Part shown: positions 1 through 64,000 of the stretch, in pieces
How positions within the stretch are numbered: the first letter of the stretch is position 1
Layout of the letters: every line of letters starts with the position of its first letter
IMG/VR virus record: IMGVR_UViG_3300020172_001601
Location: 64,198 to 128,197 of that record
Length of the DNA: 64,000 bases
Direction: 5' to 3' (one strand)
Origin: a virus
Notes under the pieces: generated by a model
The model's database searches: none
Told to the model about the DNA's origin: nothing
What the model saw: the letters and a program-made list of their open reading frames with translations, nothing else
Program-made: the position numbers and the translations under genes

Positions 1-1
1 A

Positions 2-442
2 GTGCATCCTGGTTTTGTGGCTTGGGCGAAGAAGACCCAAGAGAACGCTTTGTATGCTACCGAGCGTACAACCAAGTTGAAGCCCGGTGCTACCTTCCGT
101 CGATTCTTGGCGACTGATAGCGGCGACAAGAATGGGTCGCAGTCCATTGTCAATAACCTCAAGCAAGAAATCATCACGGCGGTTGGAGCCATCGGTGGCG
201 ATATTCAATCCCTGTTGACCGCAGTGGACTTGGCTACTGAAAACCGTGAGAAGGCTCATGTTGAAACTCTCCAAGGCGTTCTGAAGGAAATCATTGTTCA
301 GGCATATGCTGAACTGTGGGAATACTTGCAGAAGCAACTTCAGGATGAGCGTGCCAAGCTGCAAAAGGAAATGCAGGAAGCCGCCAACAAGCTGAAGAAT
401 GATTTCGTGTATTACATGGACCAAAAGAAAAAGGTGTGGTAA
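2..442 (+). CDS. hypothetical protein, 5'-partial, helical/coiled-coil-like
   Basis: ORF runs in from window edge; Q/K/E-rich repeats; overlaps start of next ORF. Confidence 0.4.
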   Translation: MHPGFVAWAKKTQENALYATERTTKLKPGATFRRFLATDSGDKNGSQSIVNNLKQEIITAVGAIGGDIQSLLTAVDLATENREKAHVETLQGVLKEIIVQAYAELWEYLQKQLQDERAKLQKEMQEAANKLKNDFVYYMDQKKKVW

Positions 443-1482
443 TGGCCAATATCCAGGATACGATCCGTCGTATTCAGGAGGAAGCGAAACGCACGGTCGA
501 GGCTGCTCGTTTTAGCAAAAGCAAGCCGCCGATTCCCAAGGTCGCTGTTACTCCTGTCGCAAAGGTTCCCACGACTGATGAAGTCGTGGCGAGCCTTCGT
601 GAGCAGCTTTCTACGGCTATCGCTCAAGCATTGTCCACCAAGGCTGCACGCCGTTATATTGGCGACGTGACGGAAGAATTACAGGATATTGCTGCCGAAG
701 CTATTGAGAGCGCTCGGAACACAACCGACTTTGGTGGTGCTGTTAAGACTGGTGATAAAGTCATCATCTATCCCAACAATTGCAAACTTCTTGTGCAGAA
801 CGAGAATGGTCGTGGGTCTTTCATTATTGAGGAAGCCCCTCAATATCGAACAGTATTGACTCATAGTGGGCGAAAGCCACAGACCTATCGTATTCCCATG
901 CCATACATGGTTTACCTGATTGGTTTCCAATACCAAGGTGGTGAATATTACCATGCTGGTTCCGGTATTGGTTTTGGGAAAGAGCCGATTGATTCGATTG
1001 ACACTCGGATGCTTATGCCAAAGTTGCCGCACACCCAGGGCAATATGCACATTTGTCAGCCGATGAATAAAACCAATCACAAGACCGTAAAAGAGTTGGG
1101 CGAATATGTAGTTCAGACGTTTTGGAGTACCATCTTCCATTACTCGTTTGCACACTCACGTTGCCAATTCAAAGTCGATGGCAAGAGCATCAACAGTTTT
1201 GCTGATTGGGCTAAGATCAAAAATCCTCTTGATATTCTCAAGGGCGATTTTGAGCGGGGACAATCCGTTCAAGAAGTTTTGGGCCACTTTGGTCAAGTAC
1301 AAGAGACTCGTGGAACCAATACTGCCAATCACAAGATTCAGTCAGCGGTAACTCGTGTTGTAAACGGTGTCAACAGAAGCCTTTCGGCTGAAGAATTGTC
1401 GGATGTTATTCGCAGGACGGCAGAAGAAATCGTCAATGTTGCACTTCAAAATGCCATTGGCGATTCTGCTTTACAGCATTGA
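436..1482 (+). CDS. hypothetical protein directly upstream of the JAMM-E1-Ubl operon
   Basis: 348-aa ORF; no firm family match; contains segment LPHTQGNMHIC loosely reminiscent of a UBC-type HPN..C motif (speculative). Confidence 0.45.
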   Translation: MVMANIQDTIRRIQEEAKRTVEAARFSKSKPPIPKVAVTPVAKVPTTDEVVASLREQLSTAIAQALSTKAARRYIGDVTEELQDIAAEAIESARNTTDFGGAVKTGDKVIIYPNNCKLLVQNENGRGSFIIEEAPQYRTVLTHSGRKPQTYRIPMPYMVYLIGFQYQGGEYYHAGSGIGFGKEPIDSIDTRMLMPKLPHTQGNMHICQPMNKTNHKTVKELGEYVVQTFWSTIFHYSFAHSRCQFKVDGKSINSFADWAKIKNPLDILKGDFERGQSVQEVLGHFGQVQETRGTNTANHKIQSAVTRVVNGVNRSLSAEELSDVIRRTAEEIVNVALQNAIGDSALQH

Positions 1483-1498
1483 AAATCAGTGGTATAAT
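1470..1498 (+). promoter_or_regulatory. sigma70-type promoter TTTACA-N17-TGGTATAAT driving the JAMM-E1-Ubl operon
   Basis: -35 1470-1475, -10 1493-1498, 17-nt spacer; between upstream ORF stop and JAMM start. Confidence 0.6.
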
Positions 1499-1557
1499 CT
1501 TCCCACTCGATACGTTGTCGGTTTCAAGTTCAACAAGTTCTTTCACTGGAGTACCAA

Positions 1558-2481
1558 ATGGCAGACCAACCTCCTGTTCCCCTCGCACTGTTTCCGGTGT
1601 ATTTGTTCGATCATGAATTCGAGCCGCCGAAGACGGGAACGTATTATCTCGTCACCAAGACGGGCATCTATCTGCACAAAGAAACCAAGGCGGGCAATGC
1701 ACTCGTCAAGGTCGAAGGTATTCCTTGGTTGCAAGAGCCGACCATTGAATTCCGTCTCAAGCTGCCGAAGATTCCGGGGAGCATCATCGGTCAGGCCCTT
1801 ACCTTCTTTCGGAAGGTGTTTCAACAGTACAAGTCCGAAGCGTATGTGACGCTTTTGTACAGTGCCAAGTTGAATCAATATCGTCTCTGGTGTCCGGCAC
1901 AGAAGGTGTCCGCTGCCAGCGTCAACTACGACCGCACCGACCAGCCTTCGTTCGAGGATCGTCAGTCCAACGATTGGCAGATGTGTGGCACGATTCACTC
2001 GCACTGTGACTTCAGCGCCTATCACTCCGGCACGGATATTGGCGACGAAGCCAGCTTCGACGGTATCCACATTACCCTGGGCCACGTCAATCGGGCGCAG
2101 TTCAGTATGGAAGCCAGTGTCGCCATCAACGACAAGCGTGAGAAGTTGGAACCAGAAAACTGCTGCTCCGGCGTTATCCGGGTTTCCAACAAGGAAGTTG
2201 TTTCTCGCCCATACATGACCTGGGGTGAAAGTTGCTTCTTCGATCTCGAATTGTCGGAAGAAGACGCACAACAGCTTGTTGCTGATACGGCCATCATCAA
2301 CGCCGAGTGGATGCCCAAGGTCGAACACAATGGCTGGCAGGGCAACCAGATGGGCTTCTACGGTGGTGGAGGCAACTGGAAGGGCAAGGGGTCAAAAAAA
2401 AACGGAAACGATGATCTCTTCGACCAAGGCCCCGATGAAGGTACTGCCGACTGGTGGCGAAATCAGAATTTCATCGACTAA
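1558..2481 (+). CDS. JAMM/MPN+ family metalloprotease (deubiquitinase-like)
   Basis: Exact JAMM motif H-x-H-x7-S-x2-D in HSHCDFSAYHSGTD; GGAG RBS 9 nt upstream; first gene after promoter at 1470-1498. Confidence 0.75.
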   Translation: MADQPPVPLALFPVYLFDHEFEPPKTGTYYLVTKTGIYLHKETKAGNALVKVEGIPWLQEPTIEFRLKLPKIPGSIIGQALTFFRKVFQQYKSEAYVTLLYSAKLNQYRLWCPAQKVSAASVNYDRTDQPSFEDRQSNDWQMCGTIHSHCDFSAYHSGTDIGDEASFDGIHITLGHVNRAQFSMEASVAINDKREKLEPENCCSGVIRVSNKEVVSRPYMTWGESCFFDLELSEEDAQQLVADTAIINAEWMPKVEHNGWQGNQMGFYGGGGNWKGKGSKKNGNDDLFDQGPDEGTADWWRNQNFID

Positions 2482-2570
2482 TTGAACCTGATCGTCTTGA
2501 ACCTGATCGCCCTTTGGCTCTCTAGGTGTTTAGCAAAAACTCAATCTCCAATAACGAAGGGAATAGCCTC

Positions 2571-3341
2571 ATGGCAACAAAGAAGGCGGCGAAGGACGAA
2601 TCACCCGTCGCCAAGAAGCCGCTCAAGATTAAGGTGATTGGAACGGGCGGCATCGGCCTTTGCCTGCTTCCTTCGCTCTGTCGATACCTCAACTATAACG
2701 GCGAGAAATATCCCGCCGTGGAAGTGAGCCTGATCGACGGCGATACGTTCGAGGAACGCAATCGTGAGCGACAGGACTTTGTTGAGACGGGGCCGAAGGC
2801 GTCCATGACCGCTGCCGAATATCGGGGCAAATTCCCACGACTGATGTTTTGGGACCATCCGGTATACGTCGCCGATCACAACGTCATTCAGTTGATTCGG
2901 GAGAACGATATTGTTCTTCTCTGTGTGGATAATCACAAGACCCGCAAGCTGATTAGCGACCGGGCCGAAGAACTGAAGAATGTTACCGTCATCAGTGGCG
3001 GCAACGATTGGACTGATGGAAACGTGTTGCTTCATATTCGACGGGATGAGAAGAACCTGACGCCACCTTTGGCGAGCAAGTTTCACCCGGAGATTTTGAA
3101 TCCGACCGACGAGAACCCTGCCGACGTGGAACAGAAGGCAGAAGGTTGTGCAGAGTTGGCTGTTGCTGCACCGCAACTGCTGATTACGAACAACTACATT
3201 GCCGCCAACATGCTGGCGGGACTGTACAACGTGATTGACGAAGGGCGATACGAGAAGGTTCTCGCCGCTCCGCACAATTTCGCAGAGGTCTACTGTGATC
3301 TCTCCGTGATGAAGTCCATCCCACGAGAACGCAAGGTGTAA
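2571..3341 (+). CDS. E1-like adenylyltransferase (ThiF/MoeB/ubiquitin-activating family)
   Basis: Rossmann motif KVIGTGGIG; DGDTFEERNRERQ and CVDNHKTRK resemble ThiF/MoeB adenylation motifs; alternative GTG start at 2526. Confidence 0.7.
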   Translation: MATKKAAKDESPVAKKPLKIKVIGTGGIGLCLLPSLCRYLNYNGEKYPAVEVSLIDGDTFEERNRERQDFVETGPKASMTAAEYRGKFPRLMFWDHPVYVADHNVIQLIRENDIVLLCVDNHKTRKLISDRAEELKNVTVISGGNDWTDGNVLLHIRRDEKNLTPPLASKFHPEILNPTDENPADVEQKAEGCAELAVAAPQLLITNNYIAANMLAGLYNVIDEGRYEKVLAAPHNFAEVYCDLSVMKSIPRERKV

Positions 3342-3406
3342 TCCTTCGTTCGGTTCCACAAAACATACAGAAGTTTCTTTCTCAACCGTGACAGGAGTAA
3401 TTAGCA

Positions 3407-3739
3407 ATGGCTCAAGAGCAGAAAAAGCCGGGTGGTGGGTTTTCCAACAAGAAGGCGTCGAGCGAGACGCAGTTACCACAAGGTCAGACCAGCGCCCCAA
3501 GCGCTCAGGATGCCTTGGCAAAGCTGGACGCAGCCGTGAAGGTCATTCACGGTGCCAACGACGGGTCGTTCAATCTGGCTGGATCGAAGGTTTCGACCGT
3601 TCGAGCCTCGCTGGTGGACGCCTTCAATATTCCCGGTGACGCTCAAACCTTCGTCAACGGCGAACAGGTCGATGCCAACTACACGCTCCAGAGCAACGAC
3701 ACTCTGGAATTCGTGAAGCAGGCTGGAGTCAAGGGTTAA
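3407..3739 (+). CDS. ubiquitin-like beta-grasp protein (ThiS/MoaD-like), C-terminal Gly
   Basis: C-terminal VNGEQV..LQSNDTLEFVKQAGVKG resembles the ThiS/MoaD fold and ends in Gly; disordered N-terminus; AGGAG RBS; third gene of operon. Confidence 0.6.
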   Translation: MAQEQKKPGGGFSNKKASSETQLPQGQTSAPSAQDALAKLDAAVKVIHGANDGSFNLAGSKVSTVRASLVDAFNIPGDAQTFVNGEQVDANYTLQSNDTLEFVKQAGVKG

Positions 3740-3789
3740 GGACTCAGAATGAGCGCATAACTAAGGTGGTTATGCAGTGTTTCGATGGT

Positions 3790-3817
3790 TAACCACAGGC
3801 TCACAAGCCTGTGGTTA
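3790..3817 (+). terminator. perfect 12-bp hairpin after Ubl operon (no T-run)
   Basis: TAACCACAGGCT-CACA-AGCCTGTGGTTA. Confidence 0.35.
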
Positions 3818-3856
3818 CAACCATAGGTATGAGCCTATGTAGAAAGGGTATCTCAG

Positions 3857-4360
3857 ATGAGATTTATTGTAAGTTGTTTTGCTTTGATGGCTGTCATTCC
3901 AAGTGTATGTTTTGCTCAAACGTCATGTGTGAATGGCATTTGCAATACATCAAGGGTTGTTTCTAAACATGATCTTGGTGGATTTAATTTGGCCCCTGGA
4001 GAAACTTTGGTTTCTGTCAATGGAGTTCCAGTTTCTCAATTGCAAGGGCCTTTGGTTTCGGCGGCGCAAATTGTCAAAGGTTTTGTCGGTGCAGTTGATG
4101 CAATTAGTAGCCGCATAGTCAATCGTGACTCTGCTGCTTACAACCACGCATTACGAGAAGCGCAAATTCTGGCAAACAACAGGTGGAAAGGCCACCCGTT
4201 AGGAGTAGCCCCTGGTTGCTCTTACTCAGGAACGGGGACAAGTTCTCATCCTGAAGCCCCGAATCACTGTTACGCCGGAAGTTCAGAAAGTCGATTGGTG
4301 GCTAGAGCATGTGTGCTTGGATCAGATGGAAAGTATTATTGGTCTGCTCACTATCGTTAA
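3857..4360 (+). CDS. secreted protein of unknown function (signal peptide), AT-rich possible moron
   Basis: N-terminal MRFIVSCFALMAVIPSVCFAQ signal peptide; visibly lower GC than flanks. Confidence 0.5.
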   Translation: MRFIVSCFALMAVIPSVCFAQTSCVNGICNTSRVVSKHDLGGFNLAPGETLVSVNGVPVSQLQGPLVSAAQIVKGFVGAVDAISSRIVNRDSAAYNHALREAQILANNRWKGHPLGVAPGCSYSGTGTSSHPEAPNHCYAGSSESRLVARACVLGSDGKYYWSAHYR

Positions 4361-4397
4361 TTGGAAGTCACAGTGGAAGCCAATAAAATAAATGCAC

Positions 4398-4436
4398 AAG
4401 GCGGGCGTGCCATCAGTACGCCCGCCTTGTTTCGTT
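4398..4436 (+). terminator. rho-independent terminator
   Basis: AAGGCGGGCGT..ACGCCCGCCTT stem then GTTTCGTT. Confidence 0.6.
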
Positions 4437-4497
4437 ACAATTTCTTGTAGTTCATTGAAAGAGCATTGTATACAAATCTACTATTCCGTGGTAAGAT

Positions 4498-5190
4498 ATG
4501 TCCATGAAAACCACAGCACGCTTGATTTGCATAGGTGACATACATGGTTGTGCCAATACTCTTCGAGTAATATTGAAGGATATTGACCCACAACCAGAAG
4601 ACTCTTTCGTATTTCTCGGCGACTATATCAACCGTGGTCCTGACAGCAAGGGCGTGATCGACCAGATCATTGCTCTCGGCGAAAAGTGCCACGTCGATAC
4701 GATATTGGGAAATCACGAAGAAATGCTCTTGGGTGCATACCAAGGTGGCAAATCCGATCATGCGTTTTGGTGCAAGTTCGGCGGGGACCAAACGCTGGCA
4801 TCCTACGGAGTGAATAACGTCAAAGATATTCCCGGCCAGCATTTGTTGTTCATTGCTCATTGCAAAGAATATCTGGAAACAGATGACTTTATTTTCGTTC
4901 ACGCTGGTTGCGATCCTGATCTTCCGCTGGACAAGAATGACGGTGCCGCTTTGCGATGGAATAAATTGGATACCAAGCAGACCAAGAAGCACATGACAGG
5001 CAAGACTGTTGTGTGTGGTCACACAGTTCAGCGACAGATATTTGACTTGGGCTATATCTGTTGTATTGATACAGGGTGTGGCGTTTGGCCCGGTGGCCGA
5101 TTAACTGCGATTGACCTTCGCTCCGGCAAGATTTGGCAAGCCGGTGGAAGAAGCAAGAAGGCCACAATCAAGCAGAGGGAAAACACATGA
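4498..5190 (+). CDS. Ser/Thr protein phosphatase, PPP/calcineurin-like metallophosphoesterase (lambda-PPase-like)
   Basis: GDIHG, GDYINRG and GNHE motifs. Confidence 0.75.
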   Translation: MSMKTTARLICIGDIHGCANTLRVILKDIDPQPEDSFVFLGDYINRGPDSKGVIDQIIALGEKCHVDTILGNHEEMLLGAYQGGKSDHAFWCKFGGDQTLASYGVNNVKDIPGQHLLFIAHCKEYLETDDFIFVHAGCDPDLPLDKNDGAALRWNKLDTKQTKKHMTGKTVVCGHTVQRQIFDLGYICCIDTGCGVWPGGRLTAIDLRSGKIWQAGGRSKKATIKQRENT

Positions 5191-5624
5191 GCGGATTCAA
5201 GCCAGCAGGAGCCTTCGCATATAAAACCAAGGATGGTCAAGAAACCGTTGCAGCTACGGCGAGTATGGGTTTGGTGCATTGGTATATGAGATCGTTGCCT
5301 AAGTTGGGCGATGTTCCTGATCCTTTGCCGGTCCTCGAAGTGACACCGATGGCGAGGGAGTTTCCTGGGCCATATGAACCGAACTTTTTTACGGTCGTAA
5401 TCGGCTGCATCGAGAGAACTTATGGAACAGCGCCGGAAATCGCTTCTGAGTTTTTGAGTCGAGAATGGTACAATAATCTACCAGAACGCCTTAACGACCA
5501 TAAGATTGTTGTTCAGGCTCGTCGTGATGCCGACCCTAAAGTGGTCGCTTACGAGGAAGTTTGCCTGGGCATCCTCAAGTGGTTGGCAAAGTATGGAGAC
5601 ATTATTGACCTGGAGGAACCTTGA
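5187..5624 (+). CDS. hypothetical protein
   Basis: ORF with internal ATG start after preceding gene. Confidence 0.4.
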   Translation: MSGFKPAGAFAYKTKDGQETVAATASMGLVHWYMRSLPKLGDVPDPLPVLEVTPMAREFPGPYEPNFFTVVIGCIERTYGTAPEIASEFLSREWYNNLPERLNDHKIVVQARRDADPKVVAYEEVCLGILKWLAKYGDIIDLEEP

Positions 5625-5870
5625 GCGATTTGGTGATGTGGATATGTATCGGCACGATGCTGATCGTACTCACTGAGATTTTTGGTCCGCTTTATGTAAA
5701 GTATTTCTGGCATGATCCAGAACGCCGCCTCAAAGAAATTGAGCGGCAAAATGCTTTGCTTGACAGAATCGAAAACTTCTGATATTCTCTGAGCAGTGAA
5801 ATAAACCGGGGCAGCGATGCCCTGGTTCTTTTGAAAAACAAAAAGAAAGTCGCCAGAAACCCAAATCGAC

Positions 5871-5899
5871 TTTACAAGCCTTGAAGACCGTGGTAGAAT
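5871..5899 (+). promoter_or_regulatory. sigma70-type promoter TTTACA-N17-TGGTAGAAT, first of tandem pair
   Basis: -35 TTTACA 5871-5876, 17-nt spacer, extended -10 TGGTAGAAT. Confidence 0.6.
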
Positions 5900-5968
5900 G
5901 ATTGCACAACGCTGATGAAACCGACGACGGAATCAAAAAAGAAAAGTTGTCGGAAACCTGAAGTGGAC

Positions 5969-5997
5969 TTTACAAGGATGGAAAGCTGTGGTAGAAT
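5969..5997 (+). promoter_or_regulatory. sigma70-type promoter, second of tandem pair upstream of tRNA-like cluster
   Basis: TTTACA-N17-TGGTAGAAT; upstream block repeats sequence from first copy. Confidence 0.6.
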
Positions 5998-6127
5998 GAT
6001 GACACAACGGAAATGATCCAGCAACCTTGCAGCGATGGTTGATGGGTAACAAGGGTGTGTGAGGGAGGCGCTGTGACCTCCGCACTTAATGTAAACCTGT
6101 AAAATGGTTTCGCCCTTAAAACGATAT

Positions 6128-6218
6128 GGCGAGGTAGCTCAGTCTGTTAGAGCATTGTGAATAGGGGCCGAAAGGTCTACTAACGCAAGGGTCGGTGGTT
6201 AAAATCCATCCCTCGCCA
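6128..6218 (+). tRNA. oversized tRNA-like gene (91 nt); anticodon stem TTGTG/CGCAA encloses a 24-nt loop with GAAA-tetraloop hairpin
   Basis: Acceptor GGCGAGG/CCTCGCC, D-arm GCTC..GAGC, T-arm GGTGG-TTAAAAT-CCATC. Confidence 0.4.
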
Positions 6219-6295
6219 CTTTGTAAGTCAAATGCCGTCAGGACTACATTTGCAAAACGTAACGTCTTGGCAACCATTTGTTGACTTACATTTAT

Positions 6296-6410
6296 GGACT
6301 GTTAGCTCAGTGGCCTGTTTACAGGGAAGCCGGTTGTATTAGCCGAGAAATCGGATGATACAAACACTTCAGAGCGTCGTAGCAATACGAAGGTCGATGG
6401 TTCGATTCCA
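6296..6410 (+). tRNA. oversized tRNA-like gene (115 nt) with ~60-nt D-loop insertion and a 4-nt loop where the anticodon loop should be
   Basis: Acceptor GGACTGT/ACGGTCC, T-arm GATGG-TTCGATT-CCATC; internal GAAA/GCAA tetraloop hairpins. Confidence 0.4.
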
Positions 6411-6424
6411 TCACGGTCCACTAT

Positions 6425-6602
6425 GGGGAAGTAGTAGAATCCAACTCAGAGCAGTTGGAGTGGAAAAGCAGTTTAGGCTCACGGAGCAATCCGCATGTTG
6501 ATGGGGAAACCCATAAACATGAACCAAGAGGGGCGACCCTCGAACAACTGCCGAGAATACCGGGGTAACTCGGTGATGCTGGTTCGAGTCCAGCCTTCCC
6601 CA
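6425..6602 (+). tRNA. tRNA-like termini (GGGGAAG...CTTCCCC plus T-arm) separated by 178 nt; may be one interrupted gene or composite
   Basis: 5' acceptor/D-like start and 3' CTGG-TTCGAGT-CCAG T-arm with complementary acceptor strand. Confidence 0.25.
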
Positions 6603-6606
6603 CTAC

Positions 6607-6717
6607 GCAGCGGTAGCTCAAATAGAACCGTTTTACAGGTAGTGGCAACATTACTTGCATTTGGTAGAGCCTTCCGTAAGGAAGAGGTTGAAGGTGAGAG
6701 TCCTTCCCGCTGCACCA
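6607..6717 (+). tRNA. oversized tRNA-like gene (110 nt) with ~38-nt D-loop insertion and encoded CCA
   Basis: Acceptor GCAGCGG/CCGCTGC, D-stem GCTC/GAGC enclosing insert, T-arm GAAGG-TGAGAGT-CCTTC, ACCA end. Confidence 0.35.
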
Positions 6718-6880
6718 TGCTGGGGTAGTAGAATTGGAATGTATGACTAGGAAGCGACATGAGGTTGTAATGACCTTTAATTCGCCCCCATGACCATACA
6801 GAGAACGCTACAGTAATGTGGAAATGCAGGTTCGAGTCCTGCCCCCGGCACTTAACATTCAACACACAGGAGATTGCACG

Positions 6881-7351
6881 ATGGCATCAATTTCGCTTGC
6901 GAAGGCCCTGAAGCTGAAGAACCGTCTGGCTGGTCGTCTGAACAAAGTTCAGAATGATATTGTGACGTACAACTCAGTCCTGACCGAACAAGCGGGCAAA
7001 GTTGATGTTCCCGCTCTGTGCAAACTGCGTGATGAGATCGCCGACAACCTCATCGCATTGAAGACGAAGATCATCGTCTCCAATGCTGAGATTCAGGGCG
7101 ACCTGATTCGTCAGGGAGAATTGAAGTCCAAGTTGACGTGGCTTGCCACGCTCGACACCCGTGACGGCAAGGAACGTCATGGCTACCAAAACACCGAAGT
7201 AACCTGGACGGCCACGCTCAAGAAGAAAGACGTGGACGACGAAACCAGGAAGCTGGAAACCGAGATCGACGCCATCCAGGATAAGCTGGACAGCTTCAAC
7301 CACACGAAGAAAGTGGAAGTTGCTGATCGTTCGCTCGAACTCGCCAGCTAA
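6881..7351 (+). CDS. hypothetical protein (coiled-coil-like)
   Basis: AGGAG RBS then ATG at 6881; track ORF 6818 start trimmed because it began inside a tRNA-like gene. Confidence 0.45.
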   Translation: MASISLAKALKLKNRLAGRLNKVQNDIVTYNSVLTEQAGKVDVPALCKLRDEIADNLIALKTKIIVSNAEIQGDLIRQGELKSKLTWLATLDTRDGKERHGYQNTEVTWTATLKKKDVDDETRKLETEIDAIQDKLDSFNHTKKVEVADRSLELAS

Positions 7352-7392
7352 CGAGCCACCACGATCCGGGAGAGTAAGAGGGTCTGTGAGGA

Positions 7393-7440
7393 AACTATCG
7401 GGGGCTTCGGCCACCGATGGTCGTTTCTCCGAAAGGAGAG
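7393..7440 (+). terminator. two consecutive stable tetraloop hairpins (UUCG then GAAA) after ORF
   Basis: ATCGGGGGC-TTCG-GCCACCGAT and TCTCC-GAAA-GGAGA; contains GGGCTTCGGCCA 12-mer also found in tRNA-like inserts. Confidence 0.35.
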
Positions 7441-8146
7441 ACATTACATATTGTTCACGGTCAAGGTGACGCCTTATAGTTGAAACCTGATCGACTCAAA
7501 ATGTAAGCCTCAAGCTACAAAACTTTTCCCCTCCTGGCTTTCCCTTTTCCGGGTCGTGGCCTTTTCATGAACGGTAACTTCAGACGCTTAGTACGCAACC
7601 TTCGGAGGCAATCCATGAAGACTTACATCTTCACTCTCACAGATGAAGCGCAGGCAGAACCAGCACGGTTCTTGCCGTTCATCGAGAGCGAACTTGCTGC
7701 CCAGGGTTGTAGGAATTTCCAATACCTCACAGAAGTTGGTTGCATCACAGCCGACTTCCCAGGTGAACGGACTTTCGGCCCGATCAACGGTATCGGATCA
7801 GCGGAAGAAAGCGTCGATTGCACGACGCAAGCGTAACATGCCTTGGAAGGGGACCAGCATCCTCCCCAAAGTTGACTATATGTTGGTGATAGGTAGCATC
7901 TTCGGATGCCAACCCGCTTTAAGAACAAGCCAAACGTCTAGTGCCGAGTAGCTTGTTCTCCAACATGACTTCTACCTAAAAGGTGGAAGCGGCCCCTTCC
8001 AGGCACCTTATAACCCGATGGGCGTGGCGCAGCCCTAGTCAAAACGATATGCTCTACTGATTAGTAGTAGCTGGCGTATACTACGGGACACAATCAGTGG
8101 TGTATCTACCTTAAACGGTGGGCAGCAGCCCCCATCGGGTTCCTTC

Positions 8147-8452
8147 ATGACACTTGCTGAATTGAAAGACAACTGGCAAAAGTACGGCGTGGATATTCAA
8201 GGTCAGATCAGGCCCTTGAAAGATTGCTTTGTGATTTGTTGGGGACCGATGCCCGATATTCCCGATGCCCTGTTGTTCGATACAGGCGGCGAACAAGGCG
8301 CACCGGCATATGCGTTGAAGGTGGGAGAGAATGGGGAAGACCTGATTTCGGTCAACCCGGCCAATCCAGCCGAGACGACCGTGCTGGGGAAGTTGGTTCT
8401 TTTGGAAAATTCTGGAAATCGCAGTGAACCTTTTCCAGATTCGACTCTCTAG
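8147..8452 (+). CDS. hypothetical protein
   Basis: 101-aa ORF. Confidence 0.35.
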   Translation: MTLAELKDNWQKYGVDIQGQIRPLKDCFVICWGPMPDIPDALLFDTGGEQGAPAYALKVGENGEDLISVNPANPAETTVLGKLVLLENSGNRSEPFPDSTL

Positions 8453-8602
8453 TAATGTGCGGACGTGGAGGGCCGATATGTGTGGCTTTCTCTCGGCAGT
8501 CACATATGGTTAGCGAAGCCGGGAGTTTTTGAAAAAATAGATGACGAAAAAATTTCTTGGAAAAGTGAACCTTTTTTTGAAGTAAGTCGTCTATAATACT
8601 GT

Positions 8603-8673
8603 AGCGGGTTGGAGGAGTGGTTCCTTGCAAGGCTCATAACCTTGAGACACTGGTTCGAGTCCAGTACCCGCCA
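8603..8673 (+). tRNA. tRNA-Met/Ile2 (anticodon CAT); 1-72 unpaired (A1/C72)
   Basis: Anticodon arm CAAGG-CTCATAA-CCTTG; T-arm ACTGG-TTCGAGT-CCAGT. Confidence 0.7.
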
Positions 8674-8696
8674 CTAGGTCGAAAGACCTTATATAT

Positions 8697-8770
8697 CGTA
8701 GGGTGGAGCAGTCTGGTAGCTCGCAAGGCTCATAACCTTGAGGCCGCAGGTTCAAATCCTGCCCCTGCCA
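8697..8770 (+). tRNA. tRNA-Met/Ile2 (anticodon CAT), second copy; 1-72 unpaired (C1/C72)
   Basis: Same anticodon arm; D-arm GAGC..GCTC; T-arm GCAGG-TTCAAAT-CCTGC. Confidence 0.7.
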
Positions 8771-8771
8771 C

Positions 8772-8800
8772 TTTACAAGTCGAAAGACTTGTGGTAGAAT
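8772..8800 (+). promoter_or_regulatory. sigma70-type promoter TTTACA-N17-TGGTAGAAT
   Basis: Immediately 3' of tRNA; drives small ORF 8849-8986. Confidence 0.55.
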
Positions 8801-8848
8801 CTTGAAGTTCGATAAACAAACACACGGCTCGTTGCCGTGTCAGGAGAC

Positions 8849-8986
8849 ATGACAATGTTCGTTCAAATTACCAATATCGGTCGCTGGCATAATGGGCAAC
8901 AAGCCCAGCCACAGACAACGTGCGCCAAGCCCGCAGTGCGCACCGTCGTCGCCAATAAAGGTAATGAAGATACATTGCCTTCCTGA
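8849..8986 (+). CDS. small ORF (45 aa) with RBS and downstream terminator
   Basis: AGGAGA RBS, ATG 8849, followed by strong terminator at 9052. Confidence 0.3.
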   Translation: MTMFVQITNIGRWHNGQQAQPQTTCAKPAVRTVVANKGNEDTLPS

Positions 8987-9051
8987 CCGAACCATACAAG
9001 TTCGGCTCAGGATGCCTGAGCCGGACTGAAACAATATAAAGTTTCAGCAAA

Positions 9052-9089
9052 CCCCGCCCAGGCAAGAAAAGCCTGGGCGGGGTTTTTTT
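9052..9089 (+). terminator. rho-independent terminator
   Basis: CCCCGCCCAGGC..GCCTGGGCGGGG then TTTTTTT. Confidence 0.8.
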
Positions 9090-9103
9090 GTTGGATTTTT
9101 TAT

Positions 9104-9178
9104 TGCCGGGGGTTCTGTGCTGGTACGGAAACTTGACTCTGAATCAAGACGACGTAGGTTCGATTCCTACCCCGGCAG
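9104..9178 (+). tRNA. tRNA-Gln (CTG)
   Basis: U1-A72 acceptor TGCCGGG/CCCGGCA; anticodon arm CTTGA-CTCTGAA-TCAAG. Confidence 0.75.
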
Positions 9179-9242
9179 CTTCAAACTTGGGAGAATGATG
9201 ATGACAATGCACCGATATAAACGTGGAGCCATAACTGCATAT

Positions 9243-9315
9243 GGCTCCGACACCTTTAGTGGATGAGGCCCCGCCTTTTAAGCGGGTCAAGAGGGATCGT
9301 TACCCTACGGAGCCA
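9243..9315 (+). tRNA. tRNA-Lys(TTT)-like, atypical T-loop (possible pseudo-tRNA)
   Basis: Acceptor GGCTCCG/CGGAGCC, anticodon arm CCCGC-CTTTTAA-GCGGG; T-loop ATCGTTA. Confidence 0.45.
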
Positions 9316-9320
9316 CTTCT

Positions 9321-9405
9321 GCGCTCGACGCTGAATTGGTTGCAGCACCAGACTTTTAATCTGGTTTCCGCAAGGGACGTGTGGGTTCGAGTCCCACCGG
9401 GCGCA
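9321..9405 (+). tRNA. tRNA with anticodon TTT (Lys) carrying a 16-nt variable arm (85 nt)
   Basis: Acceptor GCGCTCG/CGGGCGC; anticodon arm CCAGA-CTTTTAA-TCTGG; T-arm GTGGG-TTCGAGT-CCCAC. Confidence 0.55.
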
Positions 9406-9430
9406 CTGTAACGAAATGAATGAACACTGA

Positions 9431-9856
9431 ATGAAACTGCAAGAATTGACGGGATTGAGTGACGCTGATCCGATTCATCGTTACTTAGGAATAGTGGATA
9501 GATTCCTTGGGGAACATGACTGGTTTGAAACTTGTCATAAACTCCAGAAGGACGAAGTGATTGAGGCGATGTGGTTGTGCCTCGGTCATCCAGTTCAATA
9601 TCCAATTGTTGAAGATTATTGTCTCGATAACTTCGAGGAATATCTTAAACAAAAAAGTGAACCTGAGATCGCCGATATTGTCTATAAGTTGAGGCGAAGG
9701 AAAGGGGAAGAAGGGATCGACAACCACGGGATTCGGGTAGTTATGATGTGGCTTATTGCCAATATCGACTATCTGAAAGAAAGATACTTGGAGGAAGGAT
9801 ACGGAAAACGCCATCGGAAAATAACAGCCGGTTGGTATCCAAGTATAGATGATTGA
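9431..9856 (+). CDS. hypothetical protein
   Basis: 141-aa ORF. Confidence 0.45.
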   Translation: MKLQELTGLSDADPIHRYLGIVDRFLGEHDWFETCHKLQKDEVIEAMWLCLGHPVQYPIVEDYCLDNFEEYLKQKSEPEIADIVYKLRRRKGEEGIDNHGIRVVMMWLIANIDYLKERYLEEGYGKRHRKITAGWYPSIDD

Positions 9857-9860
9857 ATAT

Positions 9861-9950
9861 TGTGAGATACGCTAGTTGGTAAGCGGCGAAGCTGTTAACT
9901 TCGTGCAATCCGTCTTGAACGGTACGCAGGTTCGACCCCTGCTCTCACAG
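9861..9950 (+). tRNA. tRNA with anticodon GTT (Asn) carrying a 22-nt variable arm (90 nt)
   Basis: Acceptor TGTGAGA/TCTCACA; anticodon arm CGAAG-CTGTTAA-CTTCG; T-arm GCAGG-TTCGACC-CCTGC. Confidence 0.55.
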
Positions 9951-9956
9951 CTTTCT

Positions 9957-10043
9957 ATTCCCGAACGGGAATAGAACGATCCCGAACGGGAATAATTTGA
10001 TGTTTTTGGCAACAGAATAGTCAAATTATTCCCGAACGGGAAT
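9957..10043. repeat. three copies of palindromic motif ATTCCCGAACGGGAAT within 90 bp between tRNA genes
   Basis: Copies at about 9957-9972, 9979-9993 (imperfect) and 10028-10043. Confidence 0.7.
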
Positions 10044-10047
10044 GAAA

Positions 10048-10121
10048 CGGGGTGTGGGCTAAAGGCGAGCCGCCTGCTTTGGGAGCAGGACAACGAGTGA
10101 GTTCGATTCTCACCACCCCGA
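10048..10121 (+). tRNA. tRNA-Pro (TGG)
   Basis: Acceptor CGGGGTG/CACCCCG; anticodon arm CCTGC-TTTGGGA-GCAGG. Confidence 0.75.
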
Positions 10122-10157
10122 CTCGGTTGGTTCTTTGACAATTTGGTGGCAAAAAAT

Positions 10158-10228
10158 GGGGTCGTGGTGAAACGGGATCACGTCTGCTTTGCAAGCAGAA
10201 ATTAAGGGTTCGATTCCCTTCGGCTCCA
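10158..10228 (+). tRNA. tRNA-Ala (TGC), G3:U70
   Basis: Acceptor GGGGTCG/CGGCTCC with G3:U70; anticodon arm TCTGC-TTTGCAA-GCAGA. Confidence 0.8.
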
Positions 10229-10240
10229 CTGGTTGATTGA

Positions 10241-10312
10241 CGGCGTATGTTGTAGTGGACTGCGAACTGCTCTGATAAGGCAGGAGTCCAGGTTCGATTC
10301 CTGGTACGCCGA
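10241..10312 (+). tRNA. tRNA-Ile (GAT)
   Basis: Acceptor CGGCGTA/TACGCCG; anticodon loop CTGATAA. Confidence 0.8.
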
Positions 10313-10318
10313 CTGAAT

Positions 10319-10386
10319 GGGGTAGCCTACGGGTAGGCTCTGTGCCTTGCAAGCACGGATATGGGGTTCAACTCCCCACTGCTCCA
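10319..10386 (+). tRNA. tRNA-Ala (TGC) second copy, shortened D-arm, G3:U70
   Basis: Acceptor GGGGTAG/CTGCTCC; anticodon arm TGTGC-CTTGCAA-GCACG. Confidence 0.6.
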
Positions 10387-10393
10387 CTGATAT

Positions 10394-10464
10394 AGGTGTG
10401 TGGTGTAGCGGTAGCACGCTGATCTCCAAAATCATCGGTGAGGGTTCGACTCCTTCCACACCTG
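10394..10464 (+). tRNA. tRNA-Trp (CCA)
   Basis: Acceptor AGGTGTG/CACACCT; anticodon loop CTCCAAA. Confidence 0.8.
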
Positions 10465-10517
10465 CTGAGTTTATTGGTTCTCGACAACTCTTCGGAGTAT
10501 AAAAACCAATACTGTAT

Positions 10518-10590
10518 TCCCTTGTAGCTCAATTGGTAGAGCGGCACGCTGTTAACGTGAAGGTTCTAGGTTCGAGTCCTAGCGAGGGAG
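10518..10590 (+). tRNA. tRNA-Asn (GTT)
   Basis: Acceptor TCCCTTG/CGAGGGA; anticodon loop CTGTTAA; standard class I. Confidence 0.8.
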
Positions 10591-10669
10591 CTTGGTTGAG
10601 AAATGTAGGTTCGATTCCTACCCTGAGTAAGAGTAGCATAATATGGCCTAATGCGACTCAACCAAATAT

Positions 10670-10745
10670 TGCCGGGTATTCGGTGTTGGTATCCGTTCTC
10701 TGCCTTTGAAGCAGAAGGTCGGTGGTTCGATTCCACCCCCGGCAG
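10670..10745 (+). tRNA. tRNA-Gln (TTG)
   Basis: Acceptor TGCCGGG/CCCGGCA; anticodon arm TCTGC-CTTTGAA-GCAGA. Confidence 0.75.
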
Positions 10746-10748
10746 CTA

Positions 10749-10995
10749 GAGAGTGTAGTGTGAATAGCCGCAGAGGTAAATTCACAAAAGTTGAAGGAAG
10801 TGCAAAGCTAAAACTGCAAGTAACAGTTGCAAAAGCTATAAAAACCGTGAGCGGCTGTAAGGGCCGACAGGCTTGGAGAAAATAACTTTGCATAGAGATC
10901 AATGAGTAGTGTTTCGAGATAAGCGGTAGGCAGCACAGAGGCTATAGCATTTGCAACCGGAGCCTCCAGTTTAGGTTCGAGTCCTAACGCTCTCA
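10749..10995 (+). tRNA. tRNA-like termini (GAGAGTG...CGCTCTC plus T-arm) flanking a ~170-nt structured insert (247 nt total)
   Basis: Complementary acceptor halves and TTAGG-TTCGAGT-CCTAA T-arm; no ORF inside; could be composite. Confidence 0.2.
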
Positions 10996-11008
10996 CTTGT
11001 TAGTTTAC

Positions 11009-11081
11009 GGTTCCGTGGTGTAGTGGTACTGCATACCTCCCTGTCACGGAGAAGGTACGAGTTCGATCCTCGTCGGAACCG
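11009..11081 (+). tRNA. tRNA-Asp (GTC)
   Basis: Acceptor GGTTCCG/CGGAACC; anticodon loop CTGTCAC. Confidence 0.8.
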
Positions 11082-11083
11082 CT

Positions 11084-11155
11084 GTGATTGAAGCCAAACG
11101 GTGCGGCGTCTCTTTGTGAAAGAGATAATAGTGGGTTCGACTCCCATCAATCACC
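11084..11155 (+). tRNA. tRNA-His (GTG), discriminator C73, no encoded G-1
   Basis: Acceptor GTGATTG/CAATCAC; anticodon loop TTGTGAA. Confidence 0.75.
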
Positions 11156-11167
11156 TGTTAGTTTTTT

Positions 11168-11240
11168 GGGCGTGGAGTTCGGTTGGTAGAACATCCCCCT
11201 GTCACGGGGAAGGCTGCGGGTTCAACTCCCGTCACGCTCG
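11168..11240 (+). tRNA. tRNA-Asp (GTC) second copy
   Basis: Acceptor GGGCGTG/CACGCTC; anticodon arm TCCCC-CTGTCAC-GGGGA. Confidence 0.8.
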
Positions 11241-11252
11241 CTAGTTAGTTTC

Positions 11253-11324
11253 GCCTTCGTGGTATAGTGGTATTACGCCTTCTTGGTAAGAAGGAAATCG
11301 TGAGTTCGATTCTCACCGAAGGCT
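11253..11324 (+). tRNA. tRNA-Thr (GGT)
   Basis: Acceptor GCCTTCG/CGAAGGC; anticodon arm CCTTC-TTGGTAA-GAAGG. Confidence 0.8.
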
Positions 11325-11327
11325 CTT

Positions 11328-11400
11328 GATCTTGAAGCTCAAATGGATGAGCGACCACTTGTCTAGTGGAAGGTTGTAGGTTCGACTCCTATTGAGATCG
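11328..11400 (+). tRNA. tRNA, anticodon ambiguous (loop TTGTCTA; GTC by position, pyrimidine at 37)
   Basis: Acceptor GATCTTG/TGAGATC; D-arm GCTC..GAGC; T-arm GTAGG-TTCGACT-CCTAT. Confidence 0.55.
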
Positions 11401-11467
11401 CTATGTTCATCAGGTCCGCTAACTTGGTGAACAGAAAGGTTGCGGCGAGTTTAGCGGCTCGTTTGAG

Positions 11468-11539
11468 GTTGTGTTCGTCTAGTGGTCTAGGATGCCGTCG
11501 TTGAAGACGGCGACATGGGTTCAAATCCCATACACAATC
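11468..11539 (+). tRNA. tRNA with non-canonical anticodon loop (6 or 8 nt, contains TTGAAG)
   Basis: Acceptor GTTGTGT/ACACAAT; T-arm ATGGG-TTCAAAT-CCCAT; anticodon stem GCCGTC/GACGGC. Confidence 0.5.
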
Positions 11540-11556
11540 TCGCAACTGAATTTTAT

Positions 11557-11635
11557 GGCCGTGGAAACGAAAGCTCCGTGGTGGGGCATCAGACTGCAAA
11601 TCTGACGTTAAGAGGTTCGACTCCTCCTGCGGCCT
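11557..11635 (+). tRNA. tRNA-Cys (GCA), enlarged D region
   Basis: Acceptor GGCCGTG/TGCGGCC; anticodon arm TCAGA-CTGCAAA-TCTGA. Confidence 0.65.
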
Positions 11636-11640
11636 CTCGA

Positions 11641-11708
11641 TTCGGGTTAGTGTAACGGTAGCACGGAGCCGTCAAAGGCTCCAGAGTGGTTCGACTCCAC
11701 ACCCTTAT
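11641..11708 (+). tRNA. tRNA-like gene, family member 1 of 3 (shared D-arm TAGTGTAACGGTAGCACG), anticodon-position loop only 6 nt
   Basis: T-arm AGTGG-TTCGACT-CCAC; stem GGAGCC/GGCTCC with loop GTCAAA. Confidence 0.4.
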
Positions 11709-11716
11709 CACAATAT

Positions 11717-11786
11717 GTTCTGTCCTGCGGATTCAGGCATTGAGTCTACGAAACTCGACTGGAAGGTTCGACTCCTTCACGGAACA
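11717..11786 (+). tRNA. tRNA-Arg (ACG)
   Basis: Acceptor GTTCTGT/ACGGAAC; anticodon arm TGAGT-CTACGAA-ACTCG. Confidence 0.75.
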
Positions 11787-11794
11787 CTTGATAT

Positions 11795-11865
11795 GCCCGG
11801 TTGATGAAATGGTATCGTGTCTGCATTACAAGCAGAATTCGGGGGTTCGATTCCCTCACCGGGTA
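11795..11865 (+). tRNA. tRNA-Val (TAC)
   Basis: Acceptor GCCCGGT/ACCGGGT; anticodon arm TCTGC-ATTACAA-GCAGA. Confidence 0.75.
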
Positions 11866-11878
11866 CTGGATTGAATAT

Positions 11879-11950
11879 GGCCCATTCGTCTACTGGCTAG
11901 GACCGCTGTTTTTCAGGCAGCAGAAGACGGATCGAAACCGTCATGGGTCA
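11879..11950 (+). tRNA. tRNA-Glu (TTC), T-loop ATCGAAA
   Basis: Acceptor GGCCCAT/ATGGGTC; anticodon loop TTTTCAG. Confidence 0.75.
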
Positions 11951-11955
11951 CTTAG

Positions 11956-12030
11956 TTGTTGGATAAATTAGTGTAACGGTAGCACGCCTCTCACCAAGGG
12001 GAAGATTGGTTCGATTCCAATACCAACAAC
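11956..12030 (+). tRNA. tRNA-like gene, family member 2 (extra ATAAATTA between acceptor and D-stem; 6-nt loop ACCAAG)
   Basis: Acceptor TTGTTGG/CCAACAA; D-arm GTGTAACGGTAGCAC; T-arm ATTGG-TTCGATT-CCAAT. Confidence 0.4.
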
Positions 12031-12032
12031 TA

Positions 12033-12105
12033 AATGAGACAAATTAGTGTAACGGTAGCACGCTCCCGTGGAGGGAGAAGATTGGTTCAACTCCAATACT
12101 CATTT
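12033..12105 (+). tRNA. tRNA-like gene, family member 3 (extra ACAAATTA; 5-nt loop GTGGA)
   Basis: Acceptor AATGAGA/ACTCATT; same D-arm; T-arm ATTGG-TTCAACT-CCAAT. Confidence 0.4.
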
Positions 12106-12107
12106 AC

Positions 12108-12180
12108 GCCGCTTTGAGCAGAGTGGGATTGCGCCTGTCTTGTAAACAGGAATGAGTGAGTTCGATTCTCACAGGCGGCT
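12108..12180 (+). tRNA. tRNA-Thr (TGT)
   Basis: Acceptor GCCGCTT/AGGCGGC; anticodon arm CCTGT-CTTGTAA-ACAGG. Confidence 0.8.
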
Positions 12181-12957
12181 CTGAAACATTTAACCTTTGG
12201 AGAAATACTATGGTGCGTCTTTGGCTCGAAACTGTGCGGATTTAGACCAACAGGTAGGTTACACCTGGGGCATTACTTCTCGGTGATTCAACCGGGACAA
12301 GCTGGGTGTACCGTACTGGTGGCAAACTATCATGCACCGGAGGTAAAGAATCTGGAAGTATCCGTGAACGCCTTACGGCAATACGGTGTCCAGACCATAG
12401 TGATTCAGAAGGACGTGTTTGACGCTGAGTTGTTCTTCCGACTATTGACGCTCGCTAAAATGGGCGACTTGAGCCGGATGACACAATTCAAGTCAACAGA
12501 AGAGGACGATAGGACTGGCCAATTGTTGACCTACCCTGTTCTCATGGCGCATGATGTTGCGGGTTACTCCGAAGTCATTGTGGGCCTGGATCAGAAGCAG
12601 CATTTGGAATATGCCAGAAAGCTGTTGAGAAAATACAACAGTGTATATGGCACGACATATCCAATCCCGATAGCGAATATCGTGGTGGGACGTGTCAAAG
12701 ATTTGCGTGACCCGACGAAGAAAATGTCGAAGTCATCACCACAAGGATGTTTATTCCTTGATGATAAGGTTGATGATATTCAACAAAAGATTCGGAAAGC
12801 GACCGCAGATGAAGAGGGCCTGAATAACTTGAAGTTTTTGTATGGGGAGTTTGTAAGAGAAACGCCTCCAACAAGTAATCAAGAACTAAAAGAAAAGCTG
12901 GCCGATGGTTTGGTGAAATGCTTTGCAAGCTGTAGTGGCACAGCATCCGGCTCTTAA
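12160..12957 (+). CDS. trpS: tryptophanyl-tRNA synthetase-like (short; no canonical start codon before the HIGH region)
   Basis: FRPTGRLHLGHY (HIGH region) at 12241-12276 lies upstream of first ATG/GTG; LTYPVLMAHDV and KMSKS present; frame opens at 12160 after TGA; 5' end abuts tRNA-Thr, 3' end overlaps tRNA-Lys. Confidence 0.6.
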   Translation, partial: VRFSQAALKHLTFGEILWCVFGSKLCGFRPTGRLHLGHYFSVIQPGQAGCTVLVANYHAPEVKNLEVSVNALRQYGVQTIVIQKDVFDAELFFRLLTLAKMGDLSRMTQFKSTEEDDRTGQLLTYPVLMAHDVAGYSEVIVGLDQKQHLEYARKLLRKYNSVYGTTYPIPIANIVVGRVKDLRDPTKKMSKSSPQGCLFLDDKVDDIQQKIRKATADEEGLNNLKFLYGEFVRETPPTSNQELKEKLADGLVKCFASCSGTASGS

Positions 12958-12992
12958 CCGGAAGGTTCAGGGTTCAAGTCCCTGGCGAAGCA
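12919..12992 (+). tRNA. tRNA-Lys (CTT); overlaps 3' end of TrpRS-like ORF
   Basis: Acceptor TGCTTTG/CGAAGCA; anticodon arm TCCGG-CTCTTAA-CCGGA. Confidence 0.7.
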
Positions 12993-12997
12993 CTCTT

Positions 12998-13079
12998 GCA
13001 GGTATGGCAGAACGGTTATGCACCTGACTCTTAATCAGGGATCGCAAGATCAACGTAGGTTCGACTCCTACTGCCTGCA
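12998..13079 (+). tRNA. tRNA with anticodon CTT by position but type-II-like scaffold (3-bp D-stem, 15-nt variable arm)
   Basis: Acceptor GCAGGTA/TGCCTGC; anticodon arm CCTGA-CTCTTAA-TCAGG; variable hairpin GATC-GCAA-GATC. Confidence 0.5.
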
Positions 13080-13087
13080 CTATTTAC

Positions 13088-13159
13088 GGCGTGTTCGACT
13101 TCTGGTGAGGTCATCTGCCTTTCAAGCAGATTAGATGGGATCGAAACCCATACACGTCA
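13088..13159 (+). tRNA. tRNA-Glu (TTC) second copy
   Basis: Acceptor GGCGTGT/ACACGTC; anticodon arm TCTGC-CTTTCAA-GCAGA; T-loop ATCGAAA. Confidence 0.7.
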
Positions 13160-13396
13160 CTTGTTGGTGGAAGAGTTCATATACAGTTGCCCAATACTAT
13201 TTGCCTTCTAAGCAAATATAGGGCTACCAGGGCCATATGAAGGTCAACTGAAAAAACTGGAATATCGGCCACCCGAAACCAACAAAACAAAAACGGTTAG
13301 AGGGTTTGTACTCGACGCCGTGGATTGCCAATCTTGGGTGGGCGGCATTCCGAAGGCTGGTCTTTGACAATTTGGTAGTTAAATTAAGGCCAAGAA

Positions 13397-13531
13397 GTGC
13401 CTGTGGTGTAAGCTGGTCGGCAGCGTCGTGGAAACACGAAACACTACATTGCACGTTAATCACATTTTCCGGCAAGACCGGCTCTGTGATTAGCGTATAA
13501 TGCCAATAGAGGTCGATTCCTCTCAGGCACA
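13397..13531 (+). tRNA. tRNA-like termini (GTGCCTG...CAGGCAC) flanking ~80-nt insert
   Basis: Complementary acceptor halves, GTGT D-like start, AGAGG..CCTCT T-like arm. Confidence 0.2.
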
Positions 13532-13710
13532 CTTCCCGGTCCAGAAATGGATCGGATTTTGGACTTGTCGTTCGTCTAAAATACGCTTCGGCGTATCTCA
13601 GGACGCCTGCACCGCCAATGCCGTTCGGCGGTTGATGATGTGATTGGTTGGGTTGGAATACTTCTCAAGCCAGGAAGCGCAAGCTGAACTTGCACGACAA
13701 GTCTCTTTAT

Positions 13711-13784
13711 GGTGATCGTAGTGTAGCGGCTCTGCACGTCTCCCTGTGAAGGAGAAAGTGGCGGTTCGACCCCGCTCGATCACC
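13711..13784 (+). tRNA. tRNA-His (GTG) with genome-encoded G-1 and C73
   Basis: G-1 then GTGATCG/CGATCAC; anticodon arm TCTCC-CTGTGAA-GGAGA. Confidence 0.8.
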
Positions 13785-13890
13785 CTTGATATTTTTCAAA
13801 TTGGGTCACTCTTTTAAGTCGGCATTGATCGACTACGAGATTTGGATATACTCATCTCGTCCCAAACTTCATTCAGGAAAGAGAGAAATT

Positions 13891-14697
13891 ATGGACCCAA
13901 AATATACCGTTGGCCAAAAGGTGCTTTTCGCCAATCAAGAAGCCATCATTCGTAAGCTCGAAGAGAGCGACGGAAAATTCAAGTATTACTGCGAAGTGGG
14001 CGGCGTCCCACTGACCATGTGGATTCCTGAAGATTCCCTTGATGTTGGAAATCCATCCGGCCCGCCATCAGTGTTCTTCAATCGAAGAATGCCACACTTG
14101 TTGATTGTGGATAACTTCTACAAAGACCCGGATGATGTGCGAGCCTTCGCCCTGGAGCAAGAGTTCAAGCCGAACTTGAGAAACTACAAGGGCGAAAGAA
14201 CTGATGAGCGATTCCTGTGGCCATTCCTCAAAGAAGAATTTGAGCGACTATTGGGCCGTCCGATTGTTGACTGGCTGAATCAGCCTTGCAACGGATGTTT
14301 CCAGATTACTGGTTTCAATGATCCGTTGGTGTGGCACTCCGACTTGCAGAGTTACGCCGCTGCTGTATATTTGACGCCAGATGCCCCGGTAAGTGCTGGG
14401 ACTAGCTTCTGGAAAGATACAAATCACGGAAGCCGTCGTCCACCAAATCACCCGCTTGAGTTCGACCGATTTGCTTCAGATGAAGCACGAGCTTTGGCGG
14501 CGAATGAGATTTACAGCGAATACAATATCCTTCACCCGGATAATTGGGAACTGGTCGATAAAGTTGGAGCCGTATATAACCGGCTTGCAATTTGGGATGC
14601 TCAAATGATCCACTCGGCAAGTTCCTACGAAGGCATGGTAAGTGGCGAGGCTGATAAGGCCCGACTTGTCCAATTGTTCTTCTTTACCGTAAGGTAA
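13891..14697 (+). CDS. hypothetical protein
   Basis: ATG 13891 after GAGAGAAATT; 268 aa. Confidence 0.5.
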   Translation: MDPKYTVGQKVLFANQEAIIRKLEESDGKFKYYCEVGGVPLTMWIPEDSLDVGNPSGPPSVFFNRRMPHLLIVDNFYKDPDDVRAFALEQEFKPNLRNYKGERTDERFLWPFLKEEFERLLGRPIVDWLNQPCNGCFQITGFNDPLVWHSDLQSYAAAVYLTPDAPVSAGTSFWKDTNHGSRRPPNHPLEFDRFASDEARALAANEIYSEYNILHPDNWELVDKVGAVYNRLAIWDAQMIHSASSYEGMVSGEADKARLVQLFFFTVR

Positions 14698-14702
14698 ACA
14701 AA

Positions 14703-14984
14703 ATGGCTTTCCGGTTGAGCAAAAAAGTCTCTCTCGAAGAGGGCGACAGGATACGAGTTTCAGGTGGTCCATACTTCCTCGCTCAATCTGGAAAAAAGAT
14801 CAGCATGGGTGAGCATGGGATTGGAACATTTGCTGGGGCAGAAGAAAATGGCGAAGCGATATACGTCAAGTTTGATCGCATGTCTGCTCCAAGATTTGTC
14901 TATATCGGGCCTGAGCGTTTGTCGGCATCAACTGGCACAACGCTCAGGCCCCATAAGATTGTCAAGCTGCGAAAGAAGGTGTGA
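14703..14984 (+). CDS. hypothetical protein
   Basis: 93-aa ORF. Confidence 0.4.
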   Translation: MAFRLSKKVSLEEGDRIRVSGGPYFLAQSGKKISMGEHGIGTFAGAEENGEAIYVKFDRMSAPRFVYIGPERLSASTGTTLRPHKIVKLRKKV

Positions 14985-15316
14985 CCATGTGGTATATTCT
15001 TGATGAAAATAATGATCCAGTTCCAGCCGACACATTGGTTGCAGCCCAATTCCTGGAAGATGGCAAGCGACGAACTGTTGCTTACGACGACATGCCTGAT
15101 GGCAGTTTGTTGTCCACGGTCTTCTTGTGTTTAGATCACGGCATGGGCCGGTCAGACGGTCCTGTGTTGTTTGAGTCGATGTGGTTTGGTGGTCCGCACG
15201 ATGGCCATCAGCGTCGGTACAAAACTTGGGACGAAGCCAAAGAAGGTCATGCCGATATGCTGGAGGCATATATGGAATATCAAAGATATAATGCGGAACA
15301 ATTGGCGAAGATGTAG
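14981..15316 (+). CDS. hypothetical protein
   Basis: 111-aa ORF overlapping previous stop. Confidence 0.4.
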   Translation: MTMWYILDENNDPVPADTLVAAQFLEDGKRRTVAYDDMPDGSLLSTVFLCLDHGMGRSDGPVLFESMWFGGPHDGHQRRYKTWDEAKEGHADMLEAYMEYQRYNAEQLAKM

Positions 15317-15320
15317 TTAT

Positions 15321-15392
15321 GCGACTATGGTGTAGGGGTTGTCACGCTTGCTTGCCATGCAAGAGGACAGGGTTCGAGTCCCTGTAGTCGCT
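15321..15392 (+). tRNA. tRNA-Gly (GCC)
   Basis: Acceptor GCGACTA/TAGTCGC; anticodon arm CTTGC-TTGCCAT-GCAAG. Confidence 0.8.
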
Positions 15393-15403
15393 CTGGTTTT
15401 TAT

Positions 15404-15475
15404 GCGGGTGTAGCTCAGTGGTAGAGCGTCACGTTGCCAACGTGGATGTCGTGGGTTCAAGTCCCATCACCCGCT
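15404..15475 (+). tRNA. tRNA-Gly (GCC) second copy
   Basis: Acceptor GCGGGTG/CACCCGC; anticodon loop TTGCCAA. Confidence 0.8.
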
Positions 15476-15479
15476 CTTT

Positions 15480-15550
15480 GCAGATATGATGTAGTGGTAG
15501 CCTTCGACTTTCCCAAAGTCGCTGTGTGAGTTCGATTCTCACTATCTGCT
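15480..15550 (+). tRNA. tRNA-Gly (CCC)
   Basis: Acceptor GCAGATA/TATCTGC; anticodon arm CGACT-TTCCCAA-AGTCG. Confidence 0.75.
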
Positions 15551-15561
15551 CTGTTCGATAT

Positions 15562-15701
15562 GCGTCTTTAGTGTAACTGTTAGAGCCGACCGACCTGAAA
15601 GGCCACCGGGCAACCGAGTTCTTCAGGCACGACAAGCGATAACGGCTGAAGCACGTCGCCTCTGGAGGGCAAGAGACTAGGTGCGAATCCTAGAGGACGC
15701 T
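15562..15701 (+). tRNA. tRNA-like termini (GCGTCTT...AGGACGC) with ~65-nt internal insert (140 nt)
   Basis: D-arm GTGT..GAGC; T-arm CTAGG-TGCGAAT-CCTAG. Confidence 0.3.
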
Positions 15702-15717
15702 CTTATAATGAAAGTAT

Positions 15718-15789
15718 GGCCCATTCGTCTAGCGGCTAGGACGTAACCCTCTCAAGGTTAAAACAGGAGTTCGATTCTCCTATGGGTCA
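15718..15789 (+). tRNA. tRNA-Glu (CTC)
   Basis: Acceptor GGCCCAT/ATGGGTC; anticodon arm TAACC-CTCTCAA-GGTTA. Confidence 0.8.
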
Positions 15790-15801
15790 CTGTTAATGAT
15801 T

Positions 15802-15926
15802 GCCGGGTTAGCTCAATGGTAGAGCGCCAAAAACTACTCTCAGCAATATTTGGGCTTCGGCCATGCTCGTTGGGAATACATTCCACTCGGAGGAGGAGGT
15901 CGTTGGTCCGATTCCAACACCCGGCA
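15802..15926 (+). ncRNA. tRNA-like RNA with ~50-nt structured insert at the anticodon-arm position; paralog of 41936-42058
   Basis: Perfect acceptor GCCGGGT/ACCCGGC, canonical D-arm, T-arm GTTGG-TCCGATT-CCAAC; insert has ATATTTGGGCTTCGGCCATGC (UUCG hairpin) and ATGCTCGTTGGGAATACATT hairpin. Confidence 0.5.
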
Positions 15927-15928
15927 CT

Positions 15929-16825
15929 ATGATTTGCGTTTACTTAGTAAATGAAGAACCGGCTTATATTGGGATGTTGTCCCTCAGCCTTAAAATGCTG
16001 CGACAGCATAACCCTAATGTGCCAGTTATTGTTTACTATGTCCAAGATGGCAAAAGGGATTCACGAAAAATCCCGCTCACTGAAATAACGAGAGCCTTGA
16101 ATAAGTTGCCAAACGACTATGCGTCGTTCAGTAATCTCTGCGAAGAACTCAATGTCGAGATTAGAGTTCGCAAGCCAAAACAAGAAGAAGCATATTACTC
16201 TCTGCATCGTTTGCTGTTGCAGGAGATCGAAGAAGAGACAGTGCTTCTGTTAGATGGCGACACCTTTATCTTCGGCAATATTGAGGAATTTCCCAAGATA
16301 TATGCTGGATACGATTTTGTCGCCACACCGAATTCTTGGGGCATGGTTCATCCGGTTCCTGGTTTAGACCCCAGCTTCAAGTCGTTCAACTCCGGCGTGG
16401 TGTTATGTCAGAACGGCATATTCAAGCGTTGGATGAATACAATAGGCGATTACTGTCAGAGATTATATGACGGTCGCCATCCACAGTCAGAATGGTTGTG
16501 GAGTGTAAGTTTAGAGTGTGCTGGCCGAGAAGAGTTGGCGGCGAGTTTGTTTGTTTTAGACAACGGTTTGAAGTACAGATACTTCGAGGATCAGCATGTG
16601 CAAATGGGGAGTTACGATGGCAACACCCGCATATTGCACACGCTAAGTCCTAGTTGGCATTCGTTGTATAACGAATGCTTCAAACCACAACGGCGAATGC
16701 TTTTTAAGCCACGCTTAAAAAATGATGCAGATGCCAGTCGTGAAGCAGATGATGATCTTGATTATCCACCAGAGGCCGATGGCAATACCGCCAACGCCCA
16801 GGCCGAACAACCAAGTTTTGAATGA
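15929..16825 (+). CDS. putative glycosyltransferase (GT8-like nucleotide-sugar transferase)
   Basis: LLDGDTFIF DxD-like motif; track start 15863 trimmed because it lay inside the tRNA-like RNA. Confidence 0.4.
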   Translation: MICVYLVNEEPAYIGMLSLSLKMLRQHNPNVPVIVYYVQDGKRDSRKIPLTEITRALNKLPNDYASFSNLCEELNVEIRVRKPKQEEAYYSLHRLLLQEIEEETVLLLDGDTFIFGNIEEFPKIYAGYDFVATPNSWGMVHPVPGLDPSFKSFNSGVVLCQNGIFKRWMNTIGDYCQRLYDGRHPQSEWLWSVSLECAGREELAASLFVLDNGLKYRYFEDQHVQMGSYDGNTRILHTLSPSWHSLYNECFKPQRRMLFKPRLKNDADASREADDDLDYPPEADGNTANAQAEQPSFE

Positions 16826-16909
16826 TTTAAGTTTAGAAATGAACTTGTCCTTGTCCATGTGTACCTCCTTGATACGATAAGGTATATATGCAACAATGAT
16901 GATGATTTT

Positions 16910-16985
16910 CAGGGTGTAGCTCAGTTTGGTAGAGCGCCTGGTTCGGGACCAGGAGGTTTCGGAGGTTCAAGTCCTCTCACCCTGA
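16910..16985 (+). tRNA. tRNA-Pro (CGG)
   Basis: Acceptor CAGGGTG/CACCCTG; anticodon arm CCTGG-TTCGGGA-CCAGG. Confidence 0.8.
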
Positions 16986-16998
16986 CTTGTAGAGACAA

Positions 16999-17018
16999 AT
17001 GCTAGTTGGGTTTACATT
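16999..17018 (+). repeat. copy of motif ATGCTAGTTGGGTTTACATT in 3' trailer of tRNA-Pro(CGG)
   Basis: Homologous to 15863-15882, 17182-17202, 42000-42018; region 16990-17092 bounded by inverted repeat AGAGACAA/TTGTCTCT. Confidence 0.55.
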
Positions 17019-17094
17019 GGATGCTAAGGCTCGGACCTAAAAGCTACCGCAAGGTGGCTGCAAAACAACTCAGCGCAATTTGTTGTCTCTATAT

Positions 17095-17169
17095 CAGGGT
17101 GTAGCTCAGTTTGGCTAGAGCGCCCGGTCTGGAACCGGGAGGCCGTAGGTTCAAGTCCTACTACCCTGA
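17095..17169 (+). tRNA. tRNA-Pro (TGG by position; C at 33)
   Basis: Acceptor CAGGGTG/TACCCTG; anticodon arm CCCGG-TCTGGAA-CCGGG. Confidence 0.7.
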
Positions 17170-17181
17170 CTTTTGTGACAA

Positions 17182-17202
17182 ATGCTCGTTTGGGATTACA
17201 TT
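17182..17202 (+). repeat. copy of motif ATGCTCGTTTGGGATTACATT in 3' trailer of tRNA-Pro(TGG)
   Basis: Region 17172-17300 bounded by inverted repeat TTTGTGACAA/TTGTCACAAA and contains a T-arm-like TTGG-TTCGACT-CCAA. Confidence 0.55.
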
Positions 17203-17327
17203 TGGTTCGACTCCAAGGGGCGGCTCTTTCAAAAACATGCCGCCCAACCAGCACAGGGCAACCTGGGGCTGGGGTCCGATCTCAGCACAATTTGTTGTCA
17301 CAAAATACACTTAAAAGAAAGATTGCT

Positions 17328-17699
17328 ATGCCAGAAAAATACAATTCGGTACTTTGGAAGGACTTTCCAACACTCGTTAAAAACGAACTGGAAAGAGCTA
17401 GGAATAAACACCCCGGCACTCAACATAACCTGCATGAAGGTTATGCGGTCATCCTTGAAGAAGTGGACGAATTTTGGGACATAGTAAAGAGCCAAAGGCC
17501 CGATCCGGTTCACGCCATTGAGGAATTGGTTCAAATCGCCGCTATGTGCCAAAGGACAGCGGAAGACTTGCTGTTGCGGAAAGAAAAGCGATGCAGTCGT
17601 TGCAATGTCCTATTGTCAGAAAACATTGCTAAGTATTGTGGCGATAGTGAAGAGAAAGAATCTCACAGATGGATGTCTGTTCCAGACGAGAAGACTTAA
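17328..17699 (+). CDS. MazG-like nucleotide pyrophosphohydrolase domain protein (putative)
   Basis: HEGYAVILEEVDEFWD resembles the MazG EExxE metal site; start trimmed to ATG 17328. Confidence 0.4.
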   Translation: MPEKYNSVLWKDFPTLVKNELERARNKHPGTQHNLHEGYAVILEEVDEFWDIVKSQRPDPVHAIEELVQIAAMCQRTAEDLLLRKEKRCSRCNVLLSENIAKYCGDSEEKESHRWMSVPDEKT

Positions 17700-17702
17700 T
17701 TC

Positions 17703-17776
17703 AGGCTGTAGCTCAGTTTGGCTAGAGCGCTTGCATGGGGTGCAAGAGGTCGGAGGTTCAAGTCCTCTCAGCCTGA
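17703..17776 (+). tRNA. tRNA-Pro (GGG)
   Basis: Acceptor CAGGCTG/CAGCCTG; anticodon arm CTTGC-ATGGGGT-GCAAG. Confidence 0.8.
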
Positions 17777-17963
17777 CTGAATTTCGTATTTTTTTTCTTA
17801 TTACGAATGCGACCATCGAGGCAACAAGAAAGGTGATGTAAGTGCAATGCTTACACTTAGCAAAAATTCTATATTAGCTGAAATGCAAAAATGCGATGTA
17901 AGATGTGTTCGTTGTCATCGTCTTAAAACAGCGAAAGAATTTGGCTATTACAAAATGATACTT

Positions 17964-18034
17964 GCTTCCTTGGTATAACGGTATTACGCCGCCCTCGTAA
18001 AGCGGAAATGAGTGTTCAATTCACTCAGGAAGCT
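17964..18034 (+). tRNA. tRNA-Thr (CGT)
   Basis: Acceptor GCTTCCT/AGGAAGC; anticodon loop CTCGTAA. Confidence 0.75.
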
Positions 18035-18043
18035 CTGATATAT

Positions 18044-18116
18044 GACAGCGAAGCCAAACGGCTCGGCGACAGTTTCATAAGCTGTTCATTAGTGGGTTCG
18101 ACTCCCACCGCTGTCA
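18044..18116 (+). tRNA. tRNA-Met/Ile2 (CAT) third copy
   Basis: Acceptor GACAGCG/CGCTGTC; anticodon arm ACAGT-TTCATAA-GCTGT. Confidence 0.65.
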
Positions 18117-18207
18117 CTTGGTTCAAATGCAGGCAGGATTACATTTATCGGGCGATGAGCCGAAAGGGTCGCTGGTTCGATTCCAGCCCCAGCAGCTTAG
18201 ATAGATT

Positions 18208-18789
18208 ATGTTGAAACCCACACGTTTAATTTGGCAAGACTTGGTTAGTCGGATTGTTCAATTGGGACATGATCGAGATCAAGTTGTGCATGGCTCAATG
18301 CCTGAAAGTACACTGGCTCTTTTGTCAAATGTATTGACAGGGAATGGTTTGCAAATTGGTGGATTTGTTGGCGTGTCTCATTGTTATTTGGCGTGGGCCT
18401 TGCGAGACAAAGGCTCGATATGCACTGTGGACCCCAATTTGAAACATCGTGGTATTGAAAATCCTTTCTTGGTTGCGACCAGGATGGTTTCTGAGTTTGG
18501 ATTATTGAAAAACTCAATGCTGATATGTGGATATGGCCTAAAACAAATGCGGTTGTTTGCGATCTTGGGAGTGAAATTTGATTTCATCATTTTGGATGGC
18601 AATCATGATTTTCAGATGGTGAATGATGAGATCGAGTGCGCCACACCGATATTGAAAGACGGTGGATATTTGGTCTTGGATGACATCGACCATTGGGACG
18701 GTCCAAAAAAGGTTTACAACAGCGGTCCAGCAGGGTATAATCGGATCGAACTGGATTCGAGGGCTGGACTTTTGCAGAAAATGGGGTAA
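18208..18789 (+). CDS. class I SAM-dependent methyltransferase (Methyltransf_24/TylF-like)
   Basis: ILDGNHDFQMV..LKDGGYLVLDDI matches the DGDHSYE..PGG..DD pattern. Confidence 0.5.
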   Translation: MLKPTRLIWQDLVSRIVQLGHDRDQVVHGSMPESTLALLSNVLTGNGLQIGGFVGVSHCYLAWALRDKGSICTVDPNLKHRGIENPFLVATRMVSEFGLLKNSMLICGYGLKQMRLFAILGVKFDFIILDGNHDFQMVNDEIECATPILKDGGYLVLDDIDHWDGPKKVYNSGPAGYNRIELDSRAGLLQKMG

Positions 18790-18865
18790 TTCGTCAGAGC
18801 ATCCTTTGAGAAGTGAAAAGAGAGTCTGCTGTACTTTTGCAGCACTTTTTTCAAAGGAGATTCAG

Positions 18866-19222
18866 ATGAAGATTTACCAAGTTGGTCCAGACGTTCCTTA
18901 CGATTTGCCTGGGGAGGACAACCAGCAGTTCGAGTGGGTAGTGTTCTGGTATGAGGACGGTGGATACGATGGTTCGGGTGAAGCAGTTGGACTGTGCAAG
19001 GATGACGGGCTGCTTTACATCAAGGACTTGGGACACTGTTTTTGCTACGGTCCAATGGACGGCGGGTTGGAATCCGGCGACAAGATGACCGTAGAGGATT
19101 TTTTGAAGCACAATGAAAGTGTACTTGCTTATGAACCCAAGGATGAAATCAAAAGCAAGGTAGCAGAACTACTTCAATGGAAGGCTCCGGTCTTCTTTGA
19201 AAAGTTTCACTTCCTTGGCTGA
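18866..19222 (+). CDS. hypothetical protein
   Basis: AAGGAG RBS and ATG 18866. Confidence 0.4.
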   Translation: MKIYQVGPDVPYDLPGEDNQQFEWVVFWYEDGGYDGSGEAVGLCKDDGLLYIKDLGHCFCYGPMDGGLESGDKMTVEDFLKHNESVLAYEPKDEIKSKVAELLQWKAPVFFEKFHFLG

Positions 19223-19284
19223 AATGTGATCGTGAATCCTAAATATTGTGGACTGCTTCGGTGGTCCATATTGTTTAGGAAAAT

Positions 19285-19359
19285 CGGGGTGTAGCTCAGT
19301 TTGGCTAGAGCGCCTGCTTTGGGAGCAGGAAGTCGCAGGTTCGAGTCCTGTCACCCCGA
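19285..19359 (+). tRNA. tRNA-Pro (TGG) further copy
   Basis: Acceptor CGGGGTG/CACCCCG; anticodon arm CCTGC-TTTGGGA-GCAGG. Confidence 0.8.
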
Positions 19360-19462
19360 CTTTCGCCTAAGACAACCAGTGCTGGTCTTGGATGACGTAA
19401 AATGCTGAAATTCTGCGGGGACTGATAAGGAAAACTAAAGAAGCTGGTCGAGGCGATCTATC

Positions 19463-19732
19463 ATGAAATTCAAACGTCGCAAAACTGACAAGGGATTCCT
19501 GTACATATTCTGGTGTCCAGGTTGTCGAGCAAACCACACATTTGATGTGCGGGATGGCGAATGGGAATTCGATGGTGATTGGGAAAATCCAACTTTCTCT
19601 CCATCACTGAATCTCATTCCTCAAGGCGGTCGATGCCACTTGTTTGTCAAGAACGGCATCATTGAGTTCTTAGGTGATTGCAAACATCATTTGTGTGGGC
19701 AACATATTCCAATGGTGGAATTGCCTGAATAA
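19463..19732 (+). CDS. small Cys-rich (zinc-ribbon-like) protein
   Basis: WCPGC...C..HLCGQH. Confidence 0.35.
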   Translation: MKFKRRKTDKGFLYIFWCPGCRANHTFDVRDGEWEFDGDWENPTFSPSLNLIPQGGRCHLFVKNGIIEFLGDCKHHLCGQHIPMVELPE

Positions 19733-19733
19733 T

Positions 19734-19806
<73 letters not shown>

Positions 19807-20030
19807 CTACCTCTGGTTGTTTTACGACCGGAAGGCTGAATCAACAGTGTATCGGTCGTATTACGACTGATGGGGTTTCGGATCAGACCGGCTTTGGATT
19901 AAGCTAACCCGCAGGGCGTAGCCTCGTGCAACATCTGTCCCGGCAAAACCGTTCTTCGGGTGCCTAGCGAGGGCTGTAGTGAGTGTCAGTCACCCACCCT
20001 GGGGAATCAACGAGTTGTTCCGAATTTTAT

Positions 20031-20101
20031 GGTCGATTGGTGAAACGGTATCACGCTACTATGACACGGTAGACTCAGAGGTTCGACTCCTCTATCGACC
20101 A
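20031..20101 (+). tRNA. tRNA-Val (GAC)
   Basis: Acceptor GGTCGAT/ATCGACC; anticodon loop ATGACAC. Confidence 0.8.
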
Positions 20102-20106
20102 CTATC

Positions 20107-20445
20107 TTGAATACGACATGGCTACTCACAATTCCAGCATTCATCGTCTTCTGTGCCGGTGCTTATTGCACATATACTAAAGGCATCCGGGAGTCGTGGG
20201 TATATTTGCCTGCGTATATTGGCCTGTCTCTCATTTCTTCGTTTATTTGGGTTGTCGTCGCTCGCCGACTTGACACGACAAATAACCTTCTCTTGTTCTC
20301 TTTGGTTTGGGATGTATTGATGGTCTTGGCGTATTACGCCGGGCCTCTCATCTTCAAAGGCGAGAACCTAAGTTGGCAGGCATATGCTGCTGCCGCCCTC
20401 ACTGTGACCGGCATATGTTGGTTCAAAATCGCCACGGGCGATTAG
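20107..20445 (+). CDS. small integral membrane protein
   Basis: Three hydrophobic segments. Confidence 0.4.
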   Translation: MNTTWLLTIPAFIVFCAGAYCTYTKGIRESWVYLPAYIGLSLISSFIWVVVARRLDTTNNLLLFSLVWDVLMVLAYYAGPLIFKGENLSWQAYAAAALTVTGICWFKIATGD

Positions 20446-20476
20446 TTTGTAATTGTCACCATCAAAGGATTCTGGT

Positions 20477-20749
20477 ATGAATACCGCTGACAAATGCGAA
20501 GCCATCATTCGACGTATCGTTGAACTGGCGAATGCAGGGAAGCCTGTTACATTTGAAGAAGATTGGGGAGGCAATTCGTTGACCATTAACGTGGGATCAG
20601 GACATACCCATGTCGGTTACGATGATGCTCCATTTGATCTTCTTGTTGATAATCTTTACAACACGCTTCATGGTGGTCCAGGTTTGTCTTGGGCCGGTCC
20701 TGGCCCTGACGATGAAGTTGATCCAAGCCCCGGCCAATTAGTCTCGTAG
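20477..20749 (+). CDS. hypothetical protein
   Basis: ATG 20477 (track start 20453 is TTG). Confidence 0.35.
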   Translation: MNTADKCEAIIRRIVELANAGKPVTFEEDWGGNSLTINVGSGHTHVGYDDAPFDLLVDNLYNTLHGGPGLSWAGPGPDDEVDPSPGQLVS

Positions 20750-20756
20750 GTGATAA

Positions 20757-21089
20757 ATGCTTCCTAGTGATATTGGTATTCAAAGAATGATCCGCAGGGA
20801 AGCGGCAAATGGAATGGCGGTAGCTGAGTTGGAATATCTCGGTCTATCTTTGCGAGTCATCAATACACTTGAAGAAAAGGTTGGCATTGTCTATATCAAG
20901 CAATTGATCGAAAAATCAAAAGAAGACCTGCTCGATATTCGCCAACTCGGATCAGGCGCAGTCAAACAAATCATTGCAGCCTTGGAACGCTTTCCAGAGC
21001 TTGAAAGCGAGCGACAACGCTGGCACCAAGGCTCAGAAAGAACTGAGTATTACAAGACCCGAATCAATATCAGAGCCATTCTTGCGTGA
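20757..21089 (+). CDS. hypothetical protein with RNA polymerase alpha-CTD-like helix-hairpin-helix (putative)
   Basis: LEYLGLSLRVINTLEE...DLLDIRQLGSGAVKQIIAAL resembles alpha-CTD. Confidence 0.3.
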   Translation: MLPSDIGIQRMIRREAANGMAVAELEYLGLSLRVINTLEEKVGIVYIKQLIEKSKEDLLDIRQLGSGAVKQIIAALERFPELESERQRWHQGSERTEYYKTRINIRAILA

Positions 21090-21099
21090 AGGGTAAATC

Positions 21100-21927
21100 A
21101 TGGCAGTCAATCTTGGTCCCCTCGGTCCTTCTGGTCCTCCAGGTTTACTTGGTCCTGTTGGAGTTGATCCAACATGGTATCAACCTTGTCGTGGGGCCGA
21201 AGATGGCGGCTATACAATTCGCATCTGCCCGCCATTGAAGGGCAGAAAGTTTTGCTTGCGAACTCGCAATCATCGAGTTGGCAGCAAGACGTTTCAATGT
21301 CACAAAGAGGTCGTTGACAATAAATGGCAAGGCGAATGTGCCATTTGCGATCAATATAGCAAGTTGTGGAAAGAGTATTTGGGCGATGGCTTTGAAATGC
21401 TGTCTTCTACTCCTATGTCCAAGCCAAGATTCTTCCCAGGAAGTCTCGAAGACTTTAAGCGTGAACTCACCGCAATTAAACCCAACGAACGATATTACTT
21501 CAACATTATTGTTCGTGACGAAGAAGAACGTGGCGTTGTTAAATGGTCCTGCGGCAAGACCATATACACCAAAATCCTTGAAGGCATTGTGGGAAACGAA
21601 AGCAACCCAAATGTGCCTCGGCTTGGTGATATAACCGATCCCAAAAAGGGATATGATCTGCATATCCGAAAGATTGCAAAGAATGGCGGTGGCTCTCACG
21701 GGTGGCCAGATTATTCTGCTTCTCAGTTCTTGCCATCTACGCCGCTGGGTAAACCTAAACAAATCAAATTGTGGTTATCGCAATTGCATGATTTGTCTGC
21801 GTTGCGTATATTGTCTTCTAAGGAGAGCATGGAATCTGCTCTCGAAGACGTGTTTGGGCATCTCGGTGCTGTGAACCCAAAACAAAAATATCGCTCTCTG
21901 ACCGACCCATTTGAACCAGCGTGGTAA
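21100..21927 (+). CDS. hypothetical protein, short collagen-like G-x-y N-terminus; ends KYRSLTDPFEPAW
   Basis: GPLGPSGPPGLLGPVG N-terminus; shared C-terminal motif. Confidence 0.45.
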   Translation: MAVNLGPLGPSGPPGLLGPVGVDPTWYQPCRGAEDGGYTIRICPPLKGRKFCLRTRNHRVGSKTFQCHKEVVDNKWQGECAICDQYSKLWKEYLGDGFEMLSSTPMSKPRFFPGSLEDFKRELTAIKPNERYYFNIIVRDEEERGVVKWSCGKTIYTKILEGIVGNESNPNVPRLGDITDPKKGYDLHIRKIAKNGGGSHGWPDYSASQFLPSTPLGKPKQIKLWLSQLHDLSALRILSSKESMESALEDVFGHLGAVNPKQKYRSLTDPFEPAW

Positions 21928-21937
21928 TAGATAACAT

Positions 21938-22351
21938 ATGCTCCCTAGCAAGCTAAAACTCTTTTTTGATGGGTCATGCGAGCCAAAAAACCCCGGTGGA
22001 ATAGCTGGGTATGGATGGCGTCTAGTTGACATGGATGGCAACGAGGTCGGGACAGACCGTGGTGAGGTCTGCCGGGGTCCGGGAGCAACAAACAATATTG
22101 CAGAATGGGCAGGTGTAACGAATGGATTGCGTTACCTAAAAGAAAAAGAATGGCAAGGCACGCTGGAAATACTCGGCGACTCTCAGCTTGTCATTCGACA
22201 ATTGCTTGGTGAATATAAGGTTCGCAAAGATACCTTAATCCCTTATCATCAAGAGTGCATGGGCCTACTGAAAGACCTTCAGTGGAAGGCAACGTGGATT
22301 CCACGAGAACAAAATGAGGAATGTGACCGGCTTTCTAAGCACGGAGATTGA
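21938..22351 (+). CDS. rnhA: ribonuclease H (RNase HI-like)
   Basis: FFDGSCEPKNPGGIAGYGW matches the RNase H1 TDGSC.GNPG.GG.G motif. Confidence 0.55.
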   Translation: MLPSKLKLFFDGSCEPKNPGGIAGYGWRLVDMDGNEVGTDRGEVCRGPGATNNIAEWAGVTNGLRYLKEKEWQGTLEILGDSQLVIRQLLGEYKVRKDTLIPYHQECMGLLKDLQWKATWIPREQNEECDRLSKHGD

Positions 22352-22409
22352 TCGAGGTATATCCTTCCCATATAATTGAACATTCCAGCTTCAAATATGG
22401 GAGATCAAT

Positions 22410-23657
22410 ATGCAGGTCAATTATCGTGTTTCAGCATCGGGCTATCCTGTTTACCATGTTCAAATGAAAGATGCCTCAGTATGTGAGGCGCATATCGTGT
22501 CTAACTGTGGGTCTGCCCACGAAGACGCTGATTCTTGGGGCGTGGCACACTTCCTGGAGCATATGTGCTTCCAAGGAACTCCCACTAAGAACAAACATCA
22601 AGTAAGCCGTGAACAGTCCTTGATTGGTTCGTACAACGCATACACAAACCAATTCAATACTGTCTATCACTTCGACGCACTTAACGAAGACTTTGAGAAA
22701 GGTTTTGTTCTTCTTAAAGAAGCCGTCTTCGATTCTTGTTATCCTGAAAAGGAATTCGAGAAGGAAAAGAGTGTTATTGTCGAAGAGTGGAGGATGTATG
22801 ACAATTATCCTTCCGAACACTTTTCTGACTATGTGATCGAGAAGTGCTTTGGGGCCGAAGAAGGCCACCCAATCATCGGCACAGAAGAGTCTATTCGGGG
22901 CATGAATCCCGAAAAGCTGCACAGATTCAGAAACAAGTGGTACGGCAAAAACAATATCTTTGTTGTTATTGTTGGTAACTTGGATTTTGAAAAGGTGATG
23001 GAAGTCGTTGACAAAACACTCCCGCCAGCACCAGAAGTAGAAACCAGCCCTGTATGTTTGAACGGCGTCTTTGCAGATCAACCGAAGTACACTTTCGAGA
23101 CTGATCGCTTTGAACAAGCTGCATTCGGCATGGTTCGCAAGTGGTCATCGCCAAAAGAGGTTTACAAGAACCGCTATATTGCGAGCTTCTTTTCCTCTGC
23201 TTTGTCTAAGTATATGTACGAGTATATTCGAGACGACCTGGGCTTGTGCTATGGTGTCTGGAGCAGTCGCTTCCGTCACTTCGATAATTCCAATTTGATG
23301 ATCTCGATGCTCACCAATAATGGATACTTGGAGAAGGCCGAAACTGAACTGGCGAATTTGTTTTCCAAAATTAAATCAGAGGGCTTCCCGAACGAAGTCT
23401 TTGAGATTGCCAAGAAGAGTTTGACTTATAACCAAGTCAAAACGCTTGATAACGTGGGCGGCATCGCTGGCTCAGTGGTTTTTGGTGTGCTTGGCTCGTC
23501 TGACAAAGACTGGTTCTTGACTGAAGGACAAAAGGGCATGGACCCTGTTTGGCTCAAGTCTGTGGCCGCACAACTGACCCAGGAAGACCTGAAGGAATTT
23601 GCTAACACTTGGCTCGGCGACTTCACGAAGTTCGCTATGGTTTCAACCAAGAAGTAA
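22410..23657 (+). CDS. M16 (pitrilysin/insulinase) family zinc peptidase
   Basis: HFLEHMCFQGT contains the inverted zincin HxxEH motif. Confidence 0.65.
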   Translation: MQVNYRVSASGYPVYHVQMKDASVCEAHIVSNCGSAHEDADSWGVAHFLEHMCFQGTPTKNKHQVSREQSLIGSYNAYTNQFNTVYHFDALNEDFEKGFVLLKEAVFDSCYPEKEFEKEKSVIVEEWRMYDNYPSEHFSDYVIEKCFGAEEGHPIIGTEESIRGMNPEKLHRFRNKWYGKNNIFVVIVGNLDFEKVMEVVDKTLPPAPEVETSPVCLNGVFADQPKYTFETDRFEQAAFGMVRKWSSPKEVYKNRYIASFFSSALSKYMYEYIRDDLGLCYGVWSSRFRHFDNSNLMISMLTNNGYLEKAETELANLFSKIKSEGFPNEVFEIAKKSLTYNQVKTLDNVGGIAGSVVFGVLGSSDKDWFLTEGQKGMDPVWLKSVAAQLTQEDLKEFANTWLGDFTKFAMVSTKK

Positions 23658-23661
23658 GTGC

Positions 23662-23690
23662 TTTACAGGTCAGTTGATTTGTGGTACTAT
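23662..23690 (+). promoter_or_regulatory. sigma70-type promoter TTTACA-N17-TGGTACTAT
   Basis: Upstream of ORF 23714. Confidence 0.5.
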
Positions 23691-23713
23691 CAGACGTAAG
23701 GAACGGAGATACC

Positions 23714-24217
23714 ATGAAGTACGTCGAAGCATTCTCAATGGAACACCCGGCTCAATATCGAGGCGGGCCTCTAGGCAATATCGTCCCAGGCGAAAACAGT
23801 TTATTCCTGGGCGGTGGCATCACGGGCTGTTTTGATTGGCAGGCCGAAATGTGTCGCCTATTGAAAGATGTGGACGACCTCGTGGTACTCAATCCTCGGC
23901 GCAAGAACTGGCCGATGAACGACCCTAGCGCCACTGACAAGCAAATCAAGTGGGAATACGAACATCTTCAGACAGCGAACATGATTATGTTCTGGTTCGC
24001 CCCTGAGACGCTGTGTCCCATCACTCTGTTTGAATATGGCAAGTGGTTGGTTCGCAACAAACCACTGTTCGTCGGTTGTGATCCGCAATATAAGCGGCTT
24101 CTCGACGTGCAGGTTCAGACTGCTCTGGAGCGACCCTTCCAGAAAGTTCATACGAGTCTTGAAGAAGTGGCAGATAGCATTCTGCTACATATCGACAGAT
24201 ACACGGCGACTGAGTGA
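23714..24217 (+). CDS. hypothetical Rossmann-like protein (nucleoside 2-deoxyribosyltransferase-like, tentative)
   Basis: SLFLGGGITGCFDWQ glycine-rich motif; ATG 23714 after GGAGA. Confidence 0.3.
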   Translation: MKYVEAFSMEHPAQYRGGPLGNIVPGENSLFLGGGITGCFDWQAEMCRLLKDVDDLVVLNPRRKNWPMNDPSATDKQIKWEYEHLQTANMIMFWFAPETLCPITLFEYGKWLVRNKPLFVGCDPQYKRLLDVQVQTALERPFQKVHTSLEEVADSILLHIDRYTATE

Positions 24218-24427
24218 CCATGCTAGTTACGACTATTGAAGAGTTGTGGCGTGAAGTCATGAAGGACGAAGTGCCGGGTTCAAAAGCCTACTACAAGGCT
24301 GAATACTATATGGGGCAAGCTGTTGCTTTGTATGGAGCCGAAACGCTCATTAAGGCTCATAATGAGCGAGAATTGGAAGCAAAGGTTTTTGATGATCCTT
24401 TTAATTTCTTGGTAAATAGATAAATAT

Positions 24428-24496
24428 GTCTCGGCCTGCGGATCAGGCGTTGGGCCTCCGAAGCCCGAATGAAAGGTTCGACTCCTTTCCGGGATA
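24428..24496 (+). tRNA. tRNA-Arg (CCG)
   Basis: Acceptor GTCTCGG/CCGGGAT; anticodon arm TGGGC-CTCCGAA-GCCCG. Confidence 0.7.
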
Positions 24497-24499
24497 CTT

Positions 24500-24567
24500 G
24501 CCCCTGGTGATGGACACAGCAGATCGTTCTAAGGTCAGCGTTGAGGGTTCGATTCCTTCCGGGGGCG
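24500..24567 (+). tRNA. tRNA, anticodon unresolved (loop region GTTCTAAGG; possibly TCT)
   Basis: Acceptor GCCCCTG/CGGGGGC; T-arm GAGGG-TTCGATT-CCTTC. Confidence 0.5.
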
Positions 24568-24697
24568 CTTGGGTCAAATGCCATGATGGGAGTACATTCT
24601 GTTAAAATGACCCCTCTCATCGAATAATTTGTTGACCCATTTTTTAGAAATTGTGCCTACCATTGGCACTTACTCAAGCTAAGGGTACGGGCGTGTA

Positions 24698-25126
24698 ATG
24701 GCAGTCAAGAAGAGGTTTGTCGAGTGTGAATGCGGCGAGGTATTCATAGAAGGCAAAAATAATCAACTTGAAGGCAATACAGCATTAGGTCCGTGGCGTC
24801 TCAAAGACAATCGCAAGCGTCAAGGCAAGACTACACAGCAGGGCGATATTTTAGCGGCTATATTTGAACGCAGTGTATTCTGCATCAAATGTAAAAATGA
24901 ACTAATGCGAGAAAAACGTCAGTACGAACTGACGCCGCCAGTCACACAGTCTGATGAACCAGTTACATCGTATTCGACTCGTGAGTTTGTGTATCGACAG
25001 GCTCCAAAGCCAACTGCGAGTGACTTGAGCGCTGTGAACATCAGTGTTTCGTCAGAAGGATACAATGCTGGTGAGTTGATCGCCGTAGATCAAGTCATAG
25101 CTGGATATGGTAAACATGGCTCGTAA
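24698..25126 (+). CDS. hypothetical protein
   Basis: 142-aa ORF; 3' end overlaps tRNA-Arg(TCG). Confidence 0.4.
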   Translation: MAVKKRFVECECGEVFIEGKNNQLEGNTALGPWRLKDNRKRQGKTTQQGDILAAIFERSVFCIKCKNELMREKRQYELTPPVTQSDEPVTSYSTREFVYRQAPKPTASDLSAVNISVSSEGYNAGELIAVDQVIAGYGKHGS

Positions 25127-25188
25127 GTGTACCGGAAACACGCTGGTCTTCGGAACCAGAAAAGCAGGTTCGATTCCTGCACGGGCTA
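25118..25188 (+). tRNA. tRNA-Arg (TCG)
   Basis: Acceptor GGCTCGT/ACGGGCT; anticodon arm CTGGT-CTTCGGA-ACCAG. Confidence 0.7.
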
Positions 25189-25191
25189 CTC

Positions 25192-25530
25192 ATGAAATAT
25201 GAAAAGATGGAAAACTTGCGACCCTGGGAAAAGAATCCTAAACAATATCTGTTATGCAGAAAGCATAGCATGGTGTTCTTAGAGGGTTGGGAGTGTCCAG
25301 ATTGTGAGCGGTCCCAGGCTCGAAACATATTCGATCCTTGGGAGCCGAGCGTTGAACAAGATCAACAAGAAGAAAACCACGACCCGCTCATTCTGAGTAT
25401 GGTCGCAGCGGCAGCAGAAGAAAAGATTCCTATGCCGGGCGTTTACAAACTTGAAGTATGTCCTCTACACAACTTACAATATGTGGCGGGGCTAAATGAA
25501 TGCCCGGAATGTAAATGTTGGGCCTCATGA
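25192..25530 (+). CDS. zinc-finger protein (two CxxC pairs)
   Basis: CPDCERS and CPECKC. Confidence 0.4.
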   Translation: MKYEKMENLRPWEKNPKQYLLCRKHSMVFLEGWECPDCERSQARNIFDPWEPSVEQDQQEENHDPLILSMVAAAAEEKIPMPGVYKLEVCPLHNLQYVAGLNECPECKCWAS

Positions 25531-25601
25531 TTCGGTAACTCAATTGGCAGAGTAGCAGACTCTTAATCTGTTTGTTGTGGGTTCGACTCCCACCCGGATC
25601 A
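25529..25601 (+). tRNA. tRNA-Lys (CTT) further copy
   Basis: Acceptor GATTCGG/CCGGATC; anticodon arm GCAGA-CTCTTAA-TCTGT. Confidence 0.75.
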
Positions 25602-25828
25602 CTATGGAAAACTTCAAAGGCATATTGGCTGGAGTTGGAATAAACGACCTACAGATGTTAGGCCGAGCCGTCAGGCCCTTGAACAACAAGGACGTTACTT
25701 GGAATGGCTCTCAATATTCCATCAATGCCTTTTTCGATCAATTTGGATACGAAACGCCGATTCATTTGACGATAAAGAAAAAGAAAAAGTATCGCTCGAT
25801 TGACGAACCGTTCGAGCCGAGTTGGTAA
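25577..25828 (+). CDS. small protein ending KKKKKYRSIDEPFEPSW
   Basis: 83-aa ORF with shared C-terminal motif; 5' region overlaps tRNA-Lys, true start may be downstream. Confidence 0.35.
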   Translation: MGSTPTRITMENFKGILAGVGINDLQMLGRAVRPLNNKDVTWNGSQYSINAFFDQFGYETPIHLTIKKKKKYRSIDEPFEPSW

Positions 25829-25831
25829 TAT

Positions 25832-25904
25832 AGTCGCATAGCTCAGTTGGCAGAGCATCACCCTGATAAGGTGGGGGTCGGTGGTTCAAGTCCACCTGCG
25901 ACTA
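25832..25904 (+). tRNA. tRNA-Ile (GAT) second copy
   Basis: Acceptor AGTCGCA/TGCGACT; anticodon arm TCACC-CTGATAA-GGTGG. Confidence 0.8.
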
Positions 25905-25909
25905 CTTGA

Positions 25910-25938
25910 TTTACAATGCCACCCATTCGTGGTACAAT
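25910..25938 (+). promoter_or_regulatory. sigma70-type promoter TTTACA-N17-TGGTACAAT
   Basis: Upstream of ORF 25965. Confidence 0.5.
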
Positions 25939-25964
25939 AAAGCATTCGTAGCTTTAACCATTGA

Positions 25965-26507
25965 GTGAGTTCGATGAATACTCAGTATTTCTTCATCCAT
26001 GTAATCCTGCTTGGGATTTTGACAGTTGTTGCATTCGTTGCCGCAGTGATTCTAGCAATCATTTGGTATAACGAAAAAGAAGAAAATCCAAGTTGGATGA
26101 TTGGCTCAAGAACAAAATGGGGCATAGCGTCTGTGCTTTGTTTTCTTTTGTTCGGCGGCGGTCTTGGTTGGTGGATTGCTTCTGGCAACGAGCCGTGGCG
26201 TCATGAATATACGTCCCTGCACGATATTAAGGACGTGACGTTCCCTGATGGAACGAAAGTGCAGATGTTTACTTGTGACAATACCCATCACAATGTAACG
26301 TCCATGTTCGGCAAAGTGATTGACGAGAAGGAATGGCAGATTCGCCGAGTTCGGTGGAGTCCGTTATACCTGGGAGTGAGTTGGTCTTGTTGTACAAGGT
26401 GTCAACAAGGCGATCACTATTTTCTTGAACATAAAAAGGGCGAACAACCCTCTATTGAATTGCAGGATAATCTTCCAGCAGAAAAGCTGCCTCCACCGGC
26501 TAAATAA
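25965..26507 (+). CDS. membrane protein
   Basis: Two N-terminal hydrophobic helices. Confidence 0.4.
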   Translation: MSSMNTQYFFIHVILLGILTVVAFVAAVILAIIWYNEKEENPSWMIGSRTKWGIASVLCFLLFGGGLGWWIASGNEPWRHEYTSLHDIKDVTFPDGTKVQMFTCDNTHHNVTSMFGKVIDEKEWQIRRVRWSPLYLGVSWSCCTRCQQGDHYFLEHKKGEQPSIELQDNLPAEKLPPPAK

Positions 26508-26615
26508 GTTGAACCCGGTCTGCTAGTGGTGGGCGTTTTTGCTGTTTCCTGCTCCGGTATCAGTTTGAATGTCTCCCGAAGATTAACAGCGTCAGGAGCA
26601 TTACGGGTTTAAGAA

Positions 26616-26688
26616 GCGGAATGCGCATAATGGCTGTTGCCCCTGATTTCCAATCAGGTCTGAATGGGTTCGATTCCCATATTCCGCA
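26616..26688 (+). tRNA. tRNA-Gly (TCC)
   Basis: Acceptor GCGGAAT/ATTCCGC; anticodon arm CCTGA-TTTCCAA-TCAGG. Confidence 0.75.
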
Positions 26689-26692
26689 CTAT

Positions 26693-26764
26693 GCGGGTGT
26701 AACTCAATGGTAGAGTACCTGCCTTCCAAGCAGGTTGTTGTGGGTTCGAGTCCCATCGCCCGCT
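26693..26764 (+). tRNA. tRNA-Gly (TCC) second copy
   Basis: Acceptor GCGGGTG/CGCCCGC; anticodon arm CCTGC-CTTCCAA-GCAGG. Confidence 0.8.
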
Positions 26765-26847
26765 CTAATCACCCTCCATGCCTCTTTTTGTGATTGCAAG
26801 TAGCAACGCTACCGATTACAATTACGCACACTTTGGAGGGTTTTTTC

Positions 26848-27231
26848 ATGAAACAAGAAACTGAAGATAAGATAGTTGCAGAGTTCCCGGAATACTTTCC
26901 TGATTTCCGTGGCGATCCGACCAAGACTTGCCTTGCGTGGGGCCTAGCTGTTGGCGAAGGCTGGAGTAACTTGTTCCACCAGTTGTGTCGTGATATAAAA
27001 GCAACCAACCCACCCGAAGGTTTCAAGTTCGAGCAGGTCAAGGAAAAGTTCGGCGGTTTGCGAGTGTACGCTTCTGGCGGCACGAGCGAGATCGGCAAAT
27101 TGATTGATGCCGCCGAAAACGATTCCTATACGATATGCGAAAATTGTGGAACTAAAGACGGCGTGAAGTCCGAGGGTGCTTGGATTACTACCTTGTGTGG
27201 CAATTGTCGTGGAACGATCAAAGCTGTATGA
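26848..27231 (+). CDS. hypothetical protein
   Basis: GGAGGG RBS, ATG 26848; Cys-rich C-terminus. Confidence 0.45.
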   Translation: MKQETEDKIVAEFPEYFPDFRGDPTKTCLAWGLAVGEGWSNLFHQLCRDIKATNPPEGFKFEQVKEKFGGLRVYASGGTSEIGKLIDAAENDSYTICENCGTKDGVKSEGAWITTLCGNCRGTIKAV

Positions 27232-27237
27232 GTAAAT

Positions 27238-27310
27238 GCCGGTGTAACTCAGTTGGTAGAGTAGCAGTTTTGTAAACTGCCTGTCGTGGGTTCGACTCCC
27301 TCCACCGGCT
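27238..27310 (+). tRNA. tRNA-Thr (TGT) second copy
   Basis: Acceptor GCCGGTG/CACCGGC; anticodon arm GCAGT-TTTGTAA-ACTGC. Confidence 0.75.
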
Positions 27311-27314
27311 CTTT

Positions 27315-27524
27315 TTGACAAGTCTGATTTGTGACCTATGCTTCAAGCAGGAGGCCACAATGAAAGTGATATGTGCTTGGTGCAAAAAAGATATGGGGCA
27401 AAAGGAACCGTTAGAAGATGATTTGATCTCTCACGGTATTTGCCCCATTTGTGCTTCTGCTATTGAGGCAGAAATACATACTCTTCAGGATATTTGCCCT
27501 GTGGGTTATTGCGATCCACAATAG
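27315..27524 (+). CDS. small Cys-rich protein
   Basis: CDLC..CAWC..CPIC motifs. Confidence 0.3.
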   Translation: MTSLICDLCFKQEATMKVICAWCKKDMGQKEPLEDDLISHGICPICASAIEAEIHTLQDICPVGYCDPQ

Positions 27525-28374
27525 GCAGAAATGGTACACCCGACTTTCCAAATATCGTGAAGTCGCCGCTCTTAGCGTGTACTCGACTGCCATAGGAGCC
27601 GTTGATGTTATTCATAAATGCCCTCAGTTCTGTGGCAGCAATCTTTCCATCCCCGTTCGGGTCGATGGCACTACTCTTCTCAGCCATAGCGTTGAATATC
27701 TTTGCCATGATATTTCCTTGAACATATGCAGCGCTTGTCTCGCTTGCCGATGAAGTAGCAAATATGGTTATGAGTTCTTGCTGGCGAGGCGACAAACTTC
27801 CAATATCAGGAAGCCCGGCACTCGCATAGCAACTCAGTTGCCACCAGAATATCTTCTGATTGTTCTTCTCAGCAATATCGGCGATGACCTTGAGGACATC
27901 TGATCTGCGTCCCATGTTGTCTAAGCTGCCACCAGGGAAACCGTGTCCAATAGTGAATAGAATCAATGTGTCGCCCGGTGTTGCATCGGTCTTGATATAC
28001 TGGTTCAGATATTGTGACAATGTTTCAATGGAGTACATTCTATCGACGGTTTCTGGATCATTATTTTGGAAGCCCATATACCGACCATCTACGAAGTGGT
28101 TGCCGACCACCTTGATGTTCAGGCCCTTTTCAGAAGCCTTCTGAGCGGCTTTAATGGCTAGATTGGCATCGCCGTCAGCCATGTGTTCTCTGGAGTGCTT
28201 GATGCACAACAAGCGAATCTTGGGGGTTGGTGCTTCGGCACCGTAGTACCGAGTTTGCACCGTGGGCTGTTGAATAGAATTGACATTGCTACAGCCGACA
28301 ATGCCGAATATAAACACAAGCGGAAGTATCCACCCGAATAGGCGTCGATCCATCGTATACCTCATTTTGAACAA
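27460..28374 (-). CDS. lipoprotein, clan CD cysteine peptidase-like (C11/C13/caspase-like His-Cys dyad)
   Basis: Lipobox IVGCS after signal peptide; FTIGHGFPGG (His) and WWQLSCYASAG (Cys); one of three minus-strand genes in the window. Confidence 0.5.
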   Translation of the reverse strand: MFKMRYTMDRRLFGWILPLVFIFGIVGCSNVNSIQQPTVQTRYYGAEAPTPKIRLLCIKHSREHMADGDANLAIKAAQKASEKGLNIKVVGNHFVDGRYMGFQNNDPETVDRMYSIETLSQYLNQYIKTDATPGDTLILFTIGHGFPGGSLDNMGRRSDVLKVIADIAEKNNQKIFWWQLSCYASAGLPDIGSLSPRQQELITIFATSSASETSAAYVQGNIMAKIFNAMAEKSSAIDPNGDGKIAATELRAFMNNINGSYGSRVHAKSGDFTIFGKSGVPFLPIVDRNNPQGKYPEEYVFLPQ

Positions 28375-28414
28375 TCCTTGTTGCTACATCTAGTTATGAA
28401 AGTGGGGACGATAA

Positions 28415-28807
28415 ATGGTAATCGTCGGTAGAATATCCTTAGTCGATCATCCTACGGCTGCTCACCTACAAGTTGGCACAATTCAGGGCAAAACCGTTGT
28501 TGTGGGTCGCCACTATGACGAAGGCACCTTTGGATTTTTCATTCCAAATGGGGCGATTGTGCCGGACAAGCTGGCTGATGAGATGTGGGTGAAGGGCAAA
28601 TTGTCCGGCAAAAACAAGGATCGGGTCAAAGCCAGGGAGATGCACGGCGTTTTTTCCGAAGGGCTGTTTTACGGCAGTCGGTACTTTGTGGTACAATCTG
28701 GAGAAAAGGTCTACATCGACACGCCAAGCTGGAACCCTGCCTGGGTTGAGGGTCAAGATGTAGCGAATGAAGTGGGCGTTCTTGAAAGTGGCCCACTATC
28801 AACTTAA
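28415..28807 (+). CDS. hypothetical protein
   Basis: 130-aa ORF. Confidence 0.4.
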   Translation: MVIVGRISLVDHPTAAHLQVGTIQGKTVVVGRHYDEGTFGFFIPNGAIVPDKLADEMWVKGKLSGKNKDRVKAREMHGVFSEGLFYGSRYFVVQSGEKVYIDTPSWNPAWVEGQDVANEVGVLESGPLST

Positions 28808-28850
28808 AATACTGAGTCAGTAGTCCATACATAAGGAGTAGTGCTTCAAT

Positions 28851-29189
28851 ATGAGTGAAACAATAACGCTCCCGGAGCCAAAAGAGAAAGTAGATAACAA
28901 GACTGATAATAAGACTAAGCGTCAACCGCCATATAACGTCATTCTGATGAATGACGACGATCATACGGTCGAATATGTCGTGACGTTGTGCCAAAAAATA
29001 TTTGGCTTTCCAATAGAGAAGGGTCTATTGAAAGCCAAAGAGGTTCACGAACAGGGTCGGTCTATTTTGTGGACTGGCGCTCTCGAATTGGCCGAGTTGA
29101 AGCAAGAACAAATTCACGCTGTTGGCAAAGACCCGCAGATTAAACGCTGCAAGGGTAGTATGACTGCGGTACTGGAACCGGCAGCGTAA
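28851..29189 (+). CDS. clpS: ATP-dependent Clp protease adaptor ClpS
   Basis: YNVILMNDDDHTVEYVVTLCQKIFGF...EVHEQG aligns with the ClpS core [24 protein letters not shown]...AVHYQG. Confidence 0.8.
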   Translation: MSETITLPEPKEKVDNKTDNKTKRQPPYNVILMNDDDHTVEYVVTLCQKIFGFPIEKGLLKAKEVHEQGRSILWTGALELAELKQEQIHAVGKDPQIKRCKGSMTAVLEPAA

Positions 29190-29199
29190 CAGGAGAACA

Positions 29200-29661
29200 A
29201 TGAGAGGAATATTGGTTTCGCTGGCCGTTGTATTCGGTTTTATAATCGTGGTCGCTCTCGTGTATCAAAAACCAAGCGAGCCACAACAGATTGCTGTTAT
29301 ATCAACAGAATCACCCATCCCCGCTCCCACACAAGTTGAGCCTCAAGTAAAAATAGATAATCCTCCGGCTGTTAAAATGCCGGAGCCAATGGTAATCACG
29401 TCATATAAAGACGTGAATCGCATTCCAGATGCGGGTCTTCGCACCTTTGTTCGCCGCAAGGCAGATTTTCGTCACGATAATGTTCTCTTCTTTGAGTGGA
29501 AGGGCATTTCTGGTGACAAGATGACTGGTGAGGTTAAAGACAAAAAATACACGATCACTTTGCATCCTGCACATACCGTCATGTTTGGACAAGAAGTTGT
29601 GCATCGCCAGATATTTGTGATTCCAGCTTCGTACCCTTATGTTTGCGAAGTCGCCAAGTGA
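29200..29661 (+). CDS. secreted or membrane-anchored protein
   Basis: N-terminal hydrophobic segment. Confidence 0.4.
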   Translation: MRGILVSLAVVFGFIIVVALVYQKPSEPQQIAVISTESPIPAPTQVEPQVKIDNPPAVKMPEPMVITSYKDVNRIPDAGLRTFVRRKADFRHDNVLFFEWKGISGDKMTGEVKDKKYTITLHPAHTVMFGQEVVHRQIFVIPASYPYVCEVAK

Positions 29662-29683
29662 GTGAATGTCTATACTGTAGATC

Positions 29684-29917
29684 ATGAACCTTTGGCTTAA
29701 ACTCGCCGTCGCAAGAAGGATTGCAGCGGAACTACAAATCAAGTATTGTGGCGTTCCTTACGGCGACGACTCCGAGCCTATCGAAGACGAGATGATCGAA
29801 CATCTCTGGAACCATCCAGAATACGATGAGGATATGTGGCTCAACGTCCATTGGGACGACTTCGATTGTGTTTGCTGGGTCCAGATTGGGGTCGGTCTTG
29901 AACTCGTTCCGAGATAA
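29684..29917 (+). CDS. small acidic hypothetical protein
   Basis: 77-aa ORF. Confidence 0.3.
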   Translation: MNLWLKLAVARRIAAELQIKYCGVPYGDDSEPIEDEMIEHLWNHPEYDEDMWLNVHWDDFDCVCWVQIGVGLELVPR

Positions 29918-29919
29918 AC

Positions 29920-30189
29920 ATGGCAAGAATCAGTAAAATCATTTGGATCGAAGATGATGATGGGACGATTTCTTTGGACACAATTCCTGGCATGACTCGT
30001 CAGGATATATTCCAAGCATCCCTTATCATGACCGATAAAGGCCGCATTCTGAAAAATCGTACTGGTCCGGCCAATCAAATGATTCCGTCATTCGAGCTTG
30101 TGAAGCAAGCGGTCAAGCCGCCCAAGAAAAAAACCAAGACCAAATATCGTTCGATATACGATTCGATGGATGTGAAAGCTGAATTATGA
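29920..30189 (+). CDS. small protein with C-terminal KKKTKTKYRSIYDS (partial shared motif)
   Basis: 89-aa ORF. Confidence 0.35.
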   Translation: MARISKIIWIEDDDGTISLDTIPGMTRQDIFQASLIMTDKGRILKNRTGPANQMIPSFELVKQAVKPPKKKTKTKYRSIYDSMDVKAEL

Positions 30190-30437
30190 GTGATTCAATT
30201 TGGCTGGAAGCATCGGTCAAGTTTCTCAAGACTTCATGGGAAGAAGTCCAAGACGGTGATGTGGTATATTACCAAATCATTCGGCGTCATCACGATAACA
30301 ATGCCCACGGGCCATTTATCGTTGTCGATAAAACCCGTGGCAGATTGCGGAATGGAAATGGGGTTGAATTGAATTTCAATTCTGATAATCTGCAACTATT
30401 GAAGTTCGACCTTGTGTCGATATTGATGGGCGATTAG
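30186..30437 (+). CDS. small hypothetical protein
   Basis: 83-aa ORF; stop overlaps tRNA-Val start. Confidence 0.3.
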   Translation: MSDSIWLEASVKFLKTSWEEVQDGDVVYYQIIRRHHDNNAHGPFIVVDKTRGRLRNGNGVELNFNSDNLQLLKFDLVSILMGD

Positions 30438-30501
30438 CTCAGTTGGCTAGAGCGCCACGCTTACACCGTGGATGTCGCAGGTTCGAGTCCTGCATCGCCC
30501 A
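30428..30501 (+). tRNA. tRNA-Val (TAC) second copy
   Basis: Acceptor GGGCGAT/ATCGCCC; anticodon arm CCACG-CTTACAC-CGTGG. Confidence 0.8.
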
Positions 30502-30507
30502 CTCGAA

Positions 30508-30536
30508 TTTACAAGTCATCAATTTCGTGGTATAGT
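30508..30536 (+). promoter_or_regulatory. sigma70-type promoter TTTACA-N17-TGGTATAGT
   Basis: Upstream of ORF 30546. Confidence 0.5.
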
Positions 30537-30545
30537 TCCATCACT

Positions 30546-31013
30546 ATGGCACAGAAACTTTTTATTCCGAATCTCGGAACGCTGATGATTTTGGCTGAAG
30601 ATTGGACCTTCAAGCTCTATTTTGAGGGTCGCAACTCCACCTTGTTAGAGGCGTTCGGCGGCGAAAAGAAGGCATGGTGGTCCCAACATCGTGGGTTGGA
30701 CCCCAAATACTTCGTGAACGGTGAAATCCCGTCCTGTGTCGAGTACGAGAAGGCCATGTCGGAAGAAGAGTTGGGTGAAGCCTACCAATCCTTCCGGGCC
30801 ACGAATGCCAGGGACAACCCGTTTATCCGGGTCACGTTTCCCAAAGGCACTCAACTCAAGGTTGACCGAATCTATATTCGCCGAGGCGGTGAATCATTCA
30901 GTTCTGTGACGTTTCGTACCACCAAGATTTCTCCTGATAAGCGCTTCGCAAGCAAGCGATTTTGGGTTAAACTTCGTGAAGCTAATGAAATTGTTGCTGA
31001 CGTTATTGGGTAG
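30546..31013 (+). CDS. hypothetical protein
   Basis: ATG 30546; track start 30468 lay inside tRNA. Confidence 0.4.
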   Translation: MAQKLFIPNLGTLMILAEDWTFKLYFEGRNSTLLEAFGGEKKAWWSQHRGLDPKYFVNGEIPSCVEYEKAMSEEELGEAYQSFRATNARDNPFIRVTFPKGTQLKVDRIYIRRGGESFSSVTFRTTKISPDKRFASKRFWVKLREANEIVADVIG

Positions 31014-31057
31014 TTCGCCCAAGCTATAAGCAACATACTCAAATTTGGAGACAGTTT

Positions 31058-33004
31058 GTGGAACAGCTAGTGTTTTATGCGGTCGCAGCAGGCGTTGTCC
31101 TACTCAGTGGTTTGTTTTTGTTTTGGCTCGGCTTCCGATATATCCCCAACCCAAAAGTGGGCATCGTCGAAAAGCTATGGTCCCGCAAGGGATCATTGAG
31201 TGAAGGCAACATCGTTGCCCTCAACGGCGAGGCCGGTTTCGAGGCTGATATTCTTCGAGGCGGTTTTCATTTTGGATATTGGCGGTGGCAGTATTCCGTG
31301 CATAAACGGCCTCTGATTACCATCAAGCAGGGCAAGATGGGTTACGTCTTTGCTCGCACTGGCGAAGCACTAGGCCCTAGCCAAACGCTTGCCAAGGTCG
31401 TGGATTGCAATCACTTCCAAAACGTGCAAGCGTTCCTAGAACATGGCCAGAAAGGTCGTCAACGAGCCATTCTTCGTGAAGGCGTATACGCCATCAACTT
31501 GGCTGTATTCAGCGTCATTACCGAAGACGGTATTTTCGCTATTGACGCCGACCGTGATCTGGCCGAATGGCAGCAACACTTGGCAGAAATCAACGGCTTC
31601 GATCCAGTTGTGATTGGCAGTAATGCCGAGAACAAAACTGACAATATCGGCGTCGTAACTACGCATGATGGGCCTTCCTGCCAACAGGGAGAAATCATTG
31701 CTCCTCCTGTCGGCAATGAAGTTGGTGATGAAAACTATCACAACAACTTCCAGGACGTTGAAGCCTTCTTGAAAGCTGGTGGTCGTCGTGGAAAGCAATA
31801 CGCCAGCTTGATCGACGGCACATACTTCATCAATCGTTGGTTTGCCACGATTGAGCTTATCCAGAAGGAAACCATCGAGATCGGCGAAGTCGGTGTCGTG
31901 GTGAGTTACTTCGGTAAGCAGGGCGACGATACATCCGGCAAGCAGTTCCGACACGGCGAACGAGTCCATCAGGGCGAGCGTGGTGTGTGGGACAATACGC
32001 TGGGGCCGGGCAAGTATCCGTTCAATACTTATGCTGGCAAGATCATCCGTGTGCCTACGACAAACTTCGTATTGCACTGGATCACCGGCAAGTCCGAAGG
32101 TCACAAGTATGATGAGAGCCTGAAGTCCATCGACTTGATTACGAAGGATGCCTACGAGCCGATTCTACCGCTTTCCGTGGTGGTGCATATCGACTACCAG
32201 AAGGCTCCGAACGTCATTCAGCGATTTGGCGACGTGAAGAAGTTGATTACGCAGACCATCGACCCGATGTTGTCGGCGTACTTCCGAGACGTGGCGCACA
32301 AGAAGACTATGTTGGAACTTGTCCATAGCCGTGATGAAATCCAGCAGCAGGCTCGGAATGAACTCAAGGCGAAGTTTGAACAGTTCGACATTCAGTGTGT
32401 GGACGTGCTGATCGGTAAGCCCGAAAGCAAGTCGGACGATGGCAAGATTGAGAATTTGCTCGAACAGCTTCGTCTCCGTCAGTTGTCGTTGGAGCAGATC
32501 GAAACCTACGGCAAGCAAGAGGCGGCAGCGGCTAAACGTCAGACGTTGAATGAAGCCAACGCTAAGTCTGAAATGCAGGCAGAATTGACTCAATCCTCAA
32601 TTCAGATCAGCATTCAGACGAACGAGGCTGAAGCACAACTGGCACGAGCCAGGAAAGACGCCGAGCGTAAGGTCGTTACGGCCAAAGCCGACAGCGAAAG
32701 TATTTCGCTTGAAGGCAAGGGTCAATCCGACAAGATCAGCTTGGTTGGTACGTCCGAAGCTGACGTGCTTCGCAAGAAGGTCGAATCGTTCGGCGATGGA
32801 AAGTTGTACGCTTTGTCCTTGGTGGCTGATGCACTGTCTCATAGCGAGCAACCGCTTGTGCCTGAGACGGTTCTTGGTGGCTCAGGTGACAATGGCGGCA
32901 TGATGGCAACTTTGATCGGTTTGATTACCGCCGAGAAACTTGGCGTTAAGATCGGGCCGATTCAGAAACCGGAAGTGCAACCTGCCGAGGCCGAAAAGGT
33001 CTAA
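31058..33004 (+). CDS. SPFH/band-7 (flotillin-like) membrane protein with long coiled-coil C-terminus
   Basis: N-terminal TM helix then GFRYIPNPKVGIVEKLWS... SPFH-like; E/Q/A/K-rich coiled coil. Confidence 0.6.
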   Translation: MEQLVFYAVAAGVVLLSGLFLFWLGFRYIPNPKVGIVEKLWSRKGSLSEGNIVALNGEAGFEADILRGGFHFGYWRWQYSVHKRPLITIKQGKMGYVFARTGEALGPSQTLAKVVDCNHFQNVQAFLEHGQKGRQRAILREGVYAINLAVFSVITEDGIFAIDADRDLAEWQQHLAEINGFDPVVIGSNAENKTDNIGVVTTHDGPSCQQGEIIAPPVGNEVGDENYHNNFQDVEAFLKAGGRRGKQYASLIDGTYFINRWFATIELIQKETIEIGEVGVVVSYFGKQGDDTSGKQFRHGERVHQGERGVWDNTLGPGKYPFNTYAGKIIRVPTTNFVLHWITGKSEGHKYDESLKSIDLITKDAYEPILPLSVVVHIDYQKAPNVIQRFGDVKKLITQTIDPMLSAYFRDVAHKKTMLELVHSRDEIQQQARNELKAKFEQFDIQCVDVLIGKPESKSDDGKIENLLEQLRLRQLSLEQIETYGKQEAAAAKRQTLNEANAKSEMQAELTQSSIQISIQTNEAEAQLARARKDAERKVVTAKADSESISLEGKGQSDKISLVGTSEADVLRKKVESFGDGKLYALSLVADALSHSEQPLVPETVLGGSGDNGGMMATLIGLITAEKLGVKIGPIQKPEVQPAEAEKV

Positions 33005-33106
33005 GCAACTCTGACAATTGTTGAATTCAACCGATCCCGTGGTCAAACTGCGGGATCGGTTTTTCGCTGTAAAAAAGACGAAAATTCGTGGTACAATGGA
33101 GGACAT

Positions 33107-33358
33107 ATGAAAGAGCCATTGAGAGGACCGAACCTGGAAGGTTTTTCAGTTGGTGCGTGGTGTCCGACACCAGATGGCACGGGGAAACCTACAGCGGTCG
33201 CCATCACTTTGCAGGTGAAGGGATTGGGAGATTTGGTTATGCGACTAAAATCTCCAGAACGTGTCGATGAAATGGTGCGATTGCTCCTACAATATAAGCA
33301 GGAGGTTTGGCCGAAACCGACAACGGATGGTCAGCATAGGCACGCAAGCCTCAACTGA
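33107..33358 (+). CDS. small hypothetical protein
   Basis: 83-aa ORF after promoter-like TGGTACAAT at about 33089. Confidence 0.35.
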   Translation: MKEPLRGPNLEGFSVGAWCPTPDGTGKPTAVAITLQVKGLGDLVMRLKSPERVDEMVRLLLQYKQEVWPKPTTDGQHRHASLN

Positions 33359-33361
33359 TAT

Positions 33362-33432
33362 TGCCCGATGGTGTAATGGTAGCACAATTGACTTTGACTC
33401 AATTAGACCAAGTTCGAGTCTTGGTTGGGCAA
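33362..33432 (+). tRNA. tRNA-Gln (TTG) second copy
   Basis: Acceptor TGCCCGA/TTGGGCA; anticodon arm ATTGA-CTTTGAC-TCAAT. Confidence 0.75.
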
Positions 33433-33621
33433 CTATGGCAAGATCACTACATAAAGATCAAAGCATCACTCAAAAGAATGATGCCAGCAGCATTGGGAAC
33501 AAGCGTCGGAAGGCTCGTAAGGCCAAGACGAATTCCAATAAACGTGACCGTCAATTTCTAAACAAAGACCTAAAGGAACAGATCATGAGCTTGTGCTAAC
33601 TTAAACGAAGCCCGGTCCTCG

Positions 33622-34092
33622 ATGGACAAGGCGTTTGAATTTTTCCGTGACCAAATGCGAGGCATCAGGCATGGAGAAATCTCCACTGGCCTCATCGACA
33701 CAATCCGGGTGGAAGCATACGAGCAGCGATTGCCGCTCAAGCAACTGGCCTGGACCTCACCAGATAAAAACAACCGAATCCTAGTGTCACCGTATGACAC
33801 GGCTTTATTGGGAGCAATTGATCGTGCCATTAAAGCAGAAGGGTTCAACTCCTATGTTTTCTCCAAAACCCAGGTGGTAGTCAATTGTCCGGTTCGTAGT
33901 GGTGAAGATACAGAACGGGTGATCCAACAGATCAATAAGCTGGCCGAAGAAGCCAGAGTTGTGATTAGGAATATCCGAAAGAAGATTCGCCAAAAAGCCG
34001 AAGAGGATATAGACAAACCACTTCAAAAGTTGACGGATGAAAAGATCAAAGAAATCAATGATCTCGTTGACTACAAGGTGAAGTGCTTATGA
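33622..34092 (+). CDS. frr: ribosome recycling factor (RRF/Frr)-like
   Basis: GLIDTIRVEAYEQRLPLKQLA..ILVSPYD..IDRAIKA..ARVVIRNIRKK follows the RRF pattern. Confidence 0.7.
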   Translation: MDKAFEFFRDQMRGIRHGEISTGLIDTIRVEAYEQRLPLKQLAWTSPDKNNRILVSPYDTALLGAIDRAIKAEGFNSYVFSKTQVVVNCPVRSGEDTERVIQQINKLAEEARVVIRNIRKKIRQKAEEDIDKPLQKLTDEKIKEINDLVDYKVKCL

Positions 34093-34520
34093 CGCATCCG
34101 AATATGATCCCGGTCAGTTGTGCCAACTTAGACGAAATGCGTATGCTGGCACAGCAGATGCGTGCCTTGTGTCTCGTGGACCCTGATAAAGTCGAAGGAT
34201 ATACGGCCTCGACTACTAAGGAAGAATGCGACAAGCGTTCTTTGGATGTTCAGGCAGACATAATCGCAAGTGGTCATTTGCGATTCATTCACTACCCACC
34301 AGATGGTCGTATTGTGAATGTTGTATGCACGCTATTGGAACCTGAGAGTGGCGAAAAGGAATGGAACCTTTCCATGAGCCATGCCACTCTTGCCGGGCCG
34401 AGGCGAGTTGAAGACGATCTTGCCAAGATGATTTGTGAAGCGTTCTTGGATGACTTTTACCAAGAAGTTGATCCCAAGGCGTATTGGAAAAACGTGAGGC
34501 ATTTCATCAAGGCTGCGTGA
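34083..34520 (+). CDS. hypothetical protein
   Basis: 145-aa ORF overlapping RRF stop. Confidence 0.4.
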   Translation: MLMTHPNMIPVSCANLDEMRMLAQQMRALCLVDPDKVEGYTASTTKEECDKRSLDVQADIIASGHLRFIHYPPDGRIVNVVCTLLEPESGEKEWNLSMSHATLAGPRRVEDDLAKMICEAFLDDFYQEVDPKAYWKNVRHFIKAA

Positions 34521-35159
34521 AAAACACGATGGTTGGTTTTGGTTTGCGTCAATTATATTATGATTGACTGCTAAACCAGGGATAGGAACCGATGATGGAC
34601 TCTTTAGTGTAAGCAACACGCCCAGAGATGGCTTCAAAGGGAAATGCTTGGTAAATCCAATAGGCCACCAGTTCGCTGGGTTCTATGGGCTAGTCCGAGA
34701 GAGAGCGAGTCAAAGGGTGGTATTCCCTGTACGCAAATTGACAACGCCTACGGGATTAACGACCGGGGCCGATAGTCTAGCAGTCCTTCGGCAGTGGGTT
34801 TGACCCCCACAGGGACCAGCCATCGTGCTTTTAAGAAACGTGCCTACCATTGGCACATATGGAAAGGATCAATGGATATTTACAAACCTATTCGTGACGG
34901 GCCAAACAGCATTTTAATGCTCGTTTGGAGCTACGTTGAGAATCTAATGCCAACAATCTCAATGAGATTAGTTTGGATGCTCCCTGGCCACCGGAAAACC
35001 GAGATCAGGGTCAATGATTTGAGTGGTTCTTGGCACTGGCAGGCTGTCATGAGTGGGGATTCTGTCATAGAATAGCCGAACTAAGGTTCGCTCAAAGGGA
35101 GTGGACTCGAATAAGGCGAATAAAGGCAGAGCGGGACCACAGATTATCTGCTAACTATG

Positions 35160-35229
35160 CCCCGTCCGTTGGATAGCGGCGTCGAGTTTCCTAAACTTGA
35201 TAAATTGGTTCGATTCCAATACGGGGTAC
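35160..35229 (+). tRNA. tRNA-Arg (CCT), short D-arm
   Basis: Acceptor GCCCCGT/ACGGGGT; anticodon arm CGAGT-TTCCTAA-ACTTG. Confidence 0.6.
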
Positions 35230-35483
35230 TTTGGTTTGTCGGAAAGGATTGCCATGAAATATTGCACTTACGTTAGATTCCAAGGCATCCTGGGTTGGTT
35301 GCATGGATGGTTCTTAGTCGGTATTTCCGACGAACAACGAACATCTGGATATGTGACCGAGTTTGCCCACTTTGGAATCAAAGTGTTGCTGCTCGAAATG
35401 CAACCTCCACTAACGCCAAGATTTCATTTCGTTCCCAAGGGAGCGAAGATCATGGGATCAGGGACCATATCGGTATACAGAAT

Positions 35484-35831
35484 ATGAAAACAATTTTCGA
35501 TTACCTCGATCAACATGGCGTCATTGACGATGAGTCGGTGGCTTATGCGAAACCCGGTGACTATCCGTTCTCTCTGGAAGAGTTCAGGGCATTCACGGAT
35601 AAGATATGGGACGATGCAGGCGGCTGGGATTCATCCGACAAGTACGTTGTCGAAGGTGCATGTTTCGAGACGTATTACATTCCATTCGATATGGAAGGCA
35701 AAAAGTATTGTCTTCACATCATGTATGGACAAGGCTCTGCTTGGACCGTCTTTACGGAGGCCGAGCATATCGAAGCCGCCAAGCGACTTGCTGAATTGGA
35801 CCTGAAACTGGAGTTGGAAGACGATGAATAA
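35484..35831 (+). CDS. hypothetical protein
   Basis: ATG 35484; track start 35295 lay in tRNA region. Confidence 0.4.
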   Translation: MKTIFDYLDQHGVIDDESVAYAKPGDYPFSLEEFRAFTDKIWDDAGGWDSSDKYVVEGACFETYYIPFDMEGKKYCLHIMYGQGSAWTVFTEAEHIEAAKRLAELDLKLELEDDE

Positions 35832-36018
35832 GTGGCTTATATTTGCTCTCTTTTGTTTGTTGTTATTGGGATGCAAACACAAACCAACCAAGGTGACGAA
35901 TCCAACTCCTGGCGGCATTATTGTTGTAGACGAAGAAGGCAACGAATCAGAGTTCCTTCCTTTGACTGAAGATGAGTTTAAGAAACTCCAAGACGATTTG
36001 CGAAAGCAAAAACCATGA
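35824..36018 (+). CDS. small lipoprotein
   Basis: MNKWLIFALFCLLLLGC lipobox. Confidence 0.4.
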   Translation: MNKWLIFALFCLLLLGCKHKPTKVTNPTPGGIIVVDEEGNESEFLPLTEDEFKKLQDDLRKQKP

Positions 36019-36227
36019 ATCAATATGTGATCTACAAAAAGCCCAAGGACTACCCAACCAAGTTCGTGGTGCGGCTATGGATCATTGGTCCTGGAACGGC
36101 ACAAGCAGGACCATTGATCTGTACCGCAGATACAATTGAGGAAGCACGAGCGAGTATGCCAGATGGCGTCGATCAGCTTCCTACGTTTGATTCCGACGAT
36201 CCGGTGATCGCCGAAGTTTGGATGTAA
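36015..36227 (+). CDS. small hypothetical protein
   Basis: 70-aa ORF. Confidence 0.3.
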   Translation: MNQYVIYKKPKDYPTKFVVRLWIIGPGTAQAGPLICTADTIEEARASMPDGVDQLPTFDSDDPVIAEVWM

Positions 36228-36232
36228 GCTAT

Positions 36233-36309
36233 GTCCCCATAGCTCAACTGGATAGAGCAACAGCCTTCTAAGCTGTAGGTTGCAGGTTCGAGTCCTGCTG
36301 GGGATACCA
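36233..36309 (+). tRNA. tRNA-Arg (TCT) with encoded CCA
   Basis: Acceptor GTCCCCA/TGGGGAT; anticodon arm ACAGC-CTTCTAA-GCTGT; A73-CCA. Confidence 0.8.
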
Positions 36310-36327
36310 TAAAGAAAGAAAATAAAT

Positions 36328-36702
36328 ATGTCTTGGGAAGGAAAGCCAAAATGGAACGGAGAGTATGCCAGCTTCGGAAAAATAATGGGCAAACTTTTTC
36401 CTGTGATGGGTGTAGAGCCATTCGTGATTGCCATTGAAGGCAGCGACGATATGTTCTTTATGCTTTTCTCCGATGAGGAAAAGCTGCGAGAAACCAGCAC
36501 GAAATTCCTCAAGAAATTGGGCGCACCAGAGAACCTTTTGAGTGTGGGTCGTGTCACAAGTGAAGAGTTTGTCGATGCCATGATTTCAATGGGGATTCGA
36601 CTCATGTGCGATCCGGTGGTGATTGACGACCACCATACAAAATGGTTGGAGATCGTTCGCCAGGGCGACGTTTACAAATATGTCGATGCCCAATCCAATT
36701 GA
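36328..36702 (+). CDS. hypothetical protein
   Basis: 124-aa ORF. Confidence 0.4.
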   Translation: MSWEGKPKWNGEYASFGKIMGKLFPVMGVEPFVIAIEGSDDMFFMLFSDEEKLRETSTKFLKKLGAPENLLSVGRVTSEEFVDAMISMGIRLMCDPVVIDDHHTKWLEIVRQGDVYKYVDAQSN

Positions 36703-36821
36703 TGCTGGTTTGCAAATTTCCAAATCATATTTGGAAAGTATTGAGTCTGGGCGAAGGATTCAAAGCAAAACAATAGATAATTACCTGCGGCTGTTTTTCG
36801 TAAGAGAGATAGCTTTTGCAC

Positions 36822-36924
36822 GGTCGGGTAACTCAGCGGCAGAGTCATCAGTGAATCCGGGTGGTTTTATAGTTGCCATTGCGGAAAGCTGATGAGGTCG
36901 CAGGTTCGAGTCCTGCCCCGGCCA
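36822..36924 (+). tRNA. tRNA (possibly Phe, TGAA in loop) with ~30-nt insertion in the anticodon loop (103 nt)
   Basis: Acceptor GGTCGGG/CCCGGCC; D-arm ACTC..GAGT; anticodon stem CATCA/TGATG enclosing GTGAA-[TCCGGG...GCGGA]-AAGC; T-arm GCAGG-TTCGAGT-CCTGC. Confidence 0.5.
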
Positions 36925-36943
36925 CTTGTTATAATGGAGTGAT

Positions 36944-37025
36944 GGGGGTGAACCCAAATGGTTGCGGGAACCGCCTTATAAGCGGCTTACAGTCAGATAA
37001 ACTGAGTATACAAGGTTCGATTCCT
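36944..37025 (+). tRNA. type-II-like tRNA (3-bp D-stem, 24-nt variable arm) with anticodon TAT by position
   Basis: Acceptor GGGGGTG/CACCCCT; anticodon arm CCGC-CTTATAA-GCGG; T-arm CAAGG-TTCGATT-CCTTG. Confidence 0.5.
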
Positions 37026-37331
37026 TGCACCCCTACTCAAAGTTGCAATGGGCAAGAACAACAAATACCATAAATTCCCTCCCCGCAAGCAGGTTCCTGT
37101 CGGCGGGGTTTGTCTTTTGTGTCAATGCAATAGACAAGTGCGAATGGCAGCACGACCCTTCGTTAAGGGCAAGTCGATTTCTCATGCCCTTGGTTTTCCG
37201 GCTGCGATGCCTTTGCTTTCTCCCGGAATGATATTCAAAGGCGTCAATAACTTGACAGGTGAAGAAGAATCATTCAAAGTACAATGTGTATTGATTTTGA
37301 ATCCAGAACGTAGTTCAGTAGAAAGAATAAA

Positions 37332-38240
37332 ATGAACATCACACGCATTGCTCCGTCGCCGACCGGCGATATGCACATTGGCACTGCCAGAACCGCATAT
37401 TTCAACTGGCTCGCAGCACGGGCCAGCGGTGGTAAGTTCATTCTTCGGGTGGACGACACCGATCAGAAGCGAAACGATCCAGCCTATACAGAAGTCATTC
37501 TGTCCACAATGAAGTGGCTAGGTTTGGACTACGATGAGATCGTCTTCCAGAGTTCCAGATTCGACGTATACAAGGCCGCAGCGGGCTTGTTGATCCATGA
37601 AGGCTGGGCCGTTCCAAAAGATGGAGCCACGGTTTTTAACTTGAAGAAGGACCATGTTTTTCCTTCTCATTGGAAGGACGAAATCAAGGGCGACATCAAG
37701 ATCAGCGATGATGACATATCCCATATGGATGGGATGGTTCTCATTAAGTCTGATGGGAGTCCATCTTATAACTTTTGTTCGATTGTTGATGATTTGCACA
37801 TGGGGGTCAACCTAATCATCCGTGGAGTGGATCATATAACAAACACAGCAAAGCAGGTGATGCTTTGGGATGTCCTCAATAGCGGACAGACGATACCAAG
37901 GTTTGCCCACCTGGGTCTTATTTGCATTGATGGAAAGCCTATGTCCAAAAGAGACGGGGCATCGAGCATGTTGAATTACATGAACGCCGGATATGATTCC
38001 GACGCCATGTTGAATTTTCTTGCACGCCTTGGTTGGGGGCCAACAAAGGACGACAAGTCCACAACCCTATTGCCGAGAGACAAGATGCTTGAAATGTTTC
38101 TAACTTCGGGTAAGATGAGGAGTCAGCCAGCTAGTTTCGATTCTGGCAAATTGGAGTCGTTCGACCGCAAGTACAAGGCCCGTAAGGGGACTTGGCGAAC
38201 GGGCGACAAGTTGATTTCTGACACTAACAAAGAGGCATAG
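37332..38240 (+). CDS. glutamyl-tRNA synthetase catalytic core lacking the anticodon-binding domain (GluQRS-like architecture)
   Basis: APSPTGDMHIGTARTAYFNWL (HIGH region), RVDDTDQKRN, KPMSKRDG (KMSKS); 302 aa, ends where GluRS anticodon-binding domain would begin. Confidence 0.7.
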   Translation: MNITRIAPSPTGDMHIGTARTAYFNWLAARASGGKFILRVDDTDQKRNDPAYTEVILSTMKWLGLDYDEIVFQSSRFDVYKAAAGLLIHEGWAVPKDGATVFNLKKDHVFPSHWKDEIKGDIKISDDDISHMDGMVLIKSDGSPSYNFCSIVDDLHMGVNLIIRGVDHITNTAKQVMLWDVLNSGQTIPRFAHLGLICIDGKPMSKRDGASSMLNYMNAGYDSDAMLNFLARLGWGPTKDDKSTTLLPRDKMLEMFLTSGKMRSQPASFDSGKLESFDRKYKARKGTWRTGDKLISDTNKEA

Positions 38241-38242
38241 GC

Positions 38243-38527
38243 ATGAACGAGGGAACTAAACCTGACATTGAACTGGCAAAGGATAAGGCGTGCGAGCAAT
38301 TCGTTCGTCGTTGTCGGTATGCCATTTGTATCGAGAAGATCGACAACGCCGGTCTACATGCTGGTGCGCCGATGTACTTCTACTGCAAGGACTGTGGCAT
38401 TCCTACAGAAGTTTTGCCCGAAGACTATCTGTTTACGCCATTGCGTCAGTGTAGCCAATGCCAAGGTCTTCACCAACAAGGCTGGCTGGACCATGCCAAG
38501 TCTATGGCGAAGGATGACGACCTGTAG
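38243..38527 (+). CDS. small zinc-ribbon protein
   Basis: CKDCGI...CSQCQG. Confidence 0.35.
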   Translation: MNEGTKPDIELAKDKACEQFVRRCRYAICIEKIDNAGLHAGAPMYFYCKDCGIPTEVLPEDYLFTPLRQCSQCQGLHQQGWLDHAKSMAKDDDL

Positions 38528-38579
38528 TATCGAATGAATATCTCAGGGATATGTTATACCCCGGACATACTTTCGGTGC

Positions 38580-38607
38580 TTGACCGATAGTTAGTCCGGG
38601 GTATAAT
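38580..38607 (+). promoter_or_regulatory. sigma70-type promoter TTGACC-N16-GGGTATAAT inside a 12-bp inverted repeat
   Basis: Inverted repeat TATACCCCGGAC/GTCCGGGGTATA flanks the -35 region. Confidence 0.45.
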
Positions 38608-38615
38608 TATTTACT

Positions 38616-38849
38616 ATGGATAATGAACAAGTCGTAGAGACAGAAAAGAAACCTCTGACACTCAGAGATGTATGCTTGGGAGTGTTGGGCGTATTCGTGA
38701 TTCTGGCGATATTTGCCTTGCCTATTATGTTTCTGATGAATTTCCTGTTACCAGTTTTCGGTGTAGAGCGGCAGATTGACTACCAGCACTCGTTGGCGTT
38801 TGCGGTTCTTCTGTTTTGCATGGGGCGTTGCTTCAGCCCAGCCAAGTGA
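38616..38849 (+). CDS. small membrane protein
   Basis: Two hydrophobic helices. Confidence 0.35.
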   Translation: MDNEQVVETEKKPLTLRDVCLGVLGVFVILAIFALPIMFLMNFLLPVFGVERQIDYQHSLAFAVLLFCMGRCFSPAK

Positions 38850-38850
38850 T

Positions 38851-38879
38851 TTTACAACTGAAGCAAATCAGGGTATAAT
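38851..38879 (+). promoter_or_regulatory. sigma70-type promoter TTTACA-N17-GGGTATAAT
   Basis: Supports ATG 38890 as the real start of the next gene. Confidence 0.5.
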
Positions 38880-38889
38880 CCGGGCTGTC

Positions 38890-39258
38890 ATGAAAAAAAC
38901 CGATGCCTACAAATTCTTGAATTCGTTGGTGGAAAAGTATCCGAGCGATGCGGCTCCGATGCTGATTGACATCATTGTGGACTATTTGCTGTTCCCAAAA
39001 GGTGACGGCACCAGTCCCCAACTTACTGGCATTGACCAAAAAGTTGCTGAAATGATGGTTGATTCGAGTCGCAAGATTGAGGCTGTGAAATACGTTCGGG
39101 AGCAACTGCAATGTGGTCTTAAAGAAGCCAAGGACTATGTTGAGCAACGAGTGTGGCCTGCTGGCGTCGGTCCTCAAAGTGAAAAGGCTTTAGAACTACA
39201 ATCCCGATATGTACAATCGGTTTTGGACAAAATTCGTGTTGATTATAACGTAGGGTGA
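38890..39258 (+). CDS. protein with ribosomal protein bL12 (L7/L12) C-terminal domain
   Basis: IEAVKYVREQLQCGLKEAKDYVEQ aligns with bL12 CTD [25 protein letters not shown]; N-terminal half unrelated. Confidence 0.5.
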   Translation: MKKTDAYKFLNSLVEKYPSDAAPMLIDIIVDYLLFPKGDGTSPQLTGIDQKVAEMMVDSSRKIEAVKYVREQLQCGLKEAKDYVEQRVWPAGVGPQSEKALELQSRYVQSVLDKIRVDYNVG

Positions 39259-39264
39259 TATTGC

Positions 39265-39837
39265 ATGGCTGGATCGTTAGAAAGATTCGACTTCCAAGGT
39301 CGAAGTCTTGTGCGTGATGTATTCATTGAAACTGGCACTTACCTGGGCCAGACTTCGGAGAATGCGGCTCGTGCGGGGTTCAAGCATGTCCATACCATCG
39401 AAGTCTCCGACAGGATATTTGCACTGGCTCAAGAGCGATTTGCAGGCCGAACAGACGTGACGCCACATCACGGCTCCAGCCCTAATGTGCTGCCAAGCCT
39501 TTGCGATCCTAAATTGTCAACTGTGTTTTATCTGGACGGCCATTACCAAGGTGGGCCGCTTGATGAAAATGATCCGTTGGTTGGGGAATGTCCTCTGATA
39601 TTGGAGTTGGATATTATTCGAGCGGTGGCTTGGGAAAAGTTGCCAGTCATCATAATTGATGACTCGAAGATATTCACTATTGCGGCTGAAAGTCGTGATG
39701 ACTATTTGAAAAACTGTCATCTTGATCCGGTCTTTTGGCCAAGTTATCAACAGGTGATTGATGCGTTGGGACCGGCCTATACGGTCTACGAAGAAGATGA
39801 TAGGCTGTACTGCATACCTGGGGATGACAATGAGTGA
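39265..39837 (+). CDS. putative SAM-dependent methyltransferase (TylF/Methyltransf_24-like)
   Basis: ETGTYLG glycine motif and VFYLDGHYQGG. Confidence 0.35.
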   Translation: MAGSLERFDFQGRSLVRDVFIETGTYLGQTSENAARAGFKHVHTIEVSDRIFALAQERFAGRTDVTPHHGSSPNVLPSLCDPKLSTVFYLDGHYQGGPLDENDPLVGECPLILELDIIRAVAWEKLPVIIIDDSKIFTIAAESRDDYLKNCHLDPVFWPSYQQVIDALGPAYTVYEEDDRLYCIPGDDNE

Positions 39838-40090
39838 CATGCCAAGGGCGTCTTGGATTCATCGTGTTGATGCCCGCCGATTTCATTCGGCGGCAAGAAT
39901 GATGGAAGACGATTTGGAAGGTGCCTACTTGACCTGTAGGGAAAAGTACGGTGCAGAAGTGGCTGGAGTAGTGTTGGTCACAATACTCCGACAAAAATTG
40001 AACAACAATCAAGACCAATGGCCTCCACCGGAAGACCTTATTCGCAAGGTGAACAACTTTCTCGTGGAACACGGCTTAATGATTGATTGA
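39824..40090 (+). CDS. hypothetical protein
   Basis: ATG 39824 overlapping previous stop. Confidence 0.35.
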   Translation: MTMSDMPRASWIHRVDARRFHSAARMMEDDLEGAYLTCREKYGAEVAGVVLVTILRQKLNNNQDQWPPPEDLIRKVNNFLVEHGLMID

Positions 40091-40134
40091 ATTTGTTGAC
40101 TGGATGTGGGGTGCGAACCTCACCATGACATAGT

Positions 40135-41880
40135 GTGTCTGGTCAAATAACTCGAAAGGCAATGGTGATTACGATGGCTAACAAGAATCTATTCAAGTCT
40201 GAGCGTGGCTCAATTGTTCCAGCAACGGACGTTCTCAACGAAGCTGGTGGTGTTGCATACAAGATGAGTGCAAAGCAGGCCCTTGCGCAGTACGTCTGCA
40301 CTGGCTGCTTGAACGGCACCTACTACACGTCTGCCAAGACGCAACTGGACACTGTTCGTCAGTTGCTTACTGAAGTCGAGCCTGAGTTCCTTGGTCAGTT
40401 GGCTGTGTACTCGCACGAAAAGTCCTTCATGAAGGACTTGCCTGCTCTGTTGGTCGCATTCCTCGCATCCGACAAGGGTGCTGGTGGTGGTCCAACTACG
40501 GCTACGCAGGAGCGAAAGCTGAAGACGCTCCGTAAGGTTTTCCATCGTGTCATCGACAGCGGCAACATGCTGCGCAACTTTGTGCAGATGATCCGTTCGG
40601 CAGCATTCGGTCGCAAGTCATTCGGTGAAGTGCCTCGCAAGCTGATTCGTGACTGGTTCGAGAATAAGTCTCCGGCTGGTATTTTCTTCCAGAGCATTGG
40701 CAATAGCCCATCCCTGGCAGATATTATCAAGCTGACCAAGCCGAAGCCGAACACGCCTGAAAAGGCGGCTGTATTGGCGTATCTGCTTGGTGCAGAAACC
40801 GTTGACGGCGAAGATGGCAAGTTGCTTGTTCGCAAGTATCTTGACCGTGCCGACAAGCAGGTGAAGGTTGCGTACTCGCAGCCTTACGACAACCTGCCGG
40901 AAATCATTCGTGAATACGAAGCGTGGAAGAAGGACAAGAGCCTCCCGGTTCCTGCCATCAACTTCCGCTTCCTGGACAACGAGAAGCTGTCAACTGCTCA
41001 GTGGGCAGATATTGCTTCCAAGGCAAACTGGCTTACGACCCTGAAGAACCTCAACGCATATGCCGACCACGGCGTATTCGGCGTTGAAGGCATGACTGAC
41101 ATGATCGCCGCACGTCTCAGCAATGCTGATGAAGTGCGTAAGGTTCGGGTATTCCCATACCAGATCATGATGGCCTACCTCGCAACCGATACGGAAGCGA
41201 AAGTACCGCCCAAGGTCCGTAACGCCATTCAGGATGCTATGGAAGTGGCATGTGAAAACGTACCAGCGTTGGGAAAGGTTAAGTTCTTCCCGGACGTGTC
41301 TGGTTCGATGAGGAGCGCTGCTATTACGGGCGACCGTGGTTCGGCGACTTCTAAGGTTCGGTGTGTTGACGTGGCTGCTCTGTTCGCAGTGGCAATGCTT
41401 CGTCGCAACCCGGAAGCGGAAGTAATTCCGTTCGAGCAGACGGTTCGTGAACTTACACTGAACCCTCGTGACAGCATCATGACCAACGCTACTCGCCTCG
41501 CAGCGATTGGCGGTGGTGGAACCAACTGTTCGGCCCCACTTGCTTTGCTCAACGCAAAGAAGGATTGGTCGGCAGACGTGTTGGTGTATATTTCGGACTA
41601 TGAGTCCTGGGTGGATAGCACTGGCTACCACGCTGGTAATGGCAACGGTACAGCACTGCTCAATGAGTGGGTGAAGTACAAGAGCCATAACAAGAATGCC
41701 AAGCTGATTTGCATCGACTTGACCCCTCGTGCAAACCATCAGGTCAAGGAACGTGATGATATTCTCCAGGTCGGTGGATTCTCGGACAACGTATTCAACG
41801 TGATCGCAAGGTTCGTTGAAGGCGGCTGGTCGAAGGATTTTTGGGTCAAGGAGATTGAAAGCGTTCAACTGGATACTTAA
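40135..41880 (+). CDS. rsr: Ro60 ortholog (Rsr): TROVE domain plus vWA domain with MIDAS
   Basis: NEAGGVAY..LAQYVCTGCLNGTYY matches Ro60 N..GG...L..F..G..GTYY; VRVFPYQIMMAY; MIDAS DVSGSM; GGGGTNCSAPL. Confidence 0.85.
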   Translation: MSGQITRKAMVITMANKNLFKSERGSIVPATDVLNEAGGVAYKMSAKQALAQYVCTGCLNGTYYTSAKTQLDTVRQLLTEVEPEFLGQLAVYSHEKSFMKDLPALLVAFLASDKGAGGGPTTATQERKLKTLRKVFHRVIDSGNMLRNFVQMIRSAAFGRKSFGEVPRKLIRDWFENKSPAGIFFQSIGNSPSLADIIKLTKPKPNTPEKAAVLAYLLGAETVDGEDGKLLVRKYLDRADKQVKVAYSQPYDNLPEIIREYEAWKKDKSLPVPAINFRFLDNEKLSTAQWADIASKANWLTTLKNLNAYADHGVFGVEGMTDMIAARLSNADEVRKVRVFPYQIMMAYLATDTEAKVPPKVRNAIQDAMEVACENVPALGKVKFFPDVSGSMRSAAITGDRGSATSKVRCVDVAALFAVAMLRRNPEAEVIPFEQTVRELTLNPRDSIMTNATRLAAIGGGGTNCSAPLALLNAKKDWSADVLVYISDYESWVDSTGYHAGNGNGTALLNEWVKYKSHNKNAKLICIDLTPRANHQVKERDDILQVGGFSDNVFNVIARFVEGGWSKDFWVKEIESVQLDT

Positions 41881-41905
41881 AATATATCCAGCTAGGTTTG
41901 GCTGG

Positions 41906-41937
41906 GGACCGGGTTGCCGGTCCTCGGCCTGCTTTTT
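41906..41937 (+). terminator. hairpin plus T-run after Ro60 gene
   Basis: GGACCGG-GTTG-CCGGTCC then TCGGCCTGCTTTTT. Confidence 0.45.
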
Positions 41938-42058
41938 GGCGGTAGCTCAATGGTAGAGCAAAAGTAAAAACAAATCTAAGCGATATTTGGGCTTCGGCCA
42001 TGCAGTTTGGATTACATTATCCAACTTTAGGTTGTGTGTTCGATTCACACCCCGCCAG
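41936..42058 (+). ncRNA. tRNA-like RNA with ~55-nt structured insert, about 55 nt downstream of Ro60 stop (Y-RNA-like candidate; alternatively an intron-bearing tRNA)
   Basis: Acceptor TTGGCGG/CCGCCAG, canonical D-arm GCTC-AATGGTA-GAGC, T-arm GTGTG-TTCGATT-CACAC; helix AAAGT/ACTTT encloses insert with ATATTTGGGCTTCGGCCATGC and ATGCAGTTTGGATTACATT hairpin, homologous to 15802-15926. Confidence 0.5.
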
Positions 42059-42205
42059 CTTCCAGCAGACTTTTATTTTCAGGTGATATATGGCTAAAGG
42101 CAATAACTCTCAGAAGAATGACAAGAAAGACAAAAAGCAACCCAAGAACGCTAAGAAGGCAGCAGCAAATCAGCCCGCTGTTATTGGCAAGTCTAAGGGT
42201 AAGTA

Positions 42206-42511
42206 ATGCCGAAAAGGACAAAACATCCTGACGGCTCTTTGTGTCTTGAAGGAATTCGCAGCATTCGTCGCAACAAGCAAGTCTGTTGCGACGAATTTTA
42301 CTTCCGCACTGCAACTTGTGTTTACGACATTAGGTATCAGTGGTATAATCGCCACAAGACTTGGGGCATTCCTGTTTGCGATGGCGGGAGTAGCTTCATT
42401 GCCATAACCTTCTGTCCACACTGCGGAGCGAAATGTGATCCCCGTCAAAGAAGACAAACTCCGACCAGTCCTGGCCACAATGACAGGGACCAGAGCCGAA
42501 GGCTTGCTTAG
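42206..42511 (+). CDS. small zinc-ribbon protein
   Basis: C..C...CPHCGAKC. Confidence 0.35.
   Translation: MPKRTKHPDGSLCLEGIRSIRRNKQVCCDEFYFRTATCVYDIRYQWYNRHKTWGIPVCDGGSSFIAITFCPHCGAKCDPRQRRQTPTSPGHNDRDQSRRLA
42321..42349 (+). promoter_or_regulatory. sigma70-type promoter TTTACG-N17-TGGTATAAT
   Basis: Conserved architecture; inside previous small ORF, upstream of 42435. Confidence 0.45.
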
Positions 42512-43289
42512 GTTCCACGACGATCACATCAGCGAAATCTTATCTGCCAAAGGCTCATCGGGCGGCAATCATCAAGCCTGGAGCGGCGGTCTTCACGACC
42601 ATCTTGTGCATTGCTTTGTATTAGCACAAGACCTCTATAAGCTCTTTCATGAGCGTATCGGCCCTGGTCCTCATGCCGGGCAACTCATCAATGGCGTGTA
42701 CGATCCACGTCCAATCCCGTTTTCTCTTGAAAGCGCAATCATTGTGCTTTATTTTCATGACATAGAGAAAATCTTCAAATACGGAAACAAGCCAGAGCGT
42801 TATCCTCAGCGGCTCATTGAAGCTAAGGACGCATGGTATCTTGGTATTTTGCCAACCAAATACGGTATTGTATTTGACGATCAAGAATATAACGCATTGA
42901 AGTACGCCCACGGCGAAGGCGATGACCATCGTAAAGATCAAAGAGTTGCCAGTCCCTTGGCGGGCTTCATTCATGCCATAGATTATCTATCGGCACGAGT
43001 TCTGTGGCAGATCAAAGATTTTGATTATGGTCTGGTCCCCAGGGAGCCAGTCTTGCCAGAAGCCGTTCAGAGCCTTCATTCCACTTGCTGTAAGGCAGTG
43101 GGCAAGCGTGTTAGGTACACCGGCACCAATGGCGATGAATACGACAAAATCAGGCATGGCCTCTTTGTCGAGGGCGAAGGGTTGTGTACAGAGCAACATG
43201 ACAGTCATGGACTGTGCATTATTGTTCAGCACGATGATCGCACTACCATTTGTGTTGATCCCATTACCGTCGAAATTCTCGGTGACTAA
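42435..43289 (+). CDS. hypothetical protein, possible HD-domain phosphohydrolase (tentative)
   Basis: GGLHDHLVH, YFHDIEK and HGEGDDH spaced like an HD domain; weak. Confidence 0.3.
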   Translation: MIPVKEDKLRPVLATMTGTRAEGLLRFHDDHISEILSAKGSSGGNHQAWSGGLHDHLVHCFVLAQDLYKLFHERIGPGPHAGQLINGVYDPRPIPFSLESAIIVLYFHDIEKIFKYGNKPERYPQRLIEAKDAWYLGILPTKYGIVFDDQEYNALKYAHGEGDDHRKDQRVASPLAGFIHAIDYLSARVLWQIKDFDYGLVPREPVLPEAVQSLHSTCCKAVGKRVRYTGTNGDEYDKIRHGLFVEGEGLCTEQHDSHGLCIIVQHDDRTTICVDPITVEILGD

Positions 43290-43624
43290 TGTTTAAGATC
43301 AAGCATGATTCTTTTGTCTATATTGACGACGCAAAGCGTATTGGCGAATGTCGCTATGACGTTATTGCAACTATTGATTCACGATGGATTGTGGTGTTCA
43401 CGGAATTGTTGAAGAATCCAGGGCCGAGCGTCACAAACGCTATTGAGTCTATTGTTCCACAATTTTGCCGATGCACTAGCCTCAAGCCAGAGGAAGTGAT
43501 GTTTATTGAGCGATACCAAACACATCCAGATGATCTTGATGTGATAAACTATCAGCCCGATGGCACAACGAGTTGGAGTAGGCTTCCAGAAGATCAAGCT
43601 CGTCCAATCTTGGAGTTGCTATGA
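43289..43624 (+). CDS. hypothetical protein
   Basis: 111-aa ORF. Confidence 0.35.
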   Translation: MFKIKHDSFVYIDDAKRIGECRYDVIATIDSRWIVVFTELLKNPGPSVTNAIESIVPQFCRCTSLKPEEVMFIERYQTHPDDLDVINYQPDGTTSWSRLPEDQARPILELL

Positions 43625-43690
43625 TTCCGTTGCCGGTAATAAAAGTGGACTATCCTTTGTCTGTGGTTCCGGCGTGGTGCCGGATGCCTA

Positions 43691-44416
43691 TTGAATATCA
43701 CCAAGATGGCATTGGTGGTTGTTGGGGAATCTATCACGGGGAAGTGGCAAAATATGGCGAAGCGCATTGCCAAACTTGCGAGTATAAAGCCGCAAGTACA
43801 AATGATCGAAAGTAATTTCTCTCCCATGTACAACGAAGGCGTTACTGTTATTTCACAGCCGCCCACTCGTCGTATTGTTCAAATCAATATGGAGTATCGT
43901 GGTGATGATGAAGACGAAGAGGGATACAACGGAAACTTCTTCCTGAGTTTTCCCTTGATGTATTTTCGTATTCAATACAAAAGATACTTTGAGAAAAACA
44001 AAGAACAATTTGTTGCATCGTCGCTTCACGTCATTTTTGCTGTTGCCGACAACAAAAGCAAAGCATTCATTCCACCACTTCCAAATGTTGACGACTCGAT
44101 GCGAGTTTGCATCGAGTTGCCAAAGAAGCGATTTTCAAATATTGACGACCTCTACAAAGAGGTTATTGCTTGCTTTTGGTCAACAGACTTCAATGATGGA
44201 ATGTACGACGCTTACGAACAATATGATTGGGAATCCTTGTTGGGCGATCACCGTAAATGGCAAAAGAAAACAAAGAAGCAGCCCACCTGGATTCCAAATG
44301 GTCGCAGCTTGAAGCCAATTGAAAATTTCGACAAGAAGTTTTTCTATGGAGCGTCCTTCAAAAAGAACATCCAGCCAGAAGACTGTTCCGATGACTACGA
44401 CGACGATGGTTACTGA
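43691..44416 (+). CDS. hypothetical protein with acidic C-terminus
   Basis: 241-aa ORF ending DDYDDDGY. Confidence 0.4.
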   Translation: MNITKMALVVVGESITGKWQNMAKRIAKLASIKPQVQMIESNFSPMYNEGVTVISQPPTRRIVQINMEYRGDDEDEEGYNGNFFLSFPLMYFRIQYKRYFEKNKEQFVASSLHVIFAVADNKSKAFIPPLPNVDDSMRVCIELPKKRFSNIDDLYKEVIACFWSTDFNDGMYDAYEQYDWESLLGDHRKWQKKTKKQPTWIPNGRSLKPIENFDKKFFYGASFKKNIQPEDCSDDYDDDGY

Positions 44417-44445
44417 TTTACAACCAGACAAGATTGCGGTATAAT
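44417..44445 (+). promoter_or_regulatory. sigma70-type promoter TTTACA-N17-GCGGTATAAT upstream of IleRS
   Basis: Conserved architecture. Confidence 0.55.
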
Positions 44446-44474
44446 CCCTCCTACTCTTTACTTGCGAGGGATCA

Positions 44475-47036
44475 ATGGGTTCGTTCAAAGATACGCTGCA
44501 ACTCCCGAAAACCGATATGCCCATCGCTGCCAACTTACCGGCCAGCGAACCCGCCGTTTACGCATCCTGGGGCAACGTCTATTCCCGCTTGAAGCGAGAC
44601 GGGAAGAACCCTTTCATTCTTCATGATGGCCCGCCGTATGCTAACGGCGATATTCATATCGGCCATGCTCTCAATAAAATCCTCAAAGACTTCGTTGTGA
44701 AGTTCCAATACTTCAACGGGCGAGCCGTCGAGTTTGTCCCCGGCTGGGACTGTCACGGACTTCCGATTGAATCGAAGGTTTATTCCATCATCCGAGTTGG
44801 CGGCGGCAATCCCAGCAAAGAGCCGTTGGAATTAGTCCAACGCATGTGTCGGAAATATGCCGGTGAGCAAATTGCTAAACAAAAAGAGCAATTTCAAACC
44901 CTGGGCGTAATCGCCGATTGGGAAAACCACTACGAGACGATGAGTCCGTGGTTTGAAAACATGATCTCTCAGCGACTTGCTGAATTGCGGGATCATGGAT
45001 ATTTGGTTCGCCGCAAGAAGCCTGTCTATTGGTCTTGGTCTTATGGCACTGCACTGGCTGAGGCAGAAGTCGAATATCGTGACCGAGTAGATAATTCGGT
45101 GTATGTCGTATTCAAAACTGATAAGTTCCCTTGGGGGCTTTTGGTTTGGACCACAACGCCGTGGACACTTCCGGCCAACGTCGCCGTGGCATTGAACCCC
45201 AAGATGAAATATCTTGCTGTTCGTGTGCGAGATTACAATCTCCCCGTGCTAGTAGCTGCCGATCTTGTCAAGACCTTGACAGATAAAGGAATCATTGAGC
45301 ATGTCTTTGACCTTTATAGTGCGCAAGGCGACGAGTTCAATGGTTGGCAATTTCAACATCCTGTTTATCCCGACCAAACCGTGCCGTGCGTAATGGCCGA
45401 CTTTGTGTCCGCTGATAGCGGCACTGGTTGTGTACATATCGCCCCTGGTCATGGAGAAGAAGACTATCGAGTAGGGTTGGCGAATAATCTTCCGGTCGTC
45501 ATGCCTGTTGACGGAACGGGCAGATACACCGAGGGCAAATACGAAGGTCAATGGATTTTTGATGAAACTGACGGTTCGTATAAAGAATACAACTCGAATC
45601 CCAATATCCTTGCTGATTTAAGGGAGCGTGGTCTATTGGTTCATACTGAGAAGATCACTCACAGCTATCCCTATTGCAGCCGATCTGGAACGCCGGTCAT
45701 CTTCCGTGCTACTGAACAGTGGTTCTTGGACTTGGACAAGATTCGCAATCTGATCTTGGGGCCGATGACTGCTATTGAGAATGTGCAGTTCTATCCAGAG
45801 CATTCCAAGAACCGTATGGTTCCGATGCTGGAGAACCGCCCTGACTGGTGCATCAGTCGCCAGCGAGTATGGGGCGTGCCGATCTTTGAAGGACCGGACA
45901 TTCTTGACGTATGGTTTGATTCAGGATTGACGTGGAACATCCTGGGAGATCGTCAGGCTGACGTTTATCTGGAAGGCAACGATCAGCACCGTGGATGGTT
46001 CCAGAGCAGCCTATGGCTGTCTGTGGCCCTTCAGGGCGTTGCGCCATACAAGAAGGTCATCACGCATGGCTTTGTTGTCGATCAAGACGGCAAAAAGATG
46101 GCTAAGTCCAAGGGCAATGTCGTGTCGCCATTGGAAGTGACTCAAAAGCAGGGAGCAGAAGTGCTTCGCTATTGGGTTGCGAGCATTGACTATACGAAGG
46201 ATGCGCAGTGCAGCCCGGAGATCATGAAGCGTGCTGCCGAGGGCCACAAGAAACTTCGTAATACTTTCAGATTCCTAGTGGCAAATATGCCCAAGGAATC
46301 TCCGTATAAGAACGACCAGAATATGGTTTTCCTGCCGGTCAATCGTTGGATTTACGAAAAGACTCAGAAGGTCTTTTCTGAAGTCCATCAGTTGTTTGCC
46401 GACAACCTGTTCCATGCTGGTCTGCAAAAGTTGACGGAGTATATCAATACTGATTTGAGCGGTATTTACATGAACGCCGTCAAAGACTGCTTGTATTGTG
46501 ATGCTGTCGATAGTGTGTCCCGAAAGAATGTTGTTCACGTCATGAGTAAAATCCTCAAGGCGATGATGACGCTTGTGGCTCCGTTGTTTACCTACACGGC
46601 GCAGGAAGTGTTCAATTATTGTCCTGAATGGGTGAAGGGTGACGCCAAGGATATTTTCGATCTTCAATACGAAGCATTGCCAGACTTGCCGCCACACTTG
46701 GCTCGGATGGACGAAGCGTATTGGAAAGAGGCGTTGTCCGCATTCCATACTGAGTTCGACAAGATCAAGACCGCAGGCAAGGCTCGTGATACTTTGGAAG
46801 TCGTTATTGAATCGACTTCTGGTGATACGTTCTTTGTCGGGGCTGAAGATTGGTTTGTCGTAAGTCATTGGGCATCACATCCTTCAACCTGTGAGGCCCT
46901 GGGGGAATTCTCGGTGGGCGACAAGGTTTATCGGATTGTCAAGAGTCAGAAGAATAAGTGCGAACGATGCTGGAAACGCAATGCAGAACAGGAGTTATGT
47001 CCTCGCTGTCTCGGTGTGGTGAATCCGCAGGTTTGA
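44475..47036 (+). CDS. ileS: isoleucyl-tRNA synthetase
   Basis: PPYANGDIHIGHALNKILKD (HIGH region), KMAKSKGN (KMSKS), C-terminal zinc finger CERCWKR..CPRC; 853 aa. Confidence 0.9.
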   Translation: MGSFKDTLQLPKTDMPIAANLPASEPAVYASWGNVYSRLKRDGKNPFILHDGPPYANGDIHIGHALNKILKDFVVKFQYFNGRAVEFVPGWDCHGLPIESKVYSIIRVGGGNPSKEPLELVQRMCRKYAGEQIAKQKEQFQTLGVIADWENHYETMSPWFENMISQRLAELRDHGYLVRRKKPVYWSWSYGTALAEAEVEYRDRVDNSVYVVFKTDKFPWGLLVWTTTPWTLPANVAVALNPKMKYLAVRVRDYNLPVLVAADLVKTLTDKGIIEHVFDLYSAQGDEFNGWQFQHPVYPDQTVPCVMADFVSADSGTGCVHIAPGHGEEDYRVGLANNLPVVMPVDGTGRYTEGKYEGQWIFDETDGSYKEYNSNPNILADLRERGLLVHTEKITHSYPYCSRSGTPVIFRATEQWFLDLDKIRNLILGPMTAIENVQFYPEHSKNRMVPMLENRPDWCISRQRVWGVPIFEGPDILDVWFDSGLTWNILGDRQADVYLEGNDQHRGWFQSSLWLSVALQGVAPYKKVITHGFVVDQDGKKMAKSKGNVVSPLEVTQKQGAEVLRYWVASIDYTKDAQCSPEIMKRAAEGHKKLRNTFRFLVANMPKESPYKNDQNMVFLPVNRWIYEKTQKVFSEVHQLFADNLFHAGLQKLTEYINTDLSGIYMNAVKDCLYCDAVDSVSRKNVVHVMSKILKAMMTLVAPLFTYTAQEVFNYCPEWVKGDAKDIFDLQYEALPDLPPHLARMDEAYWKEALSAFHTEFDKIKTAGKARDTLEVVIESTSGDTFFVGAEDWFVVSHWASHPSTCEALGEFSVGDKVYRIVKSQKNKCERCWKRNAEQELCPRCLGVVNPQV

Positions 47037-47065
47037 TTTACAACCATCAAAAATCGTGGTAGAAT
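47037..47065 (+). promoter_or_regulatory. sigma70-type promoter TTTACA-N17-TGGTAGAAT
   Basis: Overlaps IleRS stop; upstream of 47089. Confidence 0.55.
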
Positions 47066-47088
47066 CCCTGTAGGAAGGGAATAGAAAA

Positions 47089-47616
47089 ATGCAAAAGCAC
47101 AATGATCCAGAAGGTTGCAGGTGCGCTCGGTGTGAGGCTATTGCCGGGGGCATGACACCTGATGAAGCTGCCGCTGCTCAAACTGAGTGGGAGAACAAGG
47201 CGTTGGCCGAACGTGGATTTTATGTTCACTACGTCGGTGCCGATTCTTCTTCTCCGACAAACTTTAATGCCCATACTCATGGTATGCAGGCATTTGACAA
47301 TCATCTGGATTTTCAGCTTATTGTCCCTCTGCCGCCAGAATCCGCTCACAATATCATTTGCACACTTGCCGAACGAGTAAAGGCTGGTGAGCGGTTTGTG
47401 TCTGGTCAGAGGTTGGACAAGATTATTCGAGGATTTGAAATCAAGCTGGTCGAGGCTCCTGAAGACGACCGCAAGGTTCTTCGGATTGTATTGCCAGACC
47501 CGGATGGTAAATTGGAGCCTGAAGAAATCAACGAACAATACGCCGTCCAATACAAGGACGTTGAAGGGGTGAAGCTCCCGAAGCGTCCTTGGATGGCCTA
47601 CAAGCCAAGGCGATAA
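47089..47616 (+). CDS. hypothetical protein
   Basis: 175-aa ORF. Confidence 0.4.
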   Translation: MQKHNDPEGCRCARCEAIAGGMTPDEAAAAQTEWENKALAERGFYVHYVGADSSSPTNFNAHTHGMQAFDNHLDFQLIVPLPPESAHNIICTLAERVKAGERFVSGQRLDKIIRGFEIKLVEAPEDDRKVLRIVLPDPDGKLEPEEINEQYAVQYKDVEGVKLPKRPWMAYKPRR

Positions 47617-47620
47617 AGTT

Positions 47621-47911
47621 ATGACAGAAGACCCTCGTAATGTTGGCTGGTTGTGTCCCGACCACTCACCCAAGCCTGACCCGCAGTATTTCGACAAGCC
47701 CTTTGAATGGTTTGTCGGAAAGAATTGCAAATTGGGTTTTCCAACGGGTCGCACTGAGGCTCCGTTCACTGAGTTCATGTGGGTTTATGTCACTGGTCAA
47801 GAGAAAGACTTCCTGGTTGGCAGGTTGAATAACGATCCTTTATTCGTCGAAGAATATAAGGATGGTGATGGAGTTGCCTTCGAGCGTCATGAAATCTGTG
47901 CCGTTGAATAG
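47621..47911 (+). CDS. hypothetical protein
   Basis: 96-aa ORF. Confidence 0.35.
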   Translation: MTEDPRNVGWLCPDHSPKPDPQYFDKPFEWFVGKNCKLGFPTGRTEAPFTEFMWVYVTGQEKDFLVGRLNNDPLFVEEYKDGDGVAFERHEICAVE

Positions 47912-47920
47912 GAAGTTTTT

Positions 47921-48511
47921 ATGACCGTAATACTTGACTTTTACCGTGATGAGGCGGCTTGGGATAAAACCAAGACTCCGAACCCTAGCGGCTACACACA
48001 TTTTGACATTGTGAGGAATTGGTCAGACGACCAATGGGAAGGCGTACACGATTTCATTCAGTGGGTCTTTCCACTCAAGGAAGAATCAGCATTCAATCCA
48101 GATGCTCCATTGTTGACTGACGAAGACATAGCGATTTTTCGGGCCGATGACGAATTGAAGCAAGCCTTGTTTCTTTCGTTTCATCGGTTCCTTCGTTTTT
48201 TGGGTCTTCGTTGTCGATACGATCAACCAACCAACAAATGGATCACAACTCCTGTCGCAGCCAATGAACACGGTATTGGCGACGAGTTTTTGACCAAAGC
48301 GGAAATTGAAGAAAAACAAAAGGTGTGGGCATATCCGAACCATAATTGGTTGAGGATCACACGCTGCCTGCACAGCTTGCGTCTCCTGGGATTGGAGTAT
48401 GCTGCTGATTCCTTTTTTGATTCACTGTGTAAGTTGTATGACGAGAACCGAGGCATTACGCCAGATACATTCAAGTATTGGCAAGACGCCGCACAAGGAG
48501 GATTAGAATGA
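47921..48511 (+). CDS. hypothetical protein
   Basis: 196-aa ORF. Confidence 0.4.
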   Translation: MTVILDFYRDEAAWDKTKTPNPSGYTHFDIVRNWSDDQWEGVHDFIQWVFPLKEESAFNPDAPLLTDEDIAIFRADDELKQALFLSFHRFLRFLGLRCRYDQPTNKWITTPVAANEHGIGDEFLTKAEIEEKQKVWAYPNHNWLRITRCLHSLRLLGLEYAADSFFDSLCKLYDENRGITPDTFKYWQDAAQGGLE

Positions 48512-49017
48512 ACCTATTGCGTGATGTTGTGACCGAGTACGATGAGATACCGATCCAAGAGATCGGCAACGAGTTGAAGCCGGGCATGACTAAAGTGTTT
48601 TTCCCCGCTGAGACAAGGCGGTATGTTCACGTTAGCCGCTCGGCTATTATCCACAATACAAAGAATGGTCGCAATCATCCGACCATTCTGGTTGTGGACG
48701 AAAAAGGCAATAAACTCGCCTTTCATGCTGTGGTCCTGCGAGGGCCAGCAGCCTTGAAGTTTTCGCTGAATGAACCGGGTGTTGATGCCAATGCTTTCCT
48801 TGTTACCAAGGCTGGCATTGAAGCATACACCGACCCTTTTGGGGATGCTCCTGTCAAAGAAGTTCCCTTGTCTGGCGAATTGCCTACTGACAAGGAACCT
48901 TTCTCAATAGGGCGACTTCTTGTAAGGTCTGCCCGGCGAACTAAGCTGGGTGTCTGGAGATTCTTCTCCAGAATTCCTGTTGCATCCTGTTTGTTGCCAG
49001 ACCCACCGAGGGACTAA
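48508..49017 (+). CDS. hypothetical protein
   Basis: AGGAGG RBS then ATG 48508. Confidence 0.4.
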   Translation: MNLLRDVVTEYDEIPIQEIGNELKPGMTKVFFPAETRRYVHVSRSAIIHNTKNGRNHPTILVVDEKGNKLAFHAVVLRGPAALKFSLNEPGVDANAFLVTKAGIEAYTDPFGDAPVKEVPLSGELPTDKEPFSIGRLLVRSARRTKLGVWRFFSRIPVASCLLPDPPRD

Positions 49018-49019
49018 AC

Positions 49020-49571
49020 GTGCGAAGGCTAAATGACAGTCTGAAGTTCAATGAGGGTGAAGAACCTGAAAACGACATGCCGCATATTCACTACGCCACT
49101 GACGGCAAGGGCCGTTGGTGGAAGACTGAGTACAAGCGGCAATGTCCTGAAGGCGTCTTCTTGCGTGGTCGTTGTCAAGGCGTCGAAGGTCATTTAGGGG
49201 TTCACTGGAGCTATGATGCTCACGGTAGCTTCTGTTATGACGACAACGACAATGATCCAAGTGAAGGTGGCTGTTCTGGCAGTATCCCGCCAGACCATAA
49301 GAGCTATCGAACGCCATTAGAAATGTCGAGCCATTATTACATGAGTCATAGCACTCATGTTGAAGTGGTTGATCCCGCTGAGATTGCTCGGTTGGAAGCC
49401 GACGACGTTACTGAAGGTGAATCAGTAAGTCGTCCGGTCGATATGTCGAAACTTTCTCCTGAATATGCTGCCGAGTTACGGCAGCGTTCGGAAGAATACA
49501 AAGAAAACAAACCCAAGCGTCAGAATCCTTGGTGGGCATTCTGGCGTGCTGAAAAACCAAAGATCAACTAA
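49020..49571 (+). CDS. hypothetical protein
   Basis: 183-aa ORF. Confidence 0.4.
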   Translation: MRRLNDSLKFNEGEEPENDMPHIHYATDGKGRWWKTEYKRQCPEGVFLRGRCQGVEGHLGVHWSYDAHGSFCYDDNDNDPSEGGCSGSIPPDHKSYRTPLEMSSHYYMSHSTHVEVVDPAEIARLEADDVTEGESVSRPVDMSKLSPEYAAELRQRSEEYKENKPKRQNPWWAFWRAEKPKIN

Positions 49572-49593
49572 CCTTTCTCAGAGAAAGAACACG

Positions 49594-50970
49594 ATGTTTG
49601 ACTTCCTCAAGAATACGTTCTTGAACCGTGGCCGATACAAGACGCACTCCGAGGCAGTCGTTGTATCGTGTTTTTACAATCCTCAGAACAGCCCATACCG
49701 ACTTCTGGCCTTCCAGAAGTGGTATCACAGCATCAAGCACTTGAACTATCGCATCATCGAGTGCTTGATCGGTGATGCTAAGTCTCAACTCCCGGATGAT
49801 CCCAATATCATCCAGGTGCAAACCGACTCTGTTCTATGGCACAAAGAGTCGCTGTTGAACAAGGTCATTGCAGAGCTTCCCGAAAAGTTCAAGTATGTTT
49901 TTTGGGTGGACGCCGACGTATTGTTCACCAACGATAACTGGCTGGTCGATTCCGTGAAGGAACTCGAACGTGGTGCCAATATCGTTCAGCCCTTTGAGTA
50001 TTGTGTTCACTTGGAACGCAATCAACTCAAGCCTGGGTTTGATGTGGAAATGGCCAAGAAGACTGCTGGCATGACCAACAAGGAATTGGACAAGAAGAAG
50101 CGTCTCTGGCGTAGCTTCTGTGCCAACATTGTTGATATGCCTCAGCGTGGCAACGACAAAGACTATGACCGCCACGGTCACGTTGGGTTCGCCTGGGGCG
50201 CACGACGAGAAGTGCTGGAAGCGTGTCCTTTGTTCGACCGTGCCTTAATTGGCGGGGCCGACCATATTATTGCTCACGCAGCAGCCGGTCAAGTTCCTCA
50301 TACCTGCATCACCAACGGCTTTGCCGACAATATTGATGAAGTATTGGAATGGTCCAAGAACTTCTATCGTGTTGTTCAGGGCCAAATCGGATATGCTCCT
50401 GGTGATCTGTATCATATTTGGCACGGCGATATTGCCGCTCGCCAATATCTGAAGCGGATTCAGGATTTCACCGATCAGACGACGAAGATCAAAACTCGTG
50501 ACAAGAACGGTCTGCATGTGTCTGGTGGTCGGGATGGTTATGTCCGTCGATACTACCAAGATCGAGAAGTGGCCTATGTAGACGGCTATGACTACGAGGG
50601 CTTCGACGCAGGCTTCTACGAAGACATGGGGTATATGATTGCCGACATTGTTTATATGTTCGGCCAGCCCCAATATTATGACGAAGCAGCGGCTCCAGAC
50701 TATCAGCCCAACGACTTCTTGCCTTTCGATCAGGGTGGTGTTCCTGATTTTCAACAGAACGATCAGGTGCCTTTCGATCAGGGCGGCGCAGGCATCCCGG
50801 ATGATGGGCGTCATATCATCACTGATGAAATGCTTCAGGAAGCAACGATTTCTGGCGATGACGCTGAGTTGGAGACTGCCATCCATCACGCCAGTCAGCC
50901 GGACGATCAGCCAGACTTCACGCCAGCCGATGCTCTCGATCCTGCTGATGATGGTGGTAATTTCTCATGA
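49594..50970 (+). CDS. putative glycosyltransferase (DxD-type) with C-terminal acidic repeats
   Basis: VFWVDADVLF DxD-like motif; tandem PFDQGG peptide repeat from an 18-nt direct repeat at about 50718 and 50769. Confidence 0.35.
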   Translation: MFDFLKNTFLNRGRYKTHSEAVVVSCFYNPQNSPYRLLAFQKWYHSIKHLNYRIIECLIGDAKSQLPDDPNIIQVQTDSVLWHKESLLNKVIAELPEKFKYVFWVDADVLFTNDNWLVDSVKELERGANIVQPFEYCVHLERNQLKPGFDVEMAKKTAGMTNKELDKKKRLWRSFCANIVDMPQRGNDKDYDRHGHVGFAWGARREVLEACPLFDRALIGGADHIIAHAAAGQVPHTCITNGFADNIDEVLEWSKNFYRVVQGQIGYAPGDLYHIWHGDIAARQYLKRIQDFTDQTTKIKTRDKNGLHVSGGRDGYVRRYYQDREVAYVDGYDYEGFDAGFYEDMGYMIADIVYMFGQPQYYDEAAAPDYQPNDFLPFDQGGVPDFQQNDQVPFDQGGAGIPDDGRHIITDEMLQEATISGDDAELETAIHHASQPDDQPDFTPADALDPADDGGNFS

Positions 50971-51194
50971 GATTCCGCAAAGGTCGAGGCAAGGTCAAAG
51001 ACAAAGTATCTCTTACTGAAGGCGAAATCGTGCAAGCCTGTCACGATTTCCTTGAGAAGAAGGGATACCGTCTTTCCAATGTCAGTTATTTGAAAATTCC
51101 CATCAGGGATAACGTGGATTCTTTAGGCCGCAAGAAACGACGAGGGATCGAATTCCAAGTCGATATTGAGGGTCACGAAGAACCAGAAAGATAG
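50967..51194 (+). CDS. small hypothetical protein
   Basis: 75-aa ORF. Confidence 0.3.
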   Translation: MRFRKGRGKVKDKVSLTEGEIVQACHDFLEKKGYRLSNVSYLKIPIRDNVDSLGRKKRRGIEFQVDIEGHEEPER

Positions 51195-51197
51195 GCC

Positions 51198-51413
51198 ATG
51201 ACTTCAATTTATGAAAAACATAAACTTGAAGAGAAAGAGCTAGAGTCTCGTCACCAAAAAGAGCGAGAACAACTTAGGCTCTCTCTGAAAGCAAAACAAG
51301 CCTTATGTCCGCATCCATCATGGACACGATATGAGGAACTATTTTATGCTTTGGGCGAAACGTGTCCCGGTGAAATGTGTGACGAATGTGGGCAACAAAG
51401 ACACATTGGCTAA
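51198..51413 (+). CDS. small hypothetical protein
   Basis: 71-aa ORF. Confidence 0.3.
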   Translation: MTSIYEKHKLEEKELESRHQKEREQLRLSLKAKQALCPHPSWTRYEELFYALGETCPGEMCDECGQQRHIG

Positions 51414-51475
51414 AAGCACCAACTGGTCGTGGATTACAAGCCACGACCAGTTGGCGACCAACAAACCAGCAGGAG

Positions 51476-51934
51476 TTACTGGCAGATCACAGGTTTGATG
51501 TAGCTTTGAGTATTGAACATGCTGACAACTGCGTTGTCACGAGTTTCAGCGACCCAATACGGAAGCGACGTGTTGGGCTTCCAAAGGGCAAACTTTGTTT
51601 CATGGTCTTCGACCGATGGAACTTCAGTTCGCCCTTTGTTCGCATTGCGGAACTGGTAGTTGTGCATAAGTTCGTCAATGTACTTAGCACAAATACTGGT
51701 TGGGCTTAGACGATGACCGATGGCATCATGCTCGATAGGCACATTCAACTTGAGGTCGATCCTCTTGAAGTGTTTACAGTCTGCCACATCAGAATACTTG
51801 TTCTCGGTGAAGCGTGTTGTTCGTACAATGTCGCTATGAACAACGACTCCAGGTTGAATGGTGTCGATCCATTCTTTCACAGAGGTTACGTTGCCCTGAA
51901 GATTCAGGGTGAGATTGATAATCATTCTATCCAT
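51476..51934 (-). CDS. hypothetical protein (minus strand)
   Basis: 152-aa ORF co-oriented with the T5orf172 gene. Confidence 0.4.
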   Translation of the reverse strand: MDRMIINLTLNLQGNVTSVKEWIDTIQPGVVVHSDIVRTTRFTENKYSDVADCKHFKRIDLKLNVPIEHDAIGHRLSPTSICAKYIDELMHNYQFRNANKGRTEVPSVEDHETKFALWKPNTSLPYWVAETRDNAVVSMFNTQSYIKPVICQ

Positions 51935-51942
51935 ATTACTTC

Positions 51943-52722
51943 CTAATTTTTGATGTTAAAGGACTTTGAAACCGTGGTTAAACCATCTGCTGAATCAATT
52001 GCGATTCGTACTTTGCCAAGCACGGCATCTTGGCTAAGTGTCAGATTCACTCGTTCCAGAGGATCAAAACTCTGTACGAATTCCTGCACCATCTGAATCA
52101 GAAAGGAAGGGGTTATGCCCGGCAGCAATAACTCCTGTTGGTGCATTTGTTTTTTACGAATCTCCAACACCTGAGAGCGTGTATATCTTCGGTGGCCTTT
52201 TGTGGTATACTGTGGTTCAATCTTGCCCTGTTCTTCCCAATTTCTGAGAGTTTGTGACGAGATGCCAAGCAACCTAGCCGCCGAGTCAATACTCATGAGT
52301 TCTTCTGGTTCATCGCTCACCGGCAGGTTATTTGCGATTTTGATCCAGTTGTGGCATTCTTTGCCTTCACTCGTAGCGTCCTTACCCTTGAACTCCTTGA
52401 TGGCACGTCTCAGGTTAATTGGAGTATTCGCTTCCTTACTAACCCGCCCGATGAAATCGAGCAGTTCGGGTTCGGACTTATACCATTCCCCTTTGATGCG
52501 AAGACCGCTGAAGCGTTGGTGTAGCTTCATTTCTTCTGATATATCACCGGGAACAGCGCCCAATACTCTAAAGTTTGTGTCGTTGATTTTCACCGAATTG
52601 AAGCCGATCTGTATTGCTCCGGCCTCGATCTTAGTTGAGTTTTCACCACACCCGCAACAGAACTCGCTTAGGGCCTGGATGAAATAAATTGTCTTCTTCA
52701 TTGGTGAATTTCCTTCTTTCAT
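51943..52722 (-). CDS. T5orf172 (MUG113, GIY-YIG-related) domain protein fused to a MerR-type HTH (minus strand)
   Basis: N-terminus KTIYFIQ..KIGFNSVKI..RFSGLRIKGEWY fits T5orf172; MSIDSAARLLGISSQTLRNWEEQGKI is a MerR HTH; start may be the second Met at 52701. Confidence 0.55.
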   Translation of the reverse strand: MKEGNSPMKKTIYFIQALSEFCCGCGENSTKIEAGAIQIGFNSVKINDTNFRVLGAVPGDISEEMKLHQRFSGLRIKGEWYKSEPELLDFIGRVSKEANTPINLRRAIKEFKGKDATSEGKECHNWIKIANNLPVSDEPEELMSIDSAARLLGISSQTLRNWEEQGKIEPQYTTKGHRRYTRSQVLEIRKKQMHQQELLLPGITPSFLIQMVQEFVQSFDPLERVNLTLSQDAVLGKVRIAIDSADGLTTVSKSFNIKN

Positions 52723-52792
52723 TTGAGGTATCTATACATCACTTGAGAAAAATTCTCAATATTGTGTAGATTTTATCTAAAAGGATTAGAGT

Positions 52793-53233
52793 ATGAACGT
52801 AATCAATTTCTACAGCACCAAGGGCGAATATGGGTGCTTCTCCAATTTCTCCCGACATTCGGTGAAATTGGACGGCGAAGAATGGCCGACCACGGAGCAT
52901 TATTTCCAGGCGAAGAAGTTCGAGGGAACTCATCACGAGACAGAGCTTCGCAAGGCGTCGTCTGCAATGGAAGTGGCCAAGATGGGACGTGATCGCAAGC
53001 GTCCATTGCGGGCCGATTGGGAGCAAGTTAAGGACGACGTAATGCGAACGGCTGTGCGTGCCAAGTTTACTCAGCATAAGTCGCTTCAGGAAACCTTATT
53101 GTCCACTGGTGATGCCATATTGGTTGAGCATACGGTGAACGATTCGTATTGGGGCGATGGTGGTGATGGAACTGGCAAGAATATGCTGGGGAAGATTTTG
53201 GTGGAGATCAGGGAGGAATTGAAAAAGAAATAG
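52793..53233 (+). CDS. ybiA: NADAR/YbiA (DUF1768) family protein
   Basis: INFYSTKGEYGCFSNF..WPTTEHYFQAKKF..GRDRKRPLRADWE..LVEHTVNDSYWGDGGDGTGKN aligns along its length with E. coli YbiA. Confidence 0.85.
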   Translation: MNVINFYSTKGEYGCFSNFSRHSVKLDGEEWPTTEHYFQAKKFEGTHHETELRKASSAMEVAKMGRDRKRPLRADWEQVKDDVMRTAVRAKFTQHKSLQETLLSTGDAILVEHTVNDSYWGDGGDGTGKNMLGKILVEIREELKKK

Positions 53234-53268
53234 CTCGTATATCTTCATCCCTAATCAGAGAGGTTTGC

Positions 53269-53496
53269 GTGAAGAATTATCATGACCAATATATGAGGAC
53301 CGAAGAACTTGATTGGCAATGGAGTTTTGACTCCAAGTCCAAGACTCATACACTGAAGTTGACATATTTGCCCACCAATCAGTCTGTGAGTGGATCAATC
53401 GCTGAAGCGAGAGGGCGAAACCCTCTGTATCAGCGCAAGCGGGAACTACACGATTCGTTAAACGAACAATTGGAAAAACTGGTTTTTGGAGAATGA
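53269..53496 (+). CDS. small hypothetical protein
   Basis: 75-aa ORF. Confidence 0.3.
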   Translation: MKNYHDQYMRTEELDWQWSFDSKSKTHTLKLTYLPTNQSVSGSIAEARGRNPLYQRKRELHDSLNEQLEKLVFGE

Positions 53497-53830
53497 AATG
53501 AGCGAACCAAATGGGGTTTTCAAGGTCCAGGTTATTCCGTATCCTAACAACGGCGGTCCTGCTCCAGATGGTCCTGCTCCGAGAGTAGAATCAGGGGCCA
53601 TTCAGTTTGGCAATGATTGGCCGGGGATGTTTCTTCGTGGCGACAATGCTTTTGCAATCGCCATGACGATTGATGAGATTGGCGCATTTTTGAATGCGAT
53701 CCCGGACAAGCTGAAGGTTGAATGTGGTGGTGTTGGTTTGGCGATGGCATTCATGCGACTGAAGAGTTTGCGTGATACCATCATGACTGATGTTGTAAAA
53801 ATGGAACCGAAAAATGAAGACGGTAATTGA
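53486..53830 (+). CDS. hypothetical protein
   Basis: 114-aa ORF. Confidence 0.35.
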   Translation: MENEMSEPNGVFKVQVIPYPNNGGPAPDGPAPRVESGAIQFGNDWPGMFLRGDNAFAIAMTIDEIGAFLNAIPDKLKVECGGVGLAMAFMRLKSLRDTIMTDVVKMEPKNEDGN

Positions 53831-54230
53831 ACAACTGGCCGATTTCATTAAGTCCTCCGAGGACAGCCACACGAACAACCTGTGGTTGCAGGACGATATA
53901 ATGAAGGTGTACGTCCGCAAAGGTCGGCACATGGTATATCCAGGCAAGCTCTCTACGACTCTGGATATTGCCGCCGTCGAAGTGGATGAAGACAAGCAAA
54001 GTCAGGGACATTGGACGGCTTTTCTCGATAAGGCCCACGAAATGAATCCGTGGGAGGCAACCTATGTCGAGAATACGTTGAACCCTATTCTTGCTACATC
54101 CCTCATTCGACATGGGTGGATGCCGGTTCCGGGTGCGTATCCAGAATCCTTCTTCATGCCGAAAGATTCGGCAAAGTATTTCGAGCAACAGTTTTTACAA
54201 CAAAAGTTTTCTAAGAGAAATGTCTACTGA
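53814..54230 (+). CDS. hypothetical protein
   Basis: 138-aa ORF. Confidence 0.35.
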   Translation: MKTVIEQLADFIKSSEDSHTNNLWLQDDIMKVYVRKGRHMVYPGKLSTTLDIAAVEVDEDKQSQGHWTAFLDKAHEMNPWEATYVENTLNPILATSLIRHGWMPVPGAYPESFFMPKDSAKYFEQQFLQQKFSKRNVY

Positions 54231-54510
54231 AACACCAGTTTGCATGGGTTGCTTTGTGAGCAACCCAAATTCTTGGCATCCGTATATGTCGCCGCCAATC
54301 TTTGGTGCAACCGAGCGACCCGGTTTGACCGCCGACGAGAAATTATGTCTCAAGCATTTAGCTGATGCTTGGAGTGTGTTCGTCGATATGGCCGCAAAGC
54401 ATCCAGACGACAACAGCGAATTCCATACAGCAATACATGACGCACAAAAAATGATTGCTCTGCGGGTTGCCCGTCGAGTGGACACAGACGTATGGAAGCA
54501 GCCAGAATGA
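54220..54510 (+). CDS. hypothetical protein
   Basis: ATG 54220 within the longer track ORF. Confidence 0.3.
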   Translation: MSTETPVCMGCFVSNPNSWHPYMSPPIFGATERPGLTADEKLCLKHLADAWSVFVDMAAKHPDDNSEFHTAIHDAQKMIALRVARRVDTDVWKQPE

Positions 54511-55001
54511 TGAAAGTAATATCCGGTGGACAAAACGGTGCGGACCAAGCCGGTATTCGAGCGGCGAAGGCGTGCGGTTTTGAAACTGGAGGATGGTTGC
54601 CTCAAGGCTGTAAAACGCTTGATGGGCCACGACCAGACCTATTGACAGAATACGGCATGAAAGAGCATAGTAGTTCTCTCTACCCGCCCAGGACTGAGGC
54701 GAACGTCAAGGACAGTTGTGGCACCATAAGGTTTGCCAGGACATTCTCTTCAGCCGGGGAAAAGTGTACTCTCCGTGCGATCAAGTGGTTCAATCGTCCG
54801 TATTTGAACGTGGATATAAATAAGCCGATAGATAAACAAGAAGTATTGTCTTGGCTTAAAGAGCATGATATAAAGACTCTCAACATTGCTGGGAACTCTG
54901 AGGAAACCGCTCCCGGTATTGGTGATTTTGTCTTTAAGTATCTCATGGGTGTCTTTTCCGACTTAAAAAACGGGCTTGACAACATGACCCATACGGAGTA
55001 A
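54492..55001 (+). CDS. SLOG-superfamily, putative molybdenum-cofactor-carrier-like (LOG-fold) protein
   Basis: MKVISGGQNGADQAGIRAAKACGFETGGWLPQG...PPRTEANV matches ISGGQTG.D.A...A...G...GGW.P.G...RTE.NV. Confidence 0.6.
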   Translation: MEAARMMKVISGGQNGADQAGIRAAKACGFETGGWLPQGCKTLDGPRPDLLTEYGMKEHSSSLYPPRTEANVKDSCGTIRFARTFSSAGEKCTLRAIKWFNRPYLNVDINKPIDKQEVLSWLKEHDIKTLNIAGNSEETAPGIGDFVFKYLMGVFSDLKNGLDNMTHTE

Positions 55002-55006
55002 AACTG

Positions 55007-55324
55007 ATGTTGGACAAATTGAGAAGTCTGTTTACGACCCCTATCCAAAAGGAAGAACCGATGGCTGTGACTGCAACGACTGCAACGACCCCGACCCAAA
55101 CTCAGTCTCAAAAGACTTGCCCCGTTCAAGGAGCAGTTGAGCAATTGAGCGCTACATCCGAAACTTGTGAAAACACCGGATGCTGCGAGAACACTCTTTG
55201 CCAGGAGTCCGTCCGAGAGCGGGCTTATCTGCTGTGGGAGAAGGCTGGCTACCCAATCGGCGATGGCGTGGATTTCTGGATCACCGCCGAGCAAGAACTG
55301 TTGGCCGATGCCACTGCCGAGTAA
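55007..55324 (+). CDS. hypothetical protein
   Basis: 105-aa ORF. Confidence 0.35.
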   Translation: MLDKLRSLFTTPIQKEEPMAVTATTATTPTQTQSQKTCPVQGAVEQLSATSETCENTGCCENTLCQESVRERAYLLWEKAGYPIGDGVDFWITAEQELLADATAE

Positions 55325-55388
55325 ACCGGCCTGCCTTGATTCTTGGGGCGGGGTTTGGCGAGAGCTAAACCCTGCCTTTTTTTTTGAT

Positions 55389-55418
55389 TTTACAGAATGG
55401 TAGGCTCCGTGGTATAAT
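55389..55418 (+). promoter_or_regulatory. sigma70-type promoter TTTACA-N18-TGGTATAAT
   Basis: Conserved architecture. Confidence 0.45.
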
Positions 55419-55685
55419 CCACTGAAAATCTATGAAAGGCGTTCATGGAAAATATAGCCTATTTTTTCGCTGATATTGAGGTTCACAATGCTCGAATCAT
55501 GGCAATGGCTGTTTTTCTTCAATTTCCCGTGTCTTTTTTTGAATTTACTCGGCATGTACTTGTCGGTGTTTTCAATAAACGACGAGAAATTGGCCAAAAG
55601 ATGCTACTGGATAAATTCGGCGTGCATGTGCATGTCCATTGCGAACATACTGTCAAATTCTTTTTCCGTGGTCGCTACATAGGGC

Positions 55686-56033
55686 ATGGGCAAGAATGAT
55701 ACTTTGGTTGAAGGACTTCACTACTACATTGACGCAAAGGGCAAGTGGGTATTTACCTCTTACTTTTTGCTCAATCGTGGGTATTGCTGTCACAACGGTT
55801 GTCTTAACTGTCCATATGGTGCTAACATGAAAATCGAACCGGGTCAATATATCTGGAGATCGAAAGATACAGACCTTCCAGTAACAGTTGTTGAGTCCAT
55901 TGGCAAAGGCTCGGACGGGCGGTCCTATGTAAAAATCGCCGGTAGCACTACAGCCGTTCCAGCCGATGAACTCATAAAGGTTCCGAATGTGGCACAAGAA
56001 TCACGAAGACCCCAACCGAAGAGACTCTTTTGA
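55686..56033 (+). CDS. Cys-rich hypothetical protein
   Basis: GYCCHNGCLNCPYG. Confidence 0.35.
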   Translation: MGKNDTLVEGLHYYIDAKGKWVFTSYFLLNRGYCCHNGCLNCPYGANMKIEPGQYIWRSKDTDLPVTVVESIGKGSDGRSYVKIAGSTTAVPADELIKVPNVAQESRRPQPKRLF

Positions 56034-56154
56034 CGACTTGGTGATTGGGGGTTTACTTATTGTTACCCTTATCCTGTTGGGCGTTATGTCTTTTTATATG
56101 ATGATCTCGTTCATGACAATGACTCGTATTCATCCCATGTAGGCTATATACGGT

Positions 56155-56568
56155 ATGAAAAGGATATGCACATTCAACGAATTCATGGTCTTGAAGGAAG
56201 ATGATCGACGAACTGGTGGAAAGACTGGTTTGTATCCTCTTGGATATGGCGGCATTGGTCTATATCCAGATGCGGACATGATGACTCAATCTGCTGATGC
56301 TGTATTTTATCTGTCTATTGACAATAGATTGTTCAGCAATGGAGATGCAGCGCCTTTTAGCATTGCCCATTTGCCCGGACATAAACAATATGACAATCCA
56401 AATTCGGGCGAGAGTGAGCCATTTGACATTCGCCATCTCCCTGGTGATGCTGTTCCTCCGAAAGATAGCCCGTTGGCGGGTAAGTCCATACCGTTCAAGA
56501 GTTTTGTCAAGTTGGTAGAAAAACCAAAAGAAATTTCCCCGCCAGATTCCCCGAACCTTCCCAGGTAG
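56155..56568 (+). CDS. hypothetical protein
   Basis: 137-aa ORF. Confidence 0.35.
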   Translation: MKRICTFNEFMVLKEDDRRTGGKTGLYPLGYGGIGLYPDADMMTQSADAVFYLSIDNRLFSNGDAAPFSIAHLPGHKQYDNPNSGESEPFDIRHLPGDAVPPKDSPLAGKSIPFKSFVKLVEKPKEISPPDSPNLPR

Positions 56569-56581
56569 TTAGGGTCTTGTC

Positions 56582-56953
56582 ATGAAGCGTAATCCGATTG
56601 CCAACTACTGTAAGCAACAAGTAGAGGGCTGGGACAAGCTGCCAGAGTTCATGAATTTCGCCCCTCCTGGCGAAGAGAACTTTTGTTGCAGTTTTCTTCG
56701 TCGTGCTGACGGTATTCAAATGTTGGCGTCGGTGAAAGACCTGAATGCCCTTAATACCATCCATGTCTCTTTGGCTCCTATTCGAGATTGCCGCAAAGAC
56801 TGGACAGATGACGAACACAGCGGACACATATTCGATGTGGCCTTTGAAGTGGTTGAATCCTTTTTCCCCGGTCGAAGGTTTGCACGGCAACCTGATGATC
56901 CCCGCAGACCACAAGTGAAGCATTACTTCGCCATCCTGGAGGCCAATGAATGA
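56582..56953 (+). CDS. hypothetical protein
   Basis: 123-aa ORF. Confidence 0.35.
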   Translation: MKRNPIANYCKQQVEGWDKLPEFMNFAPPGEENFCCSFLRRADGIQMLASVKDLNALNTIHVSLAPIRDCRKDWTDDEHSGHIFDVAFEVVESFFPGRRFARQPDDPRRPQVKHYFAILEANE

Positions 56954-58599
56954 ACGAATTCCATATTTCGGAAAAAGACAACAACACCACGTTCGTCACA
57001 ACGGCGATTGATTATCCGAACGCTCTGCCACATATCGGCACAGCATTCGAGAAGATCGGCGCTGACGTATACGCCCGGTTCCGTCGTTTCCAGGGTCGTG
57101 ATGTATATTTCACGATGGGCAACGACGAGAACACTGTGAAGGTTCTCAAAGCAGCAAAAGCCGTAGACAAGCATCCTCAGCCATATGTCGATGAAATGGC
57201 CGATGCGTTTAAGGCTGTGTGGAAAGAACTCAACATTTCCTTTGACGACTTCATTCAGACCAGTGAAGATCGACACCTGTTGGGTGTTCAGAGATTCCTG
57301 CGTGCTGTGAATTCCGCTGGTTATATTGAGAAGCGACCATACAAGGCTTTGTATTGTGAGGGCTGTGAAGAGTTCAAGAGTCCAAATAGCTTGGACTATG
57401 CAAAGCGATGCCCGAACCATACTGGCACACCTTTGGTGGAACGGGAGGAAGAGAATTACTTCTTTCTTCTGTCTGCATTCAAGCAGCGTGTGGCTGATTT
57501 GATTTATCCCACTCCATTCCTCACTGCCTTCCTGAGTATTGAGCCTGAGTCTCGCTACAACGAAGTCACTAAGTTCATCGACACGGAACTGACGGATATT
57601 TCCATCAGTCGCCGTAATGAAGGCTGGGGCATTCCAATTCCGTGGGACGACACCCAAGCCACCTATGTCTGGTTCGACGCTTTGTTGAACTATTTGACTG
57701 TGATTGGTTTTGGGAACGATTGGGAGAAATTCCAAAAGTATTGGCCTGCTGAAGTTCACTTCATTGGCAAGGACATTACTCGGTTCCACTGTGCATTGTT
57801 CCCGGCAATGTGCATGGCCTATAACGAAGGATGTGATAAGCTGGGTGAGCCTCAATACAAGTTGAAGGCTTTTCCTCAGCGTGTATTTGCACACGGCTTC
57901 GTCAATCAAAAGAAGGGAAGTCAGGTTGTCAAGATTTCCAAGAGCGGAGATTCAATCCGACCTGGAGAACTGATTGAGCAGTTCGGGTCGGATGCGTACA
58001 GATACTATTTCTTGTCGAAGTTCAACTACGATACGGACGGTGAATATAGCCTGGACCACTTTAGAGAAGTGTATAACGCCGACCTCGCCAACTCCTTGGG
58101 CAACCTTGTGAGTCGCACCGTAGGAATGTCGTTGCAGTATTTCGACGGGAAGATTCCACCGATGGTCGCAGAAGGCCAGCCTTGGCTTGATGAGAAGACG
58201 GCGTTGGAATACGAGCAATTTATTGTTGATTGTTGTTCGTATCGGCACGCTATTGAATGGACGTGGAAGATCATCTTCAACGCCAACAAGTTGATCGAGA
58301 ATTCAAAGCCGTGGGAATTGGTTAAGTTGCCCGGCAACACCTGTGGTCAGGTGTTGGGCCAACTTGTGGGCAGTCTGAGAATCATCAGTCTGTTGATCCG
58401 ACCGTTCACGCCAGCGGTGGCCGAGAAGATTTACACGACGTTTCAGTGGGCTGAAGGATGGAATGAAGTTGATTGGGAGTTCGTTAAGAAGTTGGCGACG
58501 AACAACTTCCTGGGACTCGAAAACGGTATTGCCATCAACAGGAATGTTTTAGATAATGCTGGAAAGTTTCCGGTGCTTTTTCCGAGAGTCAAATCATGA
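56950..58599 (+). CDS. metS: methionyl-tRNA synthetase
   Basis: PNALPHIGTAFEKIGADVYARFRRFQG (HIGH region), CPNHTGTP zinc knuckle, KISKSGD (KMSKS); 549 aa. Confidence 0.85.
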   Translation: MNEFHISEKDNNTTFVTTAIDYPNALPHIGTAFEKIGADVYARFRRFQGRDVYFTMGNDENTVKVLKAAKAVDKHPQPYVDEMADAFKAVWKELNISFDDFIQTSEDRHLLGVQRFLRAVNSAGYIEKRPYKALYCEGCEEFKSPNSLDYAKRCPNHTGTPLVEREEENYFFLLSAFKQRVADLIYPTPFLTAFLSIEPESRYNEVTKFIDTELTDISISRRNEGWGIPIPWDDTQATYVWFDALLNYLTVIGFGNDWEKFQKYWPAEVHFIGKDITRFHCALFPAMCMAYNEGCDKLGEPQYKLKAFPQRVFAHGFVNQKKGSQVVKISKSGDSIRPGELIEQFGSDAYRYYFLSKFNYDTDGEYSLDHFREVYNADLANSLGNLVSRTVGMSLQYFDGKIPPMVAEGQPWLDEKTALEYEQFIVDCCSYRHAIEWTWKIIFNANKLIENSKPWELVKLPGNTCGQVLGQLVGSLRIISLLIRPFTPAVAEKIYTTFQWAEGWNEVDWEFVKKLATNNFLGLENGIAINRNVLDNAGKFPVLFPRVKS

Positions 58600-58781
58600 G
58601 TAGGTTGTCGTTGGTTCTCGGATTAGTCATTGGGTTTTGGGCGGGCCATTGGTTCGCCCGAACTTCATGGCATCAAAGATGGTACGCTCAGTGGTATGAG
58701 GGGTTTCTCAACGGCGCTGTTGTTGCAGCAATACTGGTAGGCATCTACTTTATTGTCATAAGAAGCCGTAATCAATCTTAG
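58596..58781 (+). CDS. small membrane protein
   Basis: Two hydrophobic helices. Confidence 0.35.
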   Translation: MSRLSLVLGLVIGFWAGHWFARTSWHQRWYAQWYEGFLNGAVVAAILVGIYFIVIRSRNQS

Positions 58782-58790
58782 TGGTATAAT
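58781..58790 (+). promoter_or_regulatory. extended -10 element GTGGTATAAT (weak -35)
   Basis: Same extended -10 as other promoters; upstream of 58799. Confidence 0.35.
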
Positions 58791-58798
58791 TAAACACT

Positions 58799-59563
58799 AT
58801 GAGAATCGCATCCGAATTCCACGACTACTACGATGTAGGCATGGCTGAGGGCCAGGATCAATCCTTGGTCTATCAGCGATACCCTATCGTAGAGGAACGG
58901 GAGCATTACCCGTTCGGTTCAATGTATTCAGGCTACAGCCTGAATGCTCGATCTCTTTACGTCCGCTCATATACCATTGGGTTCTGTGGCAAAATGTACA
59001 AGGTATTGGAACTCAATACCTTGGAGAACGGTTCACGCAACGACAAGGAAGGTCGATCTACTCGTAAGTGGGCATACAACCTGCGGGATGTTGACACTTA
59101 CATCCGTCACCATTATCCTAAGCAATACGCTGACTATTTAGAAAAGAATTGGCGGCGTGGCAATGGCTGGTCTGGCGAACAGCGTCAGCACGCCTTTGAT
59201 TCATTCTTCAATGGTCGTAATCAGTGGGATCGCAAGCCTACCGAAGAGGAATTGAACAAGAATGAAGAGTGGCGTCGAAGCTGGTTCGAGAAGCATCGCA
59301 GTCCTATATTCGTAGCTGAGTATTCTACTGTCGCCAACAAATACGGCGGTAGGATCACATATAACGCCCAACTGAAGCCATTTGAGTTTTATCGGGTGTT
59401 CGATCCTTATCAGGCTTATCAGGAAGTCGCCATGTGGCTTTCTAATCAAGCTGTTCCGATCAAGCCGATTCCAGAGCTTGATGATGTGACAATGGCTGAG
59501 AGCAAAGGTTTCAATAAGTTTAGTTTTAGAAAAGACCCCAGCAGCAAAAAGCGAAAGCACTAG
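58799..59563 (+). CDS. hypothetical protein
   Basis: 254-aa ORF. Confidence 0.45.
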   Translation: MRIASEFHDYYDVGMAEGQDQSLVYQRYPIVEEREHYPFGSMYSGYSLNARSLYVRSYTIGFCGKMYKVLELNTLENGSRNDKEGRSTRKWAYNLRDVDTYIRHHYPKQYADYLEKNWRRGNGWSGEQRQHAFDSFFNGRNQWDRKPTEEELNKNEEWRRSWFEKHRSPIFVAEYSTVANKYGGRITYNAQLKPFEFYRVFDPYQAYQEVAMWLSNQAVPIKPIPELDDVTMAESKGFNKFSFRKDPSSKKRKH

Positions 59564-59639
59564 GGGTTGAACGGTGAGTCCAATCGGTAAGGCGCAAGTC
59601 GCTCCGATGTAACTGAGGGTTCGATTCCCTCCAACTCCA
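59563..59639 (+). tRNA. tRNA-like gene with G3:U70 acceptor, non-canonical core
   Basis: Acceptor GGGGTTG/CAACTCC, T-arm GAGGG-TTCGATT-CCCTC; internal nested hairpins ATCGG..CCGAT. Confidence 0.45.
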
Positions 59640-59641
59640 CT

Positions 59642-59926
59642 ATGAATGAAAAACCAGCAGATGGCGTCCGAGGCTTTTTTCTTTACAGTCCGTTTTCGCA
59701 TCGGCACTTCTTCCGTGTTTACGGAGAAGTCGATCCGACGACGGGCCATAAGACGTTCACTGATTACAAGGTGTGCGCCGAAGATATAGAAGTCACTATT
59801 GAAGCAAATGGGTTGTCCCTGTATGAAGGGGATGAAGATAAAAACCGTCTCGATTGGTCCAGTCGTGTCTTAGGAAGAGATGGCAAAGACCACCTGGATG
59901 TGCGAACACCAAAAAAGGAACAGTAA
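59642..59926 (+). CDS. hypothetical protein
   Basis: 94-aa ORF. Confidence 0.35.
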   Translation: MNEKPADGVRGFFLYSPFSHRHFFRVYGEVDPTTGHKTFTDYKVCAEDIEVTIEANGLSLYEGDEDKNRLDWSSRVLGRDGKDHLDVRTPKKEQ

Positions 59927-60414
59927 TGGGACTTGCATTGCGTGTAGATGGAAATACTTATGCTGAGTGGGCATATTCTGGATATGGTCAATTCAGGAAG
60001 AAGATTGCCGCTCAGGTCGGAATTGATCTCCATCAAATGGAAGGATTTCACAATGTTGATAAGTCAATATTGTCCATTCAGGGTTGGGAAGCCTACCGAG
60101 AAGCAATTGAAACCGATCTGTCCCAGGAGAAGATTAGCTGGGACACAGTGAATGATCCCATCAAGATTTTGCTGAATCATTCTGATTGTGAGGGAGAAAT
60201 CCCGGCTGAGGATTGCAAAGTCTTGGCTGACCGGCTTGAGCAAATCATTAAGGAATGGCCTGAGCGGGTTAAATTGAAGACCGATCCTTTCTGGCAGGAT
60301 CGAGGCTATCCAGCAGAATTAGACCTGGATGCTTACGACACAACACAGGCAAAGGGTCTTATTGCGGGTTTGCGAGAAGCTGCTAAAATTGGCAAGCCCG
60401 TAGAATTTTCCTGA
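59926..60414 (+). CDS. hypothetical protein
   Basis: AAAGGAACAGTA-ATG start overlapping previous stop. Confidence 0.4.
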   Translation: MGLALRVDGNTYAEWAYSGYGQFRKKIAAQVGIDLHQMEGFHNVDKSILSIQGWEAYREAIETDLSQEKISWDTVNDPIKILLNHSDCEGEIPAEDCKVLADRLEQIIKEWPERVKLKTDPFWQDRGYPAELDLDAYDTTQAKGLIAGLREAAKIGKPVEFS

Positions 60415-60467
60415 TACGATCACTCCTTTATTATGTCTGAAAGATATAATGAACCAAGGAGTAAATC

Positions 60468-60683
60468 ATGGACAAAGACTACGCAAAAGCTGTTTCCAAC
60501 TTCGAGCAAGCGGGAGCGCACCTGGGAAACTTCGCCACATTATTGTTCACATATCATAAATCGCTATGTGAATCCGGCTTCCAGAGAGACGAAGCATTGG
60601 AATTGGTGAGAGAACTCCAGACGACCTTATTTGCACAGGCTTTTAATTTCGGCCCACAACCGAGTCAAGATGATGACGACTAA
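60468..60683 (+). CDS. small hypothetical protein
   Basis: 71-aa ORF. Confidence 0.3.
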   Translation: MDKDYAKAVSNFEQAGAHLGNFATLLFTYHKSLCESGFQRDEALELVRELQTTLFAQAFNFGPQPSQDDDD

Positions 60684-60764
60684 AGTAATCATTGTTAAGC
60701 CAGAAAGATTTGCAGGAACGGTCGCTGTTTATAGGCGACCGTTTTTCGTTACCGGAGCAATACA

Positions 60765-61022
60765 ATGAGTGACTGTGAAGTAGCCCAATTCAAAAGAATA
60801 AGCATTCCTTTGATGAGGAGGATATATCCTCAGCTTATTGCCAACCAGATATGCAGTGTTCAGCCATTGGCTGGCCCAACTGGTTTAGTGCATTATTTGC
60901 GATATAAATATTCTGAGAACAAGGGTGGCATCATCAACACTGATGGCTGGACCATCAAACCCAAGAAGAAAAAGATTTGGCGTGACATCAACGATCCGTG
61001 GGAGCCTTCTAGCAATGGCTAA
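60765..61022 (+). CDS. small protein ending KKKKIWRDINDPWEPSSNG
   Basis: 85-aa ORF with shared C-terminal motif. Confidence 0.4.
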   Translation: MSDCEVAQFKRISIPLMRRIYPQLIANQICSVQPLAGPTGLVHYLRYKYSENKGGIINTDGWTIKPKKKKIWRDINDPWEPSSNG

Positions 61023-61269
61023 GAATATATGGTATCGTATACGCAAGACGCTTGGGATGTTGTCCTATGAGGAACGTCGCCTTGAATCGACTGAGTGGGC
61101 AAGGAACTCGATCAGGGCGCAAATGATACATCCTGATGTTGTTTTGGACGCATCCAAGATTACAAAGGGGGCCGAGAATATTCCCGGTCCTCAACCCGTT
61201 CCCAAAAAAGAGAAAGTGCGGCCCAGGTCAATTCTCGAAGATTGGGAAGTAACCCAAGATTCGGGCTGA
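61015..61269 (+). CDS. small hypothetical protein
   Basis: ATG 61015 in the frame of track ORF 60925. Confidence 0.3.
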   Translation: MAKNIWYRIRKTLGMLSYEERRLESTEWARNSIRAQMIHPDVVLDASKITKGAENIPGPQPVPKKEKVRPRSILEDWEVTQDSG

Positions 61270-61313
61270 ACCTTTTGGCAGTGGCGCTCTCTAGGAGTGC
61301 AAGGAGAAATATC

Positions 61314-61718
61314 ATGGCAGTAAAGCAAGTTATCGTTTGGCGACACGATTTGGGTTGTCGAGTCGGGAAGAAGATGTCGCAAGCGGGTCATGCTGCTTTG
61401 GCCGACTTGTCGAACACGATTCGTGACAATGTTGATGCCGAAGGTAATGTATCGTTCAAGCTGTCGCCTGCACAGTTTGAGTGGTATTTGACGAACTTCC
61501 GCAAGATCGTTCTCCGTGTTGACAGTGAGGCCGACCTGTTGCTTCTGTACCATCGGGCGCAGGAAGTGGGGTTGCCGACTGAACTCATCATCGACAGCGG
61601 TTTGACGGAATGGGATCAGCCCACAAAGACTTGCATCGCTATCGGGCCAGCAGAAGATGCCGAGATTGACGAGATCACTGGCGAACGTGGCCCTTTGGGA
61701 AGATTGAAGTTGATGTGA
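61314..61718 (+). CDS. pth2: peptidyl-tRNA hydrolase, PTH2 family
   Basis: KQVIVWRHDLGCRVGKKMSQAGHAAL matches PTH2 K.V.VVR.DL.MGKGK.AAQ..HAA; AGGAGA RBS, ATG 61314. Confidence 0.55.
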   Translation: MAVKQVIVWRHDLGCRVGKKMSQAGHAALADLSNTIRDNVDAEGNVSFKLSPAQFEWYLTNFRKIVLRVDSEADLLLLYHRAQEVGLPTELIIDSGLTEWDQPTKTCIAIGPAEDAEIDEITGERGPLGRLKLM

Positions 61719-61720
61719 CC

Positions 61721-61750
61721 TTTACTGAATGGTGATTTTTGTGGTATATA
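61721..61750 (+). promoter_or_regulatory. sigma70-type promoter TTTACT-N18-TGGTATATA
   Basis: Upstream of ORF 61761. Confidence 0.45.
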
Positions 61751-61760
61751 ATACAATACC

Positions 61761-62270
61761 ATGATTGCAACCATCATAATTGCCGCAGCGACCTTTTTCG
61801 TCCTGATAGCCTTAACGTATTGCTGCCTACGTTTATGGTCGGCACGGAATGCTTTACAACATAAACTTTCCGTGGTAGAATCGACAGTAGCGGAGCAGGC
61901 AAGATGCCTTAGTGCATTTGGAGAGCGACTGTCTAGTGTTGAGGCTGCTCAAGAAGAAGAATTGACGCAAGATCAGGCCGAATACAGAGATCAGCTACAG
62001 GCACAATACGCTGCCCTGTTCAAGCAGATCGAAGACAACATGAAGAACGATCTGAAGACGGCGAGAACCGAAACTTCAGACTTGGTGAAGAAAAGTCGTG
62101 CTGAATTCGACAAGAAGTTGAAGGACGAGTTCGAGAAAGCCTGCGAACAAATCAAGTTCAACGAAATCGAATACAAGCGAACAATCACCAAAAAGCGGAA
62201 AGAATTCAGTCGCAAAAATGCAAAGAACGCCAAACCTCAGAGGATATGGCGATACATAGATGAAGAATAA
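61761..62270 (+). CDS. membrane-anchored coiled-coil protein
   Basis: N-terminal TM helix then charged helical region. Confidence 0.4.
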   Translation: MIATIIIAAATFFVLIALTYCCLRLWSARNALQHKLSVVESTVAEQARCLSAFGERLSSVEAAQEEELTQDQAEYRDQLQAQYAALFKQIEDNMKNDLKTARTETSDLVKKSRAEFDKKLKDEFEKACEQIKFNEIEYKRTITKKRKEFSRKNAKNAKPQRIWRYIDEE

Positions 62271-62384
62271 CCCGTATAAAAGCGGGGTCGAGTGAACCCC
62301 GTTCATGCGGGCATTGTCCCTTTGAACGCAGAGGAAAAAATGGGTCCGTAGATACACGAAAGGAACCATCAACCGGAGGTCAGT

Positions 62385-62999
62385 ATGTCATTAGCACAGA
62401 GAAAAGTCTTAGTTTTGAACAAGTCGTGGACTGCCATTGGCGTCGTCACGTTGGAAAAGGCACTCAAGAAAGTCGCCGGAACCTACAAAGACGGTACACC
62501 GAAGGCACGCATCATCGACGCACTTCATGACTTTGCTATGCTGACCTGGGATGATTGGGCAAAACTCCGTCCAGCGGAAAACGAGCCAGCAATGCGTTCT
62601 GTGAACGCAGTGTTCCGTATTCCTGAAGTTATCCAGTACACTCGATACGACAAGCTGCCTTCACAGAAGGTCCACTACAACCGTAGGACTATCTACCGGC
62701 GTGATGGTAACATCTGCCAGTATTGTGGAAAGCAGAAGCCGGGCAGTGAGTTGTCATTGGACCACGTTATCCCACGTTGCCAGGGTGGTTTGACCACCTG
62801 GGAAAACATTGTCGTGGCTTGCACTGACTGCAACGCACGGAAGGCTGGTCGTACTCCGAAGGAAGCCAATATGAAGTTGCTCTCTGTGCCTAAGAAGCCA
62901 AAGCACAACTTCTTCCCTGGTGATGTTCGGGTGAAGTCTTGGGAGCAATTCCTTGGCGAAGCGTACTGGCTCACAGAGCTAGAACATGACGGTGACTAG
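62385..62999 (+). CDS. HNH endonuclease
   Basis: CQYCGK..LSLDHVIPRCQGGLTTWENIVVACTDCNARK. Confidence 0.75.
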   Translation: MSLAQRKVLVLNKSWTAIGVVTLEKALKKVAGTYKDGTPKARIIDALHDFAMLTWDDWAKLRPAENEPAMRSVNAVFRIPEVIQYTRYDKLPSQKVHYNRRTIYRRDGNICQYCGKQKPGSELSLDHVIPRCQGGLTTWENIVVACTDCNARKAGRTPKEANMKLLSVPKKPKHNFFPGDVRVKSWEQFLGEAYWLTELEHDGD

Positions 63000-63022
63000 C
63001 TGTCTACGGATTGCTAAACAAT

Positions 63023-63062
63023 AGCCTCTGGCGTGTGGCGACATGCGCCAGAGGCTTTTTTA
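63023..63062 (+). terminator. rho-independent terminator after HNH gene
   Basis: AGCCTCTGGCG..CGCCAGAGGCT then TTTTTTATT. Confidence 0.8.
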
Positions 63063-63483
63063 TTCTTCATGGTGCGATATGGAAAAGTTATCACCCGCAG
63101 TTCAAAAACTCATTGCTATCCGCACCAAGTTGGAAGACGAGCGGCATCAATTTGCCCTGAAGCATGGCTTTGCATACAAGCGGGCGCAGGACTTCAAAAG
63201 CTGCGTAGTCATCCGTTGGAAAACATCTCGGAAGAAATACGAAATCAATTATCCTCGTCTCGATGAGTATGGCAAAATAACCCATGAACTCTCGGAAAAG
63301 TACGACCTGTACGTTGAGGAATATCCACTGCTTAGTGCGGACCTTCGATTGTTGAAGGCAGGCATTTACGTTTTCTCATCATGGGATTATCAGGCATGGG
63401 CCATCCCAAATGAAAACAAGGAAATTCAGGACTATGTTCTGAGCAAGTTACCTAAATGGGTCAAAGTGAGTGTGAAGAAATGA
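63043..63483 (+). CDS. hypothetical protein
   Basis: 146-aa ORF; its start overlaps the terminator, so true start may be downstream. Confidence 0.35.
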   Translation: MRQRLFYSSWCDMEKLSPAVQKLIAIRTKLEDERHQFALKHGFAYKRAQDFKSCVVIRWKTSRKKYEINYPRLDEYGKITHELSEKYDLYVEEYPLLSADLRLLKAGIYVFSSWDYQAWAIPNENKEIQDYVLSKLPKWVKVSVKK

Positions 63484-64000
63484 TTCGCCCTATTCCGCTA
63501 TCTCATGGCGTTGGGTTTTTCTCAATGCAGCAATTGCCTCAATTTGCAGGCAAGTACCGTGAGGAAAATGTCGGTCGCTATTGGAACTACTATGTCACTC
63601 CAGAGTGCCAGGAATGGCCCGAAGCTGTGACGTATAAGGGTCCGTATGTAATCGACGGGTTCTCCCCAAACCTCAACAAGAGTCTGCACGTCGGGCATCT
63701 ACGTCAATTGGCCTTGGCCAAGTCTTTGGAGAGCATTATGAACTTTGCTCAACCTAAGCCTAATGCCAAGTTCGTTTCCCTATTGGGAGCTTCACAAGGC
63801 GTTTTTCAATACGCTACTGAGCAACTGAATGGATGGTTCGATTTCTTGAACTTCCATCCAGAGTTGCACTATGACGTATTGATGCCACGAGATCAGGAGA
63901 TCGTTCCTCGTTACAAAACCAAGGTGCCGGTCAAAGACCCTATTTCGACTGACATTAACGGCAAGCCTTTCGAGCATGAAGAAGAATGTGAAGTATGGGA
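63480..64000 (+). CDS. argS: arginyl-tRNA synthetase-like, 3'-partial (runs off window)
   Basis: Open frame from ATG 63480 to window end, not in ORF track; GFSPNLNKSLHVGHLRQLALAKSL matches ArgRS HIGH region (E. coli NVAKEMHVGHLRS). Confidence 0.55.
   Translation, partial: MIRPIPLSHGVGFFSMQQLPQFAGKYREENVGRYWNYYVTPECQEWPEAVTYKGPYVIDGFSPNLNKSLHVGHLRQLALAKSLESIMNFAQPKPNAKFVSLLGASQGVFQYATEQLNGWFDFLNFHPELHYDVLMPRDQEIVPRYKTKVPVKDPISTDINGKPFEHEEECEVW

What the first reader, a model, noticed from the sequence alone, without database searches (positions are those of the whole stretch)
12160..64000. Exceptionally dense translation-takeover repertoire in one 52-kb stretch
Between 12.1 kb and the window end are five aaRS genes: TrpRS-like, the GluRS core, IleRS, MetRS, and the ArgRS-like partial. 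With them are RRF, a PTH2-type peptidyl-tRNA hydrolase, a bL12 C-terminal-domain protein, ClpS, and more than 50 tRNAs covering nearly all class-I amino acids (complete Arg set ACG/CCG/TCG/TCT/CCT; Gly GCC/CCC/TCC; Pro TGG/CGG/GGG). PTH2 is the archaeal/eukaryotic-type hydrolase and is unusual in a bacterial virus. A standalone bL12 CTD (the factor-recruiting domain for EF-G, EF-Tu and IF2) suggests direct manipulation of the ribosomal stalk. The ArgRS-like ORF at 63480-64000 was absent from the supplied ORF track because it runs off the window.
Basis: partly seen in the sequence, partly recalled or inferred. Interest (0 to 1): 0.7.

Follow-up and report, generated by a model that had tools for sequence, protein, structure and literature searches.

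The report
Huge-phage translation island, frameshift-gated TrpRS
A 390-kb bacteriophage carries about 50 tRNA genes, five slimmed-down tRNA-charging enzymes and ribosome recycling or rescue factors, which is a known trait of huge phages; the new point is that its tryptophan enzyme can only be made if the ribosome slips one base at a tryptophan codon, which looks like a built-in sensor of charged tryptophan tRNA.

Summary
The window is bases ~114-178 kb of a 390-kb metagenomic phage contig.
- IleRS, MetRS, RRF, PTH2 and ClpS are all present.
- There is a GluRS catalytic core without an anticodon-binding domain.
- There is a short TrpRS-like protein.
- There is a short ArgRS-like protein that runs off the window end.

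Several claims do not hold:
- Only 27-28 tRNAs lie in 12.16-64 kb. The ~52 tRNAs are spread over 6.1-37 kb.
- Arg ACG and CCG tRNAs are not found.
- There are no Leu, Ser, Tyr, Cys or Phe tRNAs.
- The "bL12 CTD" is only a two-helix motif inside an all-helical protein.
- PTH2 is already annotated in dozens of phages.

Such repertoires are described for huge phages (Al-Shayeb 2020), so the island itself is a new member of a known kind.

The unexpected result concerns the TrpRS-like gene. Its HIGH motif has no in-frame start. The only SD+ATG (12210) is in another frame. The sequence GGTG-CGT-CTT-TGG-C reproduces the prfB +1 frameshift cassette, with the Trp codon UGG in place of UGA. This arrangement is conserved in 28 distinct homologues from independent metagenomes. 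More distant homologues start normally. The likely meaning is feedback control of a phage mini-TrpRS by the supply of Trp-tRNA(Trp).

The parts
8603..37036 (+). tRNA gene array. ARAGORN finds 49 genes, all on the + strand, with 29 anticodons for 15 amino acids. Rfam adds 18044-18116 (CAT) here, and 6128-6218 and 6719-6850 upstream. Only 27-28 of these genes lie inside the finding's span.
   Evidence: Forty-one genes are supported by both ARAGORN and Rfam.
12199..12245 (+). Candidate programmed +1 frameshift cassette at the 5' end of the TrpRS-like gene. Elements: SD GGAG 12199-12202; ATG 12210-12212; internal SD-like GGTG 12212-12215; spacer CGT 12216-12218; slippery CTT 12219-12221; Trp codon TGG 12222-12224; C 12225; leader-frame stop TAG 12243-12245.
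   Evidence: sequence and frames. (conserved in 28 distinct homologous loci). (anatomy of the prfB motif).
12210..12957 (+). Mini TrpRS-like gene. The inferred coding sequence is join(12210..12221, 12223..12957), giving 248 aa (MVRL|GSKLCGFRPTGRLHLGHYF...). HIGH (HLGH) and KMSKS are present and most of the C-terminal anticodon-binding domain is absent. The last 13 codons overlap tRNA-Lys 12920-12993.
   Evidence: profiles. (large family of 200-285 aa). (PDB alignment). (AlphaFold pLDDT 92.5; Foldseek top 50 hits all TrpRS, TMq 0.74-0.84, TMt about 0.6).
12998..13080 (+). 83-nt tRNA with anticodon CUU (Lys) and a long variable arm (GAUC-GCAA-GAUC). It lies 4 nt after an ordinary tRNA-Lys(CUU). 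A similar pair with anticodon UUU is at 9243-9316 and 9321-9406.
   Evidence: The homologue in L020 has a fully compensated arm, GCGA-GAAA-UCGC.
28851..29189 (+). ClpS-like Clp protease adaptor, 112 aa.
   Evidence: PF02617, 51.1 bits against a cut-off of 23. (best NCBIfam ClpS score 43.9 bits, below the equivalog cut-offs). (phrog_27368).
33622..34092 (+). Short ribosome recycling factor, 156 aa.
   Evidence: PF01765, 88.8 bits, profile positions 2-161 of 164. (TIGR00496, 75.6 bits, below the 149 cut-off). (few phage homologues). (no PHROG match).
36944..37036 (+). 93-nt tRNA with anticodon UAU (Ile) and a long variable region.
   Evidence: It is conserved in L031 with the CAGU/ACUG stem kept.
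37332..38240 (+). GluRS catalytic core, 302 aa. It has HIGT and PMSKR motifs and no anticodon-binding domain.
   Evidence: PF00749, 209 bits. (GluRS TIGR00464 273.5 bits, below 290; GluQRS TIGR03838 only 152 bits, below 277). (more than 120 homologues of 277-365 aa, all catalytic domain only). (motifs).
38890..39258 (+). 122-aa all-helical protein carrying a motif like bL12 helices 4-5 (KIEAVKYVREQLQCGLKEAKDYVEQ).
   Evidence: sub-threshold matches to bL12. (family of about 25 full-length members). (pLDDT 81, six helices, no strands). (no significant fold match). (no match in the phage collection).
40135..41880 (+). Ro60/Rsr-like RNA-binding protein (TROVE plus vWA). The gene caller's start is 40173.
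   Evidence: vWA_Ro60 59 bits; TROVE 21.6 bits, below 23.. (phrog_850). (41% identity to the Myxococcus phage Mx1 homologue).
41937..42059 (+). tRNA-like RNA 57 nt downstream of the Ro60 gene. It has an acceptor stem, a D-arm (GGUAGCUCAAUGGUAGAGC) and a T-arm (GUGUGUUCGAUUCACAC), with a ~50-nt insert in place of the anticodon arm. It is a candidate Y-RNA-like partner of Ro60.
   Evidence: ARAGORN with introns allowed. (Rfam YrlA only 17 bits, E=4.2). (folding z-score -3.4). (the same element in a 97%-identical relative scores 51.5 bits as tRNA)..
44475..47036 (+). IleRS, 853 aa. It has HIGH, KMAKS, an editing domain and an anticodon-binding domain.
   Evidence: The best phage homologues are about 35% identical.
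56950..58599 (+). MetRS, 549 aa, with HIGT and KISKS motifs.
61314..61718 (+). PTH2-type peptidyl-tRNA hydrolase, 134 aa as called on the source contig.
63456..64000 (+). 5' part of a short ArgRS-like gene with an HVGH motif. It continues to window-equivalent position 64766, for 436 aa in all.
   Evidence: weak within the window. (full gene: tRNA-synt_1d 37.9 bits, DALR_1 32.3 bits, TIGR00456 75 bits against a cut-off of 262; KMKSRTG motif; no N-terminal Arg_tRNA_synt_N domain).

Best explanation
The span is the tRNA and translation island of an uncultured phage of about 390 kb.

What the island supplies:
- About 50 phage tRNAs, nearly all lacking an encoded CCA end.
- Two complete class-I synthetases (IleRS, MetRS) and three miniaturised ones (TrpRS-like, GluRS core, ArgRS-like). 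Each of the five has cognate tRNA genes in the array.
- Ribosome recycling and clean-up factors (RRF, PTH2, and just past the window an RF1-type GGQ-domain protein).
- ClpS, and an Ro60 protein with an adjacent tRNA-like RNA.

Inferred purpose: keep phage mRNAs translated when host tRNAs, synthetases or ribosomes become limiting or are attacked.

The TrpRS-like gene appears to be expressed by a prfB-type +1 frameshift. The proposed steps are:
1. Ribosomes start at ATG 12210.
2. They read M-V-R-L and meet the Trp codon UGG in the A site, with CUU in the P site and an SD-like GGUG 3 nt upstream.
3. If Trp-tRNA(Trp) arrives quickly, they stay in frame and stop at a TAG after an 11-residue peptide.
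4. If it is scarce, peptidyl-tRNA(Leu) slips from CUU to UUU, GGC is read next, and the 248-aa enzyme is made.

This would be negative feedback on the enzyme's own product.

Shown here: the gene identities, the frame structure and the conservation of the cassette. Inferred: that the slip occurs, that it responds to Trp-tRNA, and that the short enzymes charge tRNA.
For: ISLAND
- Source contig of 390,142 bp, with a near-identical viral contig in IMG/VR.
- Profile hits for every component.
- Cognate tRNAs for all five synthetases: Trp CCA; Glu UUC and CUC; Ile GAU and UAU; three with CAU; Arg UCG, CCU and UCU.
- The short TrpRS and GluRS forms are large conserved families found on contigs up to about 670 kb.
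- The same kinds of genes are reported in huge phages (PMC7162821).

FRAMESHIFT
- GFRPTGRLHLGHYF, which contains the HIGH motif, is in frame upstream of the first canonical start. Adding it raises the Pfam match to profile positions 9-241 of 292.
- The only SD+ATG is in the -1 frame relative to the enzyme frame, and that frame stops after 11 codons.
- 71 distinct 5' regions of homologues were recovered. 28 of them, which is every homologue at or above about 55% identity except one deletion variant, carry ATG, then GGTG or GGAGG, then 3 nt, then CTT TGG (C in 27 cases, T in 1).
- In those 28, the leader frame stops 2-13 codons after CTT.
- In 27 of the 28, the enzyme frame has no canonical start codon upstream of the site. 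In 26 it also has a stop 4-21 codons upstream; in some it is one codon before the site.
- Differences between the window and L007 downstream of CTTT are all synonymous in the enzyme frame.
- 42 more distant homologues have an ordinary in-frame ATG, giving M-x-x-L-(C/V)-G-I-R-P-T-G. This is the same pattern of presence and absence seen for prfB.
- The prfB motif is an SD-like element, 3 nt, CTTT, a stop codon, then C (PMC12421855).
- Ty1 uses CUU_AGG_C, with a slow A-site codon and GGC as the +1 codon (PMC5009743).
- The model of the product is a confident TrpRS fold whose first strand starts at KLCGF. The residues encoded upstream of the slip site are therefore not needed structurally.
- An independent assembly has the identical sequence.
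Against: - No expression, proteomic or reporter data exist. The frameshift and its dependence on Trp-tRNA are inferred from sequence alone.
- In 17 of the 28 cassettes the GGTG overlaps the start codon (ATGGTG). Its role as an internal SD-like stimulator cannot be separated there from start-codon context.
- In the enzyme frame the cassette reads W-C-V-F-G, which is also conserved. One window/L007 difference upstream of CTTT is synonymous in that frame. A contribution of enzyme-frame coding upstream of the site is therefore not fully excluded for loci without an adjacent stop.
- The three short synthetases score below NCBIfam equivalog cut-offs and lack tRNA-binding modules, so their tRNA-charging activity is unproven.
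- The host is unknown, so codon-usage or defence-evasion roles of the tRNAs could not be tested.
- The window holds no tRNAs for Leu, the most used amino acid, or for Ser, Tyr, Cys or Phe.
Confidence: 0.7

Rival explanations
1. The TrpRS-like gene is a pseudogene, or the frame break is a sequencing or assembly error. No functional enzyme is made.
For: The gene caller could only call a 224-aa product that lacks HIGH. The protein is about 80 residues shorter than bacterial TrpRS and scores below the TIGR00233 cut-off. Its 3' end runs into a tRNA gene.
Against: - The same frame arrangement occurs in 28 distinct sequences from independent metagenomes, at 55-98% protein identity.
- Substitutions downstream of the site are synonymous in the enzyme frame.
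- Two assemblies are identical.
- The family has dozens of invariant residues, including HIGH and KMSKS.
- The fold prediction is confident.
Confidence: 0.03
2. The enzyme frame is reached without frameshifting. Possible routes are initiation at a non-canonical codon (for example ATA 12205), or termination-reinitiation after the short leader ORF.
For: Short upstream ORFs that overlap a gene's 5' end commonly act through translational coupling. In the window itself the enzyme frame is open for 21 codons upstream of the site and contains an ATA codon.
Against: - In L007, L009, L010, L026 and others a stop codon lies 4-5 codons upstream of the slip site in the enzyme frame, within one or two codons of the cassette. 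No near-cognate start lies between that stop and the conserved residues.
- The conserved residues G-S-K-L-C-G-F are encoded upstream of, or across, the leader stop. Reinitiation after the stop would lose them.
- No ATG, GTG or TTG follows before HIGH in most loci.
- This rival does not explain the invariant CTT TGG with an SD-like element exactly 3 nt upstream.
Confidence: 0.08
3. The +1 frameshift is real but constitutive. It sets a low fixed expression level, or gives a fixed ratio of leader peptide to enzyme, and does not sense Trp-tRNA.
For: Many viral frameshifts set fixed ratios. CUU_NNN_C sites with an SD-like stimulator can shift at appreciable rates on their own, and Ty1 CUU_AGG_C gives 40% (PMC5009743). 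No data on Trp dependence exist.
Against: The A-site codon is UGG in 28 of 28 cassettes, while the spacer codon and leader length vary freely. UGG is the codon decoded by the tRNA that TrpRS charges, a 1-in-61 coincidence if any sense codon would do. The logic matches prfB, where the A-site signal is read by the gene's own product.
Confidence: 0.2
4. The three truncated synthetase-like proteins are not tRNA-charging enzymes for translation. They would act as tRNA-modifying enzymes (as GluQRS does), amino-acid activators for other chemistry, or decoys. On this reading the island is less a translation supplement than a tRNA-biology and anti-defence toolkit.
For: - The GluRS core lacks the anticodon-binding domain, as GluQRS does.
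- The TrpRS-like protein lacks most of its C-terminal domain, and the ArgRS-like protein lacks its N-terminal tRNA-binding domain.
- All three score below equivalog cut-offs.
- The array contains unusual long-arm tRNAs.
- Phage tRNAs are now linked to evasion of tRNA-targeting defences (PMC10264068 and PMC11555353, listed).
Against: - The GluRS core scores much better against GluRS than against GluQRS (273 against 152 bits).
- The catalytic motifs are intact in all three.
- Cognate tRNA genes accompany each.
- A UGG-gated frameshift makes most sense if the product raises Trp-tRNA(Trp).
Confidence: 0.25

Closest known systems
Translation-gene repertoires of huge phages (Al-Shayeb et al. 2020, PMC7162821). 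From memory, jumbo phages such as Xanthomonas phage XacN1 also carry dozens of tRNAs.
   Same: Genome above 200 kb, tens of tRNAs, several aaRS 'distinct from but related to' cellular ones, RRF, release-factor-like proteins and L7/L12-like proteins. The same proposed role: sustaining or redirecting translation. XacN1 and two LR-series huge phages carry PTH2 homologues at 43-46% identity.
   Different: No close relative exists in the phage collection. Each protein hits a different phage at no more than 47% identity. Three of the five aaRS here are conserved miniaturised forms. The published descriptions searched here do not mention a frameshift in any aaRS gene.
Autoregulatory +1 programmed frameshift of prfB (RF2)
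   Same: An SD-like element, a 3-nt spacer, the CTTT slippery run and a C after the A-site codon. The site lies near the 5' end of the gene, the zero frame ends quickly, and the A-site signal is decoded by the gene's own product. The cassette is present in one clade and absent, with a normal start, in relatives.
   Different: - The A-site codon is the sense codon UGG, not UGA. The competing event is decoding by Trp-tRNA, not termination by RF2.
- The gene is a TrpRS-like enzyme of phages.
- The leader is only 4-13 codons long, against about 25 in E. coli prfB.
- The SD-like element is GGUG or GGAGG rather than AGGGGG, and it often overlaps the start codon.
Hungry-codon +1 frameshifting: yeast Ty1 CUU_AGG_C, and Gallant's starvation-induced shifts
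   Same: P-site CUU, a slow A-site sense codon and GGC as the incoming +1-frame codon (PMC5009743).
   Different: Ty1 relies on a constitutively rare tRNA and produces a fusion protein. Here the slow step would vary with charging of tRNA(Trp), and the product is the charging enzyme. The 2016 review states that no natural case is known in which hungry-codon shifting yields a functional trans-frame protein.
GluQRS (YadB), the anticodon-domain-less GluRS paralogue
   Same: About 300 aa, GluRS catalytic domain only, and tRNA-Asp genes nearby.
   Different: It scores 273 bits against GluRS but only 152 bits against GluQRS, far below the GluQRS cut-off of 277. It belongs to its own large family on phage-sized contigs.
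Ribosomal protein bL12 C-terminal domain. Virus-encoded bL12 is cited in PMC7162821 as Mizuno et al. 2019.
   Same: The helix-4/5 segment aligns with conservation of K65, K70, R73, L80, K81, E82 and K84 (E. coli numbering from memory; alignment). Family members are pre-annotated with PF00542.
   Different: The match is below the Pfam cut-off in this protein. There are no beta strands, no bL12 N-terminal domain, no significant structural match, and some family members delete the following segment.
Bacterial Ro60 (Rsr) with Y RNA (YrlA)
   Same: A TROVE/vWA protein followed on the same strand by a structured RNA with tRNA-like D- and T-arms.
   Different: The Rfam YrlA score is only 17 bits against a gathering score of 69. 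The element is laid out like a tRNA with an insert replacing the anticodon arm. No covariation data are available, because the only relative recovered is 97% identical.

Membership tests
prfB-type +1 programmed frameshift cassette | Internal Shine-Dalgarno-like element 3 nt upstream of the slippery codon | tested here: met
   GGTG (25 cases) or GGAGG (3 cases) lies exactly 3 nt before CTT in 28 of 28 cassettes. In the window it is at 12212-12215. The motif definition comes from PMC12421855.
prfB-type +1 programmed frameshift cassette | CTT-T slippery run with the product encoded in the +1 frame | tested here: met
   CTTT is in register in 28 of 28 cassettes. The conserved TrpRS sequence starts at TTT-GGC in the +1 frame.
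prfB-type +1 programmed frameshift cassette | In-frame stop codon (UGA) in the A site | tested here: not met
   The A-site codon is TGG (Trp) in 28 of 28 cassettes. The zero-frame stop follows 1-12 codons later. This is therefore a variant of the prfB cassette, not a member.
prfB-type +1 programmed frameshift cassette | C immediately after the A-site codon | tested here: met
   C in 27 of 28 cassettes and T in 1.
prfB-type +1 programmed frameshift cassette | Frameshifting demonstrated, and responsive to the gene product | not testable with these tools
   This needs reporter assays or proteomics.
Tryptophanyl-tRNA synthetase (class Ic) | HIGH and KMSKS motifs in a Rossmann-fold catalytic domain | tested here: met
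   HLGH and KMSKS are present. PF00579 scores 105 bits. The Foldseek top 50 hits are all TrpRS, with TMq 0.74-0.84.
Tryptophanyl-tRNA synthetase (class Ic) | Full-length equivalog score (TIGR00233) and the C-terminal anticodon-binding helical domain | tested here: not met
   108 bits against a cut-off of 176.75, covering profile positions 6-222 of 328. The PDB alignment ends near residue 240 of 328-348. TMt is about 0.6.
Tryptophanyl-tRNA synthetase (class Ic) | Charges tRNA(Trp) | not testable with these tools
   A tRNA-Trp(CCA) gene lies 1.8 kb upstream (10394-10465), and within 2-3 kb in 5 of 13 relatives.
Glutamyl-tRNA synthetase | Catalytic domain with HIGH- and KMSKS-type motifs | tested here: met
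   PF00749 scores 209 bits. HIGT and PMSKR are present.
Glutamyl-tRNA synthetase | Anticodon-binding domain and equivalog score | tested here: not met
   TIGR00464 scores 273.5 bits against a cut-off of 289.95, and the match ends at profile position 315 of 470. The downstream ORF is unrelated.
GluQRS (YadB) | Equivalog score for TIGR03838 or the NF0043xx models | tested here: not met
   152 bits against a cut-off of 276.7, and lower than the GluRS score.
Isoleucyl-tRNA synthetase | TIGR00392 equivalog score, HIGH and KMSKS motifs, editing and anticodon domains | tested here: met
   741 bits against a cut-off of 621.4. HIGH and KMAKS are present, and the Anticodon_1 and editing-domain hits are found.
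Methionyl-tRNA synthetase | TIGR00398 score and catalytic motifs | tested here: met
   386.4 bits against a cut-off of 336.35. HIGT and KISKS are present.
Arginyl-tRNA synthetase | Catalytic domain plus DALR anticodon-binding domain | tested here: met
   On the full 436-aa gene, tRNA-synt_1d scores 37.9 bits (cut-off 23.3) and DALR_1 scores 32.3 bits (cut-off 22.3). HVGH and KMKSRTG are present.
Arginyl-tRNA synthetase | Equivalog score and the N-terminal tRNA-binding domain | tested here: not met
   TIGR00456 scores 75.4 bits against a cut-off of 261.65. There is no Arg_tRNA_synt_N hit, and HIGH lies at residue 78.
Ribosome recycling factor | RRF domain over its full length | tested here: met
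   PF01765 scores 88.8 bits against a cut-off of 29.7, covering profile positions 2-161 of 164. The TIGR00496 equivalog score of 75.6 bits is below its 149.1 cut-off, so this is a divergent short form.
PTH2 peptidyl-tRNA hydrolase | PTH2 domain and the arch_pth2 equivalog | tested here: met
   PF01981 scores 88.3 bits. TIGR00283 scores 83.7 bits against a cut-off of 82.
ClpS | ClpS domain | tested here: met
   PF02617 scores 51.1 bits against a cut-off of 23. The NCBIfam equivalog models are all below cut-off.
Ribosomal protein bL12 C-terminal domain | Pfam PF00542 above its gathering score over the whole alpha/beta domain | tested here: not met
   23.4 bits against a cut-off of 25.9, covering only profile positions 10-36 of 67.
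Ribosomal protein bL12 C-terminal domain | Three-stranded alpha/beta fold | tested here: not met
   The AlphaFold model (pLDDT 81) has six helices and no strands. The best Foldseek PDB E-value is 1.8, and bL12 ranks 15th at E=7.8.
Ro60/Rsr with Y RNA | TROVE and vWA domains | tested here: inconclusive
   vWA_Ro60 scores 59 bits, above its cut-off. TROVE scores 21.6 bits, below 23. NF041674 scores 96 bits against a cut-off of 900, over the full length.
Ro60/Rsr with Y RNA | Adjacent Y RNA matching the family model | tested here: inconclusive
   YrlA scores 17 bits against a gathering score of 69. A tRNA-like element is present and stably folded.

The most novel reading that the evidence does not exclude
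The conserved cassette SD-like / 3 nt / CUU-UGG-C at the start of huge-phage mini-TrpRS genes is a natural amino-acid-sensing +1 frameshift. A ribosome waiting for Trp-tRNA(Trp) at UGG slips into the synthetase frame. The phage would then make its own TrpRS only when charged tRNA(Trp) runs short, for example late in infection or under host attack on tRNA charging.

This would be the first aminoacyl-tRNA synthetase shown to be controlled by hungry-codon frameshifting. It would also be a sense-codon counterpart of RF2 autoregulation.

A second, independent oddity may belong to the same adaptation: tRNAs with Lys, Asn, Ile, Trp or Thr anticodons that carry long, GNRA-capped variable arms. One possibility is that the arm is an extra handle for synthetases that have lost their anticodon-binding domains.
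Probability: 0.5. Interest if true: 0.85.

Novelty: new variant of a known kind. Interest (0 to 1): 0.72.

Why it matters
The island itself adds one more lineage to the known picture of huge phages that carry part of the translation apparatus. This lineage has no close relative in the phage databases searched.

The frameshift cassette matters more, for three reasons:
- If it works as inferred, the prfB logic (the gene product decodes the signal that gates its own synthesis) has been reused with a sense codon to regulate an aminoacyl-tRNA synthetase.
- A 2016 review of recoding stated that no natural example was known of hungry-codon frameshifting producing a functional protein (PMC5009743). 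This cassette would be one.
- It is a compact element of about 35 nt, directly testable in reporters, and potentially usable as a genetically encoded sensor of tRNA(Trp) charging.

There is also a practical annotation problem. Gene callers systematically mis-start these genes. They either drop the HIGH motif or add spurious N-terminal extensions read through upstream tRNA genes.

The conserved mini-TrpRS (about 245 aa) and GluRS cores (about 300 aa) are natural minimal synthetases. They are of interest for the question of how little protein is needed to charge a tRNA.

Tried and rejected
- **Close relatives.** Megablast of 20 kb against phages found only tRNA-sized matches. An IMG/VR scan with IleRS found nothing. 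tblastn with 2,904 aa of concatenated proteins found no record sharing more than one gene.
- **Exact look-up of PTH2** with the long TTG-start ORF failed because the start was wrong.
- **GluRS core as GluQRS:** rejected on scores.
- **TrpRS-like as a truncated pseudogene or assembly error:** rejected by family size, conservation and an identical independent assembly.
- **N-terminal half of TrpRS encoded elsewhere (split gene):** not needed once the upstream frame was read.
- **bL12 CTD fold:** rejected by structure prediction and fold search. There are no homologues in the phage collection.
- **Arg ACG and CCG tRNAs:** not found. The odd tRNA at 11639-11711 is not the homologue of the Arg(ACG) gene of a close relative.
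- **Genome-wide specificity of the cassette.** The pattern GGTGNNNCTTTGGCTCNAA has 87 hits in IMG/VR. Only 3 are at TrpRS genes, all in loci already known. The bare 15-base pattern is therefore not diagnostic, and no second gene family with the cassette was found this way.
- **Second cassette-like match in the window.** GGTG-ATG-CTT-TGG-G at 37856, inside the GluRS core, is in frame (QVMLWD) and was judged to be chance.
- **Transcriptional slippage:** unlikely, because the T run is only 3 nt.
- **YrlA model match:** too weak to call. The only relative with the RNA is 97% identical, so covariation could not be tested.
- **Sipley & Goldman 1993.** From memory, they tested an RF2 site with UGG under Trp-tRNA limitation. 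The paper could not be read, so it is not used as evidence.

Full report
**Source and context**

An exact-protein look-up places the window on ENA assembly ERZ25042327, contig NODE_1 (390,142 bp, ~10x coverage), at about 114-178 kb. A Logan assembly of run ERR4011032 is identical to the window over 12,481 bases. IMG/VR holds a 78.6-kb viral contig that is 97-98% identical at two genes.

Nearly all genes are on the + strand and G+C is 45-52%. Phage markers in or near the window are:
- a gp32-like ssDNA-binding protein
- an N-terminal fragment of a Gp23-type capsid protein
- HNH endonucleases
- many PHROG matches

No close relative exists in 50,697 phage records. Individual proteins hit different phages at no more than 47% identity.

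**Protein-coding claims**

Pfam and NCBIfam confirm the following genes.

| Gene | Coordinates | Key evidence |
|---|---|---|
| IleRS | 44475-47036 | TIGR00392 741 bits, above 621; HIGH, KMAKS, editing and anticodon domains |
| MetRS | 56950-58599 | TIGR00398 386 bits, above 336; HIGT, KISKS |
| RRF | 33622-34092 | PF01765 88.8 bits; short and below the TIGR00496 cut-off |
| PTH2 | 61314-61718 | Passes PF01981 and TIGR00283 |
| ClpS | 28851-29189 | PF02617 51 bits |

The 'GluRS core' (37332-38240, 302 aa) is a GluRS catalytic domain with HIGT and PMSKR motifs and no anticodon-binding domain. It resembles GluRS (273 bits) much more than GluQRS (152 bits). It belongs to a family of more than 120 proteins of 277-365 aa with the same single-domain architecture, found on contigs up to 669 kb.

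The ArgRS-like ORF starts at 63456 and is only a weak hit within the window. The full 436-aa gene from the source contig passes the Pfam cut-offs for the ArgRS catalytic domain and the DALR domain. It has HVGH and KMKSRTG motifs but lacks the N-terminal tRNA-binding domain and scores far below the equivalog cut-off.

The picture is two complete synthetases and three conserved miniaturised ones, not pseudogenes.

**tRNAs**

ARAGORN finds 49 tRNA genes between 8603 and 37036, all on the + strand. Rfam supports 41 of them and adds 18044-18116 (anticodon CAT), 6128-6218 and 6719-6850.

- There are 29 anticodons for 15 amino acids.
- Leu, Ser, Tyr, Cys and Phe are absent from the window, although Leu is the most used amino acid in the window's genes.
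- For Arg, only UCG, CCU and UCU are present.
- Every one of the five synthetases has cognate tRNA genes in the array.
- All tRNAs but one lack an encoded CCA. Position 74 is C in 48 of 49 genes and position 75 is T in 46 of 49.

**The TrpRS-like gene**

The listed ORF (12283-12957, GTG start) lacks the HIGH motif. The same frame, however, is open further upstream and reads ...LWCVFGSKLCGFRPTGRLHLGHYF. Including this stretch extends the Pfam match to profile positions 9-241 of 292. No ATG, GTG or TTG exists in that frame between the upstream stop and HIGH.

The only ribosome-binding site plus start codon (GGAG 12199-12202, ATG 12210) is in the frame one base behind. That frame reads ATG GTG CGT CTT TGG CTC GAA ACT GTG CGG ATT TAG.

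A homologue from a 586-kb contig of a different project, 72% identical, has the same layout. There the stop codon of the upstream gene sits one codon before the conserved region in the enzyme frame. The enzyme frame therefore cannot be initiated.

I recovered 71 distinct 5' regions from IMG/VR and metagenomes. Twenty-eight of them carry the same cassette. These are all homologues at or above about 55% identity, apart from one deletion variant. The cassette has these features:

| Feature | Result in the 28 cassettes |
|---|---|
| Start | SD + ATG, followed by a 4-13-codon leader |
| SD-like element | GGTG in 25, GGAGG in 3 |
| Spacer | 3 nt, free to vary (CGT, TGT, TAT, TTT, TTA, ATA, GTG) |
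| Slip site and A-site codon | CTT TGG |
| Next base | C in 27, T in 1 |
| Leader-frame stop | 2-13 codons after CTT; 13 sequences read CTT TGG CTC TAA/TAG |
| Enzyme frame upstream | No canonical start in 27 of 28; stop 4-21 codons upstream in 26 of 28 (no stop within the 90 nt examined in the other two) |

Differences between the window and the 72%-identical relative downstream of CTTT are all synonymous in the enzyme frame. Forty-two more distant homologues begin with an ordinary in-frame ATG (M-x-x-L-(C/V)-G-I-R-P-T-G).

Long 'N-terminal extensions' in database proteins of this family are not conserved. In some cases they are read-through of an upstream tRNA gene (for example ...GSIPT...).

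**Comparison with prfB**

The cassette matches the prfB frameshift signal element by element. That signal is an SD-like sequence, 3 nt, CTTT, an A-site codon and then C (PMC12421855). The one difference is that the stop codon UGA is replaced by UGG. One example, CGG AGG TAT CTT TGG CTC TAA (L034), is nearly the E. coli prfB sequence as I recall it (AGG GGG TAT CTT TGA CTA; from memory).

It also parallels yeast Ty1 CUU_AGG_C, where a slow A-site sense codon and the +1-frame codon GGC drive the shift (PMC5009743).

The inferred product is join(12210..12221, 12223..12957), 248 aa, starting MVRL|GSKLCGF. With a 30-sequence alignment AlphaFold gives pLDDT 92.5 and pTM 0.86, and the first beta strand starts at KLCGF. 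The top 50 Foldseek PDB hits are all TrpRS, with TM 0.74-0.84 normalised to the query and about 0.6 normalised to the target. Most of the C-terminal anticodon-binding domain is missing.

The family has more than 100 listed members of 200-285 aa (4,487 hits in all), on contigs up to 673 kb.

**Proposed mechanism for the TrpRS gene**

Shown: the frame structure, the conservation, the motif identity with prfB and the TrpRS fold.

Inferred:
1. Ribosomes start at ATG 12210.
2. With CUU in the P site they wait for Trp-tRNA(Trp) at UGG.
3. Fast decoding leads to an 11-residue peptide and termination.
4. Slow decoding lets peptidyl-tRNA(Leu) re-pair on UUU, so GGC is read and the enzyme is made.

UGG is invariant while the neighbouring positions drift. 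UGG is also the codon served by the enzyme's product. The most economical reading is therefore negative feedback, like that of RF2.

I found no report of this in three literature searches. The 2016 recoding review does not mention tRNA synthetases in the 300,000 of its 429,602 characters that are held. It says no natural example of functional hungry-codon frameshifting was known. That is absence of evidence within a limited library, not proof of novelty.

**The bL12 claim**

The 122-aa protein (38890-39258) matches bL12 only over helices 4-5, at 23.4 bits and below the cut-off. phmmer against PDB gives E=0.002 over 49 residues. The aligned segment keeps the basic and hydrophobic residues of those helices.

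The protein belongs to a family of about 25 full-length members, several on contigs above 170 kb. The AlphaFold model is six helices with no strands, there is no significant structural match, and some members delete the next segment.

It is best described as a bL12-helix-4/5-like motif in a different scaffold. Competition for translation GTPases is possible but untested.

**Other components**

- PTH2 homologues occur in 47 phage records, including mycobacteriophages Myrna and Phabba, XacN1 and two LR-series huge phages. The gene is rare in phages but documented.
- RRF is rarer. The convincing phage hit is the 469-kb Sinorhizobium phage Phosso; most other hits are contaminated records. There is no PHROG match.
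- An Ro60/Rsr-like protein (40135-41880) is followed 57 nt later by a stably folding tRNA-like RNA with an insert replacing the anticodon arm. The same element in a 97%-identical relative scores 51.5 bits as tRNA, but the YrlA model match is weak.
- Just past the window lie a 152-aa RF1-type GGQ-domain protein and an RlaP nucleotidyltransferase.

**How the island most likely works**

The phage supplies:
- tRNAs
- enzymes to charge five of them
- factors that recycle ribosomes (RRF)
- factors that clear peptidyl-tRNA (PTH2 and the GGQ protein)
- an RNA-surveillance pair (Ro60 and its RNA)

This would sustain translation of its own messages when the host supply fails or is attacked. That is the model proposed for huge phages generally. 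It also agrees with recent work linking phage tRNAs to escape from tRNA-targeting defences (papers listed). 'Takeover' as opposed to 'maintenance' cannot be decided from sequence.

**Verdict**

The island is a new member of a known kind.

The conserved UGG-gated, prfB-like frameshift in the mini-TrpRS gene is a new variant of a known mechanism and is the reason for the high interest score.

Confidence:

| Claim | Confidence |
|---|---|
| Identity of the island | About 0.9 |
| A +1 frameshift is required | About 0.8 |
| The frameshift senses Trp-tRNA | About 0.5 |

Noticed in passing
window 9321-9406, 9861-9951, 12998-13080, 36944-37036; L008 3803-3886; L020 2876-2958; L031 1774-1865; L021 586-668; L009 5135-5214; L036 1904-1986: tRNAs of 80-93 nt with long variable arms, but with anticodons for Lys (UUU, CUU), Asn (GUU), Ile (UAU), Trp (CCA) or Thr (UGU). 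In bacteria only Leu, Ser, Tyr and Sec tRNAs have such arms. The two Lys-anticodon ones each lie 4 nt after an ordinary tRNA-Lys with the same anticodon, and their arms are 4-bp stems capped by GNRA loops. The L020 homologue has a fully compensated stem (GAUC-GCAA-GAUC against GCGA-GAAA-UCGC). The function is unknown. Possible roles are nuclease evasion, a handle for the domain-poor phage synthetases, or mischarging.
   Followed up: partly
all tRNA genes, window 8603-37036: The base after the discriminator is C in 48 of 49 tRNA genes and the next base is T in 46 of 49. Only tRNA-Arg(UCU) at 36233-36309 encodes CCA. This is a strongly conserved 3' trailer (N73-C-U) and suggests a shared processing signal.
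   Followed up: partly
window 41937-42059 (also L100 1848-1970): A tRNA-like RNA lies immediately downstream of the Ro60/Rsr-like gene. Its acceptor stem, D-arm and T-arm are intact, and a ~50-nt insert replaces the anticodon arm. It may be a Y-RNA-like partner, but the Rfam YrlA score is only 17 bits.
   Followed up: partly
window 6128-6218 and 6719-6850: Two Rfam tRNA matches (49.5 and 31.9 bits) have inserts of 17 nt and 78 nt in the anticodon-arm region. ARAGORN misses them without intron mode.
   Followed up: no
window 11467-11541 and 11639-11711 (also L008 1819-1893, L020 1-74): tRNA-like genes that ARAGORN draws with 6-nt anticodon loops and 8-bp acceptor stems. The first is conserved in two relatives. 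Their decoding properties are unknown.
   Followed up: no
C-termini of ORFs 21100-21927 (gp32-like), 25577-25828 and 60765-61022; similar internal motif in 25192-25530: A recurrent C-terminal peptide: a Lys-rich run followed by (Y/W)R(S/D)(I/L)x(D/E)P(F/W)EP(S/A)(W/S). For example, the SSB-like protein ends in KQKYRSLTDPFEPAW. It may be a shared docking tail, like the C-terminal tip of bacterial SSB.
   Followed up: no
window 60765-61022: An 85-aa ORF matches only the first 49 positions of the Pfam Gp23 (T4 major capsid) model and then ends with the Lys-rich/DPWEPS tail. It is an isolated capsid-protein N-terminal fragment sitting among translation genes.
   Followed up: no
L002 13682-14140 and 14605-15531 (window-equivalent 66066-66524 and 66989-67915, beyond the window end): A 152-aa protein consisting of an RF1-type GGQ domain (112 bits to the C-terminal part of prfA, with only a weak ArfB match), and an RlaP RNA-repair nucleotidyltransferase. 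These add a further ribosome-rescue and a tRNA-repair function next to the island.
   Followed up: partly
window 12920-12957: The last 13 codons of the TrpRS-like ORF overlap tRNA-Lys(CUU). Many homologues instead end with a conserved ...DELxxxSQEMGLY tail that is missing here, so in this lineage a tRNA gene appears to have replaced the extreme C-terminus.
   Followed up: partly
window 20757-21089, 22410-23657, 31058-33004, 47921-48511, 52793-53233, 54492-55001: Other notable genes in the span: a standalone RNA polymerase alpha C-terminal domain, an M16 peptidase, a 648-aa SPFH/band-7 protein, an OGFr_N-domain protein, NADAR, and a circularly permuted YpsA (SLOG) protein.
   Followed up: no

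Follow-up and report, generated by a model that had tools for sequence, protein, structure and literature searches.

A repeat of about 20 bases in a 64-kb stretch of a giant phage genome (the window, 64,000 nucleotides) is very probably a Ro60 docking site, carried by seven small genes for Y RNAs. The window belongs to the translation-gene island of a huge phage with its own Ro60 ortholog and seven such RNAs. Judging from sequence and predicted pairing, the seven copies are probably Y RNAs of the bacterial type (YrlA/YrlB), five of them classical and two circularly permuted, and we infer that all seven would bind the phage Ro60.

The repeat family and its common module

In the scan of the window, a relaxed form of the motif was observed seven times on the plus strand and never on the minus strand, compared to a mean of 1.1 and a maximum of four in dinucleotide-preserving shuffles (n = 200, both strands pooled). 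The motif family is genuine, with seven copies versus approximately one by chance. The initial annotation had described the core CT(C/A)AGC(A/G)ATATTTGGGCTTCGGCCATGC, common to two tRNA-like RNAs (here, copies A and B), and the motif ATGCTNGTT(T)GGGNTTACATT at 16999-17018 and 17182-17202, directly 3' of tRNA-Pro(CGG) and tRNA-Pro(TGG), in elements bounded by inverted repeats (AGAGACAA/TTGTCTCT and TTTGTGACAA/TTGTCACAAA). We found the same, the repeats being genuine, and agree that this is an unannotated structured-RNA family tied to tRNA 3' ends; two further copies, F (6222-6290) and G (24570-24639), were added. The topology of copies F, C, D, E and G is the classical one, where stem P1 is formed by the RNA's 5' and 3' termini, and copies A and B have a permuted tRNA topology.

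The motif is the 5' strand of a putative Ro60-binding module of the kind present in bacterial YrlA/YrlB-type Y RNAs. The module comprises stem P1, the loop strand AUGCN(1-3), helix P2, the linker UACAUU and the opposite loop strand AUUUG. P2 is 7-8 bp long and has a G·U that is near-invariant, after which come G:C and A:U; in the internal loop, which is asymmetric, AUGCN(1-3) stands opposite (N)NAAUUUG, and UACAUU is a conserved single-stranded linker into a variable distal domain.

Copies were aligned and covariance models were built, as had been suggested initially, and covariation was found in both P1 and P2. Among 17 aligned modules of both topologies, 97.4% of the P1 and P2 cells are paired, versus 68.7% in shuffles and at most 51% with the partners slid, and both sides changed in 13 of the 15 P1/P2 pairs, although the alignment was assembled by hand around the proposed helices and many of its rows are orthologs or paralogs, so that the shuffle statistics overstate independence. 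The cloverleaf-plus-module of A and B is 95% paired, with both-side changes at 13 pairs. Compensatory changes had previously been ascribed to a local hairpin, GGAAT-ACA-ATTCC, which is a misreading of GGGAATACATTCC; the local hairpin is not conserved in the relatives L127, L129, L252 and L343, and its bases pair as P2 with an upstream CUCAG-type strand, P2 being the helix that covaries. The 12-mer GGGCTTCGGCCA, also counted as a family member, recurs at 7402-7413 rather than 7405-7416 and lies outside the family: it is a plain UUCG-capped hairpin behind an ORF, with no match from the HMMs or covariance models and with the other module features absent.

Short elements (70-135 nt) with inverted-repeat ends and several copies adjoining tRNA genes could also be MITE-like miniature mobile elements with terminal inverted repeats, inserting behind tRNA genes, and a small mobile RNA element was among the initial suggestions. 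However, the inverted repeats, that is, the terminal arms, differ among the copies and show compensatory changes among orthologs, as an RNA helix would and a transposase site would not. Every copy lies on one strand, no target-site duplications flank the copies read, the flanks being the general tRNA trailer, the orthologs keep their positions in relatives, and pattern scans of IMG/VR yielded no dispersed copies outside the clade. We consider a mobile origin extremely unlikely.

Classical copies among the tRNA genes

Copies F, C, D, E and G, all on the plus strand, each have a tRNA or tRNA-like gene in front of them and begin 1-3 nt past its discriminator base; behind two of them the next such gene follows within 1-5 nt. 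Copy F (6222-6290) is a YrlB-like mini Y RNA without a tRNA-like domain, situated 3 nt past a tRNA-like gene with an anticodon-loop insert of about 26 nt (6128-6218, plus strand; Rfam tRNA, 49.5 bits, and fold) and 5 nt short of the next one (6296). It consists of P1 UGUAAGUCAA/UUGACUUACA, the loop AUGCC, P2 GUCAGGAC/GUCUUGGC, UACAUU and the loop strand AACCAUUUG. It was found by a regular expression and a P1 search; its minimum free energy fold has both P1 and P2 (z = -3.5), and it scores E = 2e-4 with nhmmer and 63 bits with R2, a covariance model trained on nine phage copies only, copy F being one of them.

Copy C (16988-17093), lacking a T arm, is bracketed by tRNA-Pro(CGG) (16910-16985) and tRNA-Pro(TGG) (17095-17169), both on the plus strand and identified by ARAGORN and Rfam. 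Its parts are P1 UGUAGAGACAA/UUGUCUCUAUA, AUGCUA, P2 GUUGGGUU/AACUCAGC, UACAUU and GCAAUUUG (fold z = -3.0; R2, 74.6 bits as a training sequence), and its first P2 pair, G:C, is A:U in the L127 ortholog. Copy D (17171-17305) follows 1 nt past tRNA-Pro(TGG) and is YrlA-like, with P1 UUUUGUGACAA/UUGUCACAAAA, AUGCUCG, P2, UACAUU, a distal domain and ACAAUUUG (fold z = -4.5; R2, 66 bits, again a training sequence). The parts of the distal domain follow one another as in YrlA: first a T arm (UUGG-UUCGACU-CCAA), next an acceptor-like stem, which is closed and has 7 bp, and finally another hairpin. The Rfam YrlA model aligns copy D end to end, with the motif on the P1/AUGCu/P2/CUAc and aAaAcUuG positions, but the match is weak (16.6 bits; gathering score, 69), which counts against the Y RNA reading.

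Copy E (18119-18226), 3 nt past the tRNA at 18044-18116, is degenerate or rearranged. Its 5' half is intact (GGUUCAA AUGCAG GCAGGAU UACAUU), with a T arm behind it; P2 has lost its 3' strand, and P1 needs a bulge. The copy scores just 24 bits with R2 and has a fold z of +0.4, while in L249 and L127 the orthologous copy is an intact mini Y RNA. A copy with a T arm had been correctly noticed behind this tRNA, with GGATTACATT placed at 18137-18147 instead of 18136-18145. Copy G (24570-24639), a mini Y RNA, lies 2 nt past a 114-nt tRNA-like gene (24454-24567, plus strand; 20 bits with model R1, and fold). It comprises P1 UGGGUCAA/UUGACCCA, AUGCCAU, P2 GAUGGGAG/CUCUCAUC, UACAUU and GAAUAAUUUG, then a U run (fold z = -2.6; R2, 72.7 bits as a training sequence). 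P1 of copy G has a compensatory change, GGG/CCC to GAG/CUC, in the L252 ortholog, and the design is almost identical to that of a bacterial Y RNA adjoining rsr (L317, 6592-6658).

The classical copies could be released by tRNA-processing enzymes, since each starts 1-3 nt behind a tRNA or tRNA-like gene. They would be transcribed within polycistronic tRNA transcripts and freed by cleavage at the 3' end of the upstream tRNA and by RNase P at the 5' end of the downstream one; the 3'-end cut of the tRNA-like gene at 6128-6218 would thereby create the 5' end of copy F. Likewise, in MALAT1/mascRNA, plant tRNA-snoRNA dicistrons and herpesvirus tRNA-miRNA units, the ends of small RNAs are set when RNase P or RNase Z processes the neighbouring tRNA, although these systems are eukaryotic or viral and belong to other RNA classes, and in the phage the processing is predicted from gene layout.

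If the elements were instead tRNA 3'-processing signals, as had been proposed, or self-cleaving ribozymes freeing the upstream tRNA, the start of five copies 1-3 nt behind the discriminator base would be explained too; HDV-like theta ribozymes are also found behind phage tRNAs, the two topologies resemble those of twister and hammerhead, and circular permutation is typical of some ribozyme classes. This is hardly credible, since the element accompanies just 5 of the approximately 50 tRNA genes, and copy B is situated by Ro60, off the tRNA array, with no tRNA in front of it. No ribozyme family matched in the window, permissive thresholds included; moreover, the module fits the curated YrlA model and occurs by hundreds beside bacterial Ro60 genes, many of the occurrences having no tRNA upstream. 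The 'CU' trailer signature of the phage tRNA genes is a feature separate from the Y RNA element.

tRNA-shaped copies and the Ro60 gene

Copy A (15802-15926, plus strand; 12 nt past tRNA-Glu(CTC)) and copy B (41936-42058, plus strand; 56 nt downstream of Ro60) were initially annotated as tRNA-like RNAs, in agreement with their Rfam tRNA scores of 46.4 and 37.9 bits, respectively. In copy A, the acceptor stem is GCCGGGU/ACCCGGC and the discriminator is A; a D arm and a T arm (the latter with C55) are present, and the anticodon stem has just 2 bp. At the anticodon position copy A carries P2 UCUCAGC/GUUGGGA, AAUAUUUG, the hairpin GGC-UUCG-GCC, AUGCUC and UACAUU. Copy B has an acceptor stem, the D arm GCUC-AAUGGUA-GAGC, a 5-bp anticodon stem AAAGU/ACUUU, the variable loop AGGUU, the T arm GUGUG-UUCGAUU-CACAC and discriminator G. 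Its anticodon loop is replaced by a 58-nt insert, which the Rfam tRNA model puts exactly there and which consists of P2 AUCUAAGC/GUUUGGAU, GAUAUUUG, the hairpin GGC-UUCG-GCC, AUGCA and UACAUU.

A and B are circular permutations of the classical design, with the module in place of the anticodon loop: a UUCG tetraloop closes the 3 bp of P1 into a hairpin, and the tRNA body onto which P2 opens has a D arm, a T arm and a normal acceptor stem, which is open. This relation, circular permutation, between the inserts of A and B and the elements 3' of the Pro tRNAs had been missed in the initial annotation. The 'CU' trailer is present directly behind 44 of the 46 tRNA and tRNA-like genes checked, including A and B, and hence these two are likely processed by the tRNA machinery; they probably receive CCA as well. 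In the literature searched, we found no description of a tRNA-shaped Y RNA form.

The position of the insert exactly at the anticodon loop, the good cloverleaf and the existence of other insert-bearing tRNA-like genes in the phage would be consistent with true tRNA genes, where splicing of an intron yields a decoding tRNA. Yet the insert is the Y RNA module; it is below the size of group I introns, matches no intron family and has no visible bulge-helix-bulge. In copy B, the flanks left after removal of P2-P1 (8 + 11 nt) do not make up a 7-nt loop that has U33 and a conserved anticodon, and the flank length and sequence vary among B, L256 and L259. An intron is therefore very improbable.

Relatives with a Ro60 of 58-95% identity keep the tRNA-shaped form, and compensatory changes have occurred in it. 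Such changes are seen in orthologs of copy B in L005, L127, L129, L256, L259 and L343/L344, and the L259 copy scores 64 bits with R1 without having been used in training. Depending on the lineage, the anticodon stem is AAAGU/ACUUU, GAAGG/CCUUU or ACGG/CCGU, and the capping hairpin is GGC/GCC, UAC/GUA or UCC/GGA.

One could still suppose that A and B, unlike the classical copies, are not functional Y RNAs but by-products of recombination between tandem genes for Y RNAs or tRNAs, that is, decaying tRNA-lookalike pseudogenes with an insert. Junctions in bacterial tandem YrlA arrays score as a tRNA with an insert (R1, Rfam tRNA), so that such arrangements arise easily. Copy A is intact in L252, lacks the 5' half in L249, L250 and L253 and the 3' half in L129, and has C55 in the T loop and the 2-bp anticodon stem; in copy B of the window one G is missing from the acceptor 5' strand, while it is present in seven of the seven related copies examined. 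The decay of A in some relatives and this deletion also count against our reading of all seven copies as Y RNAs. On the other hand, the place of B directly behind Ro60 is retained over the whole range of Ro60 identities given above; compensatory changes affect the acceptor stem, the anticodon stem, P2 and the capping hairpin, the tetraloop being always kept; A and B are solitary, with no Y RNA halves flanking them; the cap is a compact UUCG hairpin and not two juxtaposed P1 strands; and both have the phage tRNA trailer signature. We regard a pseudogene origin as unlikely and retain A and B among the Y RNAs.

The Ro60 (Rsr) ortholog (40135-41880, plus strand) has 581 aa counted from the first GTG; its start codon is uncertain, and the relatives have 560-580 aa. 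It scores 59 bits with Pfam vWA_Ro60 (cutoff, 27.7) and 21.6 bits with TROVE, and has thousands of homologs, often named '60 kDa SS-A/Ro ribonucleoprotein' at the source. Between its stop codon and the first base of B lies a 13-bp hairpin (GGCUGGGGACCGG-GUUG-CCGGUCCUCGGCC) with a U tract (41900-41937, plus strand), which may be terminator-like or may protect the mRNA 3' end. An equivalent hairpin and U tract precede B in L127, L129, L256 and L343; the order of Ro60 followed by B is kept in L127, L129, L256 and L343/L344, and in L259 the two lie within 0.8 kb. The YrlA-type module and the Ro60 gene adjoining B favour the initial guess of binding sites for an RNA-binding protein, possibly Ro60. 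Against the Y RNA reading, six of the seven copies sit 15-34 kb from the Ro60 gene, outside the 4-kb criterion of the literature. In the single lineage with Ro60 deleted, C, D and G are absent and A is truncated, in favour of the Y RNA reading; B and an E-like copy are still intact there, which counts against it, and the partner of these two might be a host Ro60, or they might have another role.

Bacterial counterparts and predicted function

Model R2 matched 282 sites across 80 bacterial Ro60 loci, 281 of them on the Ro60 strand, and many matches form tandem arrays within a few kb of the Ro60 gene; such arrays are the rule there. One match (L264, 7317-7433) is a YrlA of Rfam (85.6 bits, exceeding the gathering score), and further examples are GGGUCAA-AUGCA-GCUGGGAC-UACAUC and GCGCGA-AUGCC-GUUGGAAC-UACAUC. 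In a more distant huge-phage contig (L002; Ro60, 44% identical), Y RNAs are situated directly 3' of array tRNAs, one matching Rfam YrlA (E = 3e-9) and three matching R2.

Duplication and trimming of tandem Y RNA copies would be the most likely origin of the permuted form. Circular permutation of tRNA-related RNAs is usually explained by tandem duplication. The permuted tRNA genes of Cyanidioschyzon and others and the two-piece form of permuted tmRNA likewise are tRNA-related RNAs in two circular permutations, but they are processed back to one functional topology, whereas here both topologies apparently persist as separate genes in one genome.

YrlA (Rfam RF02553; Salmonella, Mycobacterium smegmatis, mycobacteriophages; Chen et al. 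2014, PMC4201824; Wang et al. 2018, bioRxiv 10.1101/312249) has the same module: P1 comprises at least 6 bp and P2 comprises 7 bp, the loop strands are AUGCu (5 nt) and aAaAcUuG (8 nt), and CUAc/UACA serves as the linker. It shares the tRNA-like partner domain, the co-encoded Ro60 and the presence of several copies per genome, and its consensus D arm is that of A and B (UAGCUCAAUGGUAGAGC). However, P1 reads CGA/UCG in YrlA and CAA/UUG in the classical phage copies, which are far under the Rfam gathering score and mostly lack the tRNA-like domain. Copies F, G and C resemble YrlB and short Y RNAs (Salmonella YrlB; phiLo Yrl1/Yrl2), likewise built of a stem, an internal loop and a stem, with the Ro60 motif and no tRNA-like domain. 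The topology of A and B is opposite to that of YrlA: the RNA ends lie at the acceptor stem, which is thus open, and a tetraloop closes the Ro60 stem; according to the literature, in all characterized Y RNAs the Ro60 site lies in the stem formed by the 5' and 3' ends. Y RNA topology is already known to vary, since Deinococcus radiodurans Yrn1 has tRNA-like features with arms oriented unlike those of YrlA relative to the RNA ends (PMC4201824); still, the Ro60 site of Yrn1 is in the terminal stem, and that of A and B would be in an internal capped hairpin.

Y RNAs bind Ro60 via a motif near the 5' end (GNCGAAN0-1G), and their genes lie near Ro60 (PMC4201824). The classical copies differ from this motif by one substitution, G(A/U)CAAAUG, and A and B retain just GGCCAUG; both facts count against the Y RNA reading, and because of the latter the predicted affinity of A and B for Ro60 is less certain. 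In the Thermus phage phiLo, the phage Ro60 was shown by experiment to bind phage-encoded Y-like RNAs and the host PNPase (PMC12135203); phiLo has two Y-like RNAs just upstream of Ro60, whereas the phage considered here has seven, far from Ro60 and embedded in a tRNA array, right behind tRNA genes. If known Ro60-Y RNA particles are taken as an analogy, the Y RNAs of this phage would gate Ro60 or tether partner proteins to it, the candidate partners being PNPase-type nucleases or, in the case of the tRNA-shaped forms, enzymes that bind tRNA.

Copies and anatomy of the motif family

Under the relaxed pattern ATGC-N2-6-GG-N1-3-TACA, the motif occurs seven times on the plus strand of the window and never on the minus strand, against a chance level of 1.1 on average and 4 at most (200 dinucleotide-preserving shuffles, both strands pooled). 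The same seven sites, and no other credible match in the window, were found by an HMM of the 5' half of the motif. All on the plus strand, these are copies F (6222-6290), A (15802-15926), C (16988-17093), D (17171-17305), E (about 18119-18226, degenerate), G (24570-24639) and B (41936-42058). The family of ~20-nt motifs proposed in the initial annotation is thus real and has seven copies, and its sequences and almost all coordinates proved correct on re-reading; F and G, however, had been missed, and a local hairpin and a 12-mer repeat assigned to the family failed. The 12-mer (GGGCTTCGGCCA, actually at 7402-7413) is not a family member, being a generic UUCG hairpin behind an ORF and having none of the module features.

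Copies F, C, D, E and G have the classical topology, in which the P1 stem is built from the two ends of the element itself. In C, D, F and G, this stem is 8-11 bp long, its 5' strand ending with ...CAA and its 3' strand beginning with UUG.... Next to P1 lies an asymmetric internal loop (5' strand, AUGC plus 1-3 nt; 3' strand, 8-10 nt ending with A(U/A)UUUG), followed by a second helix, P2, of 7-8 bp, whose 5' strand is the originally reported GUUGGGAU and whose 3' strand is the 'CUCAGC' block. P2 leads into a single-stranded UACAUU that hardly varies and, beyond it, a distal part that differs among the copies: a loop of 13-20 nt in F and G, two hairpins in C, and in D a T arm, a closed 7-bp stem and another hairpin, with no canonical D arm. 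Parts of a tRNA-like domain between the P2 strands are reduced to the T arm in E and absent from C, F and G. Copy E of the window has no P2 3' strand, forms P1 only with a bulge and has a fold z-score of +0.4; its orthologs in the relatives L249 and L127 are intact. One further candidate, ATGCTCGTTTGG at 34917, was rejected, as it lies inside a possible 93-aa ORF, has no P1, reaches an nhmmer E-value of only 7.5 and is not matched by R2, a covariance model built from nine phage copies of the classical topology.

In copies A and B, the insert runs from the P2 3' strand through AAUAUUUG, a 3-bp hairpin GGC-UUCG-GCC standing for P1, and AUGCNN to the P2 5' strand and UACAUU. As this is the same module in the other circular order, the conserved core of A and B and the elements behind the Pro tRNAs are circular permutations of one another.

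The pairing was assessed on an alignment of 17 modules of both topologies from the window and its relatives, hand-assembled around the helices. Among these related rows, standard pairs fill 97.4% of the P1 and P2 cells, compared to 68.7% in shuffles and at most 51% with the partners slid, and 13 of the 15 pairs show changes of both partners. Within P2, one position pair is G·U in 16 of the 17 modules, and an invariant G:C comes next. Because the helices guided the alignment and the rows share ancestry, these figures are supportive, short of formal proof. The compensatory local hairpin described earlier (GGAA-UACA-UUCC in A, UUGGAU-UACAUU-AUCCAA in B) had been partly misread: it is broken or absent in the orthologs from L127, L129, L252 and L343, and in L259 and L256 it is possible, but in another register. 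As the orthologs fail to keep this hairpin, it was dropped in favour of P2, although it may be an alternative conformer in some lineages.

Relation to Ro60 and bacterial Y RNAs

The window encodes an ortholog of Ro60 (Rsr) on the plus strand (40135-41880; Pfam vWA_Ro60, 59 bits; TROVE, 21.6 bits), with thousands of homologs, many of them labelled 60 kDa SS-A/Ro at source. Copy B follows on the same strand, 56 nt beyond the stop codon. The remaining six copies are likewise on the Ro60 strand, but in the tRNA array 15-34 kb away, compared to about 4 kb at most under the criterion of the literature.

The Rfam model of the bacterial Y RNA YrlA (RF02553) aligns to D end to end (model positions 1-114), albeit weakly, and the motif falls on the YrlA positions 'cggCgaAUGCu-uggGgaaCUAc' and uucCccaaAaAcUuGucGccg, that is, on the Ro60-binding stem. 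The score of D, 16.6 bits, is the best in the window, and all copies are below the YrlA gathering threshold (69 bits) because their distal domains are too divergent. The module has the Y RNA architecture of RF02553, with a basal stem, an AUGCu / aAaAcUuG loop and a 7-bp second helix. The motif published for Ro60 recognition is GNCGAAN0-1G near the 5' end (PMC4201824). Here the classical copies have G(A/U)CAAAUG and E has UUCAAAUG, a single substitution for which the pairing partner is U instead of C; in A and B, GGCCAUG preserves the motif only in part.

In the decisive, reciprocal test, on 80 bacterial loci selected solely for encoding a Ro60 homolog, R2 produced 282 matches at E <= 1, all but one (281/282) on the Ro60 strand, many forming tandem arrays within a few kb of the Ro60 gene. 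One match is a Rfam YrlA above the gathering score (85.6 bits; L264 7319-7434). Examples are '...GGGUCAA AUGCA GCUGGGAC UACAUC...GUCUCAGC AAACUCUUG UUGACCC' and '...GCGCGA AUGCC GUUGGAAC UACAUC-[T arm, acceptor-like stem, D arm]-...AAAAACUUG UCGCGC'. Since a phage-derived model recovers same-strand sites at bacterial Ro60 loci, the 20-mer of the initial annotation is best read as three parts of an ordinary Y RNA, namely loop strand, P2 5' strand and linker. The suggested involvement of Ro60 was very probably right, given the match of the module to YrlA, the recovery of bacterial rsr-locus sites and the presence of a Ro60 ORF in the window. Most of the original find adds members to an RNA family already known, here in a new context; what is of a new kind is the Y RNA with the tRNA topology.

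Bacterial Ro60 genes are situated beside a tRNA gene array in many genomes, including Pyrinomonadaceae and other Acidobacteriota, Verrucomicrobiota and Planctomycetota (L263-L342), and tandem arrays of up to six Y RNA-like elements precede or follow them (L281 4260-4852; L294 950-4683; L320 45-4523). In the seven bacterial loci scanned with the full-length Rfam YrlA, the gathering score was reached at only two sites. This is an annotation gap: a small module-only covariance model yields hundreds of sites beside bacterial Ro60 genes.

Near the Ro60 genes of three cultured phages, Myxococcus phage Mx1, Streptomyces phage BoomerJR and Mycobacterium phage Phabba, we found no YrlA at Rfam E < 0.5 and nothing convincing with R2 or with R1, the covariance model matching the tRNA-topology copies. 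As the Ro60 proteins of these phages are only 21-41% identical, their RNAs are probably too divergent for the models used. In BoomerJR, a 115-nt tRNA-like sequence (L261 10596-10710; Rfam tRNA, 28.2 bits, just below the 29-bit gathering score) lies about 4 kb 3' of the Ro-like gene and carries, right behind its D arm, GCGAAAUGC, which fits GNCGAAN0-1G; the sequence is a candidate for a Y RNA / tRNA hybrid from a cultured actinophage.

Classical copies within the tRNA array

The window contains 49 tRNA genes identified by ARAGORN and several tRNA-like genes detected by Rfam alone, and encodes proteins of four aminoacyl-tRNA synthetase families (fragments or full), a ribosome recycling factor, an L7/L12-like protein and a gp32-type single-strand DNA-binding protein. 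No cultured phage is closely related to it; metagenomic relatives (70-96% nucleotide identity), some of them in IMG/VR, are contigs of 78 kb to 673 kb. Given this content and the large relatives, the window is a piece of a huge phage's translation-gene island. Neither RtcB nor PNPase was found in a Pfam scan of 30 of the larger window ORFs (>=123 aa). Two synthetase-like ORFs are short (12283-12957, 224 aa, Trp/Tyr class; 37332-38240, 302 aa, Glu/Gln catalytic domain) and hence look like fragments or single free-standing domains, not complete enzymes.

Each of the five classical copies begins 1-3 nt past the discriminator base of a tRNA or tRNA-like gene, and the next such gene follows 5 nt after F and 1 nt after C. 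In 44 of the 46 tRNA and tRNA-like genes checked, the discriminator is directly followed by CU (CUU, 16; CUG, 12; CUA, 11; CUC, 5), for example at 16986-16988, 17170-17172 and 42059-42061, and only one, ending at 36306, has an encoded CCA. The CU trailer thus looks like a genome-wide 3'-processing signature of the phage tRNAs, and 'CUU' ahead of the Y RNAs is this general trailer and no special signal. The enzymes trimming tRNAs would also cut the classical Y RNAs out of the tRNA precursors.

A similar layout is seen in the viral contig L002 (Ro60 44% identical), where at least four Y-like elements lie directly 3' of tRNAs, one of them matching Rfam YrlA with E = 3e-9, and in bacteria as well (in L320, tRNA at 4450-4523 and YrlA from 4531). 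Inside its tRNA array, L002 also encodes a tmRNA (Rfam, 132.7 bits) and a tRNA with the anticodon UUA, of the ochre suppressor type (positions 5445-5856 and 8042-8118). Mixing of Ro60 cofactors into tRNA arrays by huge phages hints at RNA quality control or repair as a part of the phage translation toolkit.

Two other explanations of these repeats were considered. Self-cleaving ribozymes (HDV-like/theta, hammerhead, twister) gave no match in the window at either gathering or permissive thresholds. A MITE-like element was rejected because the arms vary between the copies and covary; no target-site duplications were visible at the flanks read, and exact-pattern scans of IMG/VR for both topologies gave, among the matches listed and after filtering, only chance matches and a known close relative, with no dispersed copies, a result that tells little about distribution.

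Many other tRNA-like genes, not called by ARAGORN, have inserts of 25-110 nt in the anticodon or D loop (6128-6850, 24454-24567, 36822-36924). The last of these belongs to a recurrent subgroup with anticodon-loop inserts (L259 3538-3639, L256 5221-5324, L128 7630-7732, L257 8698-8795), in which the insert hairpin loop is UUUAUAGUU in the window, L259, L256 and L128, and more divergent in L257 (CUAUAGUUU). These genes could be further tRNA-scaffolded RNAs or intron-bearing tRNAs.

Copies with the tRNA topology and their possible role

Copies A and B score above the gathering threshold of the Rfam tRNA model (46.4 and 37.9 bits, respectively). In B, the alignment places a 58-nt insertion exactly at the 7-nt anticodon loop, between the stem strands AAAGU/ACUUU, and A has a comparable module-bearing insert in place of the loop. 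They are not ordinary tRNAs (RF00005), since the insert takes the place of the anticodon loop and a conserved U33 or anticodon is lacking; ARAGORN calls neither copy.

Orthologs of B are situated directly 3' of Ro60 in L343/L344 (Ro60 95% identical), L127 (86%), L256 (83%) and L129 (72%), and 0.8 kb downstream of it in L259 (58%); B is missing from L128, L257, L130 and L258. Among the lineages with B, the capping hairpin is GGC/GCC, UAC/GUA or UCC/GGA, always with a tetraloop, the anticodon stem is AAAGU/ACUUU, GAAGG/CCUUU or ACGG/CCGU, and double changes are also seen in P2 and the acceptor stem. In seven sequences taken together, 95% of the cloverleaf-plus-module structure is paired, and 13 of its pairs have changes in both partners. 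R1, built without L259, assigns the L259 copy 64 bits, more than any ordinary tRNA (at most 54). Copy A is truncated in some relatives, and the window copy of B is missing one acceptor-stem G present in 7/7 related copies examined. A small lysine-rich ORF (MAKGNNSQKNDKKDKK..., 42092 to about 42250) directly 3' of B is kept in L127, L128, L256 and L343; where B is absent, it sits directly 3' of Ro60.

YrlA has been likened to a circularly permuted tRNA with a closed acceptor stem, and in all characterized Y RNAs the Ro60 site is in the 5'/3' terminal stem (bioRxiv 10.1101/312249). This is also the case for F, C, D, G and, with a bulge, E, but not for A and B, whose Ro60 stem is a closed 3-bp UUCG hairpin and whose ends pair as a tRNA acceptor stem. 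The consensus D arm of YrlA is the same as that of B (UAGCUCAAUGGUAGAGC). With the Ro60 site outside the terminal stem, A and B fall outside the family definition as written, yet they would function as Y RNAs do. The literature searched contains no description of a Y RNA with such a topology. We consider the chances to be even that A, B and their huge-phage orthologs are an undescribed Y RNA class with a true tRNA topology, tRNA-like processing and a Ro60 module replacing the anticodon loop. Such an RNA would be processed in the tRNA fashion, by RNase P and 3' trimming, probably with CCA added, and could tether the phage Ro60 to proteins that grip tRNAs by the acceptor end or elbow; the CCA-adding enzyme, EF-Tu, synthetases and RNA repair enzymes are examples.

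Permutation by duplication is a standard route. Where bacterial YrlAs lie in tandem, the sequence that starts with one copy's D arm and extends through the T arm of the following copy reads as a tRNA with a Y module in the anticodon loop. R1 matches of 120-150 nt in bacteria were considered as candidate tRNA-topology Y RNAs, but the one inspected (L320; 49 bits, acceptor stem fully paired) is a junction of two tandem classical YrlAs; a similar junction in L324 is matched by both Rfam tRNA (41.2 bits) and R1 (40.9 bits). The 80 bacterial loci yielded no permuted copy standing by itself. In the window, A and B are solitary, each with a CU trailer, B being preceded by the Ro60 gene and then a hairpin with a U tract, and followed by an ORF. 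Trimming of a tandem YrlA pair would yield exactly the form of A and B.

Y RNAs act on Ro60 as gates or as tethers to partners such as PNPase, and by analogy the window Y RNAs may do the same. A phage Ro60 was shown to bind phage Y-like RNAs and the host PNPase (PMC12135203). A close relative of the window, L005 (IMG/VR UViG_3300032053_005312, 78.6 kb; 91-96% nucleotide identity), has lost about 1.76 kb comprising nearly the whole Ro60 (L005 9946-10000 corresponds to window 39829-41589), the gene being reduced to its last 290 nt. In this relative C, D and G are absent and A has no 5' half, while B and an E-like copy are kept; also missing is the LeuRS gene region (window 44383-46989). These losses offer one comparative link between the RNAs and Ro60. 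It comes from one lineage, and the retention of B can be read either way.

Conservation of Ro60-Y RNA particles extends from bacteria to humans, and human Ro60 is a major autoantigen in lupus and Sjögren syndrome. The present observations bear on the role of the tRNA-like half of bacterial Y RNAs and on Y RNA origins. One phage with both permutations of the tRNA-plus-Ro60-module design is a natural experiment: YrlA has no free acceptor end, whereas the form of A and B has one, and hence the role of CCA addition, aminoacylation and binding of tRNA enzymes in the Ro60 function can be addressed directly. If the proposed class is real, RNAs of the A/B type would be a living intermediate on the path, long suspected, by which duplication and permutation turned tRNAs into Y RNAs.
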